Assembly (NCBI GenBank): GCA_964625535.1 | Contig: CAZVEX010000001.1 | Location: forward strand, 295 to 64,294 | Reading direction: 5' to 3' | Length of the DNA stretch: 64,000 bases | DNA from: an uncultured Gammaproteobacteria bacterium | Lineage (GTDB): Bacteria; Patescibacteriota; Microgenomatia; Daviesbacterales; UBA10151 | Shown here: positions 1 to 64,000 of the stretch, in pieces | Layout: every line of letters begins with the position of its first letter | How positions within the stretch are numbered: the stretch's first letter is position 1 | Notes under the pieces: model-generated | Told to the model about the DNA's origin: nothing | The model's input: the letters and a program-made list of their open reading frames with translations, nothing else | Databases searched by the model: none | Made by a program: the position numbers and the translations under genes

Positions 1-2
1 AG

Positions 3-1238
3 CTTCAATTTCAAGAAGGCTTTTATCCTAGAGGAGTCACCAAAGAACAACTTGAAAAAGCTGCTCAAAATAATCCCGAAATACTTTCACCTTTTGCAAA
101 CGTGGAACAAAGAGATGGCAAACTGGAGGCTGTACCTTACCATGTTCGCTTCGCTAAATATCTTAAACCGATCGCTAAAAAAATAGAAAAAGCATCAGGT
201 ATTTGTACAAATAAATCGTTCAAGGCTTACTTAAAGACGCGGGCGAAGTCTTTAATTACCGGTAATTACGAAGAAGCGTACAAGTTATGGTTGCAGGTTA
301 AAAATTCTAAGATAGATTTTACTATTGTTCCTCATGAACAGCACCTAGATAAATTGTTCTTTATCAAGAGAGTATTTCAAGCACATATTGGTATAGTAAA
401 TAAAACTGAGACTAAATTAGCTGAGCAATATAAGGAGACCTTGTATTCTTCTGCAAAAATGAGCTTTTCCAAGTATCATTCAACAGATATCGCCAAGAAA
501 GGAGTGAGAGTACAAGTTCAAGATATCCCAATTATATCGGGTTTTCCGGCAGCCATGCTTTATTCTGGACAGCACTTCCCCTATGATTTAGATAAAGCCC
601 TAAAATACGGATCTAAAACTATAATTTATAATTCCCAACTGGCACTAAAATTTGAGAAATTGTACTATCCTATTTTTAAGACTATTTTTGAGAAAAGATT
701 TGCTTCTAAATACTCCAAGCAGTTATTGCTAGAGGCATCCGGTTTGTGTATTTTACTTTATGAGTTAGGAAAGCAATTACATAAGTTTGCAGGTGCTAGG
801 GACAGATTGCAAGAATTTTATTCTCCAATAGACATAGCCAATGGATTTGTTTCAGGAATAGAACATAGTAAACACCTGGTTGTTAAGGGAATGCTTTCTC
901 AAGAACAACTTGAGGCTATTATGATTACCCATGTACTTTGTATGTTAGCCGACTGGCTGGTTTTTAAATCAAATAAAGCCAGACAAAACCATATGACTGG
1001 TTATTCCATTTTACTTAATTCCTATTTATCTCATAGGGCATTAAGTGTAAACAGCGGAGTTTCTTGGCCTAATTTTTCAAGAATTTTCTTTGAGATTGAA
1101 ACTATGTCATATAAACTGGTCTATCTTTTGCAAAAAGGCTCATATCAAGAGGCCGAAGAGTTTATTAATAAAAATGTAAGTTTCAATAGTTTTGAAAGGT
1201 TGTCCAGGGGTTTAAGTAAAATCAATACTCAAATTTGA
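3..1238 (+). CDS. hypothetical protein, 5'-partial (frame open to window edge; first in-frame start is GTG at 102)
   Basis: Six-frame ORF 102..1238. The same frame has no stop between position 3 and 102, and there is no in-frame ATG until ~aa 120, so the gene probably starts upstream of the window. No recognisable family motif. Confidence 0.45.
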   Translation, partial: LQFQEGFYPRGVTKEQLEKAAQNNPEILSPFANVEQRDGKLEAVPYHVRFAKYLKPIAKKIEKASGICTNKSFKAYLKTRAKSLITGNYEEAYKLWLQVKNSKIDFTIVPHEQHLDKLFFIKRVFQAHIGIVNKTETKLAEQYKETLYSSAKMSFSKYHSTDIAKKGVRVQVQDIPIISGFPAAMLYSGQHFPYDLDKALKYGSKTIIYNSQLALKFEKLYYPIFKTIFEKRFASKYSKQLLLEASGLCILLYELGKQLHKFAGARDRLQEFYSPIDIANGFVSGIEHSKHLVVKGMLSQEQLEAIMITHVLCMLADWLVFKSNKARQNHMTGYSILLNSYLSHRALSVNSGVSWPNFSRIFFEIETMSYKLVYLLQKGSYQEAEEFINKNVSFNSFERLSRGLSKINTQI

Positions 1239-1259
1239 TATCTTTCTTTTGTTGTGTTG

Positions 1260-1278
1260 TTGTGATATAATATCACAA
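1260..1278 (+). promoter_or_regulatory. 19-bp perfect palindrome TTGTGATAT-A-ATATCACAA that embeds an extended -10 (TGaTATAAT at 1263-1271); putative promoter/operator of the hisG-like gene
   Basis: Read directly from the sequence. The reverse complement of 1270-1278 equals 1260-1268, and TATAAT lies at 1266-1271, preceded by TGa. It sits 63 nt upstream of the 1334 ATG. Confidence 0.5.
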
Positions 1279-1333
1279 ATTCTCCCTCATAAATAGTTGG
1301 GAGAAATAAGGAAGTGGCTAAATAGGAAAAAAT

Positions 1334-2101
1334 ATGTTAGAGCACGAACAAAAAATTTCATTGGCTATAGATGGTGGTCACAATATCCGTCCGGATATTG
1401 AGAGGTTCATGAGGCATGCCGGGTTTAGGTTTGAACTTAAGAGAAACGGCAACCTTCATGCCGAAGTGATAGATGACCTTCTTCTTGGGAGCATTACTCT
1501 TAATAGAGGCCCAGATATTCCTCTCCGGCTTCGTGAAGCAGTTAATGATCTTGCGGTACTGGGAAGAGATGTGGTGCGAGATGCACAACTAGGCGGTATA
1601 GAAATAGAAGAAATAGAGGCTTTGGGTATAAGCATTTGTCGGGTAGTCTTGGAGGTTCCACAGCAATCAGAATATAGTCATCCTGAGGATTTAAATGGAG
1701 CTAGAATAGCAACATCTCTTCCTAACATCACTACACAATTCTTTAAAGATCATAACACTGAGGTGAGAATTGTCCCATACAGCGGTAAGGAAGAAGGTGC
1801 CCCAGCAGCAGGCGCAGCTGATGCAGTAGTTGCAATTTACAACAGTGGAAGAGCGGCAACAGATAATACGTTAAGACCAATATCTACTATTGATGAAAGC
1901 ACTCTTCTTCAAAGTGAAGCAGTCTTAGCTTCTCATACTGACTTTATGAGGGAGCGAGGCAGTGATTTAATAGTTAGTCAGTTTATAGATAGATTTAGAC
2001 AGGCAGTCAGACAACCAAGAAGATCAGTCAATGGTCGAACGACTACTACTACGCCAGATTTCATAAAAGCTATGTTGGATCATGCTACACCGGCAGGCTA
2101 A
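1334..2101 (+). CDS. hisG: ATP phosphoribosyltransferase (HisG)-like protein; divergent, with an unusual C-terminal tail
   Basis: Alignable to E. coli HisG over most of its length. [28 protein letters not shown] matches [46 protein letters not shown] matches [40 protein letters not shown] matches [22 protein letters not shown]. The PRPP-loop residues differ (D-L-V-S-T-G becomes A-I-Y-N-S-G). It ends in a Thr-rich tail, [17 protein letters not shown]. Confidence 0.7.
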   Translation: [255 protein letters not shown]

Positions 2102-2118
2102 CTCTGATTTCTTCTTCA

Positions 2119-2148
2119 TTGTCAAAACTTGATCTTAAAGGTATACTT
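2119..2148 (+). promoter_or_regulatory. sigma70-like promoter for lysK: -35 TTGTCA (2119-2124), 18-bp spacer, -10 TATACT (2143-2148); the ATG lies 5 nt downstream, so the mRNA is leaderless or near-leaderless
   Basis: Hexamers read from the sequence. No Shine-Dalgarno sequence lies between the -10 and the ATG at 2154. Confidence 0.4.
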
Positions 2149-2153
2149 TACCC

Positions 2154-3719
2154 ATGTATTGGGCAGATAAGGTTGCAAAAGAAATTATAGATTCGGGAAA
2201 ATTTAAGCCATACTGGGTGGATGATATGTTTACCCCCTCGGGTTTTGCCCACATTGGTTCTTTGAGAGGGCCTTTAGTCCATGATCTTATTTATAAAGCC
2301 TTAATTCATGCAGGCGTTGATGCAAGATTTACCTATGTTTTTAATGATTTTGACCCTATTGACGGTTTACCTGAAGAGTTGGAAAAGGATTTTTCAAAAT
2401 ATCTTGGTTTTCCCCTAAGAACAGCTCCATCTCCAAAACCTGGTTTTGATAGTTTTGCTGCCTATTTTGAGAACGATTTCATGGATGTCTTAAAGAGCCT
2501 GGGATTGGAACCGGGATACTTATCTTCCTGGGATATGTATCATGAAGGTAAATTTGATGGGGTTATCAGGGAAGCTTTAGACAATGCAAATAAAATCCAA
2601 GATATATATCAAAAAGTAAGCGGTAGCAAGAAGAAAGAATTAGGATGGTTACCTTTGCAGGTAATTTGTGAAGATTGCGCTAAATTGGGTACTACCAGAG
2701 TGCATGATTGGGATGGTAAAACTGTTGCCTACACTTGTGAAGCTATTATGGTCAAATGGGCAAAGGGTTGTGGGTATGAGGGTAGAATTTCACCTTTTGG
2801 CGGTAATGGAAAGCTTCCATGGAAAGTTGATTGGCCCGCTCACTGGAAGGTCATTGGAGTAACTGTGGAAGGCGCAGGTAAGGATCATTCATCCGCAGGA
2901 GGGTCTAGGGATATAGCCAGGGAGTTTGTTAAAGAGGTTTTTCATATAGAAGAGCCTTATAATTTGCCTTATGAATTTTTCCTGATTGGGGGAAAGAAAA
3001 TGGCTTCATCTAAAGGATTGGGTTTGAAGGCAAAAGATGCAAAAAACTTATTTCCTTCGGAACTGGTGAGATTTCTATTTTCAAGAACCGATTACAGGCA
3101 ATCTGTGGAATTTGATCCTATGGAGACAATGGCAATACCGGATCTGTTTGATGAATATGATAGATGTTTTAAGGCTTTTATTAATGGATCTGATGAAAAT
3201 TTGGCAAGAGTATTTGAGATGAGTCAAATTGGGCAGTTACCAAAAAAAGAAAAAACTTATCTTGCAAGATTTAGGGATATAGTCAATTATGTCCAAATGG
3301 CAAATGTTGATATCTTGAAAAAATATGAAGAGATAAAAGGATCGGTTCTTTTGGAGATTGAAAAGAAGATTCTTGAGGAAAGAATTCAGTATGCAAAAGT
3401 TTGGATACAAAATTATGCCCCAGCAGAATTTAGATTACAAATGAGCGAAGAGTTATCGGAGAAGGTAAAGGAGTTAAGCGAGAAACAGAAAGAATTTTTG
3501 AAAAAAACTGTTGATTTAATCGAAAAAAATGATGACCCGGAAATCTTGCAATTGGCGCTTTATAATTTAACGAAAGAACTAGGAATTAATGCAAAAGAAG
3601 CTTTTTCGGCTATTTATATTACTTTAACCGGTAAAGAGTATGGTCCAAAAGCTGCTTGGTTTTTACTGCAGTATCCAAAGAAAAAAGTTATTGCAAGATT
3701 AAAAGAAGTTGCCTTATGA
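2154..3719 (+). CDS. lysK: lysine--tRNA ligase, class I (archaeal-type LysRS)
   Basis: N-terminus MYWADKVAKEII...TPSGFAHIGSLRG has the HIGH-type motif of class I LysRS. KMASSKG is the KMSKS motif. Overall length (~520 aa) and architecture fit class I LysRS. Confidence 0.9.
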   Translation: MYWADKVAKEIIDSGKFKPYWVDDMFTPSGFAHIGSLRGPLVHDLIYKALIHAGVDARFTYVFNDFDPIDGLPEELEKDFSKYLGFPLRTAPSPKPGFDSFAAYFENDFMDVLKSLGLEPGYLSSWDMYHEGKFDGVIREALDNANKIQDIYQKVSGSKKKELGWLPLQVICEDCAKLGTTRVHDWDGKTVAYTCEAIMVKWAKGCGYEGRISPFGGNGKLPWKVDWPAHWKVIGVTVEGAGKDHSSAGGSRDIAREFVKEVFHIEEPYNLPYEFFLIGGKKMASSKGLGLKAKDAKNLFPSELVRFLFSRTDYRQSVEFDPMETMAIPDLFDEYDRCFKAFINGSDENLARVFEMSQIGQLPKKEKTYLARFRDIVNYVQMANVDILKKYEEIKGSVLLEIEKKILEERIQYAKVWIQNYAPAEFRLQMSEELSEKVKELSEKQKEFLKKTVDLIEKNDDPEILQLALYNLTKELGINAKEAFSAIYITLTGKEYGPKAAWFLLQYPKKKVIARLKEVAL

Positions 3720-4306
3720 AGATTAATGATCTGAAAAAAATTTTAAAAGTATTTTTGACTTTGCAATGGGCTAAGGAGCTCCCCAGGCAGGGTTTTATTG
3801 CCATGGGGTTTAAGAGAAATGAGGCGGATTCGGTGGCAGCGCATTCTTTTTCCACTGCCTTGCTGGCCTATTTTTTTGCCAAGGAGCTCCAAAAAGAAGG
3901 ATTAAAAATAGATAGTGAAAAAGTTTTAAAAATGGGTTTGGTGCATGATATTGGAGAGACAATTGTGGGGGACGTGGGTACTTTTGTCAAAGGCATGGCA
4001 GGAGGGGTTTTTAAAAATATTGAGGAAGAAGGGGTAGCTGCTTTAGTTGGTGGTTTGGATTCCAAAACGGAGATTATAGAACTGGTTTCCGAATATAATG
4101 ATAGAAAAAGCTTAGAAGCAAGAGTAGTAAAAGCAGCTGATAATTTGGATGCACTGGCCCAAGCCAAGGGTGTACCCGGAGCTTTTGATGCGTTAAAATA
4201 TTTTAAGCAGGTGTATCATATTACTAAATTTCCCTGGCATAAAAAGGCGGTGGATCTGATCTTGTCAGGTGAGGTTGAACCGGCCAGGGAATGGCAGAAG
4301 AAATGA
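3716..4306 (+). CDS. HD-domain phosphohydrolase (YfbR-like 5'-deoxynucleotidase family)
   Basis: Start MKINDLKK overlaps the lysK stop (ATGA). Motifs AAHSFSTALLA and LVHDIGETIVGD are HD-domain metal ligands. The six-frame ORF 3656..4306 was trimmed to the overlapping ATG. Confidence 0.75.
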   Translation: MKINDLKKILKVFLTLQWAKELPRQGFIAMGFKRNEADSVAAHSFSTALLAYFFAKELQKEGLKIDSEKVLKMGLVHDIGETIVGDVGTFVKGMAGGVFKNIEEEGVAALVGGLDSKTEIIELVSEYNDRKSLEARVVKAADNLDALAQAKGVPGAFDALKYFKQVYHITKFPWHKKAVDLILSGEVEPAREWQKK

Positions 4307-4307
4307 T

Positions 4308-5540
4308 ATGTTAGACATTAATTTTATTCGTGAAAATTTAGATCGGGTTAAAAAATCTATTGAAGCAAGAAAAGCGGATGTGGATTTGGACCAGCTTTTA
4401 TCATTGGACGGCGAAAAAAGAAAATTAACTAAAGCAGTTGATGATTTGCGGGCCAAAAGAAATCAAGCAGCTAAAACTAGAGATAAGAATCAAGGAATAA
4501 AAATCAAGCAGGAATTGCAAGAAGTAGAGAAAAAATTAAAGCAGGTCGATGGGACTTGGCAAGAAATGATGCTACAAGTTCCCAACATCATAATGGATGA
4601 GGTGCCTGTAGGGAATGCTTCTCAAAATAAAGTTATCCGGAAGCAGAGCGAGCCCCCAAAATTTAGTTTTAAACCAAAAGATCACATTGAGCTGGGGAAG
4701 CTTTTGGATATTATTGATTTTGACAGGGGAGTAAAAGTGGCAGGGTTTCGGGGATATTTTCTAAAGCAGGCGGGGGCAAAGCTGCAATGGGCTATATTAA
4801 ATTTTGCTCTTGATCATATATCCCAAAAGGGATTTCAGGCAGTTGTACCTCCTGTTGTAAACAGGGGATTTGCTCTTTTGGGAGGGGGACAATTTCCCTG
4901 GGGTGAGGTAGATACTTACCGCTTAGGTGAGGATAAATATTTGGTTGGCACCTCGGAGATTCCTTTAATGGCTCTGCACGCCGGCGAAACTTTTGATATA
5001 AAAGATTTACCTAAAAAATATGTGGGTACATCTGCCTGTTTCAGAACCGAAATCGGTTCATATGGGAAAGATACCAGGGGACTGTATAGAGTACACGAAT
5101 TCTACAAAGTAGAACAGGTGGTTTTATGTGAGGCTGATGAGCAAGAGTCCTTAGGCTTTTTTGAAGAGTTGCAGGAAAATAGTGAGGAAATTTTGGACAT
5201 GTTAGGTCTCCCCTATCAAGTGGTTATAATGTCCTCTCAAGAAATGGGCAAAAAACAGGCACTGCAATATGACATAGAAACTTGGATGCCCTCCCGCGAG
5301 GGATATGGGGAAACCCATTCAAATTCCATTTGTCTGGATTTTCAAACTAGAAGATTAAAAATTCGCTACAAAGATAAAGATGGGCAAGTTAAATATTGTC
5401 ATGCTTTAAACAACACAGCCATTGCTTCGCCTCGCATTTTGATTCCCTTTTTGGAGAATTTCCAACAGGAAGATGGTGCGGTCAAAATTCCTGAAGTCTT
5501 ACAAAAATATACCGGATTTTCTGAAATTAAACCTAAATAA
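4308..5540 (+). CDS. serS: serine--tRNA ligase
   Basis: N-terminal coiled-coil arm MLDINFIRENLDRVKKSIEARK... is present. Class II motifs TSEIPLMALH and TSACFRTEIGSYGKDTRGLYRVHEF (motif 2) are present. Start is taken at MLDINF (4308), one nt after the HD-gene stop. Confidence 0.9.
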   Translation: MLDINFIRENLDRVKKSIEARKADVDLDQLLSLDGEKRKLTKAVDDLRAKRNQAAKTRDKNQGIKIKQELQEVEKKLKQVDGTWQEMMLQVPNIIMDEVPVGNASQNKVIRKQSEPPKFSFKPKDHIELGKLLDIIDFDRGVKVAGFRGYFLKQAGAKLQWAILNFALDHISQKGFQAVVPPVVNRGFALLGGGQFPWGEVDTYRLGEDKYLVGTSEIPLMALHAGETFDIKDLPKKYVGTSACFRTEIGSYGKDTRGLYRVHEFYKVEQVVLCEADEQESLGFFEELQENSEEILDMLGLPYQVVIMSSQEMGKKQALQYDIETWMPSREGYGETHSNSICLDFQTRRLKIRYKDKDGQVKYCHALNNTAIASPRILIPFLENFQQEDGAVKIPEVLQKYTGFSEIKPK

Positions 5541-5541
5541 A

Positions 5542-5811
5542 ATGGCTACAGTTCAAGATTTGGAACTAGAAATTAATAAAATTAAAGAAAGAAACAAACG
5601 TGTGGAAACAGAAAAATCCTGGGAAACAAGCCTGACCAGAAAGATTGTAATATCCGTTTTAACTTATTTAGTAATTTCCTTATTCTTTTTATTTGCCGGC
5701 ATCAACAAACCGTTTGTCAATTCCATAGTGCCGGCATTAGCGTTTATCTTATCAACACTATCAGTTCCCCTTGTTAAACATTGGTGGCTAAAGTATATAC
5801 ACAAAGGGTGA
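5542..5811 (+). CDS. small membrane protein (coiled-coil N-terminus plus 2 predicted TM helices)
   Basis: ATG lies 1 nt after the serS stop. Sequence MATVQDLELEINKIKERNKRVETEKSWE is followed by hydrophobic stretches ISVLTYLVISLFFLFAG and IVPALAFILSTLSVPLV. No homology recognised. Confidence 0.45.
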   Translation: MATVQDLELEINKIKERNKRVETEKSWETSLTRKIVISVLTYLVISLFFLFAGINKPFVNSIVPALAFILSTLSVPLVKHWWLKYIHKG

Positions 5812-5816
5812 GTTGA

Positions 5817-6584
5817 TTATCTCCCCTGCTGTTGTCTTTGGCGAAGCAAATCTGCGGCAGAAGTGGCGCTTTGCCCCGTACCTTCCAACCGCCCAAAGCT
5901 GGATGTTTCACTGGCCGGAGCCGGCGTGGCAGCGACTGGAGTGGGAAGTGGTGCAGGCGGTTTGACCTCTTGGGTGGCTTGAGTCGGAACTGCCGGGACG
6001 CTACCACCTTTTGGAGCCTGGCCTATCCCCAGGATAAAATAGGCAGAGACCCCCAATACTGCCAGCAACAGCCCCAGCCCTACCCCAATCAACCATTTTG
6101 GCACCCCCCTTTTTATATTGTCTGTAGGTTCGGCAGGTACTTCGGGCACAGCGGCCGGCGGTACGACCAGCGTTTCCACCTGGCCAGAGTTTGTTGGGAT
6201 TGGCTCTGCCTGGGAACTGTTGCCGACCAGGTGTGACAAATCGGTCGGGGGTGAGTCTGCGGAAGAAGTTTCAGCCAGTGCTTGAGGCGGCGTCCATGGG
6301 GGCGGGGTTGTAGGAGTACTGATTGGCGGAGGCTGAGGAGGCGCGCCCCAGGGATTATCTAGGGGATTTTCCAAAGGCGATGGGGTGGGGGGCGGTGGTG
6401 GTGGCGGGGGAGGAGCCGGTGGTGGTGGCGGGGGCATAAATGGTTCAGGGGCTGGCGGTGGGGGTTCTATAGGAAAGGTAGGGGACTGGGGGAACGGAGG
6501 GGGTGGCGGAGGAGGGGAAGAAGAAACCCCTCCTAATGGGGGATTGATATCAAATGGTGAACCGGGTTTGTTAGAGTTATCCAT
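5817..6584 (-). CDS. proline-rich membrane protein (Pro/Gly-rich N-terminal region, single TM helix, short C-terminal tail)
   Basis: 255-aa ORF with PPPPPPPFPQSPTFPIEPPPPAPEPFMPPPPPPAPPPPPPPPPTPSP..., then KWLIGVGLGLLLAVLGVSAYFILGI as a TM helix. It is strongly GC-rich relative to its flanks. It converges on the small membrane gene with a 5-nt gap, and there is a divergent promoter region shared with secA. Confidence 0.55.
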   Translation of the reverse strand: MDNSNKPGSPFDINPPLGGVSSSPPPPPPPFPQSPTFPIEPPPPAPEPFMPPPPPPAPPPPPPPPPTPSPLENPLDNPWGAPPQPPPISTPTTPPPWTPPQALAETSSADSPPTDLSHLVGNSSQAEPIPTNSGQVETLVVPPAAVPEVPAEPTDNIKRGVPKWLIGVGLGLLLAVLGVSAYFILGIGQAPKGGSVPAVPTQATQEVKPPAPLPTPVAATPAPASETSSFGRLEGTGQSATSAADLLRQRQQQGR

Positions 6585-6590
6585 TTAGGC
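6385..6590. repeat. GC-rich low-complexity (GGN/CCN)n tract inside the proline-rich CDS
   Basis: Runs such as ggtggtggtggcgggggaggagccggtggtggtggcgggggc are seen directly. They encode the poly-Pro on the minus strand and a spurious poly-Gly ORF on the plus strand. Confidence 0.7.
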
Positions 6591-6633
6591 AGTTTCTATT
6601 GTTAGTTTAGTAAATTAGTTAGTTAAATGTCAA

Positions 6634-6642
6634 TGGTATAAT
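6634..6642 (+). promoter_or_regulatory. extended -10 promoter TGgTATAAT for secA; the ATG lies exactly 7 nt downstream, giving leaderless geometry
   Basis: TGG at 6634-6636, TATAAT at 6637-6642, 7-nt spacer, secA ATG at 6650. There is no SD. Confidence 0.5.
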
Positions 6643-6649
6643 ATGCACT

Positions 6650-9334
6650 ATGCTAGGAATTTTTGGCAAACTTTTAGATTCCAACGAGAGAGAGATTAAA
6701 AAACTAAAACCTATTGTTGATAGTATTAATGCTTTTGAAAAAAAAGCATCCAAACTGACTGATAAAGAGCTTCGGGGTAAATTTGTCGAGTTTAAGCTAC
6801 AACACGAACGAGGCAGGAGTCTGGATGAGCTTTTACCGGAGGCTTTTGCCGCTGTCAGAGAGGCAAGCTTAAGAACTATCAAACAGCGCCATTTTGACGT
6901 ACAGATGATGGCGGCAACGGTTTTGCACCAGGGCAGGATTGCCGAGCAAAAAACCGGCGAAGGAAAAACCTTGTCCAGCACCCCAGCCCTGTTTTTAAAC
7001 GCCATTGCCGGTAAAGGAGTGCATCTTATTACTGTTAATGATTATCTGGCCCGCCGTGATTGCGGCTGGATGGGCCCTATTTTTTATGCCTTGGGGGCAA
7101 CTTGCGCCACTATTGTTCATGATAGCGCATTTATTTATGACCCCAAGCATAAAGATACTACGCACGACGATAAAAGATTACAGCACCTTCGTCCTGTTTC
7201 GCGAAAAGAAGCTTACGGCGCAGATATCACCTATGGAACCAATAACGAGTTCGGCTTTGATTATCTGCGGGACAACATGGTTTTTCGTTTGGAAGATGCT
7301 ATGCAACGGGGTCATTTTTTTGCCGTTGTTGATGAGGTAGATTCAATTTTAATTGACGAGGCCAGGACCCCTTTAATTATCTCCCAGCCGGCCCAGGAGG
7401 CAACCGATAAATATTTTAAGTTTTCAGAGCTGATAAGCGCCCTGTCCCCCTCGGATTATGCGGTGGATGAAAAGCTTCGAACTGCTCACCTCACCGAACA
7501 TGGCATTTTAAAAATAGAAAAAACACTGGGAGTGGATAATCTATACGAAAAAGATTTTTCCACCCTTCATCATCTGGAACAGGCTTTAAAAGCCAAGACT
7601 TTGTTTGAAAAAGACAGGGACTATGTGGTTAAAGACGGCGAGGTAATTATAGTAGATGAGTTTACCGGCCGTCTGATGCTGGGACGGCGCTACTCCGAGG
7701 GGTTGCATCAGGCAATAGAGGCCAAAGAAGGGGTGGCAATTCAACAGGAATCTCAAACCTTGGCCACCATTTCTTTTCAAAATTATTTCAGGATGTATGA
7801 AAAATTAGCCGGCATGACAGGTACTGCCGCCACCGAAGCCGAAGAATTTAATAAAATCTATAAACTGGAAGTGGTAGTTATCCCCACCCACAGACCGATG
7901 ATTCGGGCCGATCATCCGGATACGATTTATAAAACCCAAAGCGCCAAATATACGGCCGTTGCCAATTTAATTGAAAAGCTGCATGAAAAAGGACAACCTG
8001 TCCTGGTGGGAACAACTTCAATTGAAAAAAATGAATTTCTTTCGGATTTGCTCAAAAGAAAGGGTATTTCTCATGCCCTGTTAAATGCCAAAAATCACGA
8101 GAAAGAGGCGGAGATTATTTCCAAGGCAGGAGAAAGGGGAGCTGTCACTTGCGCTACCAATATGGCAGGACGTGGAGTGGATATTATTCTTGGTAAGGGT
8201 ATAGATAAACTGGGAGGACTTTTTGTAATTGGCACCGAGCGGCATGAATCAAGAAGAATAGATAATCAATTGCGGGGCCGATCCGGTCGCCAGGGTGATC
8301 CGGGAGAGTCGCGATTTTTTGTTTCTTTAGAGGATGATCTGATGAGAATTTTCGGGGGGGATCAGGTTTCCCGGGTGATGGATTTTCTCAAAATGCCAGA
8401 GGATACGCCAATTGAACACGCACTGGTTTCAAAGGCCATCGAGGGAGCCCAGAAAAAAGTGGAAGGCCACAATTTTGACATCAGAAAACACACGGTTGAA
8501 TACGATGATGTGATGAATCAGCAAAGGAGAATTATTTATGGTTTGAGAAAGAAAGTGTTGGAGGCAGCCCAAATCCAAGATACATCCTTGAAAGAGGAAA
8601 TCCTGGAAAAAGTAGCAAGCGAGATTAAAAATCTTGTCATCATACGCTCTGAAGAAGGTTTGGATGTTAAGAAAATTGCGGAAGAGTTTTCTACTATTGC
8701 CCCCCTTGACGATAAAAGTAAAGCGGATTTGGAAAAAAAGCTTTTAAGCTTATCAAATACTGACGAAATATCGCAATTTCTTATTGATTTAAGCCTTCAA
8801 TTTTACGGGCAAAGAGAAAATCAGGTGGGGCAGGATTTGGCCAGACAAATGGAGGTATTTGTTTATCTTAATACCATTGATACTTTATGGATTGAGCACC
8901 TTGATACCATGGATGATTTGCGCTCCGGCATCGGCCTTCGCGGTTATGCCCAAAGAGATCCTTTAATTGAATACAAAAGGGAAGGTTTTGATCTGTTTGA
9001 AAAGTTAATAGTGGAAGTTGATTATGAAATAGTTCACAGGATTTTTAAAGTGGCGCTGCAACAACAGCAGCCACCATCTCAACCGATTGTGGTGGAAGAA
9101 AAACATCCGGAAATAGAGGTGGGGGTGGAAACGGAAAAAGAAGAGGTAGAAACCGGAAAAGTAGATGAAGGTGGGATAACTAAAGTTACCATTGAGAGAG
9201 GAGGGCAGGTAGTTGCTCAAGAAGTTTACGGCGGTCAGGGTCAACTAACCAAACCTCACGGTAAAATCGGCCGAAATGATCCGTGCTGGTGTAATAGTGG
9301 AAAAAAGTACAAGAAATGCCATTATCCTAATTAG
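6650..9334 (+). CDS. secA: preprotein translocase ATPase SecA
   Basis: N-terminus MLGIFGKLLDSNEREIKKLKPIV resembles E. coli [25 protein letters not shown]. Walker A is MKTGEGKTL. The C-terminal zinc finger is CWCNSGKKYKKCH. Length is 894 aa. Confidence 0.95.
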   Translation: MLGIFGKLLDSNEREIKKLKPIVDSINAFEKKASKLTDKELRGKFVEFKLQHERGRSLDELLPEAFAAVREASLRTIKQRHFDVQMMAATVLHQGRIAEQKTGEGKTLSSTPALFLNAIAGKGVHLITVNDYLARRDCGWMGPIFYALGATCATIVHDSAFIYDPKHKDTTHDDKRLQHLRPVSRKEAYGADITYGTNNEFGFDYLRDNMVFRLEDAMQRGHFFAVVDEVDSILIDEARTPLIISQPAQEATDKYFKFSELISALSPSDYAVDEKLRTAHLTEHGILKIEKTLGVDNLYEKDFSTLHHLEQALKAKTLFEKDRDYVVKDGEVIIVDEFTGRLMLGRRYSEGLHQAIEAKEGVAIQQESQTLATISFQNYFRMYEKLAGMTGTAATEAEEFNKIYKLEVVVIPTHRPMIRADHPDTIYKTQSAKYTAVANLIEKLHEKGQPVLVGTTSIEKNEFLSDLLKRKGISHALLNAKNHEKEAEIISKAGERGAVTCATNMAGRGVDIILGKGIDKLGGLFVIGTERHESRRIDNQLRGRSGRQGDPGESRFFVSLEDDLMRIFGGDQVSRVMDFLKMPEDTPIEHALVSKAIEGAQKKVEGHNFDIRKHTVEYDDVMNQQRRIIYGLRKKVLEAAQIQDTSLKEEILEKVASEIKNLVIIRSEEGLDVKKIAEEFSTIAPLDDKSKADLEKKLLSLSNTDEISQFLIDLSLQFYGQRENQVGQDLARQMEVFVYLNTIDTLWIEHLDTMDDLRSGIGLRGYAQRDPLIEYKREGFDLFEKLIVEVDYEIVHRIFKVALQQQQPPSQPIVVEEKHPEIEVGVETEKEEVETGKVDEGGITKVTIERGGQVVAQEVYGGQGQLTKPHGKIGRNDPCWCNSGKKYKKCHYPN

Positions 9335-9335
9335 C

Positions 9336-10157
9336 ATGAAGCTAAATACAGAGTGGGTAGCTGGTAAATTACCCAAAAGGCCAAAAGAGGCCAATAAAGG
9401 GACTTTTGGAAAAGTTTTAGTGATAGCCGGATCGAGAAATTATCCCGGAGCGGCATATCTTTGCTCTGCCGCGGCATACAGGGTTGGAGCAGGATTGGTA
9501 ACATTGGCAACGGATGAAACTACTAAAATAATTGTTTCAAGAAAACTACCCGAAGTGACATTTATTCTACCGGAAGAAATTTCTTTTAAGGAATATGATG
9601 TTTGCCTAATTGGTCCTGGATTGGGACAAGAGGAAGAAACTATTGATTTTTTGGGAAAGCTACTTAAAAAAAAATTGCCAAAAACAGTCATTGACGGAGA
9701 TGGGTTGAATATTTTAGCAAAAATTGGCAACTGGTATAAACTTAAATTTGAAGCCATATTAACTCCACATCCGGGAGAAATGAGCAGATTAACGAAATTA
9801 TCCATAAATGAAATACAATCCGACAGAGAAAACATAGCTAAAGAATTCTCCAAAAAGTGGGGACAGGTAGTTGTCTTAAAAGGTGCAAATACAGTAATTG
9901 TCTCCCCCGCCGGGGAAGTTAGAGTTAGTCCTTTTGTAAATCCAGTTTTGGCAACAGCCGGAACAGGGGATGTTTTAGCCGGATGTATCGTAGGTTTTTT
10001 AGCTCAAGGATTAAAAACTTTTGATGCCGCCTGTGTTGGTGTTTATACCCATGGTCTGGCAGGGGAATCGATTAGAGATAAGTTAGGTAATGCCGGGGCT
10101 CTGGCTGGTGATCTGCTGCCTCTGTTACCAGCCGCTATTGCACATATCCAAGCATAG
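9336..10157 (+). CDS. nnrD: ADP-dependent NAD(P)H-hydrate dehydratase (YjeF C-terminal domain)
   Basis: Motifs GKVLVIAGSRNYPGAAYLCSAAAYRVGAGLV and ATAGTGDVLAG are present. Start is taken at MKLNTEW, 1 nt after the secA stop. Confidence 0.8.
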   Translation: MKLNTEWVAGKLPKRPKEANKGTFGKVLVIAGSRNYPGAAYLCSAAAYRVGAGLVTLATDETTKIIVSRKLPEVTFILPEEISFKEYDVCLIGPGLGQEEETIDFLGKLLKKKLPKTVIDGDGLNILAKIGNWYKLKFEAILTPHPGEMSRLTKLSINEIQSDRENIAKEFSKKWGQVVVLKGANTVIVSPAGEVRVSPFVNPVLATAGTGDVLAGCIVGFLAQGLKTFDAACVGVYTHGLAGESIRDKLGNAGALAGDLLPLLPAAIAHIQA

Positions 10158-11583
10158 GATCTGTCAAATTGGTGTTTTGCCCGCTGCAAGCATCTTTCAT
10201 TAAATCTTTTGACGGGATCTGGGTTGGAGGTATTACCCCGATATGGCCAAATTTTACTTTGACTTCACCTAGAGCATACTCATCAGGTATAACAATGTTA
10301 TACACCGGACTGCCCCGCCCCGCTACGGCAATATGGGCGTTTTTAAGGAAAAGAAAGTACCGAAAACCCACATTTTCTCCGGGTGAGGTGATGTAATTTA
10401 TGGAAAAGCAGGGGAAGTTTTTACTCTTTGCATCATTTACTATGTAATCAACCACAGCTTTTTTCTCCAGGTAGCCTTTGGCATAATAATTCTGGCCCGT
10501 AATAGAATAGAAACTTTTAATTAGAATGAGAAATAATAAAACTAGGGTAATGAACAAACCTTTTTTCGAGGACTTATATAAAAGGTAGATACAAAGAGAA
10601 GCAATTGCTAAAAATACCACATTGGAGTTGGAGAAATAATATTCCGAAATGGGCGAGGAGGAAAAGTAAAAAAATAAAACCGGACCAATGATCCAGATGC
10701 AAAGAAGGACTGCCTCTTTTAATGCAATTAATTTGGTCTTTACAAGTAATATCCCTGATAAGAAGATAGCGATAGTAAGCAAGGGTGTAAAAAATAGCTG
10801 GTGGATATTTTTATTTAGCATTCCCAAGATCAGCTGGAATCTGTAAAGACCTGTTGGTCCCCCTTCCTGATGCAATCCGAAATTATTTATCAAGCTGTAA
10901 GTTTGATTAAAATTATGTTTAAATTCAAATATAACCAGTGGCGCGGATGTTATCAATAGAAAGATGAGAAAAAGCGCTATATTTCTAAAATCCGGCAGTT
11001 TTTTGGAAGCAAATATTGCAAACGGCAGGCTTAACAGGACAGGGATTAAGGCAATATGTATATGCCAGATGAGCCCGATAAGAGCGCCCATCAGCCAAAA
11101 AAAATGAAATCTTCCCCGGGAGAGCATGATAAGCGCATATAAATACCAAACGGACCAGAGAGGCGTGGTTATTGTGGGGACTATCCATCTGTCAAAATTG
11201 ACGGTTGCCGGCATAGTTGCATACAGTAGTGCTCCCACCAGTCCGACTTTTTCATTAAAAATTTTAGAAAAAACCCAATAGTAGCTTATGATAGTTGCCA
11301 GTCCCAACAAAATTGCGGGTATAGTTGCACCGATAGGATCCATCTTAGTCAAAATAAAAAAGGGAACTAAAAAATAATAAAACAATGGCCCGATATAAAT
11401 TCCCGGAGCTGAAGTCAACTGACCTATGAGCCTGAAATGGTGATTTACTGTGATATCTTTAACAATCCAGGAAAAAAGATCAGCGTCGTGTCCAAAACCC
11501 ATCCTTTCCGCCAGTTGATAGGTTCTAAAGAAAAGGCCCAAAACAATAATTAGAATAAGCAAAAGAAGTTGAGACCTTTTCAT
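10135..11583 (-). CDS. GT-C-fold polytopic membrane glycosyltransferase (PMT_2/ArnT-like)
   Basis: 482 aa with 10+ hydrophobic helices and a C-terminal soluble domain. It resembles the other GT-C genes in the window. Its 3' end overlaps nnrD by 23 bp in convergent orientation. Confidence 0.6.
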   Translation of the reverse strand: MKRSQLLLLILIIVLGLFFRTYQLAERMGFGHDADLFSWIVKDITVNHHFRLIGQLTSAPGIYIGPLFYYFLVPFFILTKMDPIGATIPAILLGLATIISYYWVFSKIFNEKVGLVGALLYATMPATVNFDRWIVPTITTPLWSVWYLYALIMLSRGRFHFFWLMGALIGLIWHIHIALIPVLLSLPFAIFASKKLPDFRNIALFLIFLLITSAPLVIFEFKHNFNQTYSLINNFGLHQEGGPTGLYRFQLILGMLNKNIHQLFFTPLLTIAIFLSGILLVKTKLIALKEAVLLCIWIIGPVLFFYFSSSPISEYYFSNSNVVFLAIASLCIYLLYKSSKKGLFITLVLLFLILIKSFYSITGQNYYAKGYLEKKAVVDYIVNDAKSKNFPCFSINYITSPGENVGFRYFLFLKNAHIAVAGRGSPVYNIVIPDEYALGEVKVKFGHIGVIPPTQIPSKDLMKDACSGQNTNLTDPMLGYVQ

Positions 11584-11605
11584 ATAAATGTTAAACTAAC
11601 ACACC

Positions 11606-12346
11606 ATGATAGTTTCGGCAATAAGATCAAGAAAATTTTTACCTCCCAAAGATGATCTTTGGCAACTTTTATCAGAAAGCATTAAATCGTTGGAGGAAAA
11701 TTGTGTGGTGGCAGTTACTTCCAAAGTGGTATCAATTGGCGAGGGCAGATGCGTATTGACAAAGATAAAAAGCAAAGACGAGCTGGCAATGATGGAAGCG
11801 GATAAGTATATTCCCCGCAAATTAGCTCCTCATGGACTGGTGATGCATACAATTAAAAATAATATTCTGGTAGCATCTGCCGGAGTGGATGAAAGTAACG
11901 GGGCCGGATTTTATATTCTCTGGCCAAAAGACCCCCAATCATCAGCCAAAAAAATTTGGCAGTTTTTAACAAAAAAGTTTAAAGTAAAAAATCTGGGAGT
12001 AATCATAACGGATTCCCGGTTGGTGCCGCTGCGCCGTGGAGTAGTGGGAGTGGCCATTGGCTATTTTGGATTTTTGCCTTTGAGGAATTATCGGGGTAAA
12101 AAGGATTTATTTGGCAGAAAGTTTGAAATGGAAACATCCAATCTTCCTGATAGTTTGGCCACGGCGGCGGTTTTAGAAATGGGGGAGGGAGCGGAGCAAA
12201 CACCGCTTGCTGTCATCTTCGATATTCCTTATATCAAATTTAGCAAAACTTTTTACAGTTTTCAGATTCCCGAAAAAGAAGATATATTTTATCCGCTGTT
12301 ATCTGTTGTTAAGTGGCAGAAAGGCGGGAGCGGAAAAAATCAATAG
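11606..12346 (+). CDS. CofE-like gamma-glutamyl ligase family protein (F420-0:gamma-glutamyl ligase fold)
   Basis: VVAVTSKVVSIGEGRCV...ASAGVDESNGAGFYILWP...GVIITDS resembles the CofE family (PF01996). Confidence 0.55.
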   Translation: MIVSAIRSRKFLPPKDDLWQLLSESIKSLEENCVVAVTSKVVSIGEGRCVLTKIKSKDELAMMEADKYIPRKLAPHGLVMHTIKNNILVASAGVDESNGAGFYILWPKDPQSSAKKIWQFLTKKFKVKNLGVIITDSRLVPLRRGVVGVAIGYFGFLPLRNYRGKKDLFGRKFEMETSNLPDSLATAAVLEMGEGAEQTPLAVIFDIPYIKFSKTFYSFQIPEKEDIFYPLLSVVKWQKGGSGKNQ

Positions 12347-13235
12347 TTTTTGCTAAGCCTTCATTCAGACTGACTTTGGCGTTCCAGCCCAGTTCTTTTT
12401 TAATTTTTTCAGACGAAGCAACCAGTGCTGTCACATCCCCTTTTCTTTCTCCCTGATCATCAATTGGAACCTCATACCCCACCAAATCAAAAATAGTTTT
12501 TATCACATCAGCGACTTTTACTCCGGTTTCAGTACCTACATTATATATATGCAATCCTGTCAAGTTTAAGGGCAGCACATGAGCCAAACTTAAATCATCA
12601 ATATAAATAAAATCCCTTATCTGGCTGCCTTTCCAAAAAAGAGGGAGGGGTTTTTTCTCCAAGGCGGCCTGGATAAAATTGGGTATGGCATGCGTTTCGG
12701 GTTGATGTAACTCACCCGGTCCGTATGGATTAAAATACCGCAAAATTGTTACATCAAAATTATGGAGATTATGGTAAAGCAGACAAAGTTGCTCCATAGT
12801 CACTTTGGTTATCCCGTAAGTATTTTCCTGTTTACCCAGCGGCATATCTTCCGTGATTGGCAATTTTTTGGGTTTTCCGTAAACGCAGGCGCTGGATGAA
12901 AAAATAATCTTTTTTACCCCTGTATTTTTCATGGCCTGCAAAAGTTTGGCAGTTCCCAAAATATTATTTTCCACAAACTCCACCGGTTTTTTGACAGACT
13001 CCCCCACCTCAATTAAAGAGGCCATGTGGATAACGCCTTCATGTCCGGCTAGCACTTCCTCCAATCTTTCCTGATGCAAAATATCAGCCTCTACAAAAGT
13101 GGCCCTTTTATCTATTGATGCTTTGTTGCCGTGAGAGAGATTATCTATGATTGTAACCTGATGTCCCAGTTCAAGAAGCAACCTAACAACATGTGAGCCA
13201 ATAAAACCTGCCCCGCCTGTGACTAATATTTTCAT
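12309..13235 (-). CDS. NAD-dependent sugar epimerase (UDP-glucose 4-epimerase-like, short-chain dehydrogenase/reductase family)
   Basis: MKILVTGGAGFIGSH Rossmann motif, catalytic YGITK (YxxxK) and SSSACVYG are present. Its 3' end overlaps the CofE-like gene by 38 bp in convergent orientation. Confidence 0.8.
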   Translation of the reverse strand: MKILVTGGAGFIGSHVVRLLLELGHQVTIIDNLSHGNKASIDKRATFVEADILHQERLEEVLAGHEGVIHMASLIEVGESVKKPVEFVENNILGTAKLLQAMKNTGVKKIIFSSSACVYGKPKKLPITEDMPLGKQENTYGITKVTMEQLCLLYHNLHNFDVTILRYFNPYGPGELHQPETHAIPNFIQAALEKKPLPLFWKGSQIRDFIYIDDLSLAHVLPLNLTGLHIYNVGTETGVKVADVIKTIFDLVGYEVPIDDQGERKGDVTALVASSEKIKKELGWNAKVSLNEGLAKTIDFFRSRLSAT

Positions 13236-13242
13236 ATATGAA

Positions 13243-13265
13243 ATTTTAACACATTCTAGTATAGT
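13243..13265. promoter_or_regulatory. divergent promoter pair in a 40-bp intergenic region. The minus strand carries TGtTAAAAT (13243-13251), 7 nt before the epimerase ATG. The plus strand carries TATAGT (13260-13265), 10 nt before the GT-C ATG.
   Basis: Read from the sequence. Neither start codon has an SD. Confidence 0.4.
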
Positions 13266-13275
13266 TTAAGTTGTC

Positions 13276-14757
13276 ATGTTGAAATGGATTTTGGTTATTT
13301 TGGTTTTAACCATTGCTTTGCGCATTGTGTATATTCCATCGGGCGCAGTTTCATTTCACTATGACATGGCAAGAGACGCATATGCAGCCTTGCAGATTTG
13401 GAACGGTGATTTAAAAATTCAAGGCCCTCCCACTTCCACCCCGGGTCTATATCACGGCCCGCTTTATTATTATCTGCTGGCTCCAATTTATGGTTTGGGT
13501 GGAGGAGACCCCCGAGTGGTGGCAATATTTTTTTCTCTGATTAATGCCTTGGTGGTCATTCCGGTGATGTTTTTGGCCAGAGATATTTTTAAATCGGATA
13601 AATGGGCCATCCTTTCCGGAATATTTTTTGTCTTTTCTTTTGAAAACACCCAGTATGGCCCTTGGATTTCAAATCCCGCGCCTGCTGTTTTAACTGTGGC
13701 TTTGTTTTTTCTATTTTTGCTACATTGGCAAAAGGGTAAAGAGTATGGATTATATCTGGCCATAATATCTGCCGCACTTTCCGTGCAATTTCAATTTTTC
13801 TTAATTTATCTTTTGTTTTTAATTCCTGTTTTTGGATATTTATTTAAAATCAAAACAAATTTTAAGCAAAAAATTAATTCTATTTTTATAACCTTAGTTG
13901 GTTTAAGTTCGTTTTTTGTGGCGGCTTTAAAGTTTGGAAATTTGCAAAATTTTACAGGAGGATTTTTCAATATTGCAACTGCCGGTCAAATTGATTTTAG
14001 GTCACAATTTAGTGCACTGGCGCTAAATTATCTGGACAAATTTTCCGAAACTTTTATTTATAACTTTTTCCCTACTAATGTTTTTCTGGGAGGATTATTG
14101 GCATTTTTGAGTTTAATACTACTCAAAAATAAACTTCTGTTTTTTTATTTATTTTTTAATTTGCCCATTTTTATTTTTGGCGGTCACAGCAATACTTATG
14201 CCAATTTAGGGTTAGTCGTGGGAGCGATTTTGGCAGTTTTGAACACGATTAAAATTATTGCAAAAAAGAGCGTCATACTTGCGGCAGCATTGATTTTACT
14301 TTTGGCTATATCTAATCTTTATGCCATATTTAAAAACGGGCCCTTGGGACAAGTTATTTTGGTAATCCCCAATGATATGGTTTTAAAAAATCAATTAAAA
14401 TTAATAGATGAAACTTACCAAAAAGCCGCGGGTCAAGCATTTTCCATAAATACTTTAACGCTCCCTCTTTGGACAAATACCACATGGAGTTATCTTTATT
14501 CCTGGTATGGGCAAAAAAAATACGGATATGTGCCAAAGTTTTTAGGACACAATCAAGTCGGGTTGTTAGGGGCAAATGCCTTGGAAAAAATAGACCAACC
14601 GCTTGAAAAAACGTTTTTCATTATCGAACCCCATGTGGGAATTCCCGATGATATTTATAATCTGGAAATAGGAGCAGAGGATAGTAAAAGCAAATTAATT
14701 TCCGAAACAAAATATGGAGAGTTAAGATTGCAATTTAGAATGCCAAAAAATGAATAA
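13276..14757 (+). CDS. GT-C-fold membrane glycosyltransferase (family with the YDMARD / GPPTS-GLYHGPLYYY N-terminal motif)
   Basis: It shares the N-terminal motif and a C-terminal W(Y/W)G(Q/K)KKYGY(V/I)P motif with the ORF at 14750 and with the C-terminal half of the ORF at 29891. Confidence 0.6.
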   Translation: MLKWILVILVLTIALRIVYIPSGAVSFHYDMARDAYAALQIWNGDLKIQGPPTSTPGLYHGPLYYYLLAPIYGLGGGDPRVVAIFFSLINALVVIPVMFLARDIFKSDKWAILSGIFFVFSFENTQYGPWISNPAPAVLTVALFFLFLLHWQKGKEYGLYLAIISAALSVQFQFFLIYLLFLIPVFGYLFKIKTNFKQKINSIFITLVGLSSFFVAALKFGNLQNFTGGFFNIATAGQIDFRSQFSALALNYLDKFSETFIYNFFPTNVFLGGLLAFLSLILLKNKLLFFYLFFNLPIFIFGGHSNTYANLGLVVGAILAVLNTIKIIAKKSVILAAALILLLAISNLYAIFKNGPLGQVILVIPNDMVLKNQLKLIDETYQKAAGQAFSINTLTLPLWTNTTWSYLYSWYGQKKYGYVPKFLGHNQVGLLGANALEKIDQPLEKTFFIIEPHVGIPDDIYNLEIGAEDSKSKLISETKYGELRLQFRMPKNE

Positions 14758-16249
14758 ATCTAAATTACTTGTTTTCACCATTTTATTATTTGGAATTGTT
14801 TATAGATTGATGATGACTTGGAATGGCAATTTTCTTTTTAACATGGATAATGCCAGGGACATGGTGGATGTTAGGGAAATGGTGGTTTTGGGGAAGTTAA
14901 GACTCACAGGACCAACTTCTGCCATTGAAGGTTTGTTTAACGGACCAGCCTGGTATTATCTTTTGGCTGTCCCCTTTGTTTTAACAGGAGGAGATCCATA
15001 TGGTTCAATTGTCATGGAAATAGTCTTGTGGGCCATTGGAGGATTTTTCCTGCTAAAACTAACCAGTCGATTTGGCCTGTGGGCAGTAGCAGTTTCAGGA
15101 TCTTTGTGGATTGCTTCCAATTATATAGTTTTACTGACTACTTATGCTTTTAATCCTAATCCGGTGACTTTTTTAACACCAGTCCTGATTTTTGCAATCG
15201 AAAAGTTTATCAAAACCGGGAAAATCATTTATTCAATATTTGTATGGATCTTGGCGGGAGCGTTTTTTAATTTTGAGATGAATTTTGGCATCTTCATTCC
15301 GTTTATCATCATCTTTGCCGTTTTTCTCTATAAAAAATCAATACTTAAAAATCTAAGCTTTTGGCTTTCTTCCTTAGCTTTTGTGGCCGCAGTACTGCCG
15401 CAAATCTTCTTTGATCTAAGGCATCAATTTATTATGTCAAAATCAGTGATTAATTTTTTATCACAAGGTGGAAGCTTCAACCTACTGTCGCGGACAACTT
15501 CAGTTTACGGCAGTTTTTACAGCACTTTAAATGCTACTTTCATGAACCAGTCTATCATTACTTTAATGTTTCTTGGGTTATTCTTTATTTATCTTGTGTC
15601 TTTTCTTAAAAGATTCAAGAGCAAAGAGATTTTTGAAACGTCTTGTCTGTTATTTGTGCTGATACCGTTTGGTGGGTATGTTTTGCTGCCTGTTCAAGTT
15701 AATTCCTGGCATTTGGGTGGGGCAATGGTGGCCCTGATTTTACTGCTAATCATCATACTTAATAAATTATCCAAACTTGGACTTGTGATTTCTTTGTTAG
15801 TTATTTTTTATGCTCTTTTCAATATTGTCCGCTTTTTCACTCACGATCTATTGATACCCAATCAAGATCCATCTCTTTTTAAAAATGAAATTGCTGCCAT
15901 AGATTATGTTTACGAGTATGCCAATGGCAAAAACTTTAAAGTATATACATACCTGCCTTCGGTTTATGATTACCCTTACCAATATCTTTTTTGGTGGTAT
16001 GGTAAGAAAAAGTATGGATACATCCCTGGGGAATACGCCTATTCTCCCAATAAACCAACTTATATTCCCAGTCAGGATAAATTTCAAGGAAAGAAGGATG
16101 GTTTTTCCGGAATGCTATTTTTAATAAAAGAGCCGGATAGAAATGACACTCGCTCCGGTTGGGAAGGCCCATTTGCCAAATTGGAAACTGTAAAAAAACA
16201 AATAGTTGGATCATTAGAGATCGAGATAAAAAGAGAAATCAATCAATAG
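14750..16249 (+). CDS. GT-C-fold membrane glycosyltransferase, tandem paralog of 13276..14757
   Basis: FNMDNARDM...GPTSAIEGLFNGPAWYYLL and the C-terminal WWYGKKKYGYIPGEY motif are present. It overlaps the upstream gene by 8 nt. Confidence 0.6.
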   Translation: MNKSKLLVFTILLFGIVYRLMMTWNGNFLFNMDNARDMVDVREMVVLGKLRLTGPTSAIEGLFNGPAWYYLLAVPFVLTGGDPYGSIVMEIVLWAIGGFFLLKLTSRFGLWAVAVSGSLWIASNYIVLLTTYAFNPNPVTFLTPVLIFAIEKFIKTGKIIYSIFVWILAGAFFNFEMNFGIFIPFIIIFAVFLYKKSILKNLSFWLSSLAFVAAVLPQIFFDLRHQFIMSKSVINFLSQGGSFNLLSRTTSVYGSFYSTLNATFMNQSIITLMFLGLFFIYLVSFLKRFKSKEIFETSCLLFVLIPFGGYVLLPVQVNSWHLGGAMVALILLLIIILNKLSKLGLVISLLVIFYALFNIVRFFTHDLLIPNQDPSLFKNEIAAIDYVYEYANGKNFKVYTYLPSVYDYPYQYLFWWYGKKKYGYIPGEYAYSPNKPTYIPSQDKFQGKKDGFSGMLFLIKEPDRNDTRSGWEGPFAKLETVKKQIVGSLEIEIKREINQ

Positions 16250-16628
16250 TTATCAATCGCTTGTTATCTTCTAATTTTTCTATACTTATTTTTTTTGTTT
16301 TTTGGGGTAAATATCTTAATTTTTCAGCCCATTCAATTAAAACTATATTATTTTTATCAGATAAAATTTCCTCAAGACCTAAATGATCAAAAGTATTTAT
16401 TCTGTACAGATCAATGTGATAGAGATTTTTATACTGTCTGATTAAAACAAAAGTAGGGGAAATAATTTTATCTTTAATTCCTAAACCTTTGGCAAAACCC
16501 TGGACAAAGGTGGTTTTGCCTGTACCCAAGTCTCCGGATAGAGCAATAATTCCTCCCTTAAGTTTTCTAGCTAAATTTCCTGCCAGTTTTTTAGTTTCTT
16601 GCGGTGAATTGGTGATAAATTTTTTCAT
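16239..16628 (-). CDS. tsaE: tRNA threonylcarbamoyladenosine biosynthesis ATPase TsaE (YjeE)
   Basis: P-loop GDLGTGKTTF and a 129-aa size typical of TsaE. Its 3' end overlaps the GT-C gene by 11 bp in convergent orientation. Confidence 0.8.
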   Translation of the reverse strand: MKKFITNSPQETKKLAGNLARKLKGGIIALSGDLGTGKTTFVQGFAKGLGIKDKIISPTFVLIRQYKNLYHIDLYRINTFDHLGLEEILSDKNNIVLIEWAEKLRYLPQKTKKISIEKLEDNKRLITID

Positions 16629-16639
16629 TGAGGGAGATT

Positions 16640-17692
16640 TTAACCCCTTTTCATAAAAAGGTAAACTGCAAAACCGCCCGAGGCAAAAAGAAAAATCCCA
16701 CCCGTGACATAAAATAATGTAGGTACTTTCCCTCCGGCAACTTTTAATTGCGGGGAGGAAGATGCGCGTTTTTGACCAGATGGGGTTGATGATTTTTTGT
16801 ATTTTTCCAAAGAATAGACTATTTCCGGCAACTCTTCTTGTTTTTTGCTTTCTCCTAAAATGGCAGACGATTTGGGAGTTGAAAGTCCTGATAAACTGAT
16901 ACTCCCTTCGGCAATTTCTACCTCCTTGGCATTGATTTTTACAGTTACCTCATTGCTCCAAGTTGGACCTGATCCGCCGGATGTGTATCTGCCGACTTTG
17001 AAACCGTATTCTCCCGCTCCCTGATATCCCGCATCCATGATATCCGGCTGAATTTCCAAGTTTCCTGACCAACTGCCGGATGAGTTGGTGGTAATTTGAT
17101 ACTGGGAAGAAAAACTGCTGCCATTTTTTATCCAAGAAGAGCCTACTTTGGTCAATCCGAAATAATTGCTGGAACCTTCTTTTCTAAAAGCTCCTTTTAA
17201 ATAAAAGTTGGTATTGGGATAAGAAGATAATTCCAAATTTACTGATGTTGTAAAAGTTTGAGTAGAGTCAATTGATGATGGAACATTAGAAATGGTAAAA
17301 GCAGAGGTAGTTGAGGGAGAAGGGGAGGGTGAAGGAGTTGGGGAAGGGGAGGAGGCGGATAGAATAAAAGACCATGTACTACTCCATTCGCTCCACGTTC
17401 CCCCTGAATCCTTGGCTTTAACTCGCCAGTACCAGGTACCAGCTGATAAAACAGGAGTGTAATTGGTATTGGCAGTGGGATAATCTTTAGGTGGCTGAAT
17501 AAAACCTGTCTCATCATCTACCTGAACTCGATAAGGACTGCTGGTGTACAGTAAATACGAAGGAGCCTGCCAGGTTAAGGTGGTGGAAGAAACTGTGGAT
17601 CCGCTGGCTGGAGATTGTTGAGATGGACCGCTGACCGCATAGACGGAATTAACGAAGAACCCCGCTAAAAACAAAATCAGCCACTTGAGCAT
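16640..17692 (-). CDS. secreted surface protein: signal peptide, fibronectin type III-like domain, Ser/Pro/Thr linker, C-terminal TM anchor
   Basis: Signal peptide MLKWLILFLAGFFVNSVYA is followed by an FN3-like WYWRVKAKDSGGTWSEWSSTWSF stretch. Then come an SPSPTPSPSPSPS linker, a Ser/Thr/Gly-rich region and a C-terminal hydrophobic helix TLFYVTGGIFLFASGGFAVYLFMKRG. Confidence 0.6.
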   Translation of the reverse strand: MLKWLILFLAGFFVNSVYAVSGPSQQSPASGSTVSSTTLTWQAPSYLLYTSSPYRVQVDDETGFIQPPKDYPTANTNYTPVLSAGTWYWRVKAKDSGGTWSEWSSTWSFILSASSPSPTPSPSPSPSTTSAFTISNVPSSIDSTQTFTTSVNLELSSYPNTNFYLKGAFRKEGSSNYFGLTKVGSSWIKNGSSFSSQYQITTNSSGSWSGNLEIQPDIMDAGYQGAGEYGFKVGRYTSGGSGPTWSNEVTVKINAKEVEIAEGSISLSGLSTPKSSAILGESKKQEELPEIVYSLEKYKKSSTPSGQKRASSSPQLKVAGGKVPTLFYVTGGIFLFASGGFAVYLFMKRG

Positions 17693-17714
17693 CTAAAACC
17701 ATCATAACTTAAAG

Positions 17715-18860
17715 TCATAACAGGTGCCAGTAAATAGTGACCAGGCCGTTTTGATGATCAACAACCACCCCTTTAGCGGGTCCGTTATCAAAGCCGGCAA
17801 TCCGACATCCCGAATCTCCGATAGAATAGGCTACCCCGTCGGCAGCAGCTAAAATAGGAGTCCCGACATACTTATCATCATACATATCCAAACCGGTATG
17901 AGTCCCCAGCGCGTATAGTTCCCCATACTCCGTGCTAATGGTGGTTGATCCCGGATAACCTTGCATGGGCGGGCCAAGTTGTCCGTTATCAAGGTATTTA
18001 TGAGGATTGATTCTGCTGCCGTTAACCCTGCCTCCCTCTACTTTGGCATTTTCATAAACTTCAAAATGCAGATGAGGACCGCTGGAACAACCGGATGTTC
18101 CTTCAGATCCTATTTGTTGGCCTTTTTTGACCGGACCGATGACTATTCCCACATTGGATATGGCTCTGGCAATAGAATCTGCATCTGCCTTAAGCTGGGC
18201 AATCAGCCCCTGGAATCTGGCTTCGTCATTTTGGGTGATTCTTAAAAGTTCTTCCTTGGCTTTTTTTTGTTCTTCCAGCTGCTGCTTATAAGTTTCCAGA
18301 TCTTTATTTAATTTTTCCGCCTCTTGTTGTCTTACCTCCTTATCCTGTTTTTGATCGTTGTAAGCTTGCTTAGTAGCTTGCAGCTCATATAATTTCCTCT
18401 TATCATAGGCCTGGGCCACTTGAATATACTTTAACCGTTGCAGCAGATCGGCAAAGCCGTGGGAAGAAAAAAGAAAATCCAGGGTGGACAGATTGGAGTA
18501 TTTATAAGTTTGGACAATTCGCCGCAAGAGAATTTCTGACAGCGTATCCAGCGAGGAAGAAATTCGTGAAATACGGGTTGAGAGCTCGGCAATTTCTCTT
18601 TTGAGTTTTTCAATCCGTAAATTGGTTTCCTCAATTTTTAAGACTGTAACTTTGCCTTGGCTGTCTATAATGTTAAGCTGGGATTTTAAAGTGCGCTCGT
18701 TACCTCTGGCATTTTCAAGCTGGCTTTCCAGTTTGGCAATTTCTGCCTGTTTTTCCTGCAGCTTTGCGCTTAACTCCTCATTAGACTCGGCAAAAACAGG
18801 AAGAAAAAATGGGCTAAGCAAAAAAAGCCCGAGAACAAAGATTAAGAATAGCTTTTTCAT
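17715..18860 (-). CDS. coiled-coil M23-family metallopeptidase (EnvC/PcsB-like FtsEX partner) with an apparently circularly permuted M23 domain
   Basis: Signal peptide, then ~200 aa of coiled coil. The GQQIGSEGTSGCSSGPHLHFEV (HxH) motif comes BEFORE HTGLDMY...GTPILAAADGV (HxxxD) and ...VVVDHQNGLVTIYWHLL. The protein ends right after WHLL. It overlaps ftsX by 4 nt. Confidence 0.8.
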   Translation of the reverse strand: MKKLFLIFVLGLFLLSPFFLPVFAESNEELSAKLQEKQAEIAKLESQLENARGNERTLKSQLNIIDSQGKVTVLKIEETNLRIEKLKREIAELSTRISRISSSLDTLSEILLRRIVQTYKYSNLSTLDFLFSSHGFADLLQRLKYIQVAQAYDKRKLYELQATKQAYNDQKQDKEVRQQEAEKLNKDLETYKQQLEEQKKAKEELLRITQNDEARFQGLIAQLKADADSIARAISNVGIVIGPVKKGQQIGSEGTSGCSSGPHLHFEVYENAKVEGGRVNGSRINPHKYLDNGQLGPPMQGYPGSTTISTEYGELYALGTHTGLDMYDDKYVGTPILAAADGVAYSIGDSGCRIAGFDNGPAKGVVVDHQNGLVTIYWHLL

Positions 18861-19741
18861 ATCCGAAGATATCTTCTGGTGGCGCCAAATGATCCCACTG
18901 CTCCCACTAAACAGGCCAGCAAAATAGCAAGTATAAGCAAAAATATCATCAATACAGGGCTGGGGGGCAAAAGTTTGATTTCACCCAGGTATCCCCCTTG
19001 AATAAAGGGAGTAAAATACCAAAGCAGGATGTAAATGACCGCCCAGGCAAATGTGGCGCCCACCACTCCATAAAACATTCCTTCCAGAATAAAAGGCATT
19101 CTGATAAATGATGTTGATGCCCCCATCAGACGCATGGTTTCGATTTCATTTCGCTTAAGCCTGATCTTAAACCCGATGATCATCAAAATTTGCAGGATGG
19201 CATAAAGTATCAGGTAGGTTACAATTACTCCGCCAACGATTCTAACTACCAGGGTGGCGGTAGAGAGGTTAGCTACTACATCTTCGGGAAAGACCACATC
19301 TTCCACCACCGGTTCCTGTTTTAGGATTTCAGCTACCGGAGCTAAATCTTGCAAAGTTAGAGTGGAAACTTCTAGGGATGGGGGTAGGGTGCTGGCTGTC
19401 ACCAGTTCAACCAAGAGTGGGTCTTTGCCCTGATTAAACTTTTTATAAATTTGCAGGGCCTCTTCCCGGGAAACATATTTGGTTTTGGTGACCTGGTAGT
19501 AGCTTTTCAGGTTGTCTTCTATGGCCTGAATATCTTCTTCGGTGGTGCCGTCTTTAAAAAAGGCGATGACTTGAGGTCTTGACTCATAATATTGTAAAGT
19601 TGCTTGCAACCCGATAGAAATAAGCAGGAAACCGATCAGGGCCAAAAAGGCCGAAAACATGGCCAGGGAGGCGGCTGCGGCCTGAAAGGGGGTTCTTTTA
19701 ATGTTTCTTTTGGCAAATTTAATGTAGTTTCCCAAACTCAT
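18857..19741 (-). CDS. ftsX: cell division permease FtsX
   Basis: Four-TM topology with a large extracytoplasmic loop between TM1 and TM2. It is adjacent to and overlapping ftsE. Confidence 0.8.
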   Translation of the reverse strand: MSLGNYIKFAKRNIKRTPFQAAAASLAMFSAFLALIGFLLISIGLQATLQYYESRPQVIAFFKDGTTEEDIQAIEDNLKSYYQVTKTKYVSREEALQIYKKFNQGKDPLLVELVTASTLPPSLEVSTLTLQDLAPVAEILKQEPVVEDVVFPEDVVANLSTATLVVRIVGGVIVTYLILYAILQILMIIGFKIRLKRNEIETMRLMGASTSFIRMPFILEGMFYGVVGATFAWAVIYILLWYFTPFIQGGYLGEIKLLPPSPVLMIFLLILAILLACLVGAVGSFGATRRYLRI

Positions 19742-20412
19742 TCGTATTTACCCTCCTTAGTGTCTTTGGTGATCTTACCCGCTTTTAGAGTTATTACTCG
19801 CCGCTTCAAGGTATTGACAATTTCTTGGTTGTGAGTAGCCATCAGGATGGTGGTGCCCCAGGAGTTGATCTCATTGAGCAGCTGAATCACTCCCCAGGCT
19901 GTTTTAGGGTCTAAATCGCCGGTTGGCTCATCAGCCAAAACTATGTCGGGTTTACCCACCACCGCCCGGGCAATGACAGTGCGCTGAGCCTCCCCTCCGG
20001 AAAGTTGTCGCGGGAACAAATTCCGCCTATCCCAAATTTCCACCAGTTTTAGAGTATGTTCCACGGCCCTCCCAATTTCCTCATCGGATTTACCCAAAAC
20101 TTCCAAGGCCAGGGCCACCTGCTCAAAAACGGTCCTGTCGTCCAGTAGCTTGAAATCCTGGAAAACTACCCCCACTTTTCTCCTCAAATTTGGGATCTCA
20201 CCGTTTTTTAGTTTAGTAATGTCCATTTTATTAACAACGACTGTGCCGCTTGTGGGTATTACTTCCCGGGTTAGAATTCTCAAAAGGGTGGTTTTACCCG
20301 CTCCGGAGGGTCCAACCAAAAAGACGAACTCTCCCTGTTTAATTTCCAGGGAAATGTCATCCAGAGCGGTAGCTGAACCAAACTTTTTGAAGACTTTGTC
20401 AAATAAGATCAT
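19738..20412 (-). CDS. ftsE: cell division ATP-binding protein FtsE
   Basis: Walker A GPSGAGKTT, ABC signature LSGGEAQR and Walker B ILADEPTGDLD are present. Length is 224 aa. Confidence 0.9.
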   Translation of the reverse strand: MILFDKVFKKFGSATALDDISLEIKQGEFVFLVGPSGAGKTTLLRILTREVIPTSGTVVVNKMDITKLKNGEIPNLRRKVGVVFQDFKLLDDRTVFEQVALALEVLGKSDEEIGRAVEHTLKLVEIWDRRNLFPRQLSGGEAQRTVIARAVVGKPDIVLADEPTGDLDPKTAWGVIQLLNEINSWGTTILMATHNQEIVNTLKRRVITLKAGKITKDTKEGKYE

Positions 20413-20837
20413 TCTACTACTTCAACTCGCCCAACATCCATCAGCCATCCTGCTTCCAGAGCCTTTTGGGTTTCGCCGTATACTTTAACTTTTTTACCTT
20501 CATACAGGGATAAGTCCACCACGGAAGAAGTTAAGGCTACAGGTGGTGTGGAGTCTCTTTGCAAAAGATGAGTTCCTTCGACATATTCTGACGGATCTTT
20601 GGGCTCTGGTCTGGCCGTGAGGGTTCCTTCGGCAAAATCTCTAAAAGTCCGGGTGTCCTGCTGGGGATTTTTAGGTTGGCCTGCCAGCGGAGCGGCGGAG
20701 CGCTTGCCTGCTATCAGATATCCTGTTAAAACTCCCAAAACCAAAGAGAAGATTAAAACTCCCAGGAGAACTCTTTTGGGACTGGCATCTTTGAAAAACT
20801 TCTTGGTAATTTTTTCCCCGCCTTCGAGAGTTTCCAT
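20409..20837 (-). CDS. membrane-anchored hypothetical protein in the prfB-ftsEX operon
   Basis: N-terminal TM helix VLLGVLIFSLVLGVLTGYLIAG, then a ~100-aa soluble domain. No homology recognised. Confidence 0.5.
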   Translation of the reverse strand: METLEGGEKITKKFFKDASPKRVLLGVLIFSLVLGVLTGYLIAGKRSAAPLAGQPKNPQQDTRTFRDFAEGTLTARPEPKDPSEYVEGTHLLQRDSTPPVALTSSVVDLSLYEGKKVKVYGETQKALEAGWLMDVGRVEVVE

Positions 20838-20853
20838 AGCGACTTTATCTATA

Positions 20854-21831
20854 TTAACCCTTTATCACTTCCGCGTCAATAAACTGTTCTAAATCTCCAT
20901 CCAAAACGGAATTTGTATCTTGAGTTTCCACTTGGGTGCGAAGGTCCTTGACCATATGGTAAGGATGTAAAACATAAGATCTGATTTGAGTGCCCCATGA
21001 AGCTTGGGTGGTGCTTTTTAAGCTTTGGGTCTGGGTTTGTTTTTCAGTTTGTTGCAGGGTCCAAAGTTTGGCCCGAAGTAACTTCGTGGCATTTTCCCGA
21101 TTTTGTAGTTGTGACCTCTCTGTTTGGGCAGTCACCACCAGCCCCGTAGGAATGTGTCTTAATCTGACAGCAGTGTTGACCTTATTAACATTTTGGCCTC
21201 CCGCTCCGCCGGACCTGAATGCTTCAAATTCTATTTCATCCTCTTTAATTTCCAGTTCTACATTTTCAATTACCGGCAAGACTTCAACTAAGGCAAAAGA
21301 TGTTTGCCGCAGTTTATCTGCATTAAATGGAGATTGTCTCACTAATCTGTGAGTGCCTGCTTCACCTTTCAAGTAGCCGTATGCTAGGGGAGCATGGACA
21401 ATCATGGAAACTGATTTGTATCCGGCCTCTTCCCCTAAACTTTCATCAGAAACTTCATATTTCCAGCCTTTTCTTTCAAAAAATCTCTGGTACATGCGAT
21501 AAAGCATGCCGGCCCAATCCATGGCTTCCACCCCTCCTGTGCCGGAATGGATAGAAACTATGGCTTCGGATTGATCGTGCGGACCAGAAAGATAAGTCTT
21601 GAGCTCAAACTCTTTTAATAATTTTTCATTTAAGTTTTGCTCCAAATTTTCCAGGATGTCCAGAGTTTTTTGTTTATCTGCCAGTTCTTGCGAAGCCTTG
21701 GTGGCCTTTTCTCTATCATCCCAAAATCCGGGTTGCGTCATTTGACTTTCCAACTGCCTGATTTCCCCACGCAAAACCTCCCGATCAAAAGATTTCGAAA
21801 TTTTCTCAAACCTAACTTTTAAATCATCCAT
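20854..21831 (-). CDS. prfB: peptide chain release factor 2, single contiguous ORF (no programmed +1 frameshift)
   Basis: GGQ motif (SGGAGGQNVNKV) and the RF2-specific SPF motif (RQSPFNADK) are present. The N-terminus ...VLRGEIRQLESQ runs through where E. coli has the frameshift site. Confidence 0.9.
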   Translation of the reverse strand: MDDLKVRFEKISKSFDREVLRGEIRQLESQMTQPGFWDDREKATKASQELADKQKTLDILENLEQNLNEKLLKEFELKTYLSGPHDQSEAIVSIHSGTGGVEAMDWAGMLYRMYQRFFERKGWKYEVSDESLGEEAGYKSVSMIVHAPLAYGYLKGEAGTHRLVRQSPFNADKLRQTSFALVEVLPVIENVELEIKEDEIEFEAFRSGGAGGQNVNKVNTAVRLRHIPTGLVVTAQTERSQLQNRENATKLLRAKLWTLQQTEKQTQTQSLKSTTQASWGTQIRSYVLHPYHMVKDLRTQVETQDTNSVLDGDLEQFIDAEVIKG

Positions 21832-21837
21832 AGGGAA

Positions 21838-21846
21838 ATTATAGCA
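21838..21846 (-). promoter_or_regulatory. extended -10 TGcTATAAT (minus strand); the prfB ATG lies 6 nt downstream, giving leaderless geometry
   Basis: The reverse complement of 21832-21846 is tgcTATAATttccct. This directly abuts the ATG (reverse complement of 21829-21831). Confidence 0.45.
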
Positions 21847-21891
21847 GTGTGTTGCCTAATATTGCCAGATATTTCCAGAAAATTATGAAAT

Positions 21892-22491
21892 TTATGCCGC
21901 AGATGTTTCGATTTTGGAGATTAGCCAATTAGGAGTTACCTCCAACCCTGTAAATCCAATCACCTCGTAAATTTGTGCTACCCCAAGAGATGTGATTCTA
22001 TGAAGAGCATCAAGAAGTCTTTCTGGTAATAAATAATCTTTTTGTCGTTTTACCAATTCATCAACAATTCCGGCATCTCTTCTTGTTTCTTCATGTATCC
22101 ATCCTACGGTGCTACTTAAACGCCTTAATAATTCTTCTCCCAGATTTGTTACTCGCTGTGCAGTTTCCCTTTGATATACCGTGGTTATAATTTCTCTCGC
22201 CAATTCTCCAGCTAAATTTATTCTTTTTGGTTCATGCAAGTCAAAAGGTTTTTCTGAATCTGCAACTAAAGCTAGTTTCCTTATGCCCGGATTACCCCAA
22301 AACAATCTGCTGTCAATTTCCCCCTCGGCTATGTAGGAGACGAGTTGACCTTGAGAGTTCATCCTGAATCCTTCTCTACCTACCCTCATACCCATTAGCC
22401 CATATGAATATTGAGGGTCTCCTCTGTCGTCAATGATTATCCTCGCCCAGTTGATATCTGGATATGAATCCACAGTTAAAATTTCCGCCAT
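21892..22491 (-). CDS. hypothetical soluble protein, first gene of the prfB-ftsEX operon
   Basis: 199-aa ORF with no recognisable motif. It is co-directional with prfB and 60 bp upstream of it. Confidence 0.5.
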   Translation of the reverse strand: MAEILTVDSYPDINWARIIIDDRGDPQYSYGLMGMRVGREGFRMNSQGQLVSYIAEGEIDSRLFWGNPGIRKLALVADSEKPFDLHEPKRINLAGELAREIITTVYQRETAQRVTNLGEELLRRLSSTVGWIHEETRRDAGIVDELVKRQKDYLLPERLLDALHRITSLGVAQIYEVIGFTGLEVTPNWLISKIETSAA

Positions 22492-22499
22492 AATGACCT

Positions 22500-22550
22500 A
22501 TAATACCAAGTTTTCTCGTATTTGTCAATAATTATTAAGCCTGATAGAAT
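22500..22550. promoter_or_regulatory. divergent promoter region. On the minus strand, TGgTATTAT (22500-22508) sits 8 nt before the ATG at 22491. On the plus strand, -35 TTGTCA (22522-22527), a 17-bp spacer and -10 TAGAAT (22545-22550) sit 6 nt before the ATG at 22557.
   Basis: Hexamers read from the sequence. Both downstream genes lack an SD and start 6-8 nt after the -10. Confidence 0.5.
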
Positions 22551-22556
22551 TTAGGC

Positions 22557-22841
22557 ATGATTCTTTATATCAATACCAAAGAGCAGAAGGGAATTTCCGT
22601 AGCTTTGAAAGAAAAGGGAAAGGTCATTCAAAGTTTATCTGCCCAAAATAAGTTTGGGTCACAGGTTTTGTTACCTCTGGTAACAAAACTACTTAAAAAT
22701 GACATAAATGCAATTGAAGTGGAGACTGGACCTGGATCATTTACAGGTCTTAGAGTGGGGGTTGCTGTGGCTAATGCACTGGCATTCTCATTAAATATTT
22801 CTGTTAATGGTAAGAAAATAGAAACAGATTTGATATACTAG
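22557..22841 (+). CDS. TsaB (YeaZ)-like protein, N-terminal half only (94 aa)
   Basis: VETGPGSFTGLRVGVAVANALAF is the hallmark YeaZ/TsaB/Kae1-fold motif. The ORF stops after ~94 aa, and the next gene starts 5 nt later. Confidence 0.6.
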   Translation: MILYINTKEQKGISVALKEKGKVIQSLSAQNKFGSQVLLPLVTKLLKNDINAIEVETGPGSFTGLRVGVAVANALAFSLNISVNGKKIETDLIY

Positions 22842-22845
22842 ATAC

Positions 22846-23715
22846 ATGGCTTGGCAGCACTGGTTTTTACCTCACAAAGATACTCATCAAAAAGCCAAAC
22901 TGATTTCCTGGGAAGGATTAGTGATCTATATTCTGATTTTTATTTTCCTGCAGGTTGGTTTTTCCATAGTAGGTTATACCAAACCCGGAGTATTGGGAAT
23001 CTCGGGAAATATTGATCAAAAAAAACTGATTGAACTGACAAATCTGGAAAGAGAAAAAATGGGTTTGCCTAAAGTTTCGGAAAACCCGGCTCTGGATCAA
23101 GCTGCAGCGCTTAAAGCCCAAAACATGTTTTCCGAAAATTATTGGGCTCATTTTGCCCCATCAGGCAAGACCCCATGGGATTTTATTTTAGGTTCAGGCT
23201 ATAAATTTACCTATGCCGGGGAAAATCTGGCTAAGAATTTTTATAACTCCGATGAAGTGGTCAAGGCCTGGATGAACTCATCTACTCACAGAGACAATCT
23301 GCTGAATGCTAAATATATTGACATTGGCATTGCCGTGGTGGAGGGAGTGTTGAATGGACAGAAAACCACCCTGGTGGTGCAAATGTTTGGCTCAACCAAG
23401 TCCGGTTTTACCCAACCGATTGTATCCGCAGGCGGACAAAAGGTAGCGGTGCCAAAAGAGAAATATCTTAATGCTCCCGCGCTTTTTGCTGAAACGCGGG
23501 GTGAAAATGTCAAGCCTGTCCTGGATCCGTACCTGTTTACCAAAACGGCAGGATTTGCCCTGATATTTTTCGTGACTTTCTTACTGGCTGTTGATCTGGT
23601 AATTTTGAAAAAACGCGGAGTATTTCGGGTGTCGTCTTCCAGAGTGGCCCATATGGCAATTCTGGGAGTGGCAGCAGCCACACTGATAAGCAGCACTCCG
23701 GGAGCAATATTGTGA
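22846..23715 (+). CDS. CAP/SCP/PR1-like extracellular domain protein with an N-terminal TM anchor and a C-terminal TM
   Basis: YWAHFAPSG...AGENLAKNF...VVKAWMNSSTHRDNLLNAKYIDIGIAVV is the CAP (SCP-like) signature. Hydrophobic segments lie at aa ~25-45 and near the C-terminus. Confidence 0.65.
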   Translation: MAWQHWFLPHKDTHQKAKLISWEGLVIYILIFIFLQVGFSIVGYTKPGVLGISGNIDQKKLIELTNLEREKMGLPKVSENPALDQAAALKAQNMFSENYWAHFAPSGKTPWDFILGSGYKFTYAGENLAKNFYNSDEVVKAWMNSSTHRDNLLNAKYIDIGIAVVEGVLNGQKTTLVVQMFGSTKSGFTQPIVSAGGQKVAVPKEKYLNAPALFAETRGENVKPVLDPYLFTKTAGFALIFFVTFLLAVDLVILKKRGVFRVSSSRVAHMAILGVAAATLISSTPGAIL

Positions 23716-23876
23716 TGAAAAACGAACTTTATATTTTAACTGTTGCCATCCTTGCCTATCTCATTTGGGCCCTCTGGCACCATCGCCGGGACAAAAGTTT
23801 GACTTTGCCTATTTTGATAGAGTATCTTTTAACTGCTGCTCTTTCTTTAGTTTTATTAACAGGAGTTTTATTGTGA
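23715..23876 (+). CDS. small 53-aa two-TM membrane protein (below the ORF-track size cutoff)
   Basis: ATG overlaps the CAP-gene TGA (tgATG). It translates as MKNELYILTVAILAYLIWALWHHRRDKSLTLPILIEYLLTAALSLVLLTGVLL. Its stop overlaps the rfbA GTG start (ttGTGAaa), and AGGAG lies 8 nt before that GTG. Confidence 0.4.
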   Translation: MKNELYILTVAILAYLIWALWHHRRDKSLTLPILIEYLLTAALSLVLLTGVLL

Positions 23877-24955
23877 AAGCCATTATACCTACAGGCGGTC
23901 GCGGAACAAGGATGCGGCCTTTAACTTTTTCCGCCAATAAACATTTTATTCCCCTGGCGAACAAGCCGATTATTTTTTACCCGATTGAAACTGTAGCGGA
24001 TGCCGGTATTAAAGAAGTAGCCATCACATATAACCCGCAAGGACAGGAGGAAGCAAAAGAGATTTTAGGCGACGGTTCAAGGTGGGGACTAAAATTTAGC
24101 TATGTTTTGCAGGAGAAACCAAAAGGCCTGGCTAACATTTTTCAAGTTTGCGAAGAATTCTTAAATGGGGAAGCTTTTGTCCTGCATTTGGGGGATAATA
24201 TTTTTGTAAACGGCATCAAAAATCTGGTTGATTTTTTTGTTAGTGAGCGCCCAAATGCCCTTTTAACCTATCTTCAACATTCAGACAACAAAAGATTGGG
24301 AGTTCCTTTTTTTGATGAAAAAGGAGACCTCATTCGTTATGTAGAAAAACCGGAAAATCCTCCCAATGACTTTGGCATCCCGGGTCTTTATTTTTTTGAT
24401 CATCATGTTTTTGAGTGCTTTAAAGGGAAAGATGCCATCAAGGCATCAGCGCGGGGGGAGCTGGAAATTTCCGATCCGTATAACTGGTTAATAGATCATG
24501 GCTTTAAAGTTGAGGCAAAGGAGTATGAAGGCAAATGGATGGATCCGGGCAAATTTGATGACTTCTTGGAGGCCAATCAGTATATTTTGCAGCATCAGCT
24601 GGAAGAGAAAAGAGAAAGTGAACCTGACGCCGGCAGCAAGATAACAGGCAAGGTATCAATCGGCAAAGACTGCATTATTAAAAGATCTCTCATTCATGGT
24701 CCGTTAATCATTGGAGACGGCTGTGTGATTGAAGATTCTTCTATCGGTCAATATACATCAGTTGGTGATGTATGCAGAATCAGGGATAGTAAGATAGAAA
24801 ACAGTGTTTTGATGAAAGGCGTCAAGATCCAGGGCGTCAGGGAGCATCCGTTAGCAAGCAGTCTGATAGGGACAGACAGTGAAGTCTTTGGATCCAATGG
24901 TAAAGGGGCAGCGACCTCTCTTTTTGTAGGAGAAAAGTGTAAAATACAAGTCTAG
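23873..24955 (+). CDS. rfbA: glucose-1-phosphate thymidylyltransferase-like sugar nucleotidyltransferase (long form with a C-terminal left-handed beta-helix)
   Basis: VKAIIPTGGRGTRMRPLT is the N-terminal G-x-G-t-R-l motif. The hexapeptide-repeat C-terminus is IIGDGCVIEDSSIGQYTSVGDVCRI. A GTG start with an AGGAG SD is preferred over the in-frame ATG at 23765, whose 36-aa extension is non-protein-like. Confidence 0.75.
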   Translation: MKAIIPTGGRGTRMRPLTFSANKHFIPLANKPIIFYPIETVADAGIKEVAITYNPQGQEEAKEILGDGSRWGLKFSYVLQEKPKGLANIFQVCEEFLNGEAFVLHLGDNIFVNGIKNLVDFFVSERPNALLTYLQHSDNKRLGVPFFDEKGDLIRYVEKPENPPNDFGIPGLYFFDHHVFECFKGKDAIKASARGELEISDPYNWLIDHGFKVEAKEYEGKWMDPGKFDDFLEANQYILQHQLEEKRESEPDAGSKITGKVSIGKDCIIKRSLIHGPLIIGDGCVIEDSSIGQYTSVGDVCRIRDSKIENSVLMKGVKIQGVREHPLASSLIGTDSEVFGSNGKGAATSLFVGEKCKIQV

Positions 24956-25957
24956 ATGAAACTATTAATTACTGGCGGGGCCGGTTTTATCGGCTCCAAT
25001 TTTATACATTATTGGTTGAAAAATCATCCGGATGATCAAATAGTTAATCTGGACGCTCTCACCTATGCCGGACATCTGGAGAGCCTAAAAGACATAGAAA
25101 GAAACCCAAATTATAAGTTTGTTAAAGGAGATATTTCAGACGAGAATGCAGTGAAACAAGTTATGAATGAGGTAGATACTGCGGTGCATTTTGCAGCGGA
25201 ATCTCATGTTGATCGTTCAATTATCAACCCTTTGCAATTTGTCAGGACTAATGTTTTAGGAACGGCTGTTTTATTAAACGCCGCCCTAGATGCTAAAGTT
25301 AAAAGATTTCATCACGTTTCATCGGATGAGGTATATGGTCAGCTTGGGCCAAATGATCCGTCATTTAAGGAAGATACACCTTACAGACCGCGCACCCCCT
25401 ATGCTGCTTCCAAAGCAGGATCAGATCATCTGGTCAGAGCTTATAATCAAACATATGGATTGCCTGTAACCATTACCAATTGTGCCAATAATTTTGGTCC
25501 CTATCAGGATCCGGAAAAGCTGATCCCAAGATTTATCACTAATTTACTGGAAGGTAAAAAAGTGCCTTTAATGGGTAAAGGAGAAAATATCCGGGAATGG
25601 CTTTATGTTGAAGATCATGCAAAAGCCATTGATCTGGTTTTGCAAAAAGGGCAAATAGGAGAAACCTATTTGGTGCAGGGAGAAGAAAAAACAAATTTGG
25701 AGGTGACCAGGAAATTGCTACAGATTTTGGGAATGGATGAATCTATGATAGATTATGTTCCGCACCGCCTTGGGCATGATTTCCGCTACGCCACCGACGG
25801 TGCAAAAGTGACGGCGCTGGGATGGAAAAGGCAGCACAATTTTGATGAGGGTTTGGTAGAAACGGTTCGTTTCTACAAAGAGAACAAATGGTGGTGGGGA
25901 AGCTTAAAACAAGACAGGCCAAATGTGGACAGGGGAGCTCAAAAATCTTATGGATAA
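24956..25957 (+). CDS. rfbB: dTDP-glucose 4,6-dehydratase
   Basis: MKLLITGGAGFIGSNF, the YAASKAGSDH catalytic YxxxK and the ...HVSSDEVYG motif are present. Confidence 0.9.
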   Translation: MKLLITGGAGFIGSNFIHYWLKNHPDDQIVNLDALTYAGHLESLKDIERNPNYKFVKGDISDENAVKQVMNEVDTAVHFAAESHVDRSIINPLQFVRTNVLGTAVLLNAALDAKVKRFHHVSSDEVYGQLGPNDPSFKEDTPYRPRTPYAASKAGSDHLVRAYNQTYGLPVTITNCANNFGPYQDPEKLIPRFITNLLEGKKVPLMGKGENIREWLYVEDHAKAIDLVLQKGQIGETYLVQGEEKTNLEVTRKLLQILGMDESMIDYVPHRLGHDFRYATDGAKVTALGWKRQHNFDEGLVETVRFYKENKWWWGSLKQDRPNVDRGAQKSYG

Positions 25958-26498
25958 AAAAAATATTACAAAAACGTCAATTCCTGGGCTGTTAATTTTG
26001 GAAAGACCGATTTTTGAAGACGAGAGAGGTTTTTTTCGGGAAATTTTTCATATGGATCAGCTGGAAAAAGCACTTGGATTTGAGTTTAAGCCGATTCAGA
26101 TGAATCATTCAAGATCTATGCCGCGGGTTCTTCGCGGTTTGCACGCCGAGCAGTGGAACAAATTGATTTACCCGGTCACCGGGACGGTATTTTTGGCTAT
26201 TGTCGATTTAAGGCCGTCCTCGCCAACTTTTGCCAAAGTGGAAACTTTTACCATAGATGAGAGGCATAGATACGGTTTGTTTATACCCAATGGTTTTGCC
26301 AATTCTGTCTGCGTGGTGGGAGAGGATCCGGTTGATTATATTTATTTGACAGACGCTTACTGGGATGGATCAGATCAAAGGGCCATTGCCTGGGATGATC
26401 CGGATTTGGCAGTAGAGTGGCCAATAAAAGATCCGATTATCTCCCCAAGGGATAGAAATAATCCCAAACTTCGGGATCTGTTTCCGGAGAAATTTTAA
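25950..26498 (+). CDS. rfbC: dTDP-4-dehydrorhamnose 3,5-epimerase
   Basis: IFEDERGFFREIF and ...RGLHAEQWNKLIYPVTGTVFLAIVDLR form the cupin RmlC signature. Start is taken at MDKKNITKT, overlapping the rfbB end. Confidence 0.85.
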   Translation: MDKKNITKTSIPGLLILERPIFEDERGFFREIFHMDQLEKALGFEFKPIQMNHSRSMPRVLRGLHAEQWNKLIYPVTGTVFLAIVDLRPSSPTFAKVETFTIDERHRYGLFIPNGFANSVCVVGEDPVDYIYLTDAYWDGSDQRAIAWDDPDLAVEWPIKDPIISPRDRNNPKLRDLFPEKF

Positions 26499-26530
26499 AC
26501 AGATGGTTGACGAGATAGCCTCCCATTAGA

Positions 26531-26536
26531 TATAGT
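26531..26536 (+). promoter_or_regulatory. -10-like TATAGT located 10 nt upstream of the gmd ATG (possible internal, leaderless-type promoter)
   Basis: Read from the sequence. No SD is present. Confidence 0.3.
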
Positions 26537-26546
26537 AGAGCAAGCT

Positions 26547-27557
26547 ATGACAAAAAGAGCTTTTATTACAGGAATTTCCGGACAAGACGGATCATATTTG
26601 ACCGAAATTTTACTTGATAAAGGGTATGCGGTGGGTGGTTTAATTCGAAGAAACGCCACGGCAGAAATGGGCAATATTGATGATTTCAAAGAAGAAATTA
26701 AAATTTACTATGGCGATTTACAATCCCCCGAATCAATAGCTTTGGCTCTTTTGGATTTTAAGCCGGATGAAATCTATAATCTGGCTTCTTTTTCCTCTCC
26801 TTTGGGATCTTTTGCCGACAAGCTTGGTTCAATTATGATTACGGGAGTGGGAGCCTTTCATGTTTTTGAGAGAGCTAAAGATGTGGTTCCCGAAGCCAAA
26901 ATTTATCAGGCATCCACTTCGGAAATGTTTGGCGCGCCCCGGGAAGTGCCGCAGGACGAGACTACCCCGCTTAATCCCAAAAACCCCTATGCCGTGGCCA
27001 AAGAATATGCCCACAGAATGGCGATCATTGCCAGGGAAGACAGCAAAAATCCCCAGTTTATCTCTTGCGGCATCCTTTTTAACCACGAAAGTCCCCGCCG
27101 GGGCTTGAATTTTGTCACCAGAAAAATTACTGCCGCAGTTGCCTGTATTAAAAATGACAGAAAGGAGGATGTTCCTTTAAACGAGATAGGGGAGCCGATT
27201 GTCCAAAATGGTAAACTTAAACTGGGGGATTTGGGGGCAAAAAGGGACTGGGGCTATGCCCCGGATTATGTTGAGGCCATGTGGTTAATGTTGCAGCAGG
27301 AAAGAGCTGATGATTTTGTGATAGCTACAGGAGAAACCCACACCGTAGGGGAGTTTGCAGAGGAAGCGTTTAAAGTGGTTGGTCTAAACTGGAAAGATTA
27401 TGTGGTGACAGATCCTCATTTTGTTCCGCCGGTTCAAACAGGTCCCTTGCAGGGAAATCCGGCCAAAGCCAAAAAAGTCTTGGGTTGGGAGCCGAAAACA
27501 GCCTTCAAGGATCTGGTTAAAATTATGATTCATGCCGATCTTGCCAAGTTCTCTTAA
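26547..27557 (+). CDS. gmd: GDP-mannose 4,6-dehydratase
   Basis: ITGISGQDGSYL, catalytic YAVAKEYAH and the diagnostic GILFNHESPRRG motif are present. Confidence 0.9.
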   Translation: MTKRAFITGISGQDGSYLTEILLDKGYAVGGLIRRNATAEMGNIDDFKEEIKIYYGDLQSPESIALALLDFKPDEIYNLASFSSPLGSFADKLGSIMITGVGAFHVFERAKDVVPEAKIYQASTSEMFGAPREVPQDETTPLNPKNPYAVAKEYAHRMAIIAREDSKNPQFISCGILFNHESPRRGLNFVTRKITAAVACIKNDRKEDVPLNEIGEPIVQNGKLKLGDLGAKRDWGYAPDYVEAMWLMLQQERADDFVIATGETHTVGEFAEEAFKVVGLNWKDYVVTDPHFVPPVQTGPLQGNPAKAKKVLGWEPKTAFKDLVKIMIHADLAKFS

Positions 27558-28744
27558 TGAAAAAAACAGTTTCGGTTGTCCTCCCCACATATAATGAAAA
27601 AGCCAATATTGAAAAAACCGTTGACAAGGTTTTAGAGCAAGAAAAAAACTTACCCGGATGGGAAATTCACATTGTTATTGCAGATGACGTCAGGTCTTCG
27701 GATGGGACGGAAAAGATAGCCAGGGCAATTTGCCAAAAGAATAAAAGAGTGCATTTTATTAAAGCAAACCCGGGCTTGGGAGTGGGTCTTATTGAGGGTC
27801 ATCGGTATGCAATGGGAAAAATCCGTCCGGATATTTTGGCCCAGCTTGATGCGGACGGTCAGGTGGTAACAAATGTACTGGTCGATCTTGTTCAAACCGT
27901 AGAGCAGGGTTTTGATCTGGCTATCGGATCAAGATTTGTCAGGGGAGGGAAGAATCAACTTTCAATAGGGAGGAGAATTTTTACTTATGGAGCCTCACTT
28001 TTTTGTCGGGTGCTGATGGGGCCTTGGGACGTCAGGGAATTTACCAATTCCGCCAGAGCTTTTACACCCTCTCTTTTCCAAAAATTAAATTTTGACAGAC
28101 TCCCCTGGCGTGAAACCTCTTTTATTATCCAGCCGGCATTTTTGCATGAGGCAATTTTAGCGGGAGCAAAATACAAAGAAGTGCCCCTGATTTTTCGGAA
28201 CCGCCTAGAAGGTTATTCCAAAAATAAAGTTTTTAACTATACGTATGATGTTATTACCTATTGTATAGATGCCAGATTACACAAATGGGGTTTTGATATG
28301 CCCTTCTTTTATTTAACCAGAAGGGCTAAAACAATTGTCAAATTTGGTTTGGTGGGGTTTGTGGGAACATTGGTAGACTTCCTTTTTTACAAGTTATTTA
28401 TCAACCTGGGGGGTTTTCCTCCTGCCACTTCCAAAGGAATTTCCACAGAAGTTGCCATTATTAATAATTTCATTTTAAATAATTACTGGACTTTTCGCTA
28501 CAGAAAAACCAAAACTAATTTCTGGACCAAACTGGGGATTTTTAATCTGGTCAGTTTAGGGGGACTGGTGATTGGGGTTTTAATAGTTAAAGTTTTGCAT
28601 TTATACTATGGAGACGGGTTTGTAGATTTGGGGTGGAGAAGGATTGCTTACAATAACTTTTACTTTTTTGCCACCATCCCTTTTGTAATGACCTGGAATT
28701 TCTTCATGAACCACTTTATCACCTGGAAACATCAGGAAGACTAG
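27557..28744 (+). CDS. fusion of a GT2 polyprenol-phosphate sugar synthase (DPM1/ArnC/GtrB-like) to a C-terminal GtrA-like 4-TM domain
   Basis: VVLPTYNEKANI...IADDVRSSDGT...DADGQ is the GT2 DxD signature. The C-terminal ~130 aa have four helices and NNYWTFR, the GtrA-family motif. Confidence 0.75.
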   Translation: MKKTVSVVLPTYNEKANIEKTVDKVLEQEKNLPGWEIHIVIADDVRSSDGTEKIARAICQKNKRVHFIKANPGLGVGLIEGHRYAMGKIRPDILAQLDADGQVVTNVLVDLVQTVEQGFDLAIGSRFVRGGKNQLSIGRRIFTYGASLFCRVLMGPWDVREFTNSARAFTPSLFQKLNFDRLPWRETSFIIQPAFLHEAILAGAKYKEVPLIFRNRLEGYSKNKVFNYTYDVITYCIDARLHKWGFDMPFFYLTRRAKTIVKFGLVGFVGTLVDFLFYKLFINLGGFPPATSKGISTEVAIINNFILNNYWTFRYRKTKTNFWTKLGIFNLVSLGGLVIGVLIVKVLHLYYGDGFVDLGWRRIAYNNFYFFATIPFVMTWNFFMNHFITWKHQED

Positions 28745-29868
28745 TTAAAATCTGCCAAATTTGGCACAGGCGCTACATTATTGACAATGAAGTTTTGGGA
28801 ATATAAATAAATGGCTATTGCCAAAATTATCAGCAATATTTTAAATTCTTTAGATACCAGAACTTTTTCAAAGGCTATTAAAATAAAAGGGGTTATGGGG
28901 AGTAGGTATCTGCTGATGTCTCGATGGACAACCAGTGTGGATGCTGCAAGATAGGTTAAAACAAAAAAAGCCAAGGGGTATAATTTTTGTTTTATCAAAA
29001 ACATTCCGCCTAAAAACCCAAGAATAAAAATATAAATTATGTCCTCCAGCCAAATATCCCCTACCCAAAACTGGGCTTTATTAAAAACACTTAAAGGCGG
29101 AAAAGTTAAATGGATATTATCGCCGGAGTGAAAATAAGCATAAAAATCATTGTAAGTAACGCCGAACCAATAAAAAACTGCTACAAGAGTTAAGGGAATA
29201 AACACGATGGGATAGAAAGAGAGGATATATTTAAGGGACTTTTTTTGATAACCTATCCACAAGACATAGAGAGCTAAAGCTATCCCCAAAAGAATTCCAG
29301 GTGGTCTGACTAATTGGGCTAGCGCCGCAAAGAGAGCTACCGCCCAAATTTTGTTTTTTAGAAAAAAATAAATTGATAAAATAACAAAGAAGATGAAAAC
29401 AGGTTCAGGGGAACCAATAGACCTTACAATGACCCATCTGGCGGGAAGGATTAAAAATATTAAGGACAGTAAAAAAGGATTACTGGAAAGTTTAAAATCT
29501 TTAACTAAAAAGTAAAAAGCCCAAGCGCTTAAAATAGTAAAAAGCAAAGATACAAAAAGCATTGATTTTAGGAAACCCAAAAAGGGAGCAAAAAGGGAGA
29601 TAAACAAGGGATATCCCGGGAAATGAGAGGCAAAATATCCCGCAGGTTGAGTTATATGCAAGCCGGCGATCGCCTCGGGATTATAAAAGGTTTTGGCAAT
29701 AACTATATATTCCAAGCCGTCAAAGTTTCTGTAGATTATATTGAATCCATTGGAAAAATTTAGTCCCCAAAAATTTGGAAGAGAGAGAAGATGGGGAAGC
29801 CAAATCAGAAAGGTTGAGGCTAAAGTCAAAATTGCAATCAAGAAGAGATTTTTCGTTGTTTTGTTCAT
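28741..29868 (-). CDS. polytopic membrane protein, GT-C-like (PIG-V/DUF2029-like mannosyltransferase family?)
   Basis: 375 aa with ~11 TM helices. It shares an N-terminal NFDGxEY motif (NFDGLEYIVIAKTFY) with ORF 59320 (NFDGEHYLSIAIFGY). It is the only minus-strand gene in the island and lies 22 bp from the divergent next gene. Confidence 0.5.
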   Translation of the reverse strand: MNKTTKNLFLIAILTLASTFLIWLPHLLSLPNFWGLNFSNGFNIIYRNFDGLEYIVIAKTFYNPEAIAGLHITQPAGYFASHFPGYPLFISLFAPFLGFLKSMLFVSLLFTILSAWAFYFLVKDFKLSSNPFLLSLIFLILPARWVIVRSIGSPEPVFIFFVILSIYFFLKNKIWAVALFAALAQLVRPPGILLGIALALYVLWIGYQKKSLKYILSFYPIVFIPLTLVAVFYWFGVTYNDFYAYFHSGDNIHLTFPPLSVFNKAQFWVGDIWLEDIIYIFILGFLGGMFLIKQKLYPLAFFVLTYLAASTLVVHRDISRYLLPITPFILIAFEKVLVSKEFKILLIILAIAIYLYSQNFIVNNVAPVPNLADFN

Positions 29869-29890
29869 AATTTGATGTTAGCATATTACC

Positions 29891-32029
29891 ATGTCTATTA
29901 AAAATCTTTCTGTTTTTTTTCCGGCATTTAATGAGGAGGGAAGTATTGAAAATACCGTTATCAAGGCATCTGAAGTTTTACAGGATCTTCGCTTAAATTA
30001 TGAGATTATCATAGTTGATGACGGATCTACAGACAAAACTGCCCAAATTGCTGACAGTTTAGCCAAATCAAATCCTAAAATCAGGGTCATCCATCATTCC
30101 AAAAATTTAGGTTACGGGGAAGCATTAAGGTCTGGTTTTTACAATGCCAAATATGACACCATAGTCTATACCGACGGAGACGGGCAGTTTGATTTCTCGG
30201 AAATAAATAAGTTTTTGGAAAAAATTGAGGATCATGATTTGGTAATAGGCTATCGCATCAAAAGGCAGGACCCCTTTTTTAGAATTTTATTTAAAAAGGG
30301 CTGGAAACTTTCTCTTCTAACCTTTTTTGGATTGACTCTAAAAGATGTGGACTGTGGTTTTAAAATGATCCGCAAATCCGTTTTGGAAAATATCCCCCAT
30401 TTGGAATCCACCAGGGGAGCGATGATTAATGCGGAACTGGCTATTAAGACCAAAAAATACGGATTTACGCTGACCCAGGTGGGCGTAAATCATTACCCAA
30501 GACTTTCCGGTAAGCCAACCGGAGCAAGTATCCGGGTAATCGTTAAATCTTTTTTGGATCTTCTAAGGCTGTGGTGGAAACTTAAAGATCAAAAAATTTA
30601 CTTTATTTCACTGTTGGGAATACTGGTTCTGGCAACATTTTTGAGGCTTTATAAAATTGAGGAATACATGATTTTTTTGGGAGATCAGGGAAGAGATGCC
30701 ATCATTGTTAAAAACATGATTGACGATCTTCATTTTCCTGCCATTGGTCCTCCCACCTCCGTGGGCAATATTTATCTTGGTCCGCTTTATTATTATATGA
30801 TGCTGCCCCCGATGGTTTTGACCAATTTTAATCCGGTTTCGGCGGCGGCGGCGGCGGCTTTGGTTGGGGTGGCCACGGTCTTTCTGGTTTATTATTTGGG
30901 CAAAGTTTGGTTTGGCAGGGGATCCGGTTTGCTGGCTGCATATCTTTATGCAATCAGCCCGGTTACTGTCAATTATTCAAGATTTTCCTGGAACCCCAAT
31001 CCGGCGCCTTTTTTTGCTCTTCTTGCCATTTTGGGCATGATGAAACTGCAAAAAAGCGGTAATTTCCTGTGGCTTATTTTAACAGGTCTAGCTTTGGCTG
31101 CCGCCTTGCAGATGCACTATCTTGCTTTGATTCTGGCAGCAGTTATTGCAACGCTTTGGCTTTATCAGGCCCTGGCGAAAAACAAAAAGAAAAATTTTCT
31201 AAAAGGGACATTGCTTGGTCTGGCAGCTTTTTTGCTGGTTATGTCTCCTCTTTTTTGGTTTGATCTTCGGCACAACTTTTTAAATTATCAGGCCGCTGTC
31301 GCGCTTTTCGGCAAAGGCGAGGCAGTAAGTATAAATCTATTTTCTAACCTTGGCAGGATTCCGGAAATTTATAACAATGCTTTGATTGGAAGATATATGG
31401 CAGGGGAGAATGCATTTTTGGCGGCTTTTTTGTCTTTGACTGTTCTAGCGCTTTTAGTTTATTGGTTTATTAAAAGAAAGATTATTTTGGCAGTTTGGAT
31501 AATAGTTGGTTTATTTGGACTCTCTTTTTATCAAAATGATATTTATGATCACTATCTGGGGTTTTTAAACCCGGCTCCTTTTATCCTCTTGGGATCTTTG
31601 ATCGCTTTAAACAAAAAACGGATAACAGTGGGGCTACTGCTTTTAGTGGCTGTTTTGACAGTTTTGAATTTGCAAAAAAATCCTCTTTTATCCCCTCCCC
31701 AAAACCAACTTCAAAGGACCCAAAATCTGGCCAAATTTATTATCGGGGAATCAAATGACAAACCGTTTAACTTTGCCCTTCTTGCCAAAAATAACTATGA
31801 TTCGGCCTATCAGTTTTATTTGGAAGTTTATGGATATGAGTCCAAAAAATTACCTTTTGAGAAAACTATGCAGCTTTTTGTAGTTTGCGAAGATGAAGTG
31901 TGCGATCCAATTTACAGTCCCAAGCACGAGATTGCGGCTTTTGGCTGGACAAAAATTGAAGAGGAGTGGCAAGTAGAAGGATTAAGAGTTTTTAAACTGG
32001 CGCATAATCCGGAGGAAAACCGTCAATGA
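29891..32029 (+). CDS. bifunctional fusion: an N-terminal GT2 polyprenol-phosphate sugar synthase (DPM1-like) and a C-terminal GT-C membrane glycosyltransferase of the 13276/14750 family
   Basis: The N-terminus VFFPAFNEEGSI...IIVDDGSTDKT...YTDGDGQ is GT2. From ~aa 235 the motifs FLGDQGRDAI...GPPTSVGNIYLGPLYYYMM match those of the 13276 and 14750 proteins. Length is 712 aa. Confidence 0.75.
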   Translation: MSIKNLSVFFPAFNEEGSIENTVIKASEVLQDLRLNYEIIIVDDGSTDKTAQIADSLAKSNPKIRVIHHSKNLGYGEALRSGFYNAKYDTIVYTDGDGQFDFSEINKFLEKIEDHDLVIGYRIKRQDPFFRILFKKGWKLSLLTFFGLTLKDVDCGFKMIRKSVLENIPHLESTRGAMINAELAIKTKKYGFTLTQVGVNHYPRLSGKPTGASIRVIVKSFLDLLRLWWKLKDQKIYFISLLGILVLATFLRLYKIEEYMIFLGDQGRDAIIVKNMIDDLHFPAIGPPTSVGNIYLGPLYYYMMLPPMVLTNFNPVSAAAAAALVGVATVFLVYYLGKVWFGRGSGLLAAYLYAISPVTVNYSRFSWNPNPAPFFALLAILGMMKLQKSGNFLWLILTGLALAAALQMHYLALILAAVIATLWLYQALAKNKKKNFLKGTLLGLAAFLLVMSPLFWFDLRHNFLNYQAAVALFGKGEAVSINLFSNLGRIPEIYNNALIGRYMAGENAFLAAFLSLTVLALLVYWFIKRKIILAVWIIVGLFGLSFYQNDIYDHYLGFLNPAPFILLGSLIALNKKRITVGLLLLVAVLTVLNLQKNPLLSPPQNQLQRTQNLAKFIIGESNDKPFNFALLAKNNYDSAYQFYLEVYGYESKKLPFEKTMQLFVVCEDEVCDPIYSPKHEIAAFGWTKIEEEWQVEGLRVFKLAHNPEENRQ

Positions 32030-32784
32030 AATTATCAGTTGTCATACCGGCCTACAACGAAGAAAGAAACTTGCAAAAAGGAGTTTTAGATGAAGTGGAA
32101 AAATATCTGGAACAGAAAAAATTGGATTATGAAGTGGTGATTGTTGACGACGGGTCCCAGGATCAGACTAAAGAGATTGTTAGAAAAGTAATTTTAAAAA
32201 ATGAGCAAGCTCATTCTAATCGAAGTAAAAAATTTAGATTGATTGAAAATAAACATGGCGGAAAAGCCATGGCAGTGATGACCGGGATGCTGCAAAGTAG
32301 GGGAGAGATTGTGTTATTTACAGATATGGATCAGGCCACTCCAATAAATCAACTGGAAAAATTTGTTCCCAAATTTGAGCAAGGTTATGATATTGTCATT
32401 GCTTCAAGACATGGGAGGAGAGGGGCGCCAATAGTTAGAAAATTAGCAGCTTGGGCTTTTGGACTTTTGAGAGGAGCGATCTTAGGTCTTCCTTTTGCCG
32501 ATACCCAATGCGGCTTTAAAGCATTTAATCAAAAATCAATTGCTAAAATTATTCCCAAAATAAAAGGGGAGTGGGGAGTGGTGCATTTTAGAGGAGGGGC
32601 AGTTAATGCGGGTTTTGATGTGGAGCTTTTATATTTGGCTAAAAAATACGGATTTAGAATTGCCGAAGTAGAGGTGGAATGGAATTATGTGGATACTGAA
32701 AGGGTCCAGGTTGTCAAAGATGCCCTGGCAGCGATCTACGATATGCTCCGAATCAGATGGAATGATATCAGAGGTAAGTATTGA
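32026..32784 (+). CDS. GT2 glycosyltransferase (DPM1/ArnC-like polyprenol-phosphate glycosyltransferase)
   Basis: VVIPAYNEERNL...VIVDDGSQDQT...FTDMDQ is present. It is soluble, 252 aa. Confidence 0.75.
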   Translation: MKLSVVIPAYNEERNLQKGVLDEVEKYLEQKKLDYEVVIVDDGSQDQTKEIVRKVILKNEQAHSNRSKKFRLIENKHGGKAMAVMTGMLQSRGEIVLFTDMDQATPINQLEKFVPKFEQGYDIVIASRHGRRGAPIVRKLAAWAFGLLRGAILGLPFADTQCGFKAFNQKSIAKIIPKIKGEWGVVHFRGGAVNAGFDVELLYLAKKYGFRIAEVEVEWNYVDTERVQVVKDALAAIYDMLRIRWNDIRGKY

Positions 32785-32796
32785 TATAATGGTAAG

Positions 32797-34254
32797 GTGG
32801 ATTTTTTGCTCAAACACCGAAAAGAAATTATAGTCCTTGCTTTTTTAGCCGCCCTCTACCTTATCTTAAGGCTACCTAATTTGACTTTGCAGCCGGTTTT
32901 TGCCGATGAAGCGATCTATATCCGCTGGGCCCAGGTGATGAGATCCGAGCCAACATTGCGATTCTTGCCTTTATCCGACGGTAAGACTCCCCTATTTATG
33001 TGGAGCATGATTCCCCTATTTAAAATCTTTGAAGACCCCTTGTTTGCGGGAAGATTTTTATCTCTGACGAGCGGCTTTGCAACTTTATTGGGAGTATTTG
33101 CATTGACTTGGAAAGCTTTTAACTCAAAGGCTGCCTTTTGGGCAGCTTTACTTTATGCAATAGTTCCTTATACGGTTTTTTTTGACCGGATGGCCTTGGT
33201 TGATTCCATGCTGTCGGCTTTAACTGTCTGGGCCTTATTTTTTGCCATACTTCTTGCTAAAAAAGTTAGGCTTGATTTGGCTTTTATTTTAGGATTTATT
33301 CTGGGAGGAGCCTGGCTTACCAAAACTCCGGCTGTTTTAAATCTGCTGCTTTTACCTACCACCATACTTGCTTTCAAAAGAGTAAAAAAAGATAGGTTTA
33401 CTCTTTTGAAATTATTTTTATTTTGGGCAGTGGCAATACTAATTGCTTTGGCTGCGTACAATGCCTTAAGATTGGGTCCAAATTTCCACCTTTTATCTTC
33501 AAGAAATGCAGATTATGTTTTCTCGCCCCTTGAACTTATCGGCAGACCCCTGGACCCTTTTATACCTCATTTGCGGGATATTGCCGACTGGTTCCCCAAA
33601 CTGTTAACCTGGCCGGTGATTGGGTTTATGGTTTATGGTATATGGTTTATGGTTAAGACAAAAAATAAATTAGGGTGGGTAATCCTTCTTTGGGGGCTGA
33701 TACCTTTACTTTTGAACATGGCATTTTTGAGGACTTTTACAGCCAGATACTTACTCTCTTCCATACCCCTATTTTTAATTTTAGGAGGATATGGGATCGG
33801 AAAAATTTCAAATGGAATTCTAACGCTGATACTGGTTATTCTTGTGATGCTCATGCCACTTAAATTTGATTACGAATTGTTGACTAATCCTCCACCAGAG
33901 TCGCTACCCCGGGAGGAAAGGCAAGGTTATTTTGAACAGTGGACAGCGGGCTACGGTTTCAAGGAAATTGCCCGGTTTCTAATCGAACAAAAAGCCAAAG
34001 GCTCTGTGGTGGTGGGGACCGAAGGATTTTTCGGGACTTTGCCCGACGGGCTTTATATTTATCTTGATAAAACCGGTATTGCGGTTGTTTCCTCAACTGC
34101 CACCATATCAGCAGAGCTTAGAGAAGCAGCGCAGAACCATAAGACTTATTTTGTGGGTAACAAAAGCAATCTTGAAAATATAGGAGGAGTAGAATTAGTT
34201 AGAGAATATCCTAAGGTTGGGTCTGATGCCACTGTTTTATACCAGGTAAGATGA
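32797..34254 (+). CDS. GT-C membrane glycosyltransferase (ArnT/PMT-like, with a DE motif in the first outer loop); GTG start
   Basis: PVFADEAIYIRWAQ in loop 1 resembles the ArnT/PMT catalytic Asp-Glu. It has 12+ TM helices plus a C-terminal domain. Confidence 0.6.
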   Translation: MDFLLKHRKEIIVLAFLAALYLILRLPNLTLQPVFADEAIYIRWAQVMRSEPTLRFLPLSDGKTPLFMWSMIPLFKIFEDPLFAGRFLSLTSGFATLLGVFALTWKAFNSKAAFWAALLYAIVPYTVFFDRMALVDSMLSALTVWALFFAILLAKKVRLDLAFILGFILGGAWLTKTPAVLNLLLLPTTILAFKRVKKDRFTLLKLFLFWAVAILIALAAYNALRLGPNFHLLSSRNADYVFSPLELIGRPLDPFIPHLRDIADWFPKLLTWPVIGFMVYGIWFMVKTKNKLGWVILLWGLIPLLLNMAFLRTFTARYLLSSIPLFLILGGYGIGKISNGILTLILVILVMLMPLKFDYELLTNPPPESLPREERQGYFEQWTAGYGFKEIARFLIEQKAKGSVVVGTEGFFGTLPDGLYIYLDKTGIAVVSSTATISAELREAAQNHKTYFVGNKSNLENIGGVELVREYPKVGSDATVLYQVR

Positions 34255-35867
34255 AAAAAACTCTTTTGATCTTAGCTTTAATAACTTTTCCCTCGCTTTT
34301 TCCTTTCTTTAACCCCCAATTTTTTTATACGCAGGATCATATTTTTATAGCCAGGTTGCAACAGATGAGTACCGCCCTGTCCGATGGCCACTTTCCCGTT
34401 CGATGGGCAGCTGATCTTCGTTTTGGCGAGCCGCTTTTTAATTTTTATGCCTCCCTGCCCTATTACCTCGGGGCATTGATAAAACTTTTAGGGTTTAACT
34501 ATATTTGGGTAGCAAAAATCCTTTTTATTTTATCAAGCTTTTTATCTGCCCTGACAATGTACATTTTTTGCCGCAAGCTTTTTAGTCAAAAATCTTCATT
34601 TTTGGCAGTTGCTTTCTACATTTGGGCTCCCTACAGAGCAGTTGATCTTTATGTCAGGGGCGCCCTGTCCGAGGCTTTTGCTTTTATCTTTTTTCCGCTG
34701 ATTTTTTATGCCTCTTTGCTGTTATCTCAAAAAGTAACTTGGGCGAGGATTTCCTTTCTTTCTCTGTCCCTGGGGGGGTTGTTCCTGACGCATAATGTGA
34801 CAACCCTAATCTTTTTGCCATTTTTATTTCTTTGGTGGCTATATTTGTGGATCAAACAAAAAAACTTAAAAGTAGTACTACCTTTTTTCTTCTCGTTTGC
34901 TTTAGGTTTGGGGTTGTCGGCAACCTTTCTTCTTCCGGCAGTTTTGGAAAGAGAGTTGATCCAAACAAAATATTTGCTGGTGGGTTATTTTGATTTTAGG
35001 GCCCATTTTGTGGCATTTTATCAGTTTTTCTCTCCTGTCTGGGGGTACGGAGCATCGCTGTGGGGACCAAAAGACGATATGTCGTTTCAGGTCGGTCTAG
35101 CCCATTGGGCGCTAGTTTTACTTGCTCTGGTTGTAGGATTTATCAAACGAAGCGATAAAAAATTTCTGCTTCTTACTTCGTTTTTATTTTTCAGTTTCTT
35201 TTTGTCTATTTTTTTACAGCACAACAGATCCGCTTTCGTGTGGGAAGCTATCCCTTTAATGGCTTTTATTCAATTTCCCTGGAGATTTTTGGCAATTTCA
35301 GTTTTTACTGTTTCTTTATTGGGAGGGGTAGCGATAGAGCATTTAAAATGGAAGTCTAATATTATTTTTTTTGTGGCGCTTGCCGCAACAATTCTGATTA
35401 ATTTTAACTATTTTAAGCCAAGAAATTATGTGGAGGATGCCTTTTTTGATAAATTTTTAAATAAAGAAAGCATGCACAGGGGAGTGGATTTGACCAAAGA
35501 TTATTTCCCCGTCTGGGTGAAGTTTGACAGGGTAGAGTATTTCCCAACTCCCAGGGCCAATACCGGAGAAATTGAAGTTTTAAGCTTTGAAAAAAAGACC
35601 GCCGCAGCCAAAGGAGAGATTAAGGTTTTATCCGAAGCGCAAATAGAAGTGCCAATTACTTATTTTCCCGGCTGGGAAGTTAAAGCCAACAATGAGCGGG
35701 TAAATTTATCAGAACCTTCTTTACAGGGACTGATTACTTTTAAGCTTCCTAAGGGGGAATACCAAATAGATTTGGCATTAAAAGATACTCCTGTTAGAAT
35801 AATAGGAAACCTGGTGAGTTTTGCAACCATTTTATTGCTTCTTATAACTTATGCTAAATCTCGCTAA
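34251..35867 (+). CDS. YfhO / PTPS-related-family large membrane protein (putative GT-C glycosyltransferase)
   Basis: N-terminus TQDHIFIARLQQM...HFPVRWAADL, then ~12 TM helices and a C-terminal beta-rich domain. It is a paralog of the next gene. Confidence 0.5.
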   Translation: MKKTLLILALITFPSLFPFFNPQFFYTQDHIFIARLQQMSTALSDGHFPVRWAADLRFGEPLFNFYASLPYYLGALIKLLGFNYIWVAKILFILSSFLSALTMYIFCRKLFSQKSSFLAVAFYIWAPYRAVDLYVRGALSEAFAFIFFPLIFYASLLLSQKVTWARISFLSLSLGGLFLTHNVTTLIFLPFLFLWWLYLWIKQKNLKVVLPFFFSFALGLGLSATFLLPAVLERELIQTKYLLVGYFDFRAHFVAFYQFFSPVWGYGASLWGPKDDMSFQVGLAHWALVLLALVVGFIKRSDKKFLLLTSFLFFSFFLSIFLQHNRSAFVWEAIPLMAFIQFPWRFLAISVFTVSLLGGVAIEHLKWKSNIIFFVALAATILINFNYFKPRNYVEDAFFDKFLNKESMHRGVDLTKDYFPVWVKFDRVEYFPTPRANTGEIEVLSFEKKTAAAKGEIKVLSEAQIEVPITYFPGWEVKANNERVNLSEPSLQGLITFKLPKGEYQIDLALKDTPVRIIGNLVSFATILLLLITYAKSR

Positions 35868-37548
35868 ATCACACAAAGAATTTGTTATTGGTTTAATGCT
35901 GACTCTAGCTTTACTTTGGCCGCTTTTTTGGGCTCCCTTTTTTTCCCATCATGACGATGTTCAGGTCATTAGACTTTACGAGATGGATAAATGCGTCAAA
36001 GACGGACAACTGCCCTGCCGCTGGGTACCTGATTTAGGCGGTTTGTACGGCTATCCTATTTTTAACTACTACGGCCCTCTTCCATATTATTTTGGTGAAA
36101 TTTTTTATTTGCTAACTGGCAACCTGATTTTTTCCGTCAAGACAATGTTTGCCGTATCTTTTGTCGCCTCCTACGTATTTATGTTTCTTTTGGCCAGAAA
36201 ATTTTGGGGAAAGATGGGAGGCGCTCTATCGGCGATATTTTATAGTTTCGCCCCATATCATGCAGTAAATTTATATGTTAGGGGAGCCATGGGGGAGCTG
36301 TGGGCTTTAATGTTTTTTCCAGCTATATTATGGGGTTTGGTCAGATTGCAGGAAAAGTTAAGTATTGCCAATCTGGTCATAGCAGCACTTTTTATGGCAG
36401 CACTTTTCACCTCGCATAATTTATCAACCATACTTTTTCTGCCGGTAATTTTAATTTGGATTTTGGTTTTATATTTCCACAAAAGAGTTAAAAAATTTAT
36501 TCTCTACAGCGGCCTGGCTATTTTTTTGGCAGCTGTTGTTTCTTCTTTTTACCTTTTGCCGATGGTTTTGGAAAAAAATTTGGTCCATGTTGACACCACC
36601 ACATACGGTTACTTTTCCTATACGGAACATTTTAAAGGATTTAGGAAATTGCTGGAGCGGTCATGGGGTTTTGGTTCCTCCGTCAGAGAAGTGCCCGGAG
36701 GGGAAAAAGACGGACTTTCCTTTCAGATCGGCTGGGTTCATCTTCTGGGTTGGATTCTGGCTCTCTATGTGGCTAAACGATTTTGGGCGTCTCAAAAAAA
36801 TTTGAGTTTGATCATTATTTTTTCATCACTTGTTATTTCTTTTGCCGGTTTCATGATTAATCCCAGATCTGAATTTATATGGAAGATGGTTGAACCCTTA
36901 AAATTTTTGCAGTTTCCCTGGAGATTTTTACTCCTGATTATTTTCTTTATTTCCTTTATAGCGGGAAGCGCTGCCCTATTAAAAAGCAAAAAAATTATTA
37001 TTTCTATGATTGTGGCGGTTTTCCTTGTAAATTTTTTCTATTTTAGACCGGAAAAATTTATTAATGTGACGGATCAGGAGCTTTTATCAGGCGAACACTG
37101 GGACAGGCAAATTAAAAGATCTATTTTTGATTATTTGCCCATTTTTGCCAAAGAGCCGCCCGCAGAACTCGCCAAAGAAAGGTATCAAATTTTAACAGGA
37201 GAAACAAAAATAATGAATTTTCAGGAAGGCACCAACTGGTTTAAATTTAAAGCGGAGGTAACTTCACACTCGATCATCCGTCTTTCCCAATACTATTTTC
37301 CCGACTGGAAGATAACGATTGATGGAAAAGGGGCGCCCATAGAGTATAAAGATAATACTTTGGGTCAAATGACAATTATCTTAGGGAAAGGCAATCATCA
37401 AATAGAGGGGAGATTGTATGATACGCCGGTTCGCACTATTGCTAATTTTGTCACAATTTTTGGATTAGGAGTGACAGTTCTACTGTTTTTGATCCAATTT
37501 CCGGCAGTTCGAAAATGGATTTTATATTACAGAAAGGGAATTAATTGA
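35851..37548 (+). CDS. YfhO / PTPS-related-family large membrane protein, paralog of 34251..35867
   Basis: SHHDDVQVIRLYEM...QLPCRWVPDLGG parallels the upstream paralog. APYHAVNLYVRGAMGELWALMFFP matches APYRAVDLYVRGALSEAFAFIFFP. Confidence 0.5.
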   Translation: MLNLAKSHKEFVIGLMLTLALLWPLFWAPFFSHHDDVQVIRLYEMDKCVKDGQLPCRWVPDLGGLYGYPIFNYYGPLPYYFGEIFYLLTGNLIFSVKTMFAVSFVASYVFMFLLARKFWGKMGGALSAIFYSFAPYHAVNLYVRGAMGELWALMFFPAILWGLVRLQEKLSIANLVIAALFMAALFTSHNLSTILFLPVILIWILVLYFHKRVKKFILYSGLAIFLAAVVSSFYLLPMVLEKNLVHVDTTTYGYFSYTEHFKGFRKLLERSWGFGSSVREVPGGEKDGLSFQIGWVHLLGWILALYVAKRFWASQKNLSLIIIFSSLVISFAGFMINPRSEFIWKMVEPLKFLQFPWRFLLLIIFFISFIAGSAALLKSKKIIISMIVAVFLVNFFYFRPEKFINVTDQELLSGEHWDRQIKRSIFDYLPIFAKEPPAELAKERYQILTGETKIMNFQEGTNWFKFKAEVTSHSIIRLSQYYFPDWKITIDGKGAPIEYKDNTLGQMTIILGKGNHQIEGRLYDTPVRTIANFVTIFGLGVTVLLFLIQFPAVRKWILYYRKGIN

Positions 37549-37549
37549 T

Positions 37550-39004
37550 ATGGATCCTACCGAGGAAATCAATATTGAAATGGTTAAGCGAAGAACAGTC
37601 AGCGGAGCAGCCATTTTAACAGTTAGAACTTTTTTGATGCAAATAGTATCTTTAATAGCGACCGCGCTTTTAACGTTTTTTTTAAATCCTGCGCAATATG
37701 GAACTTTTTTCTTGGTTTCCGCAGTTATTAGTTTTTTGGCATATTTTGGCGACATAGGTTTTGCGGCCAGCTTAATTCAAAAAAAAGATAAATTGCAGGA
37801 TATTGAACTACGAACTATTTTTACTACTCAACAAACACTGGTGTTTTTTCTTATCGCCATAGTTTTTATATCTACTCCTTACTTAAAAAATTTTTATCAT
37901 TTTGACGATAGCGCAATCTATCTTCTTTGGGCTCTTGCTTTTTCGCTTCTTCTTTCATCACTGAAGACTATACCGACTGTTTTATTGGAGAGAAAACTGG
38001 AGTTTAATAAATATGTTATTCCCCAGATTCTGGAAGTTTTAGTATTTAATGCTACTGCGGTATATCTTGCTTGGCGAGGTTTCGGGGTGACTAGTTTTAC
38101 TGTGGCAGTAATACTGCGGGGGGTTGTGGGATTGCTTTCAACATATGCAGTTTCGCCGTGGATTCCCGGGTTTGCATTTTCTCCCCCTTCACTTAAATCT
38201 TTGCTCAAGTTTGGGATTCCTTATCAAGTAAACACTTTTCTTGCCATGATTAAGGACGACGGAATGACTCTTTTTTTAGGAGGGATTTTAGGATCCTCGG
38301 GGATAGGTCTTTTGGGATGGGCTCAAAAATGGGCTTTTTCACCCTTGCGTTTTTTTATGGACCAGGTGATCAAAGTAACTTTTCCCGCTTTTTCCCGGTT
38401 GCAGGATGACAAAAAAGAGCTATCCCTAGCTTTGTCAAAATCAATCTTTTTCATTTGTCTTTTGGTCTTTCCGTCCTTGGCTTTTTTGATACTAGTTGCT
38501 CCAACGCTGGTAGAAATAATTCCAAAGTACAGTAAATGGAGTCCGGCGCTTTTGGCTTTGACTTTTCTTTCGGTCACCTCCGCTTTGGCAGCGATAACTA
38601 CTCCCATAACTAACGCTTTCAATGCAATTGGAAAAATATCAGTCACTTTTAGATTAATGATGATGTGGACCGTTTTAACTTGGCTTTTTGTACCTGCTTT
38701 GGCGCTGATTTATGGGGTAAGTGGCGCAGCTTTTGGCTTTAGCTTGGTAGGAGCGAGTTCGATTATTGCAATGATTCTAGCCTTAAGATATATAGAGATA
38801 AATTATTTGGAGATTATTGGTAAGCCTGCAGTTGCAACGGTGACAACGGGAGGAGTAGTCTTTCTGATAAGAAGCGTTGTCTCAACCTCGCTATTACAAG
38901 TCGTTTTGATGGCGATGGGCGCGCTTATCGTATACGCCCTGACCGTTTTTATAATAGAACCTAAAATTTTATTTTACCTTAAATTGAGAAAACAAAATGT
39001 TTAA
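37550..39004 (+). CDS. Wzx-like oligosaccharide flippase (MOP/polysaccharide biosynthesis protein family)
   Basis: 484 aa with 12-14 TM helices. An N-terminal cytoplasmic stretch is followed by the composition typical of Wzx/RfbX. Confidence 0.6.
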   Translation: MDPTEEINIEMVKRRTVSGAAILTVRTFLMQIVSLIATALLTFFLNPAQYGTFFLVSAVISFLAYFGDIGFAASLIQKKDKLQDIELRTIFTTQQTLVFFLIAIVFISTPYLKNFYHFDDSAIYLLWALAFSLLLSSLKTIPTVLLERKLEFNKYVIPQILEVLVFNATAVYLAWRGFGVTSFTVAVILRGVVGLLSTYAVSPWIPGFAFSPPSLKSLLKFGIPYQVNTFLAMIKDDGMTLFLGGILGSSGIGLLGWAQKWAFSPLRFFMDQVIKVTFPAFSRLQDDKKELSLALSKSIFFICLLVFPSLAFLILVAPTLVEIIPKYSKWSPALLALTFLSVTSALAAITTPITNAFNAIGKISVTFRLMMMWTVLTWLFVPALALIYGVSGAAFGFSLVGASSIIAMILALRYIEINYLEIIGKPAVATVTTGGVVFLIRSVVSTSLLQVVLMAMGALIVYALTVFIIEPKILFYLKLRKQNV

Positions 39005-42000
39005 ATTATTCTACATAATTTTTTTTCTTCTGTTTTTTCTTCCTCACCCGACTTATGCCCAAGGACCTTCATTTATATCCATAGTCAATCCTGTCAGAGG
39101 AGATGATTTTTGGCAAGAGGGGCAAACTGCGGAAAAGGCTGTACTGGGCCAGATAGAAATTTTGCAAAAGAATAATCTTCCGGCAACTTTTCTGCTGCGT
39201 TTTGATGCTTTATCTAAACTAACAATCGTAGAGGCGCTTAAAGATGATCAAAATTTTGAGCAAGGTTTATTTTTGGAAGTGACTCCTACGCTAACTAATG
39301 CGGCCGGGGTAAACTATCGCAAATCCGAAAATTGGCATGATGCCGGTAGCGCTTTTTTGACAGGTTATGTAAGAGGAGAGAGGGAAAAACTAATAGATTC
39401 AGCCTTTGAAAGATTTAAAAGCATATTTGGATTCTTTCCCACGTCAGTGGGAGCTTGGTGGATTGACGCTTACTCCCTGGATTATATGCAAAAAAAATAT
39501 GGTATCAGCGCCTCTTTAATTGTGTCCGACCAATACTCAACAGATAATTATCAGATCTGGGGACAATATTTTTCTACTCCTTATTATCCTTCCAGAAAAA
39601 ATGCCCTGTACCCTGCCCAGACTATTGCAAACAAGCTGCCGGTGGTAATGTTGCAGTGGGCCCCGAGAGATCCTATTAACTCTTATGGAAGTGGAGTTAT
39701 GGAGAGTACTTTTAGCGTCCAGGCAAATGATTATCTTGATTATCATAATCTGGATACAAAATATTTTTCATCCCTTATCGATCTTTATACAAAACAACCA
39801 CTTAATCAATTTGCGCATCTGGTAATAGGTCTTGAAAATTCCTACTCCTGGGAAAAATATCAAGCAGAATACCAAAATCAAATGCAAGTTTTGTTGGAAA
39901 AAAGAAAGAAAGGACAACTTTCTGTTGTCACCATGAAAGATTTTGCTGTTTGGTACAAACAAAATTTTCCCGCTCTGTCTCCGGCCCAGATTATAGTGGC
40001 CGATGACCCGCTGGGATCTTTTAAAAAAGCGGTTTGGTTTATGAATCCATATTATCGGGCCGGCTGGTTTCTCAATCAGGACGGTTCTGTCTTTAGGGAT
40101 ATCAGGCAATACATTGACGGGGAAGAGGAGTTATGTTTTCAAGGCCGTTGCAGTAGTGTTAATTTTGCCACCTCCGCCACCAGAGTTTTGGACGAGGTGA
40201 GCTTCGGGCATAAATGGTTGATAGATGAGGGTAAAGTCTCCGATTTTAAAGCTACAAAGCAGGGTGAGAATTTTATCATCGGTTACAAAAACGAGGCAGG
40301 CAATGTAAAGAAAATAGAATTTTTGCCAAGAGATATTAGCATAGATGGAAAAATATCCTCCATTGACGGAGCCATACTTGAGGTGACAAAGCACCAATTG
40401 GATCAGCAAAAAGATAGGATTGATTTAGCAGCAGGCCCATTTAGGATGTCTTTGCCAAGTGCTGTTTTCAAAATTTTTGCATTCCTGGCATTTTTAGTCA
40501 TTGGAACTCTGGTCCCGGGATTTTTGATGATCAAGAAGGTGGCTCCCGAAGAGTCACCTTTTTGGCAAAGAATTTTTCTTTCGCTAGTTTTGGGGTTTGT
40601 CCTGGCAACCCTACTTTTTTATCTTCTTTCTCTTATTAAATTTAGACAGGGAATTTTCATTTACTTATTTATAAATCTTGCATTGTTTATCAAGATCAGA
40701 AAACAATTTTTTTCCAATATTGCTTTAAAATTTAAGGATAAATTTAGTATTATTTTGGTTTGTTTGATTGGATCCGGTACAGTATTCCAACAGTTACCTG
40801 TTTTCAAAAACGGTCTTAATTTTCCCTATGGCTTAGGGCTTTGGGGGCCGAATACACATGACGGTTTATGGCATGTTAGTTTAATAAATCAGCTCATTAA
40901 ATCTACGCCGCCGGAAAATCCCATTTTTGCCGGGGAAATTTTAAAAAATTATCATTACTTTTATGATTTACTGGTGGCCGTCACCAGCTTTGTAACTCGC
41001 ATTTCCGTTTTAGATCTGTTATTCAGATTTTACCCGGTAATCTTTTCACTGCTTTTAGGGACCGGTACATACTATCTTGTTAAATCCGTGTTCAAAATCC
41101 AAAACAATTTGCAAGGTAAACTGGCAGTTTTATTTTCTCTGTATCTTACATATTTTGCCGGAAGCTTTGGGTGGGTTGTGGAGTTTATTAAGTTTAGGCA
41201 CTTGGGAGGTGAATCTGCTTTTTGGGCGAATCAATCAATTTCTTTTAACTTAAACCCTCCGTTTGCCATTTCGCTTCTCATTGTCATCGCCATATTTGGG
41301 ATTTTGCCAAACCTGAAAAATAAGTTATCTGTAATTGTGATAACCGTCCTTGCGGGAAGTCTAATTGCTTTTAAGGCTTATGCGGCAATTTTAATTTTAC
41401 TAAGTCTTGCTACAGTGGGTATTTTGAAAAGAAACCTACAATATGTGTATGTGTTTTTCTTTAGCGCTTCTTTATCCGCAATACTATTGTTTTTAACTTT
41501 TAATATTGGCGAGCAGTTGATAATTTTTTCTCCTTTTTGGTTTATTCACTCCATGATTGACTCCCCTGACAGGGTGGGGTGGGCCAGGATTACTCTGGCT
41601 AGGATGGCAGGATGGGAAAGCGGCAATTGGTTTAAATTTTTAGCATCAGAAGCAATCAGTTTATCACTCTTTATATTAGGTAATTTAGGAACAAGAGTAG
41701 TTGCCTTATTTAGTTTAACGAGAATTAATAAAATAGTAAAAGACAAAAATTATTTATTTATTTTTGTTTTCGCAACGCTTTCGCTTGTTATTCCGATTTT
41801 ATTTATTCAAGCAGGCAACCCTTGGAATACAATTCAATTTCTTTATTACTTTCTATATATATCAGCCGTGGTAGGAGGAGTCGTATTTGTTAGAATTATT
41901 CAAATGAATAGGATATTTGCATTTATTATTATTGCTATTTTTCTGGTAGTCACACCGATAAATTCTTGGGCTACTGCCAACGGATATTTAAGCTATCAGC

Positions 42001-42413
42001 CTCATGCTTTAATAACAAATTCAGAGTTACAAGCATTGGATTATCTTGCAGACCAACCGGACGGGGTGGTGTTGACATTCCCCTATGACGCAAAATTGAA
42101 AAATAAAATAGCCGAACCATGGCCAATTGTTGCTTATGACAGTACTTCTTACGTATCCGCCCTGTCCACAAAGGCTGTTTTTGTCGAAGATGAACCGCAG
42201 AACCAAATTCTTTTGACAGAGTATAAAAAAAGATTAGTAGCCGCAAAAGATTTTTTTACCAGATTTCCAGCTCTTGCCAATAACTTCTTAGGGGACAACA
42301 ATATAAAATATGTTTATCTTCCAAAAATATTTAATGTGACTTTAGATGATACAAAATTAAGTCTGAATTTAATTTTTGAAAATCAGGAAATATTAATATA
42401 TGAGGTAAAATAG
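38997..42413 (+). CDS. 1138-aa fusion: signal peptide, a ~450-aa extracytoplasmic domain of unknown function, and a ~650-aa GT-C-like polytopic membrane domain
   Basis: The N-terminal domain (GAWWIDAYSLDYMQKKYGISASLIVSDQYSTDNYQIWGQYFSTPYYPS, LQWAPRDPINSYG) is paralogous to the start of the gene at 62523. The membrane domain (GLWGPNTHDGLWHVSL...NPIFAGE...YHYFYDLL) is paralogous to the ORF at 42416. Confidence 0.7.
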   Translation: MFKLFYIIFFLLFFLPHPTYAQGPSFISIVNPVRGDDFWQEGQTAEKAVLGQIEILQKNNLPATFLLRFDALSKLTIVEALKDDQNFEQGLFLEVTPTLTNAAGVNYRKSENWHDAGSAFLTGYVRGEREKLIDSAFERFKSIFGFFPTSVGAWWIDAYSLDYMQKKYGISASLIVSDQYSTDNYQIWGQYFSTPYYPSRKNALYPAQTIANKLPVVMLQWAPRDPINSYGSGVMESTFSVQANDYLDYHNLDTKYFSSLIDLYTKQPLNQFAHLVIGLENSYSWEKYQAEYQNQMQVLLEKRKKGQLSVVTMKDFAVWYKQNFPALSPAQIIVADDPLGSFKKAVWFMNPYYRAGWFLNQDGSVFRDIRQYIDGEEELCFQGRCSSVNFATSATRVLDEVSFGHKWLIDEGKVSDFKATKQGENFIIGYKNEAGNVKKIEFLPRDISIDGKISSIDGAILEVTKHQLDQQKDRIDLAAGPFRMSLPSAVFKIFAFLAFLVIGTLVPGFLMIKKVAPEESPFWQRIFLSLVLGFVLATLLFYLLSLIKFRQGIFIYLFINLALFIKIRKQFFSNIALKFKDKFSIILVCLIGSGTVFQQLPVFKNGLNFPYGLGLWGPNTHDGLWHVSLINQLIKSTPPENPIFAGEILKNYHYFYDLLVAVTSFVTRISVLDLLFRFYPVIFSLLLGTGTYYLVKSVFKIQNNLQGKLAVLFSLYLTYFAGSFGWVVEFIKFRHLGGESAFWANQSISFNLNPPFAISLLIVIAIFGILPNLKNKLSVIVITVLAGSLIAFKAYAAILILLSLATVGILKRNLQYVYVFFFSASLSAILLFLTFNIGEQLIIFSPFWFIHSMIDSPDRVGWARITLARMAGWESGNWFKFLASEAISLSLFILGNLGTRVVALFSLTRINKIVKDKNYLFIFVFATLSLVIPILFIQAGNPWNTIQFLYYFLYISAVVGGVVFVRIIQMNRIFAFIIIAIFLVVTPINSWATANGYLSYQPHALITNSELQALDYLADQPDGVVLTFPYDAKLKNKIAEPWPIVAYDSTSYVSALSTKAVFVEDEPQNQILLTEYKKRLVAAKDFFTRFPALANNFLGDNNIKYVYLPKIFNVTLDDTKLSLNLIFENQEILIYEVK

Positions 42414-42415
42414 TG

Positions 42416-44434
42416 ATGTTGATAATACAGACCTTGTTTCTTGGTTTACTTTTCCTGGTCATTTCGTGGTTTATTTTCTATAACATCGGTTACGCCGTAT
42501 TAGCTTTCAAAAGAAAAGATCTTGAGGATCAGGAGATTATCGCTTTGGCTTTTTCTTTGGGGTTGGTCGTATTTCTGGGAATAGCCCTTTTTTTGGGGCT
42601 CGTTAATTTAAGGTGGCTTCTTTTGCCGCTTGTTTTAGTAGCCGGTTTTTATAATCTGATTAAATACAAAAAAGAAGTTATCGCGCCATGGAAGATCTTT
42701 ATCCGGAGAAAGGTTTTGTTTTGGCTGATTATATTGGGAATTTTAGTCCAGGGGTTTATCAATTTCCCAAGCGGACTTCGCTATTCCGAAGGATTGCTTT
42801 TTTGGAGTTCTCAAGGCCACGACGGCATATGGCATGTCAGTTTAATGGAGGAGATTAGAAAAAATTTTCCTCCCCAAAACCCTATTTTTTCCGGGGAGAA
42901 GCTTTATAATTATCATTATCTGGTTGATGTTTTGATGGGCGATTTCTATCGGATTTTCCCGTTTTTTTCGCCGCTCGACCTGTATTTTAGATTTTTTCCA
43001 ATAATTTTCTCTTTCCTTTTTGGTCTCTGTGTTTTCTCATTTGTCAAAAGATGGCAAGCTAATTACTCAGTGGGATATTTGGCAGTATTTTTTACATATT
43101 TTACCGGAAGCTTCGGTTATGTGGTAACTTTTTTCAGGAATAAAAATTTATTCGGGGGGGAAACGGTTTTTTGGGCCTCTCAAGAAAACACTTTACTGGG
43201 TAACCCACCTCATGCCATTGCCCATATTTTTCTGGTGGCAATACTGCTTTGTCTGTTGTTGTATTTTAGTCAAAGGAAGATATTTTGGTTAATTATCGCT
43301 TTTATTTTGGGAAGTTTACTGTCCGGCTTTAAGGTTTCCGGTGGATTTGTCATGTTGACAGGAGTAGCAGCTGCAGCATTAGTGGATTTAATCTTTAATA
43401 GGAAATGGCACACAACTTTGCTTGCCGTGGTTCTGGGGTTTTCCAATTTTATAACTTTTAAAATGATGACCTCCAAAGAGGCAGCCTCATTTTTAATGTT
43501 TTTGCCCTGGTGGTTTATCAGAACCATGGTGGTGGATAAACTGGGTTGGATGGATCTGGAACTTCGCCGGCAGCACTATCTTTCCAAAGGGACATGGCAT
43601 GCCTATTTGAGAGTGTTTCAGCTTGAAGTAACAGCCTTTTTAATTTTTTTAGTGGGCAATTTGGGAATGAGAATATTGGGATTTTACGGATTGATAAAAG
43701 ATTTATTAACCAAAAAGTTTATCAAAAGTCCTATTGACGCAATGCTTTTTGTGTCGATGTTAACGGGATTTTTGATGGTTATTATCTTTGTGCAAAAGGG
43801 GATTATTTATAACAACATTCAATTTATCCAGTATTCTCTGCTGATCATGGGATTTTACGCTGCAGTATCAACTTATCAATTGCTTATGCGTTTTAAGAAA
43901 AAGCTGATAAGGATTATTATTTTGTTAATGATAGTTTTATTTTCGGTGCCGACAGTGATAGGAAATTTGAATGAGTTTTACGGGCCTGGCAGAAAGCCCC
44001 TGGCTATCATCAGTAATCGGCAGATTCAAGCATTGAGTTTTTTAAAAGCAAACAGTGAACAAAATGACATTGTTTTAACTGTGCCCTTTAATAAATATTT
44101 AAAAGATCGATACAAGAGTGAACCCAGGCCAATAAATGCCTGGTATTCTACGGCCTATGTTTCGGCGCTCACGGCGAGAAATACCTATTTTACTTCGGAG
44201 GAGCAGGCTTTAATTACCGGATACCCCACCGATAAAAAACTGGCGAAGGTAGAAGAGTTTTTTGCGCAAACGGATTTTTCCTACAATAAAAAATTTCTGG
44301 CAGAAGAAGGTATAAAATATTTATATGTTGTTAAAGATGAATTGGATAAACCGTTAAGCGTTCAAGAAAATAATTTGGAAATTATGTTTGAAAATACGGA
44401 GATAATTATCTTTAAAGTTAACCAAAGAGTATGA
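42416..44434 (+). CDS. GT-C-like polytopic membrane protein, stand-alone paralog of the membrane half of 38997..42413
   Basis: LFWSSQGHDGIWHVSL...NPIFSGE...YHYLVDVL is present. The C-terminal ...LEIMFENTEIIIFKV parallels ...LNLIFENQEILIYEV. Confidence 0.65.
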   Translation: MLIIQTLFLGLLFLVISWFIFYNIGYAVLAFKRKDLEDQEIIALAFSLGLVVFLGIALFLGLVNLRWLLLPLVLVAGFYNLIKYKKEVIAPWKIFIRRKVLFWLIILGILVQGFINFPSGLRYSEGLLFWSSQGHDGIWHVSLMEEIRKNFPPQNPIFSGEKLYNYHYLVDVLMGDFYRIFPFFSPLDLYFRFFPIIFSFLFGLCVFSFVKRWQANYSVGYLAVFFTYFTGSFGYVVTFFRNKNLFGGETVFWASQENTLLGNPPHAIAHIFLVAILLCLLLYFSQRKIFWLIIAFILGSLLSGFKVSGGFVMLTGVAAAALVDLIFNRKWHTTLLAVVLGFSNFITFKMMTSKEAASFLMFLPWWFIRTMVVDKLGWMDLELRRQHYLSKGTWHAYLRVFQLEVTAFLIFLVGNLGMRILGFYGLIKDLLTKKFIKSPIDAMLFVSMLTGFLMVIIFVQKGIIYNNIQFIQYSLLIMGFYAAVSTYQLLMRFKKKLIRIIILLMIVLFSVPTVIGNLNEFYGPGRKPLAIISNRQIQALSFLKANSEQNDIVLTVPFNKYLKDRYKSEPRPINAWYSTAYVSALTARNTYFTSEEQALITGYPTDKKLAKVEEFFAQTDFSYNKKFLAEEGIKYLYVVKDELDKPLSVQENNLEIMFENTEIIIFKVNQRV

Positions 44435-45987
44435 AGTATAAATTGGTTTTAATATTAATTCTTGTTTTGGGGTTTATGTTGCGAATTGTAGATACTAATA
44501 ATAATCCCCCCTCTCTTTATGGGGATGAATTGACAATCGCTCTGGATGCAAATTCCATTTTGCATACCGGAAAAGATCAGTTAGGTAATTTATTTCCACT
44601 GACATTTTCTATGGGAGCAGGTAGACCGGCCGGATATGTCTACGGTTCTATCCCGTTTGTGGCTTTGTTTGGGCCTAATGCTTTAGGGGTGAGAATGTTG
44701 TCAATTTTGTCCGGAATGGGCATTATATTTTTACTTTATCTGCTGGGTAAAAGATTTTTTTCGCCAAAAGTGGGTCTTGCAGCTGCATTTATTACTGCCG
44801 TTTCACCTTGGGATATATCGCTGTCGCGGGGAGGATTTGAAGCTCATTTCGCCCTATTTCTGGCCCTGGCGGGCTTATATTTTTTTATTGGAGCCAAAGA
44901 AAAAGGTATATTTTATGCGCTTTCGTTTTTGAGTTTTGGATTAACTTTCCACACTTATCCCACATATAAAATCAGCTTAGCTTTATTTCTGCCACTGCTT
45001 CTTTGGTATCAAGGCGGCGGGCATAAAAAGTATTTTCTTGTCGGGGTAGCTATCTTTTTCCTGTTAGGCATTTTAGCCCTCAGTCAAACTTTCATTGGAG
45101 GTTCTGAAGATAGATTTTCCGAGATCAATATTTTTTCTCAAGAAAAATTAAAAGAACAAATCATCCAAAAGATTAATTTTGAAAGAACTATTACCGGCTT
45201 ACCGGATAATTTGGCGCCGTATTTCCACAATAAGCCGGTGGAATATGCAAAAATTCTGATAGAAAATTATCTGCAGAATTTTTCCTTGGATTTTTTGGTT
45301 TTACATGGAGACAGAAACCCGCGCCACAATATGGCCACTATGGGAGAAATTTATTTGGCAGAGATGATCTTAATATTCTTTGGTATTTTAACTCTCTGGC
45401 AAAAAAACAGAAAAATACTTTTATTTTTTCTTTTTTGGTTAATGATTGCCCCTGTGCCAACAGCAATAATAGATGTGCCTCATGCGCTGCGAAGTTCTTT
45501 TATGCTGCCTCCTTTGTTGATTATTTCCGCTCTAGGGTTGCATTCTTTAATAAATAAAAAAAAGAAGATGTTTGTTGCAGGATTATTTATTATTTTTTTA
45601 ATTCAATTTGCATTTTTTGTCCAAAAATTATTTTTTCTCGCTCCCAACGAATACAGTCGATTTTGGTCTTACTCTGCCAAAAAAGCAGCAGAGGTAGCTT
45701 TGGAAAATAAAGAAAAGTATGATTTTATAATCCTTTCCGACAGCATTGATAATATTGAATTTGCCTATCCTGTTTATGCCACACTCGATCCGGCCCTTAT
45801 CATTTCACAAAATCAAAAAAGGAGTAAACTGAGGGGTTTTATGTTCAAAAAGTTTGAAAATGTATATATCGGGTATATGCCGGAGGCACAAGCTGAAGTG
45901 TTTTTACAAAGCCTTGAGGGTTCAGCTCTATATATAGGCTCCGGCCCCGATCAGAAAAAAAACGCTATTTTACTTCACCAGCGTTAG
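44431..45987 (+). CDS. GT39/PMT-like GT-C membrane glycosyltransferase
   Basis: SLYGDELTIALDANSILHTGKDQLGNLFPLTF in loop 1 carries the DE motif. It is related to ORFs 49893, 52947, 54593 and 55995. Confidence 0.65.
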   Translation: MKYKLVLILILVLGFMLRIVDTNNNPPSLYGDELTIALDANSILHTGKDQLGNLFPLTFSMGAGRPAGYVYGSIPFVALFGPNALGVRMLSILSGMGIIFLLYLLGKRFFSPKVGLAAAFITAVSPWDISLSRGGFEAHFALFLALAGLYFFIGAKEKGIFYALSFLSFGLTFHTYPTYKISLALFLPLLLWYQGGGHKKYFLVGVAIFFLLGILALSQTFIGGSEDRFSEINIFSQEKLKEQIIQKINFERTITGLPDNLAPYFHNKPVEYAKILIENYLQNFSLDFLVLHGDRNPRHNMATMGEIYLAEMILIFFGILTLWQKNRKILLFFLFWLMIAPVPTAIIDVPHALRSSFMLPPLLIISALGLHSLINKKKKMFVAGLFIIFLIQFAFFVQKLFFLAPNEYSRFWSYSAKKAAEVALENKEKYDFIILSDSIDNIEFAYPVYATLDPALIISQNQKRSKLRGFMFKKFENVYIGYMPEAQAEVFLQSLEGSALYIGSGPDQKKNAILLHQR

Positions 45988-46004
45988 TTGATAAGATTTA
46001 CACT

Positions 46005-46898
46005 ATGGTTCAAAAAATTTCAGCCGTAATAAATACCTTCAACGAGGAAGCAAATATCAAAAGAGCTATAGAATCTGTAAAATGGGCAGATGAAATAATA
46101 GTTTGCGATATGCACTCCAGTGATCAAACGGTTAAAGTAGCCAAAAAGTTTGGAGCGAAAATAGCTTATCATAAGAAAGAAGAGTATGTGGAGCTCGCTA
46201 GGAATTTTGCCATTTCCAAGGCTATATCCGACTGGATATTAGTTGTTGATCCGGACGAGGAGGTGCCGCAAAGTTTAGCCGTGAGATTAGTGGAAATCTC
46301 CCGGAAGATGAAGAGAATAGATTATGTCAGGTTGCCGAGAAAAAATACCATCTTCGGAAAATGGATGAAGGCCTCAATGTGGTGGCCGGATTACAATATC
46401 AGGTTTTTTAGAAAGGGGAAGGTTGCCTGGACTAATAAAATTCACCGGCCGCCCGAAGCGAGAGGTGCGGGGTTGGATCTTCCGGAAGATGAAAAGTGGG
46501 CAATTGTCCACCATCATTACGAGAGTGTCTCGCAATTCCTGCAGCGGATGGACAGATACACCAAGATTCAATCAATGGAGTTAAAAAAAGAAGGCTATAA
46601 ATTTAGCTGGCAAGATTTAATCAGTAAGCCGCTGCGAGAATTTTTAAGCAGGTTTTTTGCCAATAGAGGGTATGAAGACGGATTGCACGGTTTGGCCCTT
46701 TCTCTGCTACAAGCCTTTTCTTTTCTGGCAGTTTATTTAAAAGTATGGGAAATGGATAAGTTTAAGGAACAAGAACTTAAGCTGGAGGAGTTGGAACTAA
46801 TCAAAAAACAAGCAGGAGAGGAGTTAAACTATTGGTTTAACAAATCAGAGGCGCGGGGAAATCTATTTAAAACTTTTTTTAAAAAATTTAAAACCTAA
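46005..46898 (+). CDS. GT2 glycosyltransferase (WaaE/KdtX-like family)
   Basis: ISAVINTFNEEANI...LVVDPDEE is present. It is a paralog of 46900 and 57529. Confidence 0.7.
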   Translation: MVQKISAVINTFNEEANIKRAIESVKWADEIIVCDMHSSDQTVKVAKKFGAKIAYHKKEEYVELARNFAISKAISDWILVVDPDEEVPQSLAVRLVEISRKMKRIDYVRLPRKNTIFGKWMKASMWWPDYNIRFFRKGKVAWTNKIHRPPEARGAGLDLPEDEKWAIVHHHYESVSQFLQRMDRYTKIQSMELKKEGYKFSWQDLISKPLREFLSRFFANRGYEDGLHGLALSLLQAFSFLAVYLKVWEMDKFKEQELKLEELELIKKQAGEELNYWFNKSEARGNLFKTFFKKFKT

Positions 46899-46899
46899 T

Positions 46900-47706
46900 A
46901 TGTTAAGCGTGGTGATTATTGCCAAAAATGAGGAAAAAAGAATTACGGCCTGTCTGGAGTCGGTCAAATGGGCGGATGAAATTATAGTTTTGGATAATGG
47001 ATCGCAAGATAAAACTTTAGAGATTGTCAAAGAGTATACGGATAAGATATTTAAATTTAACGAAGAAGACTTTGCCAAACTGCGAAACAAAGGCATGGAG
47101 CAGGCAAAAGGGGAGTGGGTATTGTATTTAGATGCCGACGAGAGGGTATTGGATGATTTGAGGAAAGAGATAGAGGCCAAAATAACTTTTTCCGATTTTG
47201 GAGCATTTGCCATTTCCAGAAAAAATATTATTTTTGGAAAAGAGGTAAACTTTGGTCCTTATAAAAAAGATTGGGTGATCAGATTACTGCGAAAAAAAAG
47301 TTTTGAAGTTTGGGTGGGCAAGATACATGAGTACCCGAAATTTAATGGTGAGTTGGGCTATTCCAAAAACTTTCTTCTTCATTTAACCCACCGCGATGTT
47401 GATCAAATAGTTTTAAAAAGTTTGGAGTGGTCAAAAATTGATGCCAGGCTTCGCCTGGAAGCGCACCATCCCCCTATGAACGCGTTAAGATTTTTGAGAA
47501 TTCTAATAACAGAACTTTTCAATCAAGGAATTAAAAGAAAAGGTTTTTTTAACGGCACTATTGGAGTGATGGATTCTATTTTGCAGACATTTAGTCTGTT
47601 TATAACTTATGTCAGAGTATGGCAACTGCAGCAGCCAAAAACTCCGGATAGTATTTACGATGATACAGACAGAGAGCTGATTGAAAATAGATTTAACTAC
47701 AAATGA
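46900..47706 (+). CDS. GT2 glycosyltransferase (WaaE-like), tandem paralog
   Basis: LSVVIIAKNEEKRI...YLDADER is present. It has the same architecture as 46005. Confidence 0.7.
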   Translation: MLSVVIIAKNEEKRITACLESVKWADEIIVLDNGSQDKTLEIVKEYTDKIFKFNEEDFAKLRNKGMEQAKGEWVLYLDADERVLDDLRKEIEAKITFSDFGAFAISRKNIIFGKEVNFGPYKKDWVIRLLRKKSFEVWVGKIHEYPKFNGELGYSKNFLLHLTHRDVDQIVLKSLEWSKIDARLRLEAHHPPMNALRFLRILITELFNQGIKRKGFFNGTIGVMDSILQTFSLFITYVRVWQLQQPKTPDSIYDDTDRELIENRFNYK

Positions 47707-48782
47707 AAATTGCCATTTATTCACCTTACTTAGATACCTTTGGGGGAGGAGAAAGATACATTGCCACCATTGCCGAAGTTTTATCTTCTGACCAGGATGT
47801 TGATTTGCTATTAGATAAACATTTAATCAAAATAGGGTCAGATTATTTAAAATCAAATCTTTCCCAAAGATTTAATTTAAATTTGGAAAAAGTAAAAATG
47901 GTTGGTTCTCCTATGGGGGAAGGTTACAATTTTTTTTCCAGATTCTTCTTTCTTAGAAAATATGATTTTTTATTTTACTTGACAGACGGCAGTATATTTT
48001 ATCCCACAGCCAGGAAGAATATTCTTCACATTCAGTCACCAATTGAGGGACAGCCTGTCAAAAGTCTCTGGGGGAAAATAAAATTAAAAAAATGGGATTT
48101 AATAATTTATAATTCTAGGTTTACTAAAGATCATTCTGTCGCTCGCTGGCCTCTGTTTTCCAAAGTGATTTACCCGCCGGTTGACACGGAAGCAATCAAA
48201 CCGCTCAAGAAGAAAAAATATATACTGTCAGTTGGTCGCTTCTTCGGATATTTAAAAGATAAAAAACATGAACTGATGATAAAAGCTTTTGACAGACTTA
48301 AGCAAAATCTCAAAAGCCTTGGTTGGAGTTTACACTTGGCCGGATCTGCCAAAGAAGGAGATCAGGATTATTTAAAAAGCTTAAAAAATATGGCAAAGGA
48401 TTTACCGGTGAACTTTTATCCAAATCTATCGTTTGATCAGCTAGTTAAGCTTTATGGTTTCTCATCCATATACTGGCACGCGGCGGGGTATGGCGAAGAG
48501 GAAGCTACCAAAATGGAGCATTTTGGGATCTCCGTTGCCGAGGCCATGGCAGGAGGTTGCGTACCGGTGGTTATTGGCAAAGGAGGTTTAATTGAGATTG
48601 TTGATAATGGCGTAAATGGTTTTTTGTGGGATGACCCTTTGGATTTAGAAAGCAAAACTTTACAGCTAATGAGAGAGAAAATTTTATTGAATAAAATGTC
48701 AAGGGAAGCTGTCAAAAAAGCAGGTCATTTTAGCAAAGAAATCTTTGAGAAAAATATCAAAAGTGCGGTTAAAACCTTATGA
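47703..48782 (+). CDS. GT4-family (GT-B) glycosyltransferase
   Basis: EHFGISVAEAMAGGCVPV is the E-x7-E motif region of retaining GT4 enzymes. Confidence 0.7.
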   Translation: MKIAIYSPYLDTFGGGERYIATIAEVLSSDQDVDLLLDKHLIKIGSDYLKSNLSQRFNLNLEKVKMVGSPMGEGYNFFSRFFFLRKYDFLFYLTDGSIFYPTARKNILHIQSPIEGQPVKSLWGKIKLKKWDLIIYNSRFTKDHSVARWPLFSKVIYPPVDTEAIKPLKKKKYILSVGRFFGYLKDKKHELMIKAFDRLKQNLKSLGWSLHLAGSAKEGDQDYLKSLKNMAKDLPVNFYPNLSFDQLVKLYGFSSIYWHAAGYGEEEATKMEHFGISVAEAMAGGCVPVVIGKGGLIEIVDNGVNGFLWDDPLDLESKTLQLMREKILLNKMSREAVKKAGHFSKEIFEKNIKSAVKTL

Positions 48783-49900
48783 ACAAAATTTTAATTATTA
48801 TTTTGGTGGGGATATTTTTAAGAGTTTTATTAGCTTTTTCCACATTCCATCCTGATCTTTTGGCCTTTCATTTGGGCGGTAAGCTAGTGGGGGAGGGGAA
48901 CATCTTAAATTTATATGATTACTCCTCTAATGTGGCTACCCTCAATTATCCACCGTTAATTTATTGGTTTTTTGGTTTATTTAATTTTTTATCAATCTGG
49001 GGGATATGGTTACTGAAACTCCCCTATCTGATTTTTGATTTATTTTTAGGGTTGCTGTTATTCCGACTGGTTGAAGAAAAAAAGAAGGTATTGACCTTGG
49101 GATTGTGGATGTTTAATCCGGTCAGTCTTTATGCTACTTACATGATGGGTCAGTTTGATATTATCCCCGCATTTTTTACCGTATTTTCTTTTTATCTGGT
49201 GGCAAAAAATAGGCTCAAATGGGCTGCTTTTGTCTTAGGGTTCGGAGTTGCTTTTAAGCTTTATCCCGTATTTCTTCTTATTCCTCTTGTCATACTGGGC
49301 AAAACTTATTGGGAGAAATTCAAGCTCGCCGTTTTGGCGCTACTGCCTTATGCATTGTCAATTTTACCCTATATACAATCCCCCGGTTTTCGCCAAACTG
49401 CTCTTTTTGCCAATCAAAGCTCAAAAAGTCTTTACGCCGGAATCCCCGTATCAGGCGGTGAATCTATCCTTTTATTTCCCGCATCCTTAGTGCTTTTTTA
49501 TTTGTTGATCTGGAAAAAGAGCCTGGATAAAGTATCTTTTTGGAAGATTTACTTAATCCCCCTACTGCTATTTTTTATTTTTACTCACTATCATCCACAA
49601 TGGTTAATCTGGGTGAGCCCATTTTTGATTTTGGATTTAAGCCTTGAAAGATTTAAAAATTTATTACCTATTTTATTAATTGGTCTAAGTTGGTTTGGTT
49701 CGCTTTTCCTTTTTGATCCCTCCCTAACCGTTGGATTGTTTGCTCCCCTTTTCCCCGTTCTAGCGAATACTTCTGATATCTGGTTCTTGTTAAATGTAAA
49801 TGTAGATTATAATTTTTCAAGAAGCATTATACAAACTGTATTTGCATCCAGCGCTTTCTATTTAATATTTAGAAACTTTCCACGAAAAATAAATGTCTAA
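48779..49900 (+). CDS. polytopic membrane protein, GT-C-like (DUF2029/GT87-like?)
   Basis: 373 aa with ~11 TM helices. It has no soluble domain and no clear motif. Confidence 0.4.
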   Translation: MNKILIIILVGIFLRVLLAFSTFHPDLLAFHLGGKLVGEGNILNLYDYSSNVATLNYPPLIYWFFGLFNFLSIWGIWLLKLPYLIFDLFLGLLLFRLVEEKKKVLTLGLWMFNPVSLYATYMMGQFDIIPAFFTVFSFYLVAKNRLKWAAFVLGFGVAFKLYPVFLLIPLVILGKTYWEKFKLAVLALLPYALSILPYIQSPGFRQTALFANQSSKSLYAGIPVSGGESILLFPASLVLFYLLIWKKSLDKVSFWKIYLIPLLLFFIFTHYHPQWLIWVSPFLILDLSLERFKNLLPILLIGLSWFGSLFLFDPSLTVGLFAPLFPVLANTSDIWFLLNVNVDYNFSRSIIQTVFASSAFYLIFRNFPRKINV

Positions 49901-51386
49901 AAAACTTACTGTTGCTTTTTTTATCATTACTTCTTTTTGGTTTTTATTTACTTTTAAATTGACAGATGTCCCGCCCGGGATCAATGGAGACGAGGCAAAC
50001 ATCGGCCTAAACAGCGTCTTGATTGCCCAAACAGGCAAAGATGCCAGAGGTAGCGTCCTGCCGCTTTTTTCGTCAGTCCCGGATTCCTTTGACTGGAAAC
50101 AGCCGGTAACTGTTTATGCTACAGCCGTAGCTTTTAAAATATTTGGATCGTCTTACTTTGTATTGCGCTCAATTAGTGTCTTTTTTGCGCTTCTATCTGC
50201 ATTAACCCTTTTTTTATTAATAAATCAAATAAAGGGATTTAAGTTAGCCTTGGCGGGTTTACTTATTTTCGCAACCACCCCCATCATTATGATTCAATCT
50301 CATTTGGCTTTGGAAAACATTGCGCCGGTTCCCTTTATCTGCCTTTGGCTTTTAATGCTTTATAAATACCATATCAGCCAAAAAAGAAAATACCTCATAT
50401 TTTCAGCTGCCAGTTTGGGTTTGGCTCTTTTTTCATATCTTGGCTTAAGATTAATTACTCCTACCCTAGTGCTTGCTACACTATTGTTTTTATACTTTAG
50501 TAGCCGTAAACAGAAAACAAAGTTGGTTTTAAAGAAGTTGTTAATATTTATAGTAGCCCTTTTACCTTTTTTTATCTTGTTACTTTTGGCCAGAAGCCAA
50601 TATCCCGGGGTGATCTTGGGACTTTTCAGGCCGTATAATCTTTCCTCGTATCAAGATGTTTTCCTGCCTTATATTTCTTCTTTTGATCCATCATTCTTAT
50701 TCATAACCGGTGATGTGACGCCGTATCATTCAACCGGCAAGCATGGAGTATTTTTATTAGCATCTCTGCCGCTATTCGTATTAGGAATCATAAGAATTAT
50801 TCAAAAGAGAGATCTATTTTTAAGTTTTGTTTTAGTATCCTTTTTCTTAGTTCCTTTATTTTTCGGTTTAGGATCAACTATTCATAGGGGAAGTAGGTTA
50901 TTGAGCTTGGTGCCGCTTTTTGTGGTAGTGGCCACAATAGGTTTTGAATATATTCTGGCTTTCAAAAATATGCTCCTTAAAACTTTTTCGATATTGCTTG
51001 TAATTTTTCTGATTATATTAAATTATGGAGATTTCTTAAATGATTATTGGTATCATTATCCCCAACGGGTAAAACAGGAATTTGCTGCGCCTGTGCATAA
51101 AGCTTTTGAGTCATTAAAGCAGCTTTCAGATGAGAATAATTTACAACCGTTTATTCAGAATGATTTGCCTTTACAAAACCCCCTTGCCTTCTCTTTTTTC
51201 GAACAAGCATATTTTCCCAATCAATTGGAAAGATGGAAAAATGCCGCTTTAGCTAAAAATGGCATAATAATCCTGGTTGACTCCGCAGGCCTAGCTTCTT
51301 TGGATCCCTCAAGAATAATGGTGGAAAAAATTGCAGGAACGGATTATGCTTTAGTTACAAATAAATATTCGGATGAAAAAAATTAA
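49893..51386 (+). CDS. GT39/PMT-like GT-C membrane glycosyltransferase
   Basis: GINGDEANIGLNSVLIAQTGKDARGSVLPLF in loop 1 carries the DE motif. Confidence 0.6.
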   Translation: MSKKLTVAFFIITSFWFLFTFKLTDVPPGINGDEANIGLNSVLIAQTGKDARGSVLPLFSSVPDSFDWKQPVTVYATAVAFKIFGSSYFVLRSISVFFALLSALTLFLLINQIKGFKLALAGLLIFATTPIIMIQSHLALENIAPVPFICLWLLMLYKYHISQKRKYLIFSAASLGLALFSYLGLRLITPTLVLATLLFLYFSSRKQKTKLVLKKLLIFIVALLPFFILLLLARSQYPGVILGLFRPYNLSSYQDVFLPYISSFDPSFLFITGDVTPYHSTGKHGVFLLASLPLFVLGIIRIIQKRDLFLSFVLVSFFLVPLFFGLGSTIHRGSRLLSLVPLFVVVATIGFEYILAFKNMLLKTFSILLVIFLIILNYGDFLNDYWYHYPQRVKQEFAAPVHKAFESLKQLSDENNLQPFIQNDLPLQNPLAFSFFEQAYFPNQLERWKNAALAKNGIIILVDSAGLASLDPSRIMVEKIAGTDYALVTNKYSDEKN

Positions 51387-52824
51387 GATAAATTACTTTA
51401 AGACTTTTGTTTTCCTGTTGATTTTAATATTTACTTTTATCTTAAGGACGCATAACTTTGATAAAACTCCCCCACTGGGGCATTTGGAAGAAATGTTATA
51501 TGCCTGGTCTGGCCTTTATCTTGTAGAAACAGGCACTCCCGTATCCTGGTCAACTTTAGATTATCCTCAAAGGGCTGAAGTTTTTAAAGGGAAGGTGAAT
51601 TTTCAGGGAGGCCCGCCGGATGCTTATGTGAAACTATACAAACCCTGGTTAGACGAACCGCCGCTTTTCTCTTTGCTGGTAGGATGGGTAGCTCATTTAA
51701 ATCATGCCGATAGAGGTAGCATTATCCATTCGGCGTACATCAGGATCCCTTCGATTTTTATGGCAGTTTTGACCACAGTGATGATTTTTTTGGTAGCTCG
51801 CCTAGTTGCAGGTTATTGGACAGGGATTTTATCCATGATTGTATATGGAACCACTCCCATTGCGGTGTTTGCCTCCAGAATGGCTTTACCGGAAAATTTG
51901 ATTGCCCTGATCCTCATCACGATAGTTTATCTGTTAATCAAATTTGATGTTAAACCAAGATTGGTTTTACTGCTGCCACTACCTTTGTTAATAGGTCTGG
52001 CGGGTTTATCCAAACCGACCGGATTTTTGCTGCTGCCTTTGGCGGCGTATTTTGCTTTTATAAAAAAATACTATAAAGCTTGTATATATCTTGTTTTGAT
52101 AACTCTTTTGTTTGTTGGCGCTTATTTTGGCTACGGCATATATTACGACGCGGAAATCTTCTGGAAAATTTTCAATATTCAATCCTTTAGACCGGTGGGA
52201 TTTAGCGCCCTGGGATTTTTCTTTACCAGCCCTTCTTATGACATATATACTTTACAATTTGTGGATGGTTGGTACATATTCAGTTTGCTGTCGGCTTTTT
52301 ATTTTCTGTTTGTTAACAGAAACAGGCGAGAGTGGATTGTCAGCTTTGCATTTGTTTTTTGGTTAGTGATTGTGCTTTTGACCGGGGGAGAAGGGGATCT
52401 TTTGCCCTGGTATAGATTTCCCATGTTTCCTTTGCTTGCTATTTTGGGGGCTTTGGGTTTGAAGATTTTAGTAGAGAAAGCAAATTTTGCCACCACAGTT
52501 TTAGCTGCCGGTTTACTGCTGGGAAGCCGCCATTTGGTTGTTAACGCTTTTAGACCTAATATTTCTCCCACCAATTTTAGGATAGTTTTCGCTTCTTTAG
52601 TACTGCCGTCGGTATTTTATTCTATCTATAAAAAAGGATGGTTAAAACAAATTTGTAAAATCATCATTATAGGAATAATAATTACGGGCGCATATTTGAA
52701 TACCAGATTTATTTATAATGAGTTTGAGATAAGATGCGAAGGCGCGGAGTGTCCATTTGGTCCGCCCACTTCTCTTTCATCGATACATTTTCCCTTCATT
52801 TGGCGCTGGATCTCTATTAGATGA
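51373..52824 (+). CDS. GT-C membrane glycosyltransferase (ArnT-like)
   Basis: YKPWLDEPPLFSLLVGW in loop 1 carries a DE motif. It has 12+ TM helices, and the C-terminus has a Cys pair EIRCEGAECPFGPP. Confidence 0.55.
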   Translation: MKKIKINYFKTFVFLLILIFTFILRTHNFDKTPPLGHLEEMLYAWSGLYLVETGTPVSWSTLDYPQRAEVFKGKVNFQGGPPDAYVKLYKPWLDEPPLFSLLVGWVAHLNHADRGSIIHSAYIRIPSIFMAVLTTVMIFLVARLVAGYWTGILSMIVYGTTPIAVFASRMALPENLIALILITIVYLLIKFDVKPRLVLLLPLPLLIGLAGLSKPTGFLLLPLAAYFAFIKKYYKACIYLVLITLLFVGAYFGYGIYYDAEIFWKIFNIQSFRPVGFSALGFFFTSPSYDIYTLQFVDGWYIFSLLSAFYFLFVNRNRREWIVSFAFVFWLVIVLLTGGEGDLLPWYRFPMFPLLAILGALGLKILVEKANFATTVLAAGLLLGSRHLVVNAFRPNISPTNFRIVFASLVLPSVFYSIYKKGWLKQICKIIIIGIIITGAYLNTRFIYNEFEIRCEGAECPFGPPTSLSSIHFPFIWRWISIR

Positions 52825-52887
52825 AAGCAAACAGGTATTGGTTAATTATTCTAGGATCAAGAAAAGATTATCAAAACTTTTTACTTT

Positions 52888-52941
52888 TATAATCGCACTC
52901 CGGCATATTATGCCATTGGGCTTTAGGTTATGTTAACATAA
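52888..52941 (+). promoter_or_regulatory. promoter/operator region for the GT39 triplet: -10 TATAAT (52888-52893), then a 13-bp palindrome GGCATA-T-TATGCC (52902-52914) at about +1 to +20, and a 14-bp palindrome TTATGTTAACATAA (52928-52941) just before the start codon
   Basis: Both palindromes are perfect and verified base by base. This is the largest intergenic region in the island (119 bp). Confidence 0.5.
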
Positions 52942-52946
52942 AATTG

Positions 52947-54596
52947 ATGAGCAAAGTTATCTTCACGCTTGCATTAATAACACTCCTGGCCTTTGTCCTA
53001 AGGTTTTATAAAGTAACGGAAATACCACCTTCTCTAAATTGGGATGAAGTTTCAATCGGATATAATGCCTATTCCATCTTAAAGACTGGTAAAGACGAAT
53101 GGGGAAAATTTCTGCCGGTTCATTTTAAATCTTACGGAGAATATAAATTGCCCGGACAGGTCTATTTAGCCGTCCCCGGGATTGCCATTTTTGGATTAAA
53201 TGAGTTGGGAGTGCGGATTACGCCGGTAGTTTATGGCACTCTGACAGTCTTGGTGATGTTTTTTTTGGGAAGAATAATATTCAGAAGCCACTTAGCCGGG
53301 TTAATATCTTCTTTTCTGCTGGCTATTTCCCTCTGGCATATCCAACTGACAAGAGCATCTTTTGAATCATCCTTGGCCACATTATTTATTTCTGTGGGGA
53401 TGTGGTTTTTAGTAAAAGGATTTAAAGATGCTCGATGGTTAGTTGTATCTATGATACCGTTTGCTCTTTCTGTATTTACTTACAATTCTGCCCGGATTTT
53501 TACTCCGATGTTTTTAGTGGCCATACTTTTTATCTATTGGAAAAAATTAATTAAGTTTAAGAAATTTATCGTACCTTCACTCATTATTTTTGTAGCTTTA
53601 TTAACTCCGCTTACTCCTTATTTTTTTTCCGGAGAGAGAAGTGCCAGATATAAATTGGTCAGTATCACCGATGATCCCGGTTTGATCCCGAGAATTAATG
53701 AGAATAGAGGCCGATCGACCTTACCCAAACCATTGCCAAGACTTATACATAATAAAGTTACATATATTAGTTTTTATTTTGCGCGAAACTATCTGGCTCA
53801 TTTTACTCCCCAGTTTTTATTTTTATCAGGCGCCCCTCACAAGCAACATCATGTGCAAAATATGGGAGAGTTGTATTTATTCCAGGCGCCATTTTTATTG
53901 ATTGGTTTGTGGGGCCTGTTTAAGTTTAAACATAAATTTAAAGGTCTGCTTTTTTCCTGGGTTTTGTTGGCCTTTGTGCCGGTTTCCGCAACAGGGGACA
54001 GCATCCCGCATGCCTTAAGAACTTTGATTGCCGCTCCTTTTTATCAATTGGTTTCAGCCTTCGGATTTTTAATAGGGTGGAATTGGTTGAAGAAATACGG
54101 AGTTAAAATCAAGGTATTTTCTGCAATTTTTTTGGCGGTAGTGATTATTGTCAGTCTTAGGTTTTATTTAAATCAGTATTACAATATCTACCCTGATAAA
54201 TACTCAAGAGATTGGCAGTATGGGTATAAACAGGTTGTTGAATATATCAAAGAGCACAAGGATGAGTATGACTTGATAGTTTTTACCCGCCATTACGGCG
54301 AACCGCACATGTTTACCTTATTTTATTCTCAATATGATCCTGATAAGTATCAAAATGATCTCAATTTAGTCAGGTTTGAGACATATGACTGGGTGAGAGT
54401 CTTAAATTTTGACAAATTCTACTTTCCGGATTTGGGGGATAAAGGAACGCAGCAAAAAGATATTTTGGAAAAGTATAAAGATAAAAAAATACTGTTAATT
54501 GGTAAACCAGGCGATTTTCCTTACGGCGGCAGATCTCTTTTGACTGTCAATTTCCTGGACGGCAGCCCTGCATTTTTGATAGTAGACAATAAATGA
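52947..54596 (+). CDS. GT39/PMT-like GT-C membrane glycosyltransferase (tandem copy 1)
   Basis: SLNWDEVSIGYNAYSILKTGKDEWGKFLPVHFKSYGEYKLPGQVY is present. The ATG at 52947 is preferred to the TTG at 52944. Confidence 0.65.
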   Translation: MSKVIFTLALITLLAFVLRFYKVTEIPPSLNWDEVSIGYNAYSILKTGKDEWGKFLPVHFKSYGEYKLPGQVYLAVPGIAIFGLNELGVRITPVVYGTLTVLVMFFLGRIIFRSHLAGLISSFLLAISLWHIQLTRASFESSLATLFISVGMWFLVKGFKDARWLVVSMIPFALSVFTYNSARIFTPMFLVAILFIYWKKLIKFKKFIVPSLIIFVALLTPLTPYFFSGERSARYKLVSITDDPGLIPRINENRGRSTLPKPLPRLIHNKVTYISFYFARNYLAHFTPQFLFLSGAPHKQHHVQNMGELYLFQAPFLLIGLWGLFKFKHKFKGLLFSWVLLAFVPVSATGDSIPHALRTLIAAPFYQLVSAFGFLIGWNWLKKYGVKIKVFSAIFLAVVIIVSLRFYLNQYYNIYPDKYSRDWQYGYKQVVEYIKEHKDEYDLIVFTRHYGEPHMFTLFYSQYDPDKYQNDLNLVRFETYDWVRVLNFDKFYFPDLGDKGTQQKDILEKYKDKKILLIGKPGDFPYGGRSLLTVNFLDGSPAFLIVDNK

Positions 54597-56002
54597 GCAA
54601 ATTGACAAGAATTGTATTTATTTTAATAATACTTCTCTTTTTATTTACTCGGTTTTACAAAATAGGCGAAATTCCACCTTCGGTTTATTGGGACGAAGCT
54701 TCCATTGGTTATAATGCATACTCCATTGCCCAAACTCTAAAAGATGAGTGGGGGGATTTTTTGCCAATTCATTTTCGAGCCTTCGGAGAATTTAAATTGC
54801 CGGTTTATATTTACTCCACCGTACCCCTTGTTAAACTGTTTGGCTTAAATGAGTTTTCTGTGAGGCTTCCGGCAGTCTTATTTTCCTTGGGAGTAGTTAT
54901 TTTAACTTACCTTTTGACAAAGAGATTATTCAATAACACATCTGCTTTATGGAGCAGTTTTTTTGTGACTGTGTCCCCCTGGTTTTTTATTTTTTCCAGA
55001 ACCGGTTATGAGGCAACTGCCGGATTAATGTTTTATCTACTTGGGATCCATCTGTTTTTGTTTATTGCCAAAAAGAGCACCTTTATTCTTTTCTCAATTC
55101 TCGCTTTTATTTTAAGCGCTTATAGCTATAACAGTTTCAGGATCATTATTCCTCTAACCATTTTAATTTTATTGATAATGGAAAAAGATAATCTGATGAT
55201 TTTGCGAAAATCTGTCTTTGTAGTAATGCTTTCGCTTTTTATCTTGGGGTTAAGTATTTGGCCAATTTATAGATTATATGTTTATGATGCCGGCATTTCC
55301 AGGTTGCAAACCGTAAGCGGCGAAAGCGCGGATTTTCTTAAAAATTACCTCTCGCATTTTAGTCCCGATTTTCTAATATCGGGAGATAAAAATTTAAGAA
55401 GTCAGCAAAAAGATTTTGGTCAAATCTTTCCTTATGATTTTTTACTTTTACCGCTGGGCCTGATTTACATAATTAAATTCAAATCAAAATACGGACTGTT
55501 TAGTCTGGCGCTTTTTTTAATTTCTATCATTCCTGCTGCATTGACTAAAGAATCACCACACGGCCTAAGGGCAGTTTCCGCTGTCCCGTTCATTGCCATG
55601 ATTTCTGCTCTGGGGATGATTAAAATAAAAAAACTCTCCATCCCGCTGATGGCAATTTTTCTAATCTTTTTTATTAATTATTTTGCTAATTTTATTTATG
55701 TCTATCCCGGTCAATCCGCGATGGAGTGGCAATACGGCTATAAAAAATTTTTTACAGATAATAAAGAGCAGTTGGCCAAATACGATCAAATTATTATCTC
55801 CGACAAATATGCCCAGCCGTATATTTTTGCCTTGTTCTATTTGAAATACGATCCTGACAAATTTCAGGAAGAGGCGGTCAGAAACAGTGTTGATCAATGG
55901 GGATTTTCAACTGTGGCCAAATTTGGCAAATTCGAGTTTAAAAAAGACACTGAGATATTAAAAGAAAAACAAAACAAGGCTTTGATATTTGTCGATGAAT
56001 AA
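54593..56002 (+). CDS. GT39/PMT-like GT-C membrane glycosyltransferase (tandem copy 2)
   Basis: SVYWDEASIGYNAYSIAQTLKDEWGDFLPIHFRAFGEFKLPVYIY is present. It overlaps the upstream gene by 4 nt. Confidence 0.65.
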   Translation: MSKLTRIVFILIILLFLFTRFYKIGEIPPSVYWDEASIGYNAYSIAQTLKDEWGDFLPIHFRAFGEFKLPVYIYSTVPLVKLFGLNEFSVRLPAVLFSLGVVILTYLLTKRLFNNTSALWSSFFVTVSPWFFIFSRTGYEATAGLMFYLLGIHLFLFIAKKSTFILFSILAFILSAYSYNSFRIIIPLTILILLIMEKDNLMILRKSVFVVMLSLFILGLSIWPIYRLYVYDAGISRLQTVSGESADFLKNYLSHFSPDFLISGDKNLRSQQKDFGQIFPYDFLLLPLGLIYIIKFKSKYGLFSLALFLISIIPAALTKESPHGLRAVSAVPFIAMISALGMIKIKKLSIPLMAIFLIFFINYFANFIYVYPGQSAMEWQYGYKKFFTDNKEQLAKYDQIIISDKYAQPYIFALFYLKYDPDKFQEEAVRNSVDQWGFSTVAKFGKFEFKKDTEILKEKQNKALIFVDE

Positions 56003-57524
56003 TAAAGTTAAGCTTTTGCTTTTAATAATTGTAATTTTAGCTCTCGGAGCGAGAATCTATAAATTAGACAGTGTGCCTCCCTCACTTTCCTGGGATGAGG
56101 CGGCAGTGGGATACAATGCCTGGATTATTGCCCGCTTTGGTCAGGACGAATACGGCAAGAGTTTTCCTGTAGTTTTTAAATCTTTCGGTGAGTATAAAAA
56201 CCCGGTGGATATTTACTTCACCTCGCTTTCTGTAAAAGTGCTTGGTCTTAGCGAATTTAGCACGAGATTACCGGCAGCTATTTTTGGAATACTAAATGTA
56301 ATACTTCTATTTTTTCTGGTTAAAGCGTTATTTAATAACAATTGGCTTGGTCTTACCTCTGCATTTTTCTTAAGTATTTCCCCTTATAATATTCATTTTT
56401 CCCATTTCAATCATGAAGCCAATTTTGCTTTATTTTTCTTCATGCTGGGTTTATTGCTGTTTATCTTGACCCTTAAAGGTAAAAAACTTCTCATCTTAGC
56501 TGTGATATTTTTTATCTTAAGCTTTTTTTCTTATAGCGCCTCCAAAATGTTTATCCCGGTTTTTGTATTTTTTCTAGCAATAATCTACAGAAAAGAACTT
56601 TTAAAATTACTCAGGCAGCTACTTTTTTCAGTATGTTTAATAATTCTTCTCTCATTTTTTTTATTCTTAAACCCCCATGCTTTAGGAATAGATAGAGCCG
56701 CTCAAACCATGGGCAAAATAAATCTAGTGGCAGCGCAATATATCAGGCATTTTTCTCCAAATTTTTTATTTATTCACGGGGATAAAAACCCCCGTTTATC
56801 GGCTCAAGCAACAGGCGAATTTTACTACCTTGACGCTGCTTTTCTTGTTGCGGGTGCAATCTATATCTTTCGAAAAAGGTCAAAAGAACTTAAGACTTTA
56901 GCTTTATGGGCGCTCCTTGCTCCTTTACCGGGAAGCTTGACAGCAGAAGCTCCTCATGCCGGGCGAGCGATGTTTATGATGGGGAGTTGGCAGATAATTT
57001 CTGCAGTGGGTTTTTATTATATTGTTCGCTCCATCTCAAACCTAAAATATAAAAGAATAGTCATATTTGGCAGTTTGGTCGTATTAACCGTTCTTTTTGC
57101 CAATTTTCTCATTTATTATTTTGGAAATTATAGTAAACGTTTTGCAATTGAATGGCAATATGGCATGAAACAAATTGTGGAGTTTATTCAGGCAAATCCC
57201 CAGTATAATCATATCTACATGACCGACGCGCGCTATCAGCCATACATTTTTTTCCTTTATTATTTACAAACGCCGTTACCGGATTATTTGCGTACTGTAA
57301 CTTATAATAAGACGGAAATAAGTAGAAGTTATAATAATGTTTTTTCTTTTAATAAATATTTTTTTGGCGGATGGGATAGCGTTGAAAGCATGCCAAAGCT
57401 TGAGGTGTTATATGTTCTTACCCCCAGTCAATACGATGGGTTAAAATATAAATTGCAGTTTGCTATCAAAGAGACAATCTATTATCCTAATGAAACGGTG
57501 GCATTCTATCTGGTAAGCAAGTAA
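55995..57524 (+). CDS. GT39/PMT-like GT-C membrane glycosyltransferase (tandem copy 3)
   Basis: SLSWDEAAVGYNAWIIARFGQDEYGKSFPVVFKSFGEYKNPVDIY is present. The ATG at 55995 overlaps the upstream stop. Confidence 0.65.
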   Translation: MNNKVKLLLLIIVILALGARIYKLDSVPPSLSWDEAAVGYNAWIIARFGQDEYGKSFPVVFKSFGEYKNPVDIYFTSLSVKVLGLSEFSTRLPAAIFGILNVILLFFLVKALFNNNWLGLTSAFFLSISPYNIHFSHFNHEANFALFFFMLGLLLFILTLKGKKLLILAVIFFILSFFSYSASKMFIPVFVFFLAIIYRKELLKLLRQLLFSVCLIILLSFFLFLNPHALGIDRAAQTMGKINLVAAQYIRHFSPNFLFIHGDKNPRLSAQATGEFYYLDAAFLVAGAIYIFRKRSKELKTLALWALLAPLPGSLTAEAPHAGRAMFMMGSWQIISAVGFYYIVRSISNLKYKRIVIFGSLVVLTVLFANFLIYYFGNYSKRFAIEWQYGMKQIVEFIQANPQYNHIYMTDARYQPYIFFLYYLQTPLPDYLRTVTYNKTEISRSYNNVFSFNKYFFGGWDSVESMPKLEVLYVLTPSQYDGLKYKLQFAIKETIYYPNETVAFYLVSK

Positions 57525-57528
57525 ACTT

Positions 57529-58293
57529 ATGACTAAAGTTTCCGTGGTGCTAGCTGTTTACAATGAGGAAGACAACTTGAGGCAGTGTTTGGAATCTGTC
57601 AAAGATTTAGCTTGGGAAATAGTGGTGGTGGATGGGGGATCAACCGATCGGACTTATGAAGTTGCCAGAGATTTTGGAGCCAGGATTGTTGAAACAGATA
57701 ATCCACAGGTATTTCATATCAACAAAAACAAAGCCATAGATGAAGCAAGGGGCGACTGGATATTGCAGCTTGACGCAGATGAAATAGTGACCGAAGAGTT
57801 AAAAAAAGAAATCAAGGAGGCTACCGGGCAAAAAACTGATTTTAATGGATTTTGGATCCCGAGGAGGAATTTTTTTCTGGGAAGATTTCTTAAAAAGGGA
57901 GGTCAATATCCGGATTATACATTGAGACTTTATAAAAAGGGTAAGGGTCGATTGCCGGCCAAAGATGTCCACGAGCAGGCAGTAGTGGAAGGAAAAGTAG
58001 GGTACTTGACGGCTGATTTATTGCATCTGCGAGACAAGACGTTTGCAAACTATCTTGAGGGATTTAACAGGTATACTGATTTATTGGCTTTGCAACTTCA
58101 AGCCTCGGGTCTTAAAAATAATTTTTTTGCATTTTTTAGTTTTCTTTTCTTTAAGCCATTTTTTTGGTTCGTCAAAGCTTATTTTCGCCATCTGGGTTTT
58201 ATGGACGGCTTTCCCGGATTTATTTTTGCCTTGTTTTCATCGTTACGATTTCCTGTGTCATTTATTAAATATCGCATCAGTCATACAAAATGA
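57529..58293 (+). CDS. GT2 glycosyltransferase (WaaE-like), paralog of 46005/46900
   Basis: VSVVLAVYNEEDNL...LQLDADE is present, with the C-terminal ...ANYLEGFNRYT as in its paralogs. Confidence 0.7.
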   Translation: MTKVSVVLAVYNEEDNLRQCLESVKDLAWEIVVVDGGSTDRTYEVARDFGARIVETDNPQVFHINKNKAIDEARGDWILQLDADEIVTEELKKEIKEATGQKTDFNGFWIPRRNFFLGRFLKKGGQYPDYTLRLYKKGKGRLPAKDVHEQAVVEGKVGYLTADLLHLRDKTFANYLEGFNRYTDLLALQLQASGLKNNFFAFFSFLFFKPFFWFVKAYFRHLGFMDGFPGFIFALFSSLRFPVSFIKYRISHTK

Positions 58294-59360
58294 AAATAGC
58301 ATTTAATATTACTCCTTTGAAATCTACTCATAAAGAAAGAGGCATTGGTTATTATACAGGGAATTTACTTGAGGGTTTAAAGAGAGAAAGGGATTTGGAA
58401 ATTGTAGAATTTACTAACCTTGCCGATATCAAAAAGCAAGTCGATGGTATTCATTTTCCCTGGTTTGATTTTTATTTCCATACCTTACCCCTTCAAACTT
58501 CTTTTCCCGCTGTGGTGACAGTGCATGATGTGATCCCGCTGATTTTTAAAGACCAATACCCGGTAGGACTGCGGGGAAAAATCAATTTCATCCTGCAAAG
58601 ATTGGCACTGGGCCGCAGCAAGAAAATAATCACCGACTCTTTAGTGTCCAAGGCCGATATTGCCAAATACTTAAAAATAGATGAAGGTAAAATTGCGGTT
58701 ATTCCCTTGGCCTCTGATCCAAGTTTCAAAGAGTTGAACGAGTCGAAGCTGTTATTCATAAAAAGAAAGTACAATTTACCTGATAAGTTTTTACTATATG
58801 TGGGCGATGCCAACTTTGTTAAAAATTTGCCGTTTTTGATAGATTGCTTCAAGGATTTAGTTAAATCATCGGATCTTGCCGATTTAAAGCTTGTTTTGGT
58901 TGGAGGGGTATTTTTAAAAAATCTGAAAGGGATTGATCACCCGGAACTTATCAGTTTGAAAAAAGCATTAGGAATGATTAAAGATAACAATCTGGAGAGT
59001 AAAGTTTTAAGGCCGGGAAGATTAGCAACAGCAGATCTGGTGGCATTTTATAATCTGGCAACAGTTTATGTTCAGCCTTCATTTTATGAAGGATTTGGGT
59101 TGCCCATATTGCAGGCGTTTGCCTGCGGCACTCCGGTTTTATCTTCCAACAGGGGTGCTCTTCCCGAAGTTGGCGGTAATGCCGCCTTGTATTTTGACCC
59201 CGAAAACAAAACGCAGTTTATTAGTCTTGTTGCAGAAACTCTGCAAAATCCATCTTTGCAAAAAAAGTTATCAAAGCTTGGGTTAGATCAAGCTGCAAAA
59301 TTTTCCTGGGAGAAAACAGTTGAAGAAACAAAATTGGTCTATGAAAAAATTAAATCCTGA
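58290..59360 (+). CDS. GT4-family (GT-B) glycosyltransferase
   Basis: YEGFGLPILQAFACGTPV is the GT4 EX7E region. Confidence 0.7.
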   Translation: MKIAFNITPLKSTHKERGIGYYTGNLLEGLKRERDLEIVEFTNLADIKKQVDGIHFPWFDFYFHTLPLQTSFPAVVTVHDVIPLIFKDQYPVGLRGKINFILQRLALGRSKKIITDSLVSKADIAKYLKIDEGKIAVIPLASDPSFKELNESKLLFIKRKYNLPDKFLLYVGDANFVKNLPFLIDCFKDLVKSSDLADLKLVLVGGVFLKNLKGIDHPELISLKKALGMIKDNNLESKVLRPGRLATADLVAFYNLATVYVQPSFYEGFGLPILQAFACGTPVLSSNRGALPEVGGNAALYFDPENKTQFISLVAETLQNPSLQKKLSKLGLDQAAKFSWEKTVEETKLVYEKIKS

Positions 59361-60495
59361 AACCCTACATATTATATTAATATTTTTGGTATGGAGAATA
59401 GCATTGGTGGTGGTATTGATTTTCTCCATAAGTTTTATCCCCCTTCAATACAAAGATAGATTTTTAGGAGGTGGGCCGATTAATTACCACCTAGCCCCCG
59501 AGCTTTTTTCCTGGGCAAATTTTGATGGTGAGCATTACTTATCAATTGCCATATTTGGTTATAAAGAAAAGGAGCAGGCGTTTTTTCCCGTTTATCCGGG
59601 GATGATGTCTTTTCTGGCCAAACCTTTTTCACCGGATTTACTCTCGTTTCTTGTTAATTCGACAACCGCGGGTTTAATTATTTCTAATTTATCTTTCCTG
59701 CTGGCTTTAATAATTCTTTGGAATTTAATTAAAATAGACTATTCAAAAAAAATCGCCCTTTTTACTCTCGCAACTGTTCTTTTATTCCCAACTTCTTTTT
59801 ATTTCGGCGCAGTTTACAGCGAATCTTTATTTCTATTGTTATCTGTTAGTTCATTTTATTTAGCAAGAAAAGGTCGTTTTCTTAGCGCGTCACTTTTAGG
59901 AGCTGTAGCCTCTGCCACCAGAGTATTTGGTGTATTGCTTCTGGTGGCATTATTAATAGAAGCTTGGGAACAAAAGGTAAAACTTTCAAAATCATTTTGG
60001 ATTTTCCTGATTCCCATAGGCCTTTTAATTTATATGACGTATCAATATTTTTCCGTAGGAAATCCTTTTGCCTTTTACAATTTGCAAGGTCAGGTAGGCG
60101 AACAACATCAATCAGGGGTGGTTTTGCTGCCTCAAGTATATTTTCGTTATATAAAAATGCTTTTGACTGTTGACCCCACTAACCCTATTTATCAGACAAT
60201 AGTTCTGGAACTTTTAGTGGGTATAATTTTCTTTTTACTGCCCTTATACGGCTATTTTAAAAAAGTGAGATTGTCTTATGTTGCATATGCCATGTTGGGA
60301 TTTTTATTACCTACTATAACAGGTAGTTTTTCTTCAGTGCCCAGATATGTTATCATCCTTTTTCCCTCTTTTTTGATTCTGGCAATGATCATAAATAAAC
60401 TACCAAATGCGTTAAAGATTGCTATTTTAAGCTTTTCCGCTTTGGTGCTTATTGCGGAAACAGCGCTTTTCTTAAGGGGGTATTGGGTAGCATGA
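59320..60495 (+). CDS. GT-C-like polytopic membrane protein (PIG-V/DUF2029-like), related to the 28741 gene. An alternative start lies at 59341.
   Basis: It shares NFDGEHYLSIAIFGY with the 28741 gene's NFDGLEYIVIAKTFY. It has ~10 TM helices. Confidence 0.5.
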   Translation: MKKQNWSMKKLNPETLHIILIFLVWRIALVVVLIFSISFIPLQYKDRFLGGGPINYHLAPELFSWANFDGEHYLSIAIFGYKEKEQAFFPVYPGMMSFLAKPFSPDLLSFLVNSTTAGLIISNLSFLLALIILWNLIKIDYSKKIALFTLATVLLFPTSFYFGAVYSESLFLLLSVSSFYLARKGRFLSASLLGAVASATRVFGVLLLVALLIEAWEQKVKLSKSFWIFLIPIGLLIYMTYQYFSVGNPFAFYNLQGQVGEQHQSGVVLLPQVYFRYIKMLLTVDPTNPIYQTIVLELLVGIIFFLLPLYGYFKKVRLSYVAYAMLGFLLPTITGSFSSVPRYVIILFPSFLILAMIINKLPNALKIAILSFSALVLIAETALFLRGYWVA

Positions 60496-61760
60496 AGACA
60501 TTTTTTAGATTAATTAACCATCCATTATTTTCCGGAAGCTTGGTTATGGTTGTCGGAAGTAATTTGGTTAATTTTTTAAATTATTTATATCATCTGATTA
60601 TTGGTAGAATACTTGGTCCATCGGACTATGGCGAGCTTGCCGCCATTATATCTTTGATAGGGCTTTTGAGTATTGTTCCGGCTTCAATAAATCTGGTAAT
60701 TATCAAATATGTTTCCTCGACAAAGGATGACGCAAAACTTACCAATTTAATAAGCTGGCTGAAGTCTGGTACTATCAAAGCTTCTTTGATTCTATTTTTT
60801 GCCATCCTTGCAGCATCCCCCTTTATCGCCTCGTTTTTGCACATAAATAAATTAATTTATCTGATACTCATCGCCGTATCTTATTTGATTTCCTTTCAAT
60901 CTTTGTTTTACAGATCAATCTTGCAAGGTTTACTAAAATTTAAAGAGATGATAATCAGTATTTTGGCAGAAAATATGGTCAAGCTTGTTGTTAGCGTACT
61001 ACTCATCTATTTTGGATTTCGGGTAGGCGGTGCCGTATTTGCTTTCCTGGTTGCGGCTCTAGTAGGTTGGTATATAACAATTTTTTATCTAAAGATTAAG
61101 ACAAAAAAGGTTGATAATCCCCCTGATGTAAAAGCTATGGCTTTGTTTACTATACCGGTTATAATTCAGTCTTTTGCTATGACTTCTGTTTATTCGTCCG
61201 ATGTGATTTTGGTTAAGCATTTTTTTTCCTCTCATGATGCCGGGATTTATGCTTCGCTTTCAACTTTGGGAAAAATAATTCTTTTCGCAACCGGTCCTAT
61301 TGGAGCCGTGATGTTTCCTTTAGTTTCAAAACGCAGCGCCAAAGGAGAAAATTATAAAAGAGTATTTATATTTAGCTTTTTAACCACTCTATCTGTGGCA
61401 ACAATGATTTTGGTAATTTACTGGTTATTTCCTGTTATGGCGATTAGTTTACTTTACGGATCGCTTTTTCTTGAAGCTGCCAATCTTTTATTCTGGTTTG
61501 GCATTTTTATTACCTGCTTTACCCTATCTTTTCTAATAGTAAACTACAATCTGTCTTTGGGTAAAACTAAGGTTGTGATCTTCCCGGCTATTGGCGCCCT
61601 GTTGCAAATTATACTTATCTGGATTTATCACCAGAGTCTATTTACGGTTATACTGATTTCAATTATAGTCTCCGCTTTACTACTTGTCGCTTTGCTTATA
61701 TACTCTATCTATTCTAACAATGGACATAAAGTTGATTTCAGTCATAGTACCGGCGTATAA
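60492..61760 (+). CDS. Wzx-like flippase (MOP family), second copy
   Basis: ~420 aa with 12+ TM helices. The ATG overlaps the upstream TGA. Confidence 0.55.
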   Translation: MKTFFRLINHPLFSGSLVMVVGSNLVNFLNYLYHLIIGRILGPSDYGELAAIISLIGLLSIVPASINLVIIKYVSSTKDDAKLTNLISWLKSGTIKASLILFFAILAASPFIASFLHINKLIYLILIAVSYLISFQSLFYRSILQGLLKFKEMIISILAENMVKLVVSVLLIYFGFRVGGAVFAFLVAALVGWYITIFYLKIKTKKVDNPPDVKAMALFTIPVIIQSFAMTSVYSSDVILVKHFFSSHDAGIYASLSTLGKIILFATGPIGAVMFPLVSKRSAKGENYKRVFIFSFLTTLSVATMILVIYWLFPVMAISLLYGSLFLEAANLLFWFGIFITCFTLSFLIVNYNLSLGKTKVVIFPAIGALLQIILIWIYHQSLFTVILISIIVSALLLVALLIYSIYSNNGHKVDFSHSTGV

Positions 61761-62526
61761 ACAAGAAATTACTATTGCCAGAGATTTGCAAAGAATCAAA
61801 GAAGTTCTGGATAAGCTACGCTACCCCAGCGAACTTATTTGTGTGATTGACGGTAAAGCTGATAAGACTTTTAAAGAAGCCTCAAAGTTTGCCGAAAGAT
61901 GCAACAATGTCAAAGTTATAGGTTATGATCATAACAAGGGAAAAGGTTATGCCATCCGTTTTGGGATTGCCGAAAGTAAAGGAGATATCATCGGGTTCAT
62001 TGACGCGGGAATGGATCTTAACCCACGAGGTATCCTGCTGCTATTGGAGCAATTTGAATGGTATAATGCAGACATAATAGTTGGCTCCAAGAGACACCCT
62101 GTTTCTAAAGTTTATTATCCGTGGCAGAGGAAAATTCTTTCATTTAGTTATCAGATACTGGTCTGGTTGCTTTTTGGATTAAAGGTAAAAGATACTCAAG
62201 TGGGAATGAAATTTTTCAAAAGAGAAGTTTTGGAAAAAGTTCTTCCCCGACTTTTGGTCAAACGCTTTGCTTTTGATGTGGAAATGCTGGCTGTTGCCAA
62301 TGCTTTAAACTATAAAAGAATATATGAAGCGCCCGTTGATATAAAACTTCGCTTTGGAGGTACCTCGACTATTACCAGCCAAAAATTTTTAAGAACAGTC
62401 TTAGCAATGCTTATGGATACTCTGGCAATTTTTTATAGACTGAAAATATTGGGATATTATTCCGATAAAAACAAAAGAAAGTGGAGATTTGATCCCGAGT
62501 TAAATTTTAGGGTAAATATCGGATGA
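61720..62526 (+). CDS. GT2 glycosyltransferase (DPM1/ArnC-like)
   Basis: ISVIVPAYKQEITI...VIDGKADKT...FIDAGMD is present. The start at MDIKLIS overlaps the flippase 3' end in another frame. Confidence 0.7.
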   Translation: MDIKLISVIVPAYKQEITIARDLQRIKEVLDKLRYPSELICVIDGKADKTFKEASKFAERCNNVKVIGYDHNKGKGYAIRFGIAESKGDIIGFIDAGMDLNPRGILLLLEQFEWYNADIIVGSKRHPVSKVYYPWQRKILSFSYQILVWLLFGLKVKDTQVGMKFFKREVLEKVLPRLLVKRFAFDVEMLAVANALNYKRIYEAPVDIKLRFGGTSTITSQKFLRTVLAMLMDTLAIFYRLKILGYYSDKNKRKWRFDPELNFRVNIG

Positions 62527-64000
62527 AATTCCTCCTGTTGAGTGTTATTTTTCTTTCAATTCTGCTTTTTTCAAAGACTGCGTTGGCTCAAGAAAGTAAT
62601 TTAAGCAACAACCAATTTGTTACCATTGTTAATCCTTTCAGAATTTCTTCTTATACTAGGGATCCAAAAGCCGCACTTTTAGCGCAGTATAAACAAGTTA
62701 AGATAAGAAATCTGCCGGCAACCTGGCTTTTGACATACGATGTTCTGATAAATCCCGATACACATGCTGATATTTTGGAGTTTGACAGTTTGCAGGAGGT
62801 TGGGGTTTTTCTGGAAGTCACGCCGAAATTCGCTAGCGCATCAGGAGTTTTGTATAACAAGACAGATTCCTGGCATAGGGCGCATACGGTTTTTCTCTCG
62901 GGGTACACCCAAGAGGACAGGATAAAATTGATAGATAAAATCTTTGAAGAATTCAAAAAAATCTTTGGGTTTTACCCCAAGTCAGTCGGAGGGTGGTGGG
63001 TTGATAGCTTCTCCCTTGATTATATGAAGAAAAAATATGATATATCGGCCAATTTAACAGTGGCAGATCAATTTGCCACCGATGGTTACAAACTTTGGGG
63101 ACAATACTGGTCAACTCCGTTTTATCCCAGTAAATATCATGCCGGAATACCCGCAAGGACAGTTGAAAATAAGCTGGATCTGGTGACTATTCAGTGGGCA
63201 GCCAGAGATCCTTTAAACGGTTACGGTAAGGCAGGGGAGAGCACTTTTAGCACCCAAGATTATTTTACCAGAAATCTATCTGATGACTATTTTGAAAAAC
63301 TGGTTGATTTATATACAAAACAAAACGGAAATATGTTTGGACAAATTACCATTGGGTTGGAAGGTGATTTTACTCCGGAAGTTTATGGTGGCAACTTTAG
63401 CAGGCAACTTGATATTGTCAAGAAAAAGCAGGATGAAGGGCAAATTAAGGTTTTGACAATGAAAGATTTCAGCCTCCGGTACAGAAGTATGTTTACAAAG
63501 CTGTCTCCTGCGCATATTATTCAAACGGATGATTTGTTAGGAAAAAAGATCAAAACCTTTTGGTTTCAGTCGCCTGTTTACAGAATTAACATAACTTATG
63601 ACTATGAATCGAATAAAACTTATGTTAACGACTTCAGAAGTTACCACGGCGATTTTGAGGAGCCTTATTATTTTTCCCCTAATAGAGATTTGAATTTACA
63701 AATAAATATTCCTTCGATAATTGATTCTGCTGGCAATCCAGAGGATGGTTGGTTAATTGTGGATACTAAACTTAAATCAGTTGACATAAGAGATAACAAA
63801 CTTTTCCTTAATTTTGACAAAGCACAAATACAACTGGAGGAGGGAAAAATTAATATTTCCGGTAAGATTAACTCTTTACCACAAAGGGTTGCCCGCTCTC
63901 CTTATCTGCAAGTGGTAAAAAAGTGGGGGAAAATAGAGCTTGAGCCAAAAATTAAATGGCCGTATCCGGAGGAAGGCTTTAAATTTAGAGATTTAACTCA
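62523..64000 (+). CDS. secreted protein, 3'-partial, carrying the same ~450-aa extracytoplasmic domain as the N-terminus of 38997..42413
   Basis: Not in the ORF track because it runs off the window. Translated by hand as MKFLLLSVIFLSILLFSKTALAQESN...GGWWVDSFSLDYMKKKYDISANLTVADQFATDGYKLWGQYWSTPFYPS...IQWAARDPLNGYG...KVLTMKDFSLRY. There are no stops to position 64000. Confidence 0.7.
   Translation, partial: MKFLLLSVIFLSILLFSKTALAQESNLSNNQFVTIVNPFRISSYTRDPKAALLAQYKQVKIRNLPATWLLTYDVLINPDTHADILEFDSLQEVGVFLEVTPKFASASGVLYNKTDSWHRAHTVFLSGYTQEDRIKLIDKIFEEFKKIFGFYPKSVGGWWVDSFSLDYMKKKYDISANLTVADQFATDGYKLWGQYWSTPFYPSKYHAGIPARTVENKLDLVTIQWAARDPLNGYGKAGESTFSTQDYFTRNLSDDYFEKLVDLYTKQNGNMFGQITIGLEGDFTPEVYGGNFSRQLDIVKKKQDEGQIKVLTMKDFSLRYRSMFTKLSPAHIIQTDDLLGKKIKTFWFQSPVYRINITYDYESNKTYVNDFRSYHGDFEEPYYFSPNRDLNLQINIPSIIDSAGNPEDGWLIVDTKLKSVDIRDNKLFLNFDKAQIQLEEGKINISGKINSLPQRVARSPYLQVVKKWGKIELEPKIKWPYPEEGFKFRDLT

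Follow-up and report, generated by a model that had tools for sequence, protein, structure and literature searches.

One gene in the window (the whole stretch of 64,000 nucleotides that was analysed, to which all positions refer) encodes a polypeptide in which a GT2 domain of the DPMS/ArnC/GtrB type is joined to a GT-C membrane domain. The fusion of the two halves is real and conserved. The protein is probably a bifunctional enzyme that couples two steps of Gtr/Arn-type extracytoplasmic polyprenyl-phosphate glycosylation. The features of the gene and its surroundings are listed in Table 1.

Table 1. Features of the fused GT2/GT-C gene and of its neighbourhood in the window
Feature	Position	Strand	Basis or remark
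Fused GT2/GT-C gene	29891..32029	+	ATG start, single ORF, 712 aa and stop codon
GT2 (GT-A fold) module, predicted cytoplasmic polyprenyl-phosphate sugar synthase, aa 1–231	29891..30583	+	Pfam, PDB, Foldseek
DGDGQ motif, putative metal/nucleotide-sugar binding: D95, D97, Q99	30173..30187	+	Alignment with solved members
Fusion junction: amphipathic helix end (..LDLLRLWWKLK), linker DQK, TM1 start	30530..30604	+	Split-pair comparison
GT-C membrane domain, aa 235–595, 11 predicted TM helices, N-in/C-out	30593..31675	+	Pfam, AF2, Foldseek
First predicted extracytoplasmic loop, aa 254–314: D265/R268/D269, GPPTS, YLGPLYYY	30650..30832	+	Topology analysis, alignment
C-terminal alpha/beta domain, predicted extracytoplasmic, 117 aa, aa 596–712	31676..32026	+	AF2 secondary structure
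ATGA overlap of fusion stop and next GT2 start	32026..32029	+	Sequence reading
Stand-alone DPMS/PgfS/ArnC-like GT2, 252 aa	32026..32784	+	34% identity to N half of fusion
GT-C (PMT_2) protein of a different subfamily	32797..34254	+	Pfam PMT_2, E = 9e-11
Two YfhO/PTPS_related GT-C proteins	34251..35867 and 35851..37548	+	Partly conserved
MOP/Wzx-type flippase	37550..39004	+	Conservation partial
Divergent short GT-C-like membrane protein, 375 aa	28741..29868	-	Start 22 nt from fusion start
GT2 + GtrA/DPMS_TM fusion, Pyrococcus-DPMS-type architecture	27557..28744	+	Pfam PF00535 and PF04138
Sugar-nucleotide genes RmlA, RmlB, RmlC-like, Gmd-like	23765..27557	+	NCBIfam; upstream of fusion
Tandem stand-alone paralogues of the GT-C half, no adjoining GT2	13276..14757 and 14750..16249	+	Alignment

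Reading frame and conservation of the fusion

The fused gene has no internal stop codons, and NCBI holds an identical protein (P0001) on a 192,519-bp contig. Both halves were found in 48 species-level genomes, and in 41 of these they form a single ORF. More than 100 database clusters, 62–100% identical, carry both domains over their full length. Pfam places Glycos_transf_2, PMT_2 and PMT within the one ORF, and the predicted topology puts 11 TM helices after the GT2 domain in the same continuous frame, with the N-terminus inside and the C-terminus outside. The preliminary description of this DNA had proposed a single 712-residue polypeptide, and the domain scan, the topology prediction and the search of related genomes all agree with it.

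In the other 7 genomes, which include Woesebacteria and Paceibacterota, the halves are neighbouring genes cut at the same boundary. The GT2 gene ends in ..LWLKL*, an overlapping ATG opens the GT-C gene, and the two genes overlap by 4–46 nt. Because the stop codon directly follows the amphipathic helix, the split GT2 genes have no TM helix. With such overlaps a single-base error could mimic a fusion, so a sequencing or assembly frameshift that artificially merged two genes has to be considered. However, the ORF is continuous in 41 independent species-level assemblies and in the more than 100 database clusters, the linker WWKLKDQK is kept throughout the clade, and the N-terminal extension ..NKLEF of the split GT-C genes is absent from the main fused clade. 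Conservation across genomes, rather than reads, thus excludes a frameshift artefact, and we give it practically no weight.

The linkers differ among the fused lineages, and these lineages are scattered in a neighbour-joining tree of the GT-C domain, a tree without support values that was used solely for the claim that the fused forms are not monophyletic. The differing linkers point the same way. The fusion would have been born from an operon pair with overlapping stop and start codons, an arrangement in which a small change of frame suffices to fuse or split the genes, and fusing or splitting has occurred more than once. The architecture had been called uncommon. This holds in the sense that the fused form makes up only a small part of its GT-C family (among the best 150 representatives, about 8 complete clusters are fused and more than 100 are stand-alone GT-C clusters), but it prevails in the Daviesbacteria-like genomes recovered here, recurs in other phyla and has arisen repeatedly.

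The N-terminal GT2 half

Glycos_transf_2 (PF00535) covers residues 7–167 with 110.6 bits (E = 1e-31), against a cut-off of 23.3. A PDB sequence search matched this half to Pyrococcus DPMS (5mlz; E = 6e-17, residues 5–229), with further matches to ArnC (9hwj, 9bhc and 8vxh) and GtrB (5eke); the top seven matches, which cover residues 3–254, are all DPMS, ArnC or GtrB. The same three proteins fill Foldseek ranks 1–15 for the model of the fusion. Two amphipathic interface helices are present in the GT2 module of the AF2 model, at residues 129–146 and 214–231. In the alignment the TDGDGQ of the fusion pairs with MDADLQ of Pyrococcus DPMS and LDADLQ of ArnC, and the motifs VDDGS (D44) and DGDGQ (D95, D97, Q99) are invariant among 43 full-length homologues.

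By these sequence and fold criteria the N-terminal half is a complete GT2 of the DPMS/ArnC/GtrB type, as had been claimed for it (a DPM1/ArnC-like GT2 with a DxD motif), and is predicted to be a polyprenyl-phosphate sugar synthase. Its best NCBIfam matches are ArnC, PgfS, AglJ, Dol-P-hexose transferase and PpgS, all of them below the equivalog cut-off (ArnC, the best, scores 72 bits against 529, and the rest score lower). With scores this far below the cut-offs no sugar specificity can be assigned, and none of these named enzymes, ArnC and PgfS included, is its orthologue.

The C-terminal GT-C half

The membrane domain matches PMT_2 at residues 298–456 (E = 5e-10, 40.2 bits, cut-off 26.1) and PMT at residues 309–457 (37.5 bits, cut-off 22.7). 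The AF2 model of the fusion has a pLDDT of 83.4 and a pTM of 0.77, and with it Foldseek matches the GT-C half to ArnT (5f15; E = 9e-8, TM-score 0.55 on the target) as well as to ALG12, Pmt4, STT3, PglB and AglB. A single-sequence PDB search found no match to this half, and a profile of 79 family sequences weakly reaches yeast Pmt2 (E = 9e-4) and AglB (E = 3e-3).

The predicted topology is in keeping with the positive-inside rule – 8 K/R per 14 inside-loop residues versus 6 per 130 outside-loop residues – and 28 of the 33 invariant GT-C residues lie on outside loops. The motifs of the first such loop, FLGDQGRDA (D265, R268, D269), GPPTS (286–290) and YLGPLYYY (295–302), are invariant among 43 full-length homologues. 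Across 79 diverse family members, which include both paralogues in the window, D265 never varies, and conservation reaches at least 90% at both R268 and D269. The hallmark of GT-C enzymes is an acidic first-loop residue, and D265, R268 and D269 are presumed to be catalytic or donor-binding residues. The predicted topology fits a cytoplasmic GT2 domain, with the invariant GT-C residues, including these three after TM1, facing outward.

The C-terminal domain (residues 596–712) contains an invariant pair of cysteines, C666 and C671. Modelled alone it has a pLDDT of 76, and a comparison with PDB folds returned nothing significant (best E = 0.066), so that it gives no clue to the acceptor.

Neighbouring genes

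The C half of the fusion aligns with both tandem paralogues, at 29% identity over 214 residues for the 13276 protein (E = 1e-12) and 24% over 401 residues for the 14750 protein (E = 1e-15), and both also align within the family alignment of 79 members. The preliminary description had given all three proteins the same motifs. The motifs are similar but not identical, reading FHYDMARDA / GPPTS / GPLYYY in the 13276 protein and FNMDNARDM / GPTS / GPAWYY in the 14750 protein.

A GGAGGA at 32011–32016 precedes the start of the 32026 GT2. All 48 loci have a homologue of this gene, and in most of them its start is no more than a few bases from the fusion stop. The 32026 protein was searched for a TM helix or other hydrophobic segment and has none. 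With the 32797 protein, which is only remotely similar to the C half of the fusion (E = 3e-4) and has a downstream homologue in 40 of the 48 loci, it forms an unfused GT2/GT-C pair.

The divergent gene at 28741..29868 has a homologue adjoining the fusion or the split pair in 44 of the 48 loci. Its product matches the AZOBR_p60025 glycopolymer-formation family of NCBIfam below the cut-off (E = 1e-10), and some of its homologues match PF13231 or bear the names GT39, Gpi18-like or ArnT-like. A role for it as the missing flippase is unsupported, as the family resembles another short GT-C. On its other side, the gene at 27557 was rightly described as a fusion of a GT2 to GtrA. It has an upstream homologue in 42 of the 48 loci, although four of these are just 27–29% identical, and its product is a candidate source of a flippase-like function. 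The GtrA domain is absent from the GT2/GT-C fusion by Pfam, and in the 27557 protein it is joined to another GT2.

Further upstream, RmlA (343 bits, cut-off 320) and RmlB (449, cut-off 365) score above the NCBIfam cut-offs, and RmlC (141, cut-off 156) and Gmd (313, cut-off 415) score below them. These sugar-nucleotide genes are kept upstream in 32–37 of the 48 loci, with about half of the RmlA matches at 35–40% identity. As to the sugar, these neighbouring genes give no more than a hint of a 6-deoxyhexose such as rhamnose. Across the loci, GT2, GT-C and sugar-nucleotide genes recur as a conserved cassette.

Proposed mechanism and alternatives

In the mechanism that we favour, the GT2 domain at the cytoplasmic face would move a sugar from a nucleotide sugar onto polyprenyl phosphate. 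Its C-terminal amphipathic helix would lie on the membrane and lead directly, through a 3-residue linker, into the first TM helix of the GT-C domain. The lipid-linked sugar would then reach the outer leaflet, where the GT-C domain, with conserved acidic and His residues predicted to face outward, would pass the sugar to an envelope acceptor, and the small outside C-terminal domain probably assists acceptor binding. This GT2 lacks a TM helix, and the GT-C half would therefore double as its membrane anchor. We infer the enzymatic activities of the two halves and this anchoring role. That the halves work in one pathway had been proposed as a Rosetta-stone argument, and it is strengthened by the 7 genomes with coupled split pairs and by the finding that other GT-C families have been joined independently to DPMS-like GT2 domains, in some cases with GtrA as well.

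The GT-C half would also be expected to consume the product of its own GT2 half. However, there are only three DPMS-like GT2 genes versus at least 14 GT-C-type genes in the window. Several GT-C enzymes must therefore draw on a common donor, and the fused halves are not necessarily an exclusive pair of donor and consumer. The 13276 and 14750 genes, which stand without an adjacent GT2, and the absence of a flippase from the fused polypeptide were counted against the favoured mechanism as well. The fusion would fit equally well a membrane half that serves as anchor or activator, fused mainly because a TM-less synthase needs a membrane partner, with the lipid-sugar product as a common donor for several GT-C enzymes of the island rather than specifically for the fused one. 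The lack of a TM helix in the split GT2 genes and in the 32026 protein favours such a role, as does the ratio of synthases to GT-C genes. DPM1 requires DPM3 as its membrane partner, and there are precedents in the D1 and D2 domains of Ppm1 and in GacJ/GacI and WpsB/WpsA, natural fusions included. But here the partner is a full GT-C with invariant outward residues of catalytic type and a conserved outside domain, whereas the anchor partners described so far are either small or of an unrelated kind, and independent fusions always join the GT2 to a GT-C-type domain. A role in anchoring or activation is compatible with the bifunctional reading; as the sole role we consider it rather unlikely, if still the likeliest of the alternatives.

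The fusion would also fit, with less likelihood, a membrane half that acts as a flippase. The PMT-like half would then translocate its own polyprenyl-P-sugar in place of, or besides, transferring the sugar, in parallel with Agl22 (a DPMS-like GT2) and Agl23 of Haloarcula hispanica. The fused polypeptide itself has no flippase, and TIGR03663, the Agl23 model named ‘flippase activity-associated’, matches residues 244–434 (E = 1e-9) and also the 32797 protein. TIGR03663 proteins have N-terminal similarity and a DE motif in common with PMT enzymes. Membership in the Agl23 family was rejected for the fusion, which scores 37.7 bits against a cut-off of 126.25 over those residues alone. In proteoliposomes, purified Agl23 moved lipid-linked Man5GlcNAc2 across the membrane, and Agl23 also rescued yeast rft1-delta (PMC11182771). 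A mutant of GacL, a GT-C transferase, accumulates lipid-linked sugar (10.1101/180810), so accumulation phenotypes cannot separate a transferase from a flippase. Against flipping by the fused protein, its conserved polar residues cluster on the outer face and the outside domain is kept, as in transferases; its nearest folds are the transferases ArnT, ALG12 and Pmt4; and the separate GtrA of the Ktedonobacteria fusions suggests that there the GT-C part is no substitute for a flippase. Altogether flippase activity of the PMT-like half is improbable. It is likewise improbable, in the extreme form of the idea, that the GT-C domain, with its distant similarity to Agl23, conducts its own lipid-sugar across the membrane and then transfers it, which would unite synthesis, flipping and transfer in one polypeptide and make a separate flippase unnecessary.

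Comparison with known systems

As a bifunctional enzyme the fusion would resemble the Gtr-type systems (GtrB/GtrA/Gtr*, ArnC/ArnEF/ArnT, CsbB/GtcA/YfhO, GacI-J/GacK/GacL and PgfS/PgfM1-2), in which polyprenyl-P-monosaccharide is made in the cytoplasm by a DPMS-like GT2 and used outside by a GT-C. A GtrA-like domain (27557) and a Wzx-type flippase (37550) lie nearby in the window, and either may or may not serve the fusion. Adjoining, sometimes fused genes also encode the GacI/GacJ complex (10.1101/180810), which with Ppm1 gives an experimental precedent for deducing a complex from such gene arrangements. The GT2 and GT-C genes are genetically linked here too, by fusion or, in 7 genomes, as codon-overlapping neighbours. 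What sets the fusion apart is that its synthase shares a polypeptide with the GT-C and lacks TM helices.

The membrane partner D1 of Ppm1 is an Lnt-type acyltransferase, not a GT-C, and no domain of this type was found in the fusion, where PMT_2 and PMT were the only Pfam matches to the membrane domain. In M. tuberculosis, Ppm1 (Rv2051c) joins a TM-less polyprenyl-P-mannose synthase domain to a multi-TM partner, and the halves are separate, interacting products of operon genes in M. smegmatis, M. leprae and C. glutamicum (PMC3485146). This alternation of fused and split forms matches that of the fusion in the window, but the membrane domain is N-terminal in Ppm1 (PMC3485146) and C-terminal in the fusion. 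Agl22 and Agl23 also pair a DPMS-like GT2 functionally with a membrane protein, with use of hexose-P-dolichol (PMC11182771); they differ in being separate proteins and in that Agl23, compared here through its family model, is credited with flippase activity rather than transfer.

With the solved DPMS of Pyrococcus furiosus (5mlz), GtrB and ArnC the fusion shares the aligned residues 5–229, the DxD..Q motif and the interface helices. Those enzymes end in 2–4 TM helices of their own (GtrA-like in DPMS), in place of which the fusion has an 11-TM GT-C domain. That domain is similar in fold to the ArnT, PMT and ALG enzymes and shares with them Pfam PMT_2 and an acidic position within the first outside loop, although the sequence similarity is very weak (only the profile match to Pmt2 noted above). 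The family has motifs of its own (FLGDEGRDA, GPPTS, YLGPLYYY, WNPNP and DHY) and a C-terminal domain of no recognisable fold.

Other natural fusions and significance

No description of a natural GT2–GT-C fusion was found in the searchable literature; the GT39 of Caldicellulosiruptor (Cbes_1864) was considered as one and rejected, as it is not a fusion. Sequence databases contain several. Ktedonobacteria (Chloroflexota) encode a GtrA+GT2+PMT_2+YkcB_C protein of ca. 1140 residues, and Planctomycetota encode GT2+PMT_2 proteins (P0382 from Rosistilla and P0391 from Gemmataceae). Others join a GT2 to YfhO (P0257, P0372) or to a PIG-V-like domain (P0384). These fusions from other phyla likewise join a DPMS-like GT2 to a GT-C, but the GT-C subfamilies and the lengths differ, and the GT2 part alone is similar to the protein in the window, with 19–25% of the query covered. 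All of them arose independently and none is an orthologue.

Most of the many GT-C enzymes are orphans, particularly in Patescibacteria, and the donor of each is rarely known. Although the whole picture is a prediction from uncultured organisms, a conserved fusion, replaced in some genomes by a pair of overlapping genes, offers a sequence-based rule for matching one GT-C family to one synthase family. The fusion also implies that synthase and transferase are co-located in the membrane, which in the three-component systems has so far been more assumed than demonstrated. With both predicted active sites in one polypeptide, the protein would be handy for cryo-EM and proteoliposome work on leaflet crossing. 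To our knowledge, the protein that carries Dol-P-Man and Dol-P-Glc between leaflets in eukaryotes is still unassigned; if the fusion did flip its own product, GT-C-type domains would become candidate scramblases for polyprenyl-monophosphate sugars of this type. The Ktedonobacteria version with GtrA, together with the YfhO and PIG-V-like versions, points to a general and overlooked class of architecture that extends beyond one genome.

Domain structure of the fused gene

A single continuous ORF encodes both a GT2 domain and a GT-C membrane domain, as the preliminary description had it; its position and those of the other features are collected in the table below. Three Pfam matches fall on this ORF, Glycos_transf_2 at aa 7–167 (E = 1e-31), PMT_2 at aa 298–456 (E = 5e-10) and PMT at aa 309–457, and all three exceed the curated cut-offs. 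Across 43 full-length homologues, D44 of VDDGS and D95, D97 and Q99 of DGDGQ are invariant in the GT2 half, as are D265, R268 and D269 (FLGDQGRDA), GPPTS and YLGPLYYY in the GT-C half.

The N-terminal half is of the proposed DPM1/ArnC-like type. In the PDB the seven best sequence matches, which cover aa 3–254, are to Pyrococcus DPMS (5mlz, E = 1e-16), ArnC (three entries) and GtrB (three entries), and enzymes of the same three kinds hold ranks 1–15 in a Foldseek search with the model of the fusion. TDGDGQ is aligned to MDADLQ in DPMS and to LDADLQ in ArnC; the counterpart of VDDGS is VDDDS. The best NCBIfam models (ArnC, PgfS, AglJ, Dol-P-hexose transferase and PpgS) are all polyprenyl-phosphate sugar synthases, though every score is far below its equivalog cut-off, so no particular sugar can be named.

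The C-terminal half aligns with the products of the stand-alone genes at 13276 (E = 1e-12) and 14750 (E = 1e-15, 401 residues), as was expected of it, and the motifs of the three are akin but not, as had been described, the same sequence. The fusion was modelled confidently with AF2 on the basis of 43 sequences (pLDDT 83.4, pTM 0.77). Foldseek matches of the membrane part of the model are ArnT (5f15, E = 9e-8, TM-score 0.55 on the target), ALG12, Pmt4 and the catalytic subunits STT3, PglB and AglB. At the sequence level, a profile of 79 GT-C family sequences hits yeast Pmt2 (E = 9e-4) and AglB (E = 3e-3). The family is thus a distant, distinct branch of ArnT/PMT-like GT-C enzymes.

AF2 helices combined with hydrophobicity give 11 TM helices in the GT-C half. 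With the GT2 domain in the cytoplasm, the short inside loops have 8 K/R in 14 residues and outside loops 6 in 130. Outside loops hold 28 of the 33 invariant GT-C residues; the other five are within TM helix boundaries as set here, adjoining outside loops. A 117-aa C-terminal domain with an invariant Cys pair (C666 and C671) is also placed outside. The topology of the fusion is thus sound – the nucleotide-sugar-dependent domain is cytoplasmic, and the presumed GT-C active site (D265, R268 and D269 of loop 1, WNPNP, QMHY, D458/H461 and D553/H554) is exterior.

Fused, split and stand-alone forms

An identical protein is present in the database; its source is a 192,519-bp NCBI contig. More than 100 database clusters are 62–81% identical to the fusion; nearly all are full length (ca. 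705–740 aa) with both domains, and those with a source name are mostly from Candidatus Daviesbacteria or Patescibacteria. With each GTDB species represented by one genome, a scan found both halves encoded at 48 loci, as one ORF in 41 of them. A frameshift artefact, a concern of the preliminary description, is rejected, because frameshifting by chance cannot account for a single ORF in 41 independent assemblies.

The closest relatives in the scan are two Daviesbacteria MAGs (L001 and L002, 79–81% identity). At L002:287-2992 (81% identity) the match begins at 287 and the open frame only at 381, and the NCBI annotation is limited to a 592-aa ‘GT39 family protein’ (P0016); the GT2 part may have a local frameshift or assembly error in that MAG. 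Many GTDB representatives, from binchicken and other co-assemblies, are titled ‘uncultured Gammaproteobacteria bacterium’. Loci so titled (L003, L006, L014, L015 and many others) are 60–65% identical to the window gene and have the same neighbourhood, and such titles look taxonomically wrong.

Seven species genomes have the split form (L039, L040, L041, L043 and L044; L049, which is from Woesebacteria; and L051, from Paceibacterota). The GT2 ORF ends after ca. 232 aa, directly past an amphipathic helix (..LDLLKLWLKL*), and the GT-C gene has a separate ATG in a different frame, which overlaps the end of the GT2 gene by 4–46 nt (e.g. ATGA or TAATG). In the split loci (L039–L044, L049 and L051) the GT2 half is conserved far better: identity to the window protein is 50–65% for the GT2 half and 36–53% for the GT-C half. 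Ahead of TM1, five of the seven GT-C genes in split pairs have an N-terminal tail with NKLEF at its end. In the window’s clade TM1 comes straight after the linker WWKLKDQK, and other fused lineages have other linkers (L026, L027 and L028; L035 and L036; L038), with KLEF kept in L027, L035 and L036.

The GT-C domain was placed in a neighbour-joining tree, without support values, in which one large fused clade includes the window protein and six or more further fused lineages are dispersed among members that stand alone or are split. This scatter and the differing linkers show that fusion or fission at the junction has occurred repeatedly, as overlapping stop and start codons would lead one to expect. 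A census of the 150 best cluster representatives (50% identity) counts eight complete fusions, a few fragments spanning the junction, more than 100 stand-alone GT-C proteins (ca. 500 aa, covering aa ca. 231–708) and ca. 14 stand-alone GT2 proteins (235–380 aa). By this census the fused state is the minority within the family as a whole.

Gene neighbourhood

The fusion sits in a conserved gene cassette.

Features in the window and related fusions in Ktedonobacteria
Feature	Position	Strand	Remarks
F420-0:gamma-glutamyl ligase match	11606..12346	+	PF01996, E = 2.5e-35
RmlA, RmlB, RmlC-like and Gmd-like sugar-nucleotide genes	23765..27557	+	homologue in 32–37 of 48 loci
GT2-GtrA fusion	27557..28744	+	homologue in 42 of 48 loci, four at only 27–29% identity
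Divergent 375-aa membrane gene abutting the 5’ end of the fusion	28741..29868	-	homologue in 44 of 48 loci
GT2-GT-C fusion	29891..32029	+	uninterrupted, ATG start, 712 aa
TM-less GT2 starting at or near the stop codon of the fusion	32026..32784	+	homologue in 48 of 48 loci
Second GT-C, other subfamily	32797..34254	+	homologue in 40 of 48 loci
Large multi-TM proteins, 1138 aa / 673 aa	38997..42413 / 42413..44434	+	ca. 15–17 hydrophobic segments each
GtrA+GT2+PMT_2+YkcB_C proteins, Ktedonobacteria	L054:480-3893, L077:7398-10799	+	ca. 1135 aa

For about half of the RmlA-type matches, identity is just 35–40%. RmlA and RmlB exceed the NCBIfam cut-offs, and the RmlC-like and Gmd-like genes are just below them. 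The GtrA-like domain attributed to the 27557 product is present (GT2 + GtrA/DPMS_TM by Pfam). The three DPMS-like GT2 domains of the cassette are only 32–34% identical to one another, and the 32797 GT-C is only a remote relative of the C half of the fusion. In the window, the stop codon of the fusion and the start of the downstream GT2 overlap in ATGA (32026–32029), and GGAGGA precedes it. Two YfhO/PTPS_related proteins and a MOP/Wzx flippase lie downstream of the cassette.

The minus-strand gene at 28741 looks like a short GT-C from its family, in which some homologues have PF13231 and source names are GT39, Gpi18-like or ArnT-like. It is embedded in an otherwise plus-strand run, starting just 22 nt from the start of the fusion and overlapping the end of 27557 by 4 nt at its 3’ end. 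Since this packed arrangement is conserved in 44 of the 48 loci, promoters have to be located within coding sequence.

At least 14 GT-C-type ORFs are found within the window (10135(-), 13276, 14750, 29891, 32797, 34251, 35851, 44431, 48779, 49893, 51373, 52944, 54593 and 55989), besides 28741(-), with several GT2 and GT1 genes and a Wzx flippase. The region 10135..62526 is a large, unusually dense envelope-glycosylation island, in which many GT-C enzymes must be supplied by a small number of lipid-sugar synthases. The 38997 and 42413 proteins, encoded inside this island, had no Pfam match at E <= 0.01. The ligase gene at 11606 lies between GT-C and epimerase genes, in a small-genome lineage.

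Proposed function

Most likely the fusion carries out two steps in a pathway of the Gtr/Arn type. Its GT2, in the cytoplasm, would load a monosaccharide onto polyprenyl phosphate, the lipid-linked sugar would be moved to the outer leaflet, and the GT-C domain would pass it to an envelope acceptor. The only hint of the sugar, from the rml and gmd neighbours, is a 6-deoxyhexose. The Rosetta-stone argument that the halves serve one pathway is supported by the adjacent split pairs with overlapping codons in seven genomes, and the GT-C half would then consume the donor made by the GT2 half. The GT-C half would also anchor the GT2 in the membrane, because the GT2 has no TM helix of its own, as judged from the split versions and paralogue 32026.

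An exclusive pairing of donor and transferase is opposed by the three synthases against at least 14 GT-Cs in the window, and by the stand-alone paralogues 13276 and 14750. It is plausible, and compatible with the two-step pathway, that the GT-C half is only an anchor or activator and that the donor is shared among many GT-Cs. The membrane half might instead translocate the lipid-linked sugar: the NCBIfam Agl23 model (‘flippase activity-associated’) weakly matches aa 244–434, and purified H. hispanica Agl23 translocated lipid-linked glycan in liposomes (PMC11182771). This synthase-flippase is improbable. The Agl23 score falls well short of the cut-off, the outward orientation of the conserved residues and of an additional domain is that seen in transferases, and the fusions in Ktedonobacteria have a GtrA domain besides. 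A self-sufficient synthase-flippase-transferase is likewise quite unlikely.

Known systems and other fusions

GtrABC, ArnC/ArnT, CsbB/GtcA/YfhO, GacIJKL and Pgf have the same well-known three-component logic (synthase, GtrA-type flippase and GT-C transferase), and what sets the fusion apart is that synthase and GT-C transferase are covalently joined. The anchoring proposed here has parallels in DPM1/DPM3, GacI/GacJ, WpsA/WpsB and Ppm1 D2/D1. The nearest precedents are the fusions Ppm1 D1-D2 and GacJ-GacI, in which the partner of the synthase is not a GT-C. No description of a natural GT2-GT-C fusion was found in the searchable full-text literature. The fusion is real and conserved, and apparently undescribed, though built of familiar parts on familiar logic. 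It provides a rule for pairing orphan GT-C enzymes and, as a single chain, a model in which the handover of polyprenyl-phosphate sugars across the membrane can be studied.

The architecture is not confined to the window’s genome. It had been called uncommon, which holds for the fused form within the family and is overstated in that other phyla have similar fusions. Known examples in the databases are GT2+YfhO (P0257 and P0372, 1008 and 1297 aa), GT2+PIG-V-like (P0384), GT2 with another PMT_2 domain (P0192), and, in Planctomycetota, GT2+PMT_2 (P0382 from Rosistilla, a complete genome and in UniRef; P0391 from Gemmataceae). Two are very long (ca. 1280–1380 aa): P0337 has GT2, several GT-C-type domains (GT87, PIG-U, ALG-type) and PMT_2, and P0342 a cellulose-synthase-like GT2 and PMT_2. 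Such fusions are independent of the window’s. In Ktedonobacteria, at least 15 clusters have GtrA+GT2+PMT_2+YkcB_C (ca. 1140 aa), so that one chain contains all three components of the system, and intermediate states are found, e.g. GtrA-GT2 with GT-C in the next ORF. Database labels for all these fusions are generic (‘glycosyltransferase’, ‘GT39 family protein’), the JGI name for the Ktedonobacteria proteins being ‘ArnT-like glycosyltransferase/putative flippase GtrA’.

Follow-up and report, generated by a model that had tools for sequence, protein, structure and literature searches.

The window (the whole 64-kb stretch of DNA that was analysed) contains an intact gene at 38997-42413, which starts with ATG, lies on the + strand like every feature described below, and encodes a fusion protein of 1138 aa. 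Two paralogs share parts of this protein: a membrane-only gene at 42413-44434 and a second barrel-domain gene at 62523-64000, cut by the window end. A sequence-only reading of this DNA had picked out the same ORFs (38997, 42416, and a frame open from 62523 to the window end), and all are present; so are the six motifs that it quoted (A154/C158, A178/C182, A220/C224, A620/B135, A641/B156, and A652/B167, where A is ORF 38997, B is ORF 42413/42416, and C is the 62523 protein), except that A reads THDG, not GHDG. The fusion protein begins with MFK, a hydrophobic run, and TYA/QG, a typical signal peptide (aa 1-21, 38997-39059; residues 15-21 have pLDDT <50), which agrees with the signal-peptide-led domain of that reading and is probably cleaved after TYA. 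Its best 120 homologs are 1111-1176 aa long, cover 98-100% of the query, and are 57-73% identical to it, and complete fusion genes (1019-1190 aa) were found in 63 genomes, each representing a different species. The sequence-only reading had allowed that the 1138-aa ORF might be two genes joined through a missed stop near 40.4 kb, an artefact of assembly or annotation; because more than 120 full-length homologs occur across many independent assemblies and 63 species-level genomes carry the complete gene, this is ruled out, and the confident single-chain AlphaFold model (pLDDT 92.3, pTM 0.86) also speaks against it, while nothing favours it for this ORF; one related flippase-fusion polyprotein, P0377, known from a single 8.8-kb contig, could itself be such an artefact.

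The signal peptide is followed by a DUF3863-like, predicted extracytoplasmic 7/8-stranded beta/alpha barrel (aa 22-330, 39060-39986) and, behind it, a beta-sandwich subdomain (aa 331-470, 39987-40406) recognized from model strands at 331-455, Foldseek, and conservation. The AlphaFold model of this N-terminal domain (pLDDT 90.6, pTM 0.92) has the same fold as the DUF3863 reference structure 3LM3 (BDI_3119 of Parabacteroides distasonis) across barrel and sandwich, with Foldseek alignments of 423-430 columns to its 434-residue chain at 16-18% identity. The sandwich is probably the counterpart of the C-terminal portion of the 3LM3 chain, which we take to be DUF3864 in Pfam. 3LM3 is a lone chain of 449 residues, whereas the barrel in the window is linked to membrane glycosyltransferases by a tether or by fusion. 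The earlier reading could assign the soluble half to no named family; 3LM3, its closest structural relative, was deposited as an uncharacterized protein, and literature searches on DUF3863, PF12979, BDI_3119, and 3LM3 returned nothing relevant. ORF 38997 has no match to the Pfam DUF3863 profile (PF12979) at E up to 0.1, and the score of the 62523 protein, 17.6 bits (E 0.0018), falls short of the 27-bit gathering threshold; many homologs carry precomputed PF12979 matches, flagged weak where a strength is given.

Across 150 diverse representatives drawn from every architecture, R34, E94, Q179, D183, W221, R224, E280, and D368 are 100% conserved. Those in the barrel, R34 through E280, sit in the model just past the points where successive beta-strands end, on the side that in barrels of this kind usually forms the active or binding face, and in the sandwich the invariant D368 is joined by W347, R354, and D399 at 98-99%. 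The barrel has also been joined independently to PMT_2-type GT-Cs, in P0480, P0493, and a Curtissbacteria cluster (P0444); in P0480 and P0493 it is placed between TM blocks of the PMT_2 enzyme, recalling the loop-inserted MIR domain of PMT.

The transmembrane core (aa 486-995, 40452-41981) has a GT-C fold with 14 membrane-length helices in the pLDDT 92 model, where the sequence-only reading had expected 12 or more, and hydropathy marks the same segments. The core is structurally similar to solved GT-C enzymes, with STT3A/B and AglB, catalytic subunits of OST, as top matches, and by our helix count it differs from them in three extra N-terminal helices ahead of the first large outer loop. Single-sequence searches of Pfam, NCBIfam, and PDB (phmmer) gave no matches for ORF 38997 or 42413, and a Pfam scan of 42 membrane-family members returned noise only (VKGC_lumenal_dom and DUF6541 at E >0.02). 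Pfam PMT_2 (PF13231) has no match at E up to 10 in either ORF, the 42 family members, or homologs named by UniRef, which automatically calls some of them 'Glycosyltransferase RgtA/B/C/D-like domain-containing protein', and when the membrane family was compared by hhalign with the seven PMT_2 paralogs in the window, the probability was only 16%. Pfam, NCBIfam, and hhalign to the window PMT_2 proteins tie the core to no GT-C family by sequence; the GT-C-like character noted earlier is borne out by the fold. By sequence the core belongs to none of the STT3/AglB/PglB, ALG12/ALG9, AftA/AftB/AftD, PMT, and ArnT families, and it lacks the DxD and WWDYG motifs: no DxD occurs anywhere in ORF 38997 or 42413, neither WW[DE][YFW]G nor WWD is present, and the sole WWxD lies in the N-terminal barrel. 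With WWDYG missing and the Pfam STT3 profile (PF02516) without a match, a bona fide OST was rejected; the Wzy_C profile likewise found nothing in ORF 38997 or 42413. Literature searches on CPR GT-C glycosylation returned nothing relevant.

The first large loop of the core (aa 604-654, 40806-40958), predicted to be extracytoplasmic, carries HDG(L/I)WH with D622, NPIF(A/S)GE, and NYH. Within it, D622, G623, W625, H626, P638, P642, N651, Y652, and H653 show conservation of 95% or more in fusion and membrane-only proteins alike, and D137, the equivalent of D622, is invariant in 42/42 membrane-only sequences. Altogether 63 core residues reach at least 95% in both families, among them D622, H626, D657, D673, R677, E739, K793, R869, and R900. 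By its position and conservation, D622 may be catalytic, making this the candidate catalytic loop. Barrel, D622 loop, and C-terminal domain would all lie outside, since the protein has a signal peptide, an even number of helices (14), and 18 K+R inside compared with 9 outside when hydrophobic cores are taken as helix limits (DSSP helix limits made the count uninformative).

The protein ends in a predicted extracytoplasmic alpha/beta domain (aa 996-1138, 41982-42413 including the stop codon), delimited by hhalign and model secondary structure and common to all three paralog families (fusion, membrane-only, and 62523-type). This kinship is visible only by profile-profile comparison: pairwise BLAST of the tails is not significant (E about 0.06-0.08), whereas local hhalign relates the soluble-type tail to the membrane-only tail (96.6%, E 4.9e-10) and to the fusion tail (97.0%, E 1.2e-10), and the membrane-only tail to the fusion tail (99.9%, E 2e-37).

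The paralogy of A, B, and C is far beyond chance. The membrane-only paralog consists of a GT-C core and C-terminal domain without the barrel and has 673 aa from a GTG at 42413; the public gene call, P0241, has 672 aa, matching the ATG at 42416. Its membrane half aligns with that of the fusion (A586-1137 with B101-669) at 33% identity (E 1e-74), as expected from the earlier claim that this half recurs alone. It has at least 120 homologs of ~670 aa, and in 27 of the 63 genomes the gene directly follows the fusion. The soluble half also recurs, at 39% identity (E 2e-102) between A2-492 and the 62523 protein, but the latter is not the purely soluble paralog that had been supposed. Its full-length form, P0121 (671 aa, 100% identical across the 492 aa within the window), comprises a signal peptide, the barrel and sandwich, a two-helix hairpin, and a ~120-aa C-terminal domain, so that the gene, on the question raised earlier, does continue into a membrane segment beyond the window, but not into a GT-C core. 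As with P0001 and P0241, the longest contig of P0121 measures 192,519 bp. The two barrel copies were said to bracket ~23 kb of the island; the spacing of ~23.5 kb holds, but there is no sign that it means anything.

The fusion gene is closely linked to a Wzx-type (MOP family) flippase gene (37550-39004; Pfam Polysacc_synt_3 E 1e-51, Polysacc_synt E 1.9e-21), whose 3′ end overlaps its start by 8 nt. In 60/63 genomes the fusion is preceded by a homologous flippase gene that ends no more than 50 nt before it, making this flippase-GT-C pair near-obligately adjacent; in P0377 flippase and fusion even form one polyprotein. A second Wzx-type flippase (60483-61760; Polysacc_synt E 2.7e-23, Polysacc_synt_3 E 7.6e-19) heads a second cassette, in which a GT2 glycosyltransferase (61684-62526; Glycos_transf_2 E 3.4e-21) lies between the flippase and the second barrel gene. 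Loci of Daviesbacteria and Woesebacteria keep this order, and in L003 and L004 a GT2 likewise stands between flippase and barrel gene. The island also encodes GT2, GT2+GtrA, GT4, and nucleotide-sugar enzymes, and about 17 GT-C enzymes fall within the window.

The fusion is a gene of uncultured Daviesbacteria-type (CPR/Patescibacteria) bacteria that encodes a three-module envelope enzyme, and it probably helps build a cell-surface glycan. Our preferred reading, to which we give a probability of roughly 0.6, makes it the GT-C enzyme of an extracytoplasmic glycosylation system that is coupled to a flippase, with an acceptor-binding or editing domain built in. The three modules would be a secreted, membrane-tethered DUF3863-like barrel with its beta-sandwich, of the glycoside-hydrolase/deacetylase superfamily; a 14-helix GT-C core whose first large outer loop presents the invariant D622 of HDGxWH; and a small outer C-terminal domain. 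Neighbouring GT2 and GT4 enzymes would make a sugar or oligosaccharide linked to polyprenyl phosphate, the Wzx-type flippase from the gene just upstream would carry it across the membrane, and the GT-C core would hand the flipped sugar to its acceptor, a glycan or protein of the surface. The barrel, whose pocket of Arg, Glu, Asp, and Trp is invariant, would hold the acceptor or product and may edit it too, and the membrane-only paralog at 42413 and the core-less paralog at 62523 could represent the same machine in pieces.

Several known systems bear on this reading. EmbC and PMT, the latter with its MIR domains, are GT-Cs with extracytoplasmic accessory domains, but we know of no GT-C for which an N-terminal domain of glycoside-hydrolase or carbohydrate-esterase fold has been described. 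The fusion follows the same logic as AftD with its carbohydrate-binding modules (PMC8035078), namely a GT-C core with an outer acceptor-recognition domain. Systems of a GT-A polyprenyl-phosphate-sugar synthase, a flippase (GtrA- or Wzx-type), and a GT-C have been described, as have extracellular acceptor-binding domains on large GT-Cs, and separate acceptor-binding partners have been speculated for small GT-Cs (PMC8035078). The window has the same component set as CsbB/GtcA/YfhO and the S. pyogenes system with its Wzx-type flippase GacK (GT2, GT2+GtrA, Wzx-type flippases, and many GT-Cs); different from such systems are the near-obligate adjacency of flippase and GT-C genes (60/63), the CPR host, and the accessory, which is a DUF3863-like barrel and not a carbohydrate-binding module. 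Unlike the accessory domains of AftD, EmbC, and PMT, the barrel has an enzyme-superfamily fold and a fully conserved charged pocket, which suggests possible catalysis.

A catalytic barrel could polymerise or transfer and trim: it might act, independently of metal, as a glycoside hydrolase or transglycosylase that uses a carboxylate pair to cleave or remodel the GT-C product. We consider this possible, though not probable, since the invariant carboxylates could not be matched to the catalytic residues of GH57 or GH38, the Asp of the WWxD motif (D157) is only 87% conserved, D157 and D178 are both absent from 3LM3, and the two invariant arginines are just as compatible with a barrel that binds an anionic ligand bearing phosphate or carboxylate. 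Alternatively, the GT-C core could be OST-, ligase-, or Wzy-like, moving a Wzx-flipped polyprenyl-diphosphate oligosaccharide en bloc or polymerising it, instead of transferring single sugars from polyprenyl-monophosphate donors. The STT3A/B and AglB structural matches, the adjoining MOP/Wzx flippase, and a layout resembling that of OST, with an outer domain at the C-terminus, all fit such an enzyme, as does the finding of no Wzy_C/O-antigen ligase or LCP family among window ORFs of at least 150 aa; we nevertheless hold it to be rather doubtful. The two ideas can be combined into a CPR-specific, Wzx-coupled terminal enzyme, in which an OST-like GT-C would polymerise or ligate the flipped oligosaccharide en bloc in place of the Wzy, ligase, or LCP enzymes not detected in these islands, and the barrel would be a carboxylate-based glycan-cleaving or transglycosylating domain, a proposal that we think unlikely. 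Least plausible among these is a barrel acting as a CE4/ArnD-like de-N-acetylase or deformylase on the lipid-linked sugar or glycan, before or after transfer. The sequence-only reading likened the soluble domain to a glycoside hydrolase or carbohydrate esterase, and the barrel does belong to the glycoside-hydrolase/deacetylase superfamily, but it lacks the motifs and metal-binding histidines of CE4/NodB, HP0310-like, PuuE-like, and ArnD proteins: a scan found none of the four CE4 motifs (TFDD, H[ST]xxH, RxPY, and DxxDW), and no histidine is conserved family-wide in the 150 representatives (H114 reaches 43%), so a His-His-Asp metal site is excluded. A canonical CE4 deacetylase was rejected on these grounds, and any such activity seems very improbable.

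To our knowledge, the envelopes of CPR/Patescibacteria are almost unexplored experimentally, while their genomes spend a large coding share on GT-C enzymes such as the roughly 17 seen here. The genes described form a GT-C family that has no name so far, and they show flippase and GT-C genes to be tightly conserved as a pair. DUF3863, a structural-genomics orphan, gains a genomic context: its relatives here are recurrent accessory modules of membrane glycosyltransferases, covalently joined to two GT-C types and also found as a separate tethered protein. The latter is a natural case of the 'separate acceptor-recognition partner' that has been suggested, as a speculation, for the small GT-Cs of Gram-positive bacteria. 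Should the barrel be catalytic, it would represent a new carbohydrate-active enzyme family, and if the reading that combines a catalytic barrel with an OST-like core is true, it would provide the first function for DUF3863/3LM3 together with a new GT-C family.

The fusion gene (38997–42413, plus strand) encodes a reading frame of 1138 aa and is followed by a membrane-only paralog (42413–44434, plus strand), which has 673 aa from a GTG start or 672 aa in the public gene call P0241, in agreement with the ATG start at 42416 taken by the sequence-only reading. A third gene runs as an open frame on the plus strand from 62523 to the window end. Translation of the window returns all three frames as that reading had them, and the motifs it quoted are all found in the protein pairs it named, except that GHDG is THDG in the fusion. 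Both paralogies are far above chance: residues 586–1137 of the fusion align with 101–669 of the membrane-only protein at 33% identity (E 1e-74), bearing out the recurrence of the membrane half, and residues 2–492 are 39% identical to their counterpart from the 62523 gene (E 2e-102). The soluble half does recur, but not as a stand-alone protein: the full-length database match P0121 (671 aa; 100% identity across the 492 aa that fall inside the window) is membrane-tethered and has three parts, in which the soluble domain is followed only by a pair of hydrophobic helices and a C-terminal domain of ~120 aa, not by the 500-aa membrane core into which the gene might have continued. The relationship among the C-terminal tails of the three paralogs is not visible by pairwise BLAST; in profile-profile comparison the P0121 domain is homologous to the tails of ORF 38997 and ORF 42413 (96.6–97.0% probability, E 5e-10 to 1e-10). 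This domain, previously missed, is common to all three families, which therefore relate as N-domain, core, and C-domain (ORF 38997), core and C-domain (ORF 42413), and N-domain, hairpin, and C-domain (62523 gene).

The possibility that the fusion is an assembly artefact with a missed stop near 40.4 kb is refuted by its 120 best database homologs, which come from many independent assemblies (the named ones mostly Candidatus Daviesbacteria or Microgenomates) and are 1111–1176 aa long with 98–100% query coverage and 57–73% identity, and by 63 complete fusion genes (1019–1190 aa) among the 80 loci fetched from 195 with relatives in species-representative genomes; the fusion is therefore real. Many species-representative MAG records with the Daviesbacteria-type gene (L007, L009, L010, L012, and others) are titled 'uncultured Gammaproteobacteria bacterium isolate binchicken_...', probably a placeholder or wrong taxonomy.

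AlphaFold2 models of the fusion, built from a 139-sequence alignment, are of high confidence and reach a mean pLDDT of 92.3 and pTM of 0.86 at full length, and 90.6 and 0.92 for the N-domain modelled alone. The full-length model comprises a barrel of alternating strands and helices (aa 22–330), a beta-sandwich (aa 331–455), fourteen long helices (aa 486–995), and a small alpha/beta domain (aa 996–1138). The signal peptide, an even number of helices, and the K+R bias (18 inside versus 9 outside) lead us to infer that the barrel, the 604–654 loop, and the C-terminal domain are extracellular. The GT-C-like fold guessed for the membrane half matches solved GT-C structures (Foldseek E 1.4e-6 to 7e-3), and the structural matches of the modelled domain, to STT3B (18.7), AglB (18.4), ALG12 (17.7), AftA (16.8), Pmt4 (15.7), ArnT and PglB (15.1), ALG9 (14.6), AftB (14.0), and AftD (13.2), single out none of these families. 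Searches for a named GT-C family came back empty: Pfam and NCBIfam scans of the membrane domain give no match, and hhalign gives 16% probability between the membrane family and the window's PMT_2 paralogs. The GT-C nature was already hinted at by automated annotation, since UniRef names some homologs 'Glycosyltransferase RgtA/B/C/D-like domain-containing protein', a match that Pfam scans do not reproduce. D622, which is conserved in the fusion and membrane-only families within an HDGxWH motif on the 604–654 loop, lies where a GT-C catalytic acid would be expected and is a candidate for that role. Strictly defined, the fusion is not an oligosaccharyltransferase, because a motif scan of the protein finds neither DxD nor WWDYG. 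The WWIDA of the barrel (aa 154–158) is superficially like the WWDYG signature, a coincidence, as it sits in the N-terminal barrel and not in the C-terminal domain.

For the soluble domain, the suspected likeness to glycoside hydrolases or carbohydrate esterases holds at the level of fold, with the correction that a named relative exists, solved but functionally orphan. This is PDB 3LM3 (BDI_3119 from Parabacteroides distasonis, a 'putative glycoside hydrolase/deacetylase' and the DUF3863 reference structure), matched by Foldseek at E 2.3e-14 with a TM of 0.65–0.67 over 423 columns versus a 434-residue chain, and by the soluble-domain family profile against its sequence at E 4.9e-5. The Pfam DUF3863 model does not match ORF 38997 and scores the 62523 paralog at 17.6 bits, below the cutoff of 27; the domain is therefore a distant DUF3863 relative that falls short of membership under the curated cutoff. 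Within the paper library that was searched, nothing mentions DUF3863, PF12979, or BDI_3119, or ascribes a function to 3LM3. An exhaustive profile search finds 1168 cluster representatives (560 at E 1e-30 or lower), and among the best 150 of these, which cover every architecture, R34, E94, Q179, D183, W221, R224, E280, and D368 are 100% conserved, W154, D178, D245, W347, R354, and D399 at least 94%, and H114, the sole candidate histidine, 43%. In the full-length model those of the conserved residues that belong to the barrel sit just past the ends of consecutive strands, the usual position of an active or binding site in barrels of this kind. A canonical metal-dependent deacetylase is excluded, because a motif scan of the fusion finds none of the four CE4 motifs sought (TFDD, H[ST]xxH, RxPY, DxxDW), and H114 is poorly conserved. 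The barrel could be a carboxylate-based hydrolase that cuts a glycan or a glycan- or anion-binding pocket, both of which are possible.

Among the search representatives the barrel also occurs alone, and in proteins of ~760 aa (the P0446–P0501 class, ~750–850 aa) it precedes an unassigned membrane module of 5–7 TM helices, with no match to Pfam or to our own profile of the GT-C core. In P0480, P0493, P0444/P0508 (a Candidatus Curtissbacteria cluster), and P0474 it stands behind the N-terminal part of a PMT_2-type GT-C, and in P0480 and P0493 it has 4–5 further TM helices behind it, as if it had been inserted into an outer loop. That the barrel has been joined independently to two GT-C families argues for its role as an accessory module dedicated to extracytoplasmic glycosyltransfer. 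In P0377 (1639 aa, on an 8.8 kb Logan contig), a Polysacc_synt_3 flippase is in frame with the barrel and GT-C fusion; this could be a frameshift or assembly artefact or a Rosetta-stone fusion supporting functional coupling of flippase and barrel/GT-C, and its cluster has one member.

Linkage to flippases, missed by the sequence-only reading, is seen in the gene neighborhoods. The window's first Wzx-type flippase gene shares 8 nt with the start of ORF 38997, and in 60 of the 63 complete fusion loci a Wzx-like gene of the same orientation ends no more than 50 nt upstream of the fusion, a nearly universal pairing; the membrane-only paralog lies directly downstream in 27/63 (for example, L001). 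The core-less paralog sits in a cassette ordered GT4, multi-TM protein (PIG-V-like in the window), Wzx flippase, GT2, barrel protein, GT4, an order shared with another Daviesbacteria genome and, with one small ORF added before the last GT4, with Woesebacteria; in five of eight loci with the core-less paralog, a Wzx gene is found no more than 2.5 kb upstream. Judged by gene content, the window from ~23.7 kb onward is a glycan-assembly island, with nucleotide-sugar enzymes, GT2, GT2+GtrA, GT2+PMT_2, GT4, and two Wzx-type flippases. About 17 GT-C-like ORFs, including the two studied here, fall within ~50 kb (~10100–60500), of PMT_2, PTPS_related/YfhO, GT87/PIG-M-like, and PIG-V-like types, some below Pfam cutoffs. 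One ORF (29891–32029, plus strand, 712 aa) joins a GT2 domain (aa 7–167) to a PMT_2/PMT-type GT-C (aa 298–457); a single chain would then hold both a polyprenyl-phosphate-sugar-synthase-like enzyme and the GT-C that uses its product. The sole minus-strand ORF of at least 150 aa within 22.8–62.5 kb (28741–29868, 375 aa) has no Pfam family. A cell-division-type cluster (17715–20412, minus strand) encodes an FtsE-like ABC ATPase, FtsX including its extracellular domain, and a peptidase of the M23 type that bears a PcsB-like coiled coil, and a class I (archaeal-type) lysyl-tRNA synthetase (2154–3719, plus strand) adjoins seryl-tRNA synthetase and SecA, a housekeeping context that places the island in the chromosome.

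The best-supported model, by analogy, is a transmembrane glycosylation system of several components coupled to a flippase, of the kind described for Gram-positive cell-wall polymers: a GT-A lipid-sugar synthase, a GtrA- or Wzx-type flippase, and a GT-C (PMC8035078). The component set of the island resembles this one. In that framework, acceptor-binding domains outside the cell are part of large GT-Cs, and the authors of the review speculate that small GT-Cs need a separate acceptor-recognition partner (PMC8035078). The donor could be one sugar on a lipid phosphate or an oligosaccharide that has been flipped. An oligosaccharyltransferase-like, Wzy-replacing role for the GT-C core is possible, because no Wzy_C/O-antigen ligase or LCP family is detected in window ORFs of at least 150 aa; nor is an initiating phosphoglycosyltransferase. 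The observations of the sequence-only reading are confirmed and its fold intuition largely stands, with three corrections: the soluble domain's relative, the tethered paralog, and the overlooked C-domain and flippase linkage. What is new is a GT-C family without a name that carries a DUF3863-like accessory domain. Under the flippase-coupled model, ORF 38997 would represent an all-in-one form, and the 62523 protein paired with either ORF 42413 or the PIG-V-like GT-C would be the split form.

Follow-up and report, generated by a model that had tools for sequence, protein, structure and literature searches.

Gene content of the locus

The window, i.e., the whole stretch of 64,000 nt that was analyzed, comes from an uncultured member of Candidatus Daviesbacteria (Microgenomates, CPR) and holds 17 GT-C-type genes—five of which are the related genes termed here paralogs I, K, M, N and O—together with polyprenyl-phosphate-sugar synthase-like GT2s, two Wzx flippase genes and rmlABC (Table 1). 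A 23-gene co-directional array has a single sizeable gap, directly upstream of the trio formed by paralogs M, N and O. Among the sugar genes, the matches to TIGR01208 (343 bits) and TIGR01181 (448.6 bits) each exceeded the cut-off, and those to rmlC (141 bits against a cut-off of 155.75) and Gmd (313 bits against 415) fell below it; GalE is also encoded in the window. The window yielded no initiating phosphoglycosyltransferase, no Wzy polymerase and no ligase.

Table 1. Coordinates of the features in the window, with strand and supporting evidence (numbers used as gene names in the text are start positions).
Feature	Position	Strand	Evidence
Secreted, membrane-anchored protein with linker SASSPSPTPSPSPSPSTTS	16640-17692	-	
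rmlA (long form), rmlB, rmlC, Gmd-like 4,6-dehydratase	23765-27557	+	TIGRFAM/NCBIfam scores
Candidate donor-supply genes 27557, 29891 and 32026 (minus-strand ORF 28741-29868 left out)	27557-32784	+	Pfam; NCBIfam below cut-off
Pair of large paralogous membrane proteins (1138 and 673 aa)	38997-44434	+	Predicted structure
Paralog I, GT-C, PMT_2 subfamily, 518 aa	44431-45987	+	PMT_2 38.6 bits; core residues retained
Block: GT2 (46005), GT2 (46900), GT4-type (47703), GT87/PIG-M-like GT-C (48779)	46005-49900	+	Pfam
Paralog K, GT-C, PMT_2 subfamily, 497 aa	49893-51386	+	PMT_2 42.6 bits
Sixth PMT_2 GT-C, different subfamily, 483 aa, between K and the trio	51373-52824	+	PMT_2 42.3 bits
Intergenic 'leader', 122 bp, palindromes TTATGTTAACATAA and GGCATATTATGCC	52825-52946		Gap list, palindrome statistics
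Paralog M, 549 aa, trio gene 1, AlphaFold-modeled	52947-54596	+	AF2, Foldseek, conservation map, positive-inside rule
Paralog N, 469 aa, trio gene 2	54593-56002	+	PMT_2 43.3 bits
Paralog O, trio gene 3, overlaps N	55995-57524	+	PMT_2 48.4 bits, PMT 26.6 bits
GT2, 254 aa, no membrane anchor	57529-58293	+	Glycos_transf_2 92.5 bits
GT4 (GT-B fold), cytoplasmic, conserved module member	58290-59360	+	Glycos_transf_1 92.2 bits, Glyco_transf_4; position conserved
PIG-V-like GT-C, 391 aa, conserved module member	59320-60495	+	Mannosyl_trans2 41.4 bits
Wzx-type (MOP superfamily) flippase	60483-61760	+	Polysacc_synt 83.2 bits; conserved in L001, L002, L004
GT2, candidate donor synthase	61684-62526	+	Glycos_transf_2 76.3 bits

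Five paralogs with a shared core

All five ORFs named in the preliminary description are present, and its view of them as true paralogs is borne out by mutual full-length matches at 26-35% identity (BLASTP E 1e-23 to 5e-78)—a similarity that, judged from these alignments, is far beyond chance. Paralog I, whose start codon overlaps the stop codon of the GT-C gene just upstream (42413-44434), matches M over its full length (29% identity, E 3e-59); paralog N shares 32% identity with M and 35% with O; and K, the most divergent of the five, is 26-27% identical to M, N and O (E 1e-24 to 2e-29). The trio stands in direct tandem, as had been described, with overlapping stop and start codons (a 4-bp overlap between M and N). 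Paralog O has 509 aa if it begins at the ATG (55995) and 511 aa if it begins at the TTG (55989), its true start being uncertain because the protein collection holds no exact copy of the sequence beginning at 55995.

The loop-1 signature originally proposed for the whole set is exact in M and N and near-exact in O, but only its core, (W/G)DE...(G/A)(Y/L)...(K/Q)D..G..(L/F)P, is left in I and K. Eight residues (D33, E34, D50, Y73, R90, E140, Y179 and R358 in M numbering) are nevertheless retained in all five, and among 77 diverse family members D33, E34, D50, Y73 and R90 are 98-100% conserved, R358 98% and E140 89%. Each paralog also ends in the C-terminal domain previously noted, a hydrophilic tail of 96-137 aa beyond the last hydrophobic segment; it is chiefly in this soluble domain and in the long external loop after TM7 that the five differ. 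The sixth PMT_2 protein (51373-52824) shows only marginal BLAST similarity to K: EE replaces DE, the core residues are lost, and a 35-aa tail stands in place of a C-terminal domain.

The 'palindrome-bearing leader' reported ahead of the trio does contain a perfect palindrome, TTATGTTAACATAA (52928-52941), but nothing sets it apart from the background. The window has 12 perfect 14-nt palindromes against 6.8 ± 2.5 expected, a chance-level count; the leader, folded as 126 nt, was no better than shuffled sequence (z = +0.64); and the palindrome is carried by none of 84 related loci. In relatives, the gap before the trio measures 7-16 bp (loci L002 and L004) or the upstream gene is divergent.

Fold, topology and candidate active site

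The AlphaFold (AF2) model of paralog M (pLDDT 95.9) has a GT-C_A fold, and Foldseek related it with probability 1.00 to AglB, STT3, PglB, ArnT, Pmt4, ALG9/12, DPY19, AftD and Emb, which supports the view of the proteins as membrane glycosyltransferases of the GT-C fold. The nearest solved structures are AglB, STT3, PglB, ArnT and the N-terminal half of PMTs. The positive-inside pattern gives 11 TM helices with N-in/C-out orientation, and the topology that we propose for M accordingly has about 11 TM helices, an internal N terminus and an external C terminus—topology and active-site geometry being derived from secondary structure and charge counts rather than from coordinate superposition. In the model, the D33-E34 pair opens a helix (residues 32-47) immediately past TM1, i.e., the first extracytoplasmic helix, in agreement with the earlier placement of the DE motif in the first external loop. 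The C-terminal tail is modeled as an alpha/beta domain (residues 419-549) that begins with a WQYG motif (423-426), in which W423, Y425 and G426 are 83%, 79% and 96% conserved in the family.

This motif, at the start of the C-terminal domain, and the best Foldseek E-values (AglB, STT3 and PglB, 6e-8 to 1e-6) would both fit oligosaccharyltransferase-like enzymes that attach a ready-made glycan to protein en bloc, WQYG taking the part of the WWDYG of OSTs. Yet WWDYG itself is missing, WQYG is degenerate in I (WSYS) and absent from K, Pfam STT3 is matched by just one of the 77 family members, TM-scores are about 0.5 at 10-15% identity, and five consecutive OSTs would lack precedent. We consider an OST-like activity highly improbable.

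Family assignment

The preliminary description had assigned the five proteins to GT39 as protein O-mannosyltransferases. As bona fide members of that family, they would use polyprenyl-phosphate-mannose to mannosylate Ser/Thr residues on proteins that are secreted or at the surface, every enzyme having protein substrates of its own. Several features are shared with PMTs (yeast Pmt1/2/4, M. tuberculosis MtPMT): an Asp-Glu pair starts loop 1, an Arg is conserved in the next TM helix, and an 11-TM core of 7 + 4 helices surrounds a long external loop. HMMER aligned the DE pair to that of yeast Pmt4 (LRFYKL..P..nWDEvsiG against ARFYKIWYPKEVVFDEVHFG, a stretch that is not significant alone), and R90 is paired in the alignment with the Arg conserved in TM2 of Pmt4. 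Moreover, orthologs carry the NCBI name 'glycosyltransferase family 39 protein', the linker SASSPSPTPSPSPSPSTTS occurs in a secreted, membrane-anchored protein of the window, and protein glycosylation in Caldicellulosiruptor bescii requires a bacterial CAZy GT39 protein of similar size, 556 aa (PMC6151902).

Strict membership in GT39, however, fails. The PMT family is defined jointly by the C-terminal PMT_4TMC domain and PF02366 (PMC12331936), and PMT_4TMC was detected in none of the 77 family members; the five also lack a MIR domain. All five exceed the gathering cut-off of PMT_2, and Pfam 'PMT' (PF02366) is above cut-off in two of them and in 45 of the 77 relatives, with 26-30 bits where matched and 0-30 bits over the five; these weak matches are not diagnostic of GT39, since E. 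coli ArnT reaches 211 bits with the same model. A profile search of the PDB yielded ArnT (GT83) as the only significant match (E 2.4e-5), ahead of STT3 (4.7e-3) and Pmt4 (0.033)—in part the outcome, grouping with ArnT instead of GT39, that the preliminary description had named as speaking against it. Structurally, PMTs align by Foldseek over some 255-268 N-terminal columns only, and they lack the extra C-terminal soluble domain of 130 aa. Mannose as the transferred sugar is unsupported: the sugar genes of the window are instead rmlA, rmlB, rmlC, a Gmd-like dehydratase and galE, and the neighboring Wzx, GT4, PIG-V-like and GT87-like genes are typical of glycan assembly. On this evidence, the five are unlikely to be genuine GT39 enzymes.

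The PDB match raises the alternative of an ArnT-type (GT83) function, in which a membrane lipid or lipoglycan head group would be modified, e.g., with a cationic or neutral sugar for control of envelope charge. ArnT (Und-P-L-Ara4N:lipid A transferase; PDB 5EZM/5F15) also gave the highest global TM-score with the M model (0.57/0.58), and it shares with the five a GT-C_A fold, a soluble domain after the last TM helix and, as proposed for them, a monosaccharide-phosphate-polyprenol donor; ArnC-like GT2 genes lie close by. The family is nevertheless remote from ArnT as well, with 12-13% identity, an hhalign probability of 44% over 144 columns for the E. coli protein, the far lower PF02366 scores given above and about 11 TM helices against 13. 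The locus has no arn operon context, and the window showed no homologs of arnA, arnB or arnD. CPR bacteria are not known to have lipid A. Overall, we judge an ArnT-type role to be rather improbable, below even the GT39 assignment. The five constitute an uncharacterized branch, widespread in Microgenomates, of the PMT_2 (PMT/ArnT-like) superfamily, and they are not demonstrably protein O-mannosyltransferases.

Conservation and recurrence of the array

An array of 3-6 tandem paralogs followed by a GT2, a GT4 and a PIG-V-like gene recurs in about 78 Microgenomates loci. Paralogs M, N and O have positional one-to-one orthologs at 46-83% identity (71-83% for M, 50-66% for N and 46-71% for O), as compared with 31-35% among the paralogs themselves; the ortholog of I in locus L004 shares 70% identity, and those of K in L002 and L004 51-71%. 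Judged from these identities, the paralogs are old and individually conserved, each a separate ortholog lineage, which fits the original claim of distinct specificities. Taken together with the differing loop and C-terminal domain, the separate lineages suggest that the paralogs most likely differ in the sugar or linkage that they add, or in the acceptor position that they serve.

The neighborhood is conserved too. Orthologs of the 57529 GT2 (41-81%) come after the paralog array in most loci, and those of the PIG-V-like protein (33-84%) lie downstream of the GT4 gene, again in most loci; the 61684 GT2 has orthologs at 76-90%, and the block between I and K is conserved in L002 and L004. Orthologs of the sixth PMT_2 protein (47-58%) are found directly upstream of M in some Microgenomates loci only.

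A proposed role in surface glycan assembly

DPM1-like donor synthases had also been placed nearby. The GT2s 61684, 32026 and 27557, together with the N-terminal domain of 29891, are indeed polyprenyl-phosphate-sugar synthase-like, all equivalog matches being under the curated cut-offs: 61684 resembles PgfS, ArnC, PpgS and Dol-P-hexose transferase (NCBIfam), 32026 is ArnC/PgfS-like, 27557 is fused to a GtrA/DPMS transmembrane domain, and 29891 is a GT2-PMT_2 fusion of 712 aa. The GT2s that immediately adjoin the paralogs (46005, 46900 and 57529), in contrast, are of another, non-DPM1-like GT2 type, and 57529 is not of the DPM1/GtrB type, with all its NCBIfam matches below threshold.

We consider it probable, on balance, that the five are paralogous enzymes of the GT-C_A fold in a multi-component transmembrane glycosylation locus that serves a surface glycan, where their most likely task is to transfer lipid-carried sugars to extracellular molecules. 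Going by homology to the ArnC, PgfS and Dol-P-hexose synthase families, cytoplasmic GT2s would charge polyprenyl phosphate with a monosaccharide taken from a nucleotide sugar. The lipid-linked sugar would then be flipped, candidates for this step being the GtrA-type domain of 27557 and the Wzx-type flippases. Finally, each GT-C paralog would pass the sugar on to an acceptor at the membrane's outer face by means of the invariant Asp-Glu pair that starts the first extracytoplasmic helix and the conserved D50, R90, E140 and R358; the fold and the positions of these residues are established by the analysis, and the chemistry is our inference. On this reading, the locus belongs with multi-component transmembrane glycosylation systems, or with stepwise extracytoplasmic assembly lines.

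The acceptor is more likely a growing or finished cell-surface glycan (a lipid- or wall-linked glycopolymer) than bare polypeptide, because the conserved neighbors are GT2, GT4, PIG-V-like and GT87-like GT-Cs, Wzx and rml genes; Ser/Thr-rich surface proteins are a live alternative. Family membership does not reveal the acceptor class: within the single Pfam family YfhO, some GT-Cs glycosylate teichoic acids and others Ser/Thr-rich regions of proteins (PMC12041528), and the C. bescii GT39 protein is needed for protein glycosylation. This protein, Cbes_1864, has structural homology to AglB and PglB and is required for glycosylation of Ser/Thr/Pro-rich linkers (PMC6151902). Compared by description rather than by sequence, it resembles the five in length and in its 10-12 predicted TM helices, but it is a single gene adjoining substrate genes, with no array.

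Precedents come from monoderms, in which PMT_2-type GT-Cs (GtlB, GttB, GacL, CsdD/F and GtsC) glycosylate LTA, WTA, rhamnan and secondary wall polymers in partnership with GT2 Und-P-sugar synthases and flippases (PMC8035078). By domain and description, not sequence, these enzymes and their counterparts GtcC and YkcB share with the five the PMT_2 domain, a partnership with GT2 polyprenyl-phosphate-sugar synthases and with flippases of the GtrA or Wzx type, a site of action (proposed for the five) at the outer face of a single membrane, and an acceptor specificity that sequence does not predict (PMC8035078); they are, however, mostly single GT-A/GT-C pairs, in contrast to 3-6 tandem paralogs within a locus of 17 GT-Cs. 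As an organizational analogy only, orthology not being implied, the ER-lumenal ALG3/9/12/6/8/10 and mycobacterial PimE/GT87/Emb/Aft series likewise comprise several GT-C paralogs with presumably one linkage each, use polyprenyl-phosphate-monosaccharide donors outside the cytoplasm and, in those systems, act successively on one glycan. Foldseek matches include ALG9/12, AftA/B/D, Emb and PimE, and the genes cluster with GT87-like and PIG-V-like ones.

The two large membrane proteins upstream of paralog I (38997-44434) returned no Pfam or NCBIfam matches. They share 33% identity, and by their predicted structure (AF2 pLDDT 90.4; Foldseek matches to DPY19 at 8.7e-9, AglB at 1.1e-8 and the AglB C-terminal domain 3vu0) they are enzymes of the GT-C_A type, similar to oligosaccharyltransferases and DPY19.

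Five paralogous genes in a dense GT-C array

The window, with a G+C content of about 37%, holds a plus-strand array of 23 genes, from 29.9 kb to 62.5 kb, in which most adjacent genes overlap or are separated by only a few bases. The five ORFs proposed in the preliminary description as GT39 protein O-mannosyltransferases, here termed paralogs I, K, M, N and O, were all found in place, and BLASTP returned them as mutual full-length matches with 26–35% identity and E-values of 1e-23 to 5e-78. The loop-1 signature ascribed to the whole set held in part: in the alignment it is exact in M and N and almost so in O, and I and K retain only the reduced core (W/G)DE...(K/Q)D..G..(L/F)P. The other two structural claims were borne out—a common C-terminal domain, seen as a hydrophilic tail of 96–137 residues after the last hydrophobic segment in all five proteins, and a direct tandem of three genes (M, N and O, the trio) in which the stop and start codons of neighboring genes overlap. 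The start of I is likewise overlapped by the stop of the gene upstream. Between K and the trio sits a sixth PMT_2 gene, 51373, which is absent from the preliminary description and represents another subfamily: EE replaces DE, the residues equivalent to D50, Y73, E140, Y179 and R358 of M are lost, the tail is 35 residues long and BLAST similarity to the five paralogs is marginal. Three of the related loci (L001, L002 and L004) lack an ortholog of this gene, and several other Microgenomates loci carry one with 47–58% identity; since such orthologs stand just upstream of M elsewhere, an insertion unique to the source genome was rejected.

In total, 17 GT-C-type genes were counted in the 64 kb, an unusually high density for a CPR genome. 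A second tandem GT-C pair occupies 34251–37548, the two paralogs being 33% identical (E = 4e-92) and matching PTPS_related/YfhO, a family with characterized members that attach sugars to teichoic acids or to Ser/Thr-rich stretches of proteins.

Features of the window (genes listed by start alone where no end is given; blank cells, no value)
Gene	Coordinates	Strand	Length (aa)	Assignment
5817	5817–6584	−	255	ORF with polyproline run
10135		−		GT-C; PMT_2 within 0.3 bits of cut-off, counted as tenth
13276				GT-C; sub-threshold PMT_2
14750				GT-C; sub-threshold PMT_2
16640	16640–17692	−		Secreted protein
rmlA, rmlB, rmlC, Gmd-like dehydratase	23765–27557			Nucleotide-sugar genes
27557	27557–28744	+	395	GT2 fused to GtrA/DPMS transmembrane domain
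29891	29891–32029	+	712	ArnC/PgfS-like GT2 (residues 7–167) and PMT_2/PMT GT-C (residues 298–457); PMT_2 above cut-off
32026		+		GT2, ArnC-/PgfS-/PpgS-/Dol-P-hexose-synthase-like
32797		+		GT-C; PMT_2 above cut-off
34251		+		GT-C; PTPS_related/YfhO-like
35851		+		GT-C; PMT_2 above cut-off
37550				Wzx-type flippase
38997	38997–42413	+	1138	GT-C, no Pfam family
42413	42413–44434	+	673	GT-C, no Pfam family
44431 (I)	44431–45987	+	518	GT-C; PMT_2 above cut-off
46005				GT2
46900				GT2
47703				GT4
48779				GT-C; GT87/PIG-M-like
49893 (K)	49893–51386	+	497	GT-C; PMT_2 above cut-off
51373	51373–52824	+		GT-C; PMT_2 above cut-off
52947 (M)	52947–54596	+	549	GT-C; PMT_2 above cut-off
54593 (N)	54593–56002	+	469	GT-C; PMT_2 above cut-off
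55995 (O)	55995–57524	+	509	GT-C; PMT_2 above cut-off
57529				GT2
58290				GT4
59320				GT-C; PIG-V-like
60483				Wzx-type flippase
61684		+		GT2, ArnC-/PgfS-/PpgS-/Dol-P-hexose-synthase-like

Predicted structure of paralog M

The structure of M was predicted (AF2) with a 77-sequence alignment, yielding a model with a pLDDT of 95.9 and a pTM of 0.94. TM1 (residues 2–20) is followed by the first external loop, whose first helix (residues 32–47) opens with D33-E34; a β hairpin, a second hydrophobic, juxtamembrane helix (residues 69–82) and ten further membrane helices come next, with an 85-residue external loop (residues 228–312) after the seventh TM helix and a C-terminal α/β domain (residues 419–549) at the end. 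Because short Lys/Arg-rich turns alternate with conserved loops, we infer from DSSP output and charge counts, rather than from coordinates, a topology of 11 TM helices with a cytoplasmic N terminus and an extracytoplasmic C terminus. All residues conserved at 89–100% in the 77 sequences (D33, E34, D50, Y73, R90, P/W129-130, R136, E140, Y179, R234, R358 and G426) fall on the predicted outer side; D33 (98%) and E34 (100%) align with the FDEVHFG motif of Pmt4. The DE motif thus sits in the first extracytoplasmic loop, as had been proposed. The multi-pass GT-C fold of the model, the position of D33/E34 and PMT_2 matches above the gathering score place the paralogs in the GT-C_A superfamily (Pfam clan GT-C), and the proposal holds at the level of GT-C enzymes carrying a putatively catalytic acid in loop 1.

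A Foldseek search of the M model against the PDB gave a probability of 1.00 for more than 35 GT-C structures. ArnT had the best TM-score of all (0.54–0.58; E = 5.5e-7), the oligosaccharyltransferases AglB, STT3 and PglB followed at about 0.5 (E = 6e-8 to 1e-5), and ALG9/12, DPY19, AftD, Emb, AftA/B and PimE matched more weakly. The matches to Pmt4, Pmt1 and Pmt2 (E = 2e-6 to 1.5e-3) mostly covered 255–268 N-terminal columns at 16–20% identity, with TMq values of 0.30–0.33 apart from one Pmt4 entry (0.46 at an rmsd of 12 Å).

Family assignment

PMT_2 (PF13231) is matched by all five paralogs at 34.5–48.4 bits, above the cut-off of 26.1, and by 67 of the 77 relatives, whereas PF02366 (PMT) is matched by two paralogs (30.3 and 26.6 bits; cut-off, 22.7) and by 45 of the relatives at E≤0.01. 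The weak PF02366 match is uninformative on GT39 versus GT83, because E. coli ArnT (GT83), used as a control, scores 211 bits on this profile and 37 bits on PMT_2. The PMT family has been defined by PF02366 and PF16192 (PMT_4TMC) together, with an 11-TM core (PMC12331936); PF16192 matched none of the five paralogs and none of the 77 relatives. The paralogs have the TM count and the DE motif in common with PMTs, but the motif is not diagnostic of GT39 because it is common to other GT-C_A families. With PMT_4TMC missing, a Foldseek match confined mostly to N-terminal columns and an E-value of 0.033 for Pmt4 when the family profile was compared with all PDB chains, the identification as GT39 protein O-mannosyltransferases was not upheld.

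In the same profile comparison, ArnT was the sole significant match (E = 2.4e-5 over some 160 residues; STT3, E = 4.7e-3). GT83 membership also accords with the TM-score to ArnT (0.57/0.58) and with the C-terminal soluble domain, which ArnT and oligosaccharyltransferases likewise possess; against it, hhalign of the paralog family against E. coli ArnT returned a probability of only 44% (E = 2.3e-4, 144 columns), so that the family is remote from ArnT as well, the M model has about 11 TM helices versus the 13 reported for ArnT, and no homologs of arnA, arnB or arnD were found among the window ORFs scanned, in comparison with the E. coli arn operon. As for a kinship with oligosaccharyltransferases, the WWDYG motif was not found in the five paralogs (WQYG occurs in M, N and O only, WSYS in I and neither in K), and the STT3 Pfam domain matched 1 of the 77 members. 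NCBIfam returned only far-sub-threshold matches for the five (Agl23, archaeal STT3 and the LA_3751 family). The paralogs are therefore new, uncharacterized members of a known enzyme superfamily—a distinct branch of PMT_2/GT-C_A with demonstrable membership in neither GT39 nor GT83. Some M orthologs are named 'glycosyltransferase family 39 protein' or 'phospholipid carrier-dependent glycosyltransferase' at NCBI; present knowledge falls short of the database label 'glycosyltransferase family 39 / dolichyl-phosphate-mannose-protein mannosyltransferase', and neither sugar nor acceptor should be read from a name.

Conservation of the array across Microgenomates

An exhaustive HMMER search recovered 11,593 cluster representatives at E≤1e-3, 2,914 of them at E≤1e-30. 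Since many of the alignments extend to the final residues of the query, the C-terminal domain belongs to the family. M is 100% identical to a protein at NCBI, orthologs of M with 70–83% identity occur in Candidatus Daviesbacteria MAGs, and the 78 closest loci, searched with a 12-sequence subset alignment, all derive from Microgenomates-type Patescibacteria (Davies-, Woese-, Shapiro-, Roizman-, Chisholm- and Amesbacteria). Many of the records are titled 'uncultured Gammaproteobacteria bacterium' and one 'Clostridia' (L007, L010, L011, L015 and L016 are examples of such records), yet they hold a Microgenomates-type GT-C array with 55–74% identity and the same gene order; the organism labels of these bulk-assembled MAG records look wrong.

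Within the 78 loci, Davies- and Woesebacteria retain the order M-N-O-GT2-GT4-PIG-V-like; in more distant Microgenomates, three to six tandem genes of this subfamily precede the same GT2-GT4-PIG-V-like module. Positional orthologs from three other Daviesbacteria loci share 71–83% (M), 50–66% (N) and 46–71% (O) identity with the trio, and I and K have orthologs with 51–71% identity, whereas the paralogs share about 31–35% with each other. Given these values and the retained order, the duplications are ancient and each copy is under selection; as the core residues are also kept in all five, the sequences support distinct, non-redundant roles, in line with the several specificities previously proposed. 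A literature search, of incomplete coverage, returned no paper describing GT-C arrays in Patescibacteria or Microgenomates. CPR bacteria have tiny genomes, and the cultivated ones spend their lives attached to other cells, a lifestyle in which their surface molecules, as yet essentially unknown, probably play a central part. The conservation of the GT-C array with its GT2-GT4-PIG-V-like core across Microgenomates implies an important, complex surface glycan or glycoprotein. The significance of the locus rests on this conserved array and on the exceptional GT-C density—17 genes in 64 kb devoted to enzymes predicted to act outside the cell—in organisms with minimal genomes.

The gap upstream of the trio

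The 122 bp before M are the only sizeable gap in the array and contain a perfect 14-nt palindrome, TTATGTTAACATAA, which the preliminary description had noted as part of a leader. Perfect 14-nt palindromes number 12 in the window against 6.8 ± 2.5 expected from first-order Markov simulations. This one occurs as a single copy, 52 of 100 shuffles gave at least one match to it at two mismatches, and it was present in none of 84 related loci. Folding of the leader RNA showed no excess structure over shuffled sequence (z = +0.64), Rfam returned no match in the window, and a promoter/terminator scan was no richer in matches than shuffled sequence. Nor is the gap itself conserved: other Daviesbacteria have 7 or 16 bp between the upstream gene and the trio, or the upstream gene is divergent, and no conserved block was found in the aligned upstream regions. 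A regulatory role for palindrome or leader was thus rejected, on chance frequency, lack of excess fold, single copy, absence from related loci and an unconserved gap, and the palindrome is treated as noise. The gap may hold an internal promoter, to which the promoter scan lends no support.

A probable unannotated GT-C family upstream of paralog I

Just upstream of I, the adjacent genes 38997 and 42413 encode large membrane proteins, paralogs of each other with 33% mutual identity and no Pfam or NCBIfam family. Their homologs form about 386 clusters, the few with an organism name being Microgenomates or other Patescibacteria. Comparison of the 42413 family profile with that of the trio family gave a probability of 1.5%. 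The GT-C nature of 42413 emerged from structure prediction only: the AF2 model (pLDDT 90.4) adopts a GT-C_A fold, with DPY19 C-mannosyltransferase (8.7e-9) and AglB (1.1e-8) as best Foldseek matches, then STT3 and PglB, and a separate match links its C-terminal globular domain to that of AglB (3vu0; probability 0.96–0.99). The invariant motifs of the family are GHDGxWH, NYHY and PWWF; WWDYG was not found. On the predicted fold, 38997 and 42413 look like an unannotated GT-C family.

Donor supply and a possible assembly line

[quoted passage not shown] Directly after the rmlABC and Gmd-like genes, 27557 (GtrA_DPMS_TM, 73.2 bits) would combine two Gtr-type functions, putative synthase and putative flippase, in a single polypeptide. 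In the 29891 product, as judged from its domains, a putative polyprenyl-phosphate-sugar synthase appears to be naturally fused to the transferase that would use what it makes, which argues directly for synthase-transferase coupling. The synthase function of the four GT2 genes is a putative one, because their NCBIfam scores all fall below the curated equivalog cut-offs. The proposal of DPM1-like donor synthases nearby stands for these candidates and fails for the GT2 genes adjoining the paralogs (46005, 46900 and 57529), which are of a different type, without the DPM1-like signature. Among nucleotide-sugar genes, rmlA and rmlB score above the cut-off and rmlC just below, alongside the Gmd-like dehydratase and GalE.

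These components could be arranged, in a speculative and rather improbable scheme, into an assembly line akin to that of ER N-glycosylation, here in a CPR bacterium of about 1 Mb. Cytoplasmic GT2 and GT4 enzymes would start a lipid-linked oligosaccharide, and Wzx would flip it to the outer face. There, the array of three to six GT-C enzymes, with the PIG-V-like and GT87-like GT-Cs, would extend it from polyprenyl-phosphate-sugars, one linkage each, paralleling ALG3/9/12/6/8/10 of ER N-glycosylation. Finally, the OST/DPY19-like family of 38997 and 42413, which has an AglB-like C-terminal domain, would attach the completed glycan en bloc to the wall or to surface proteins. By analogy with Pmt1-Pmt2, the translationally coupled trio might act as a hetero-oligomer.

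Glycan or protein as acceptor

The glycosylation targets of YfhO-type GT-Cs include disordered, Ser/Thr-rich segments of membrane proteins (PMC12041528), and a 556-aa CAZy GT39 protein is needed for cellulase-linker glycosylation in C. bescii (PMC6151902); the family therefore does not reveal the acceptor class. The conserved company of the paralogs—Wzx, GT4 and the PIG-V-like and GT87-like GT-Cs—favors a glycan acceptor, and we regard its stepwise extracytoplasmic elaboration as reasonably probable. Direct protein O-glycosylation by the paralogs seems unlikely. The suggested search for Ser/Thr/Pro-rich secreted acceptors across the window left one credible candidate, 16640, among its ORFs. 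This protein, which has no Pfam or NCBIfam match, combines a signal peptide, a Ser/Pro/Thr linker (SASSPSPTPSPSPSPSTTS) and a C-terminal membrane anchor, and its gene adjoins those for an M23 peptidase, FtsX and FtsE. Separately, a long polyproline run (PPPPPPAPPPPPPPPPTPSP) marks the ORF 5817, between serS and secA, where the window reaches its highest G+C content (0.48). This ORF has no Pfam match and may encode a real proline-rich protein or be spurious.
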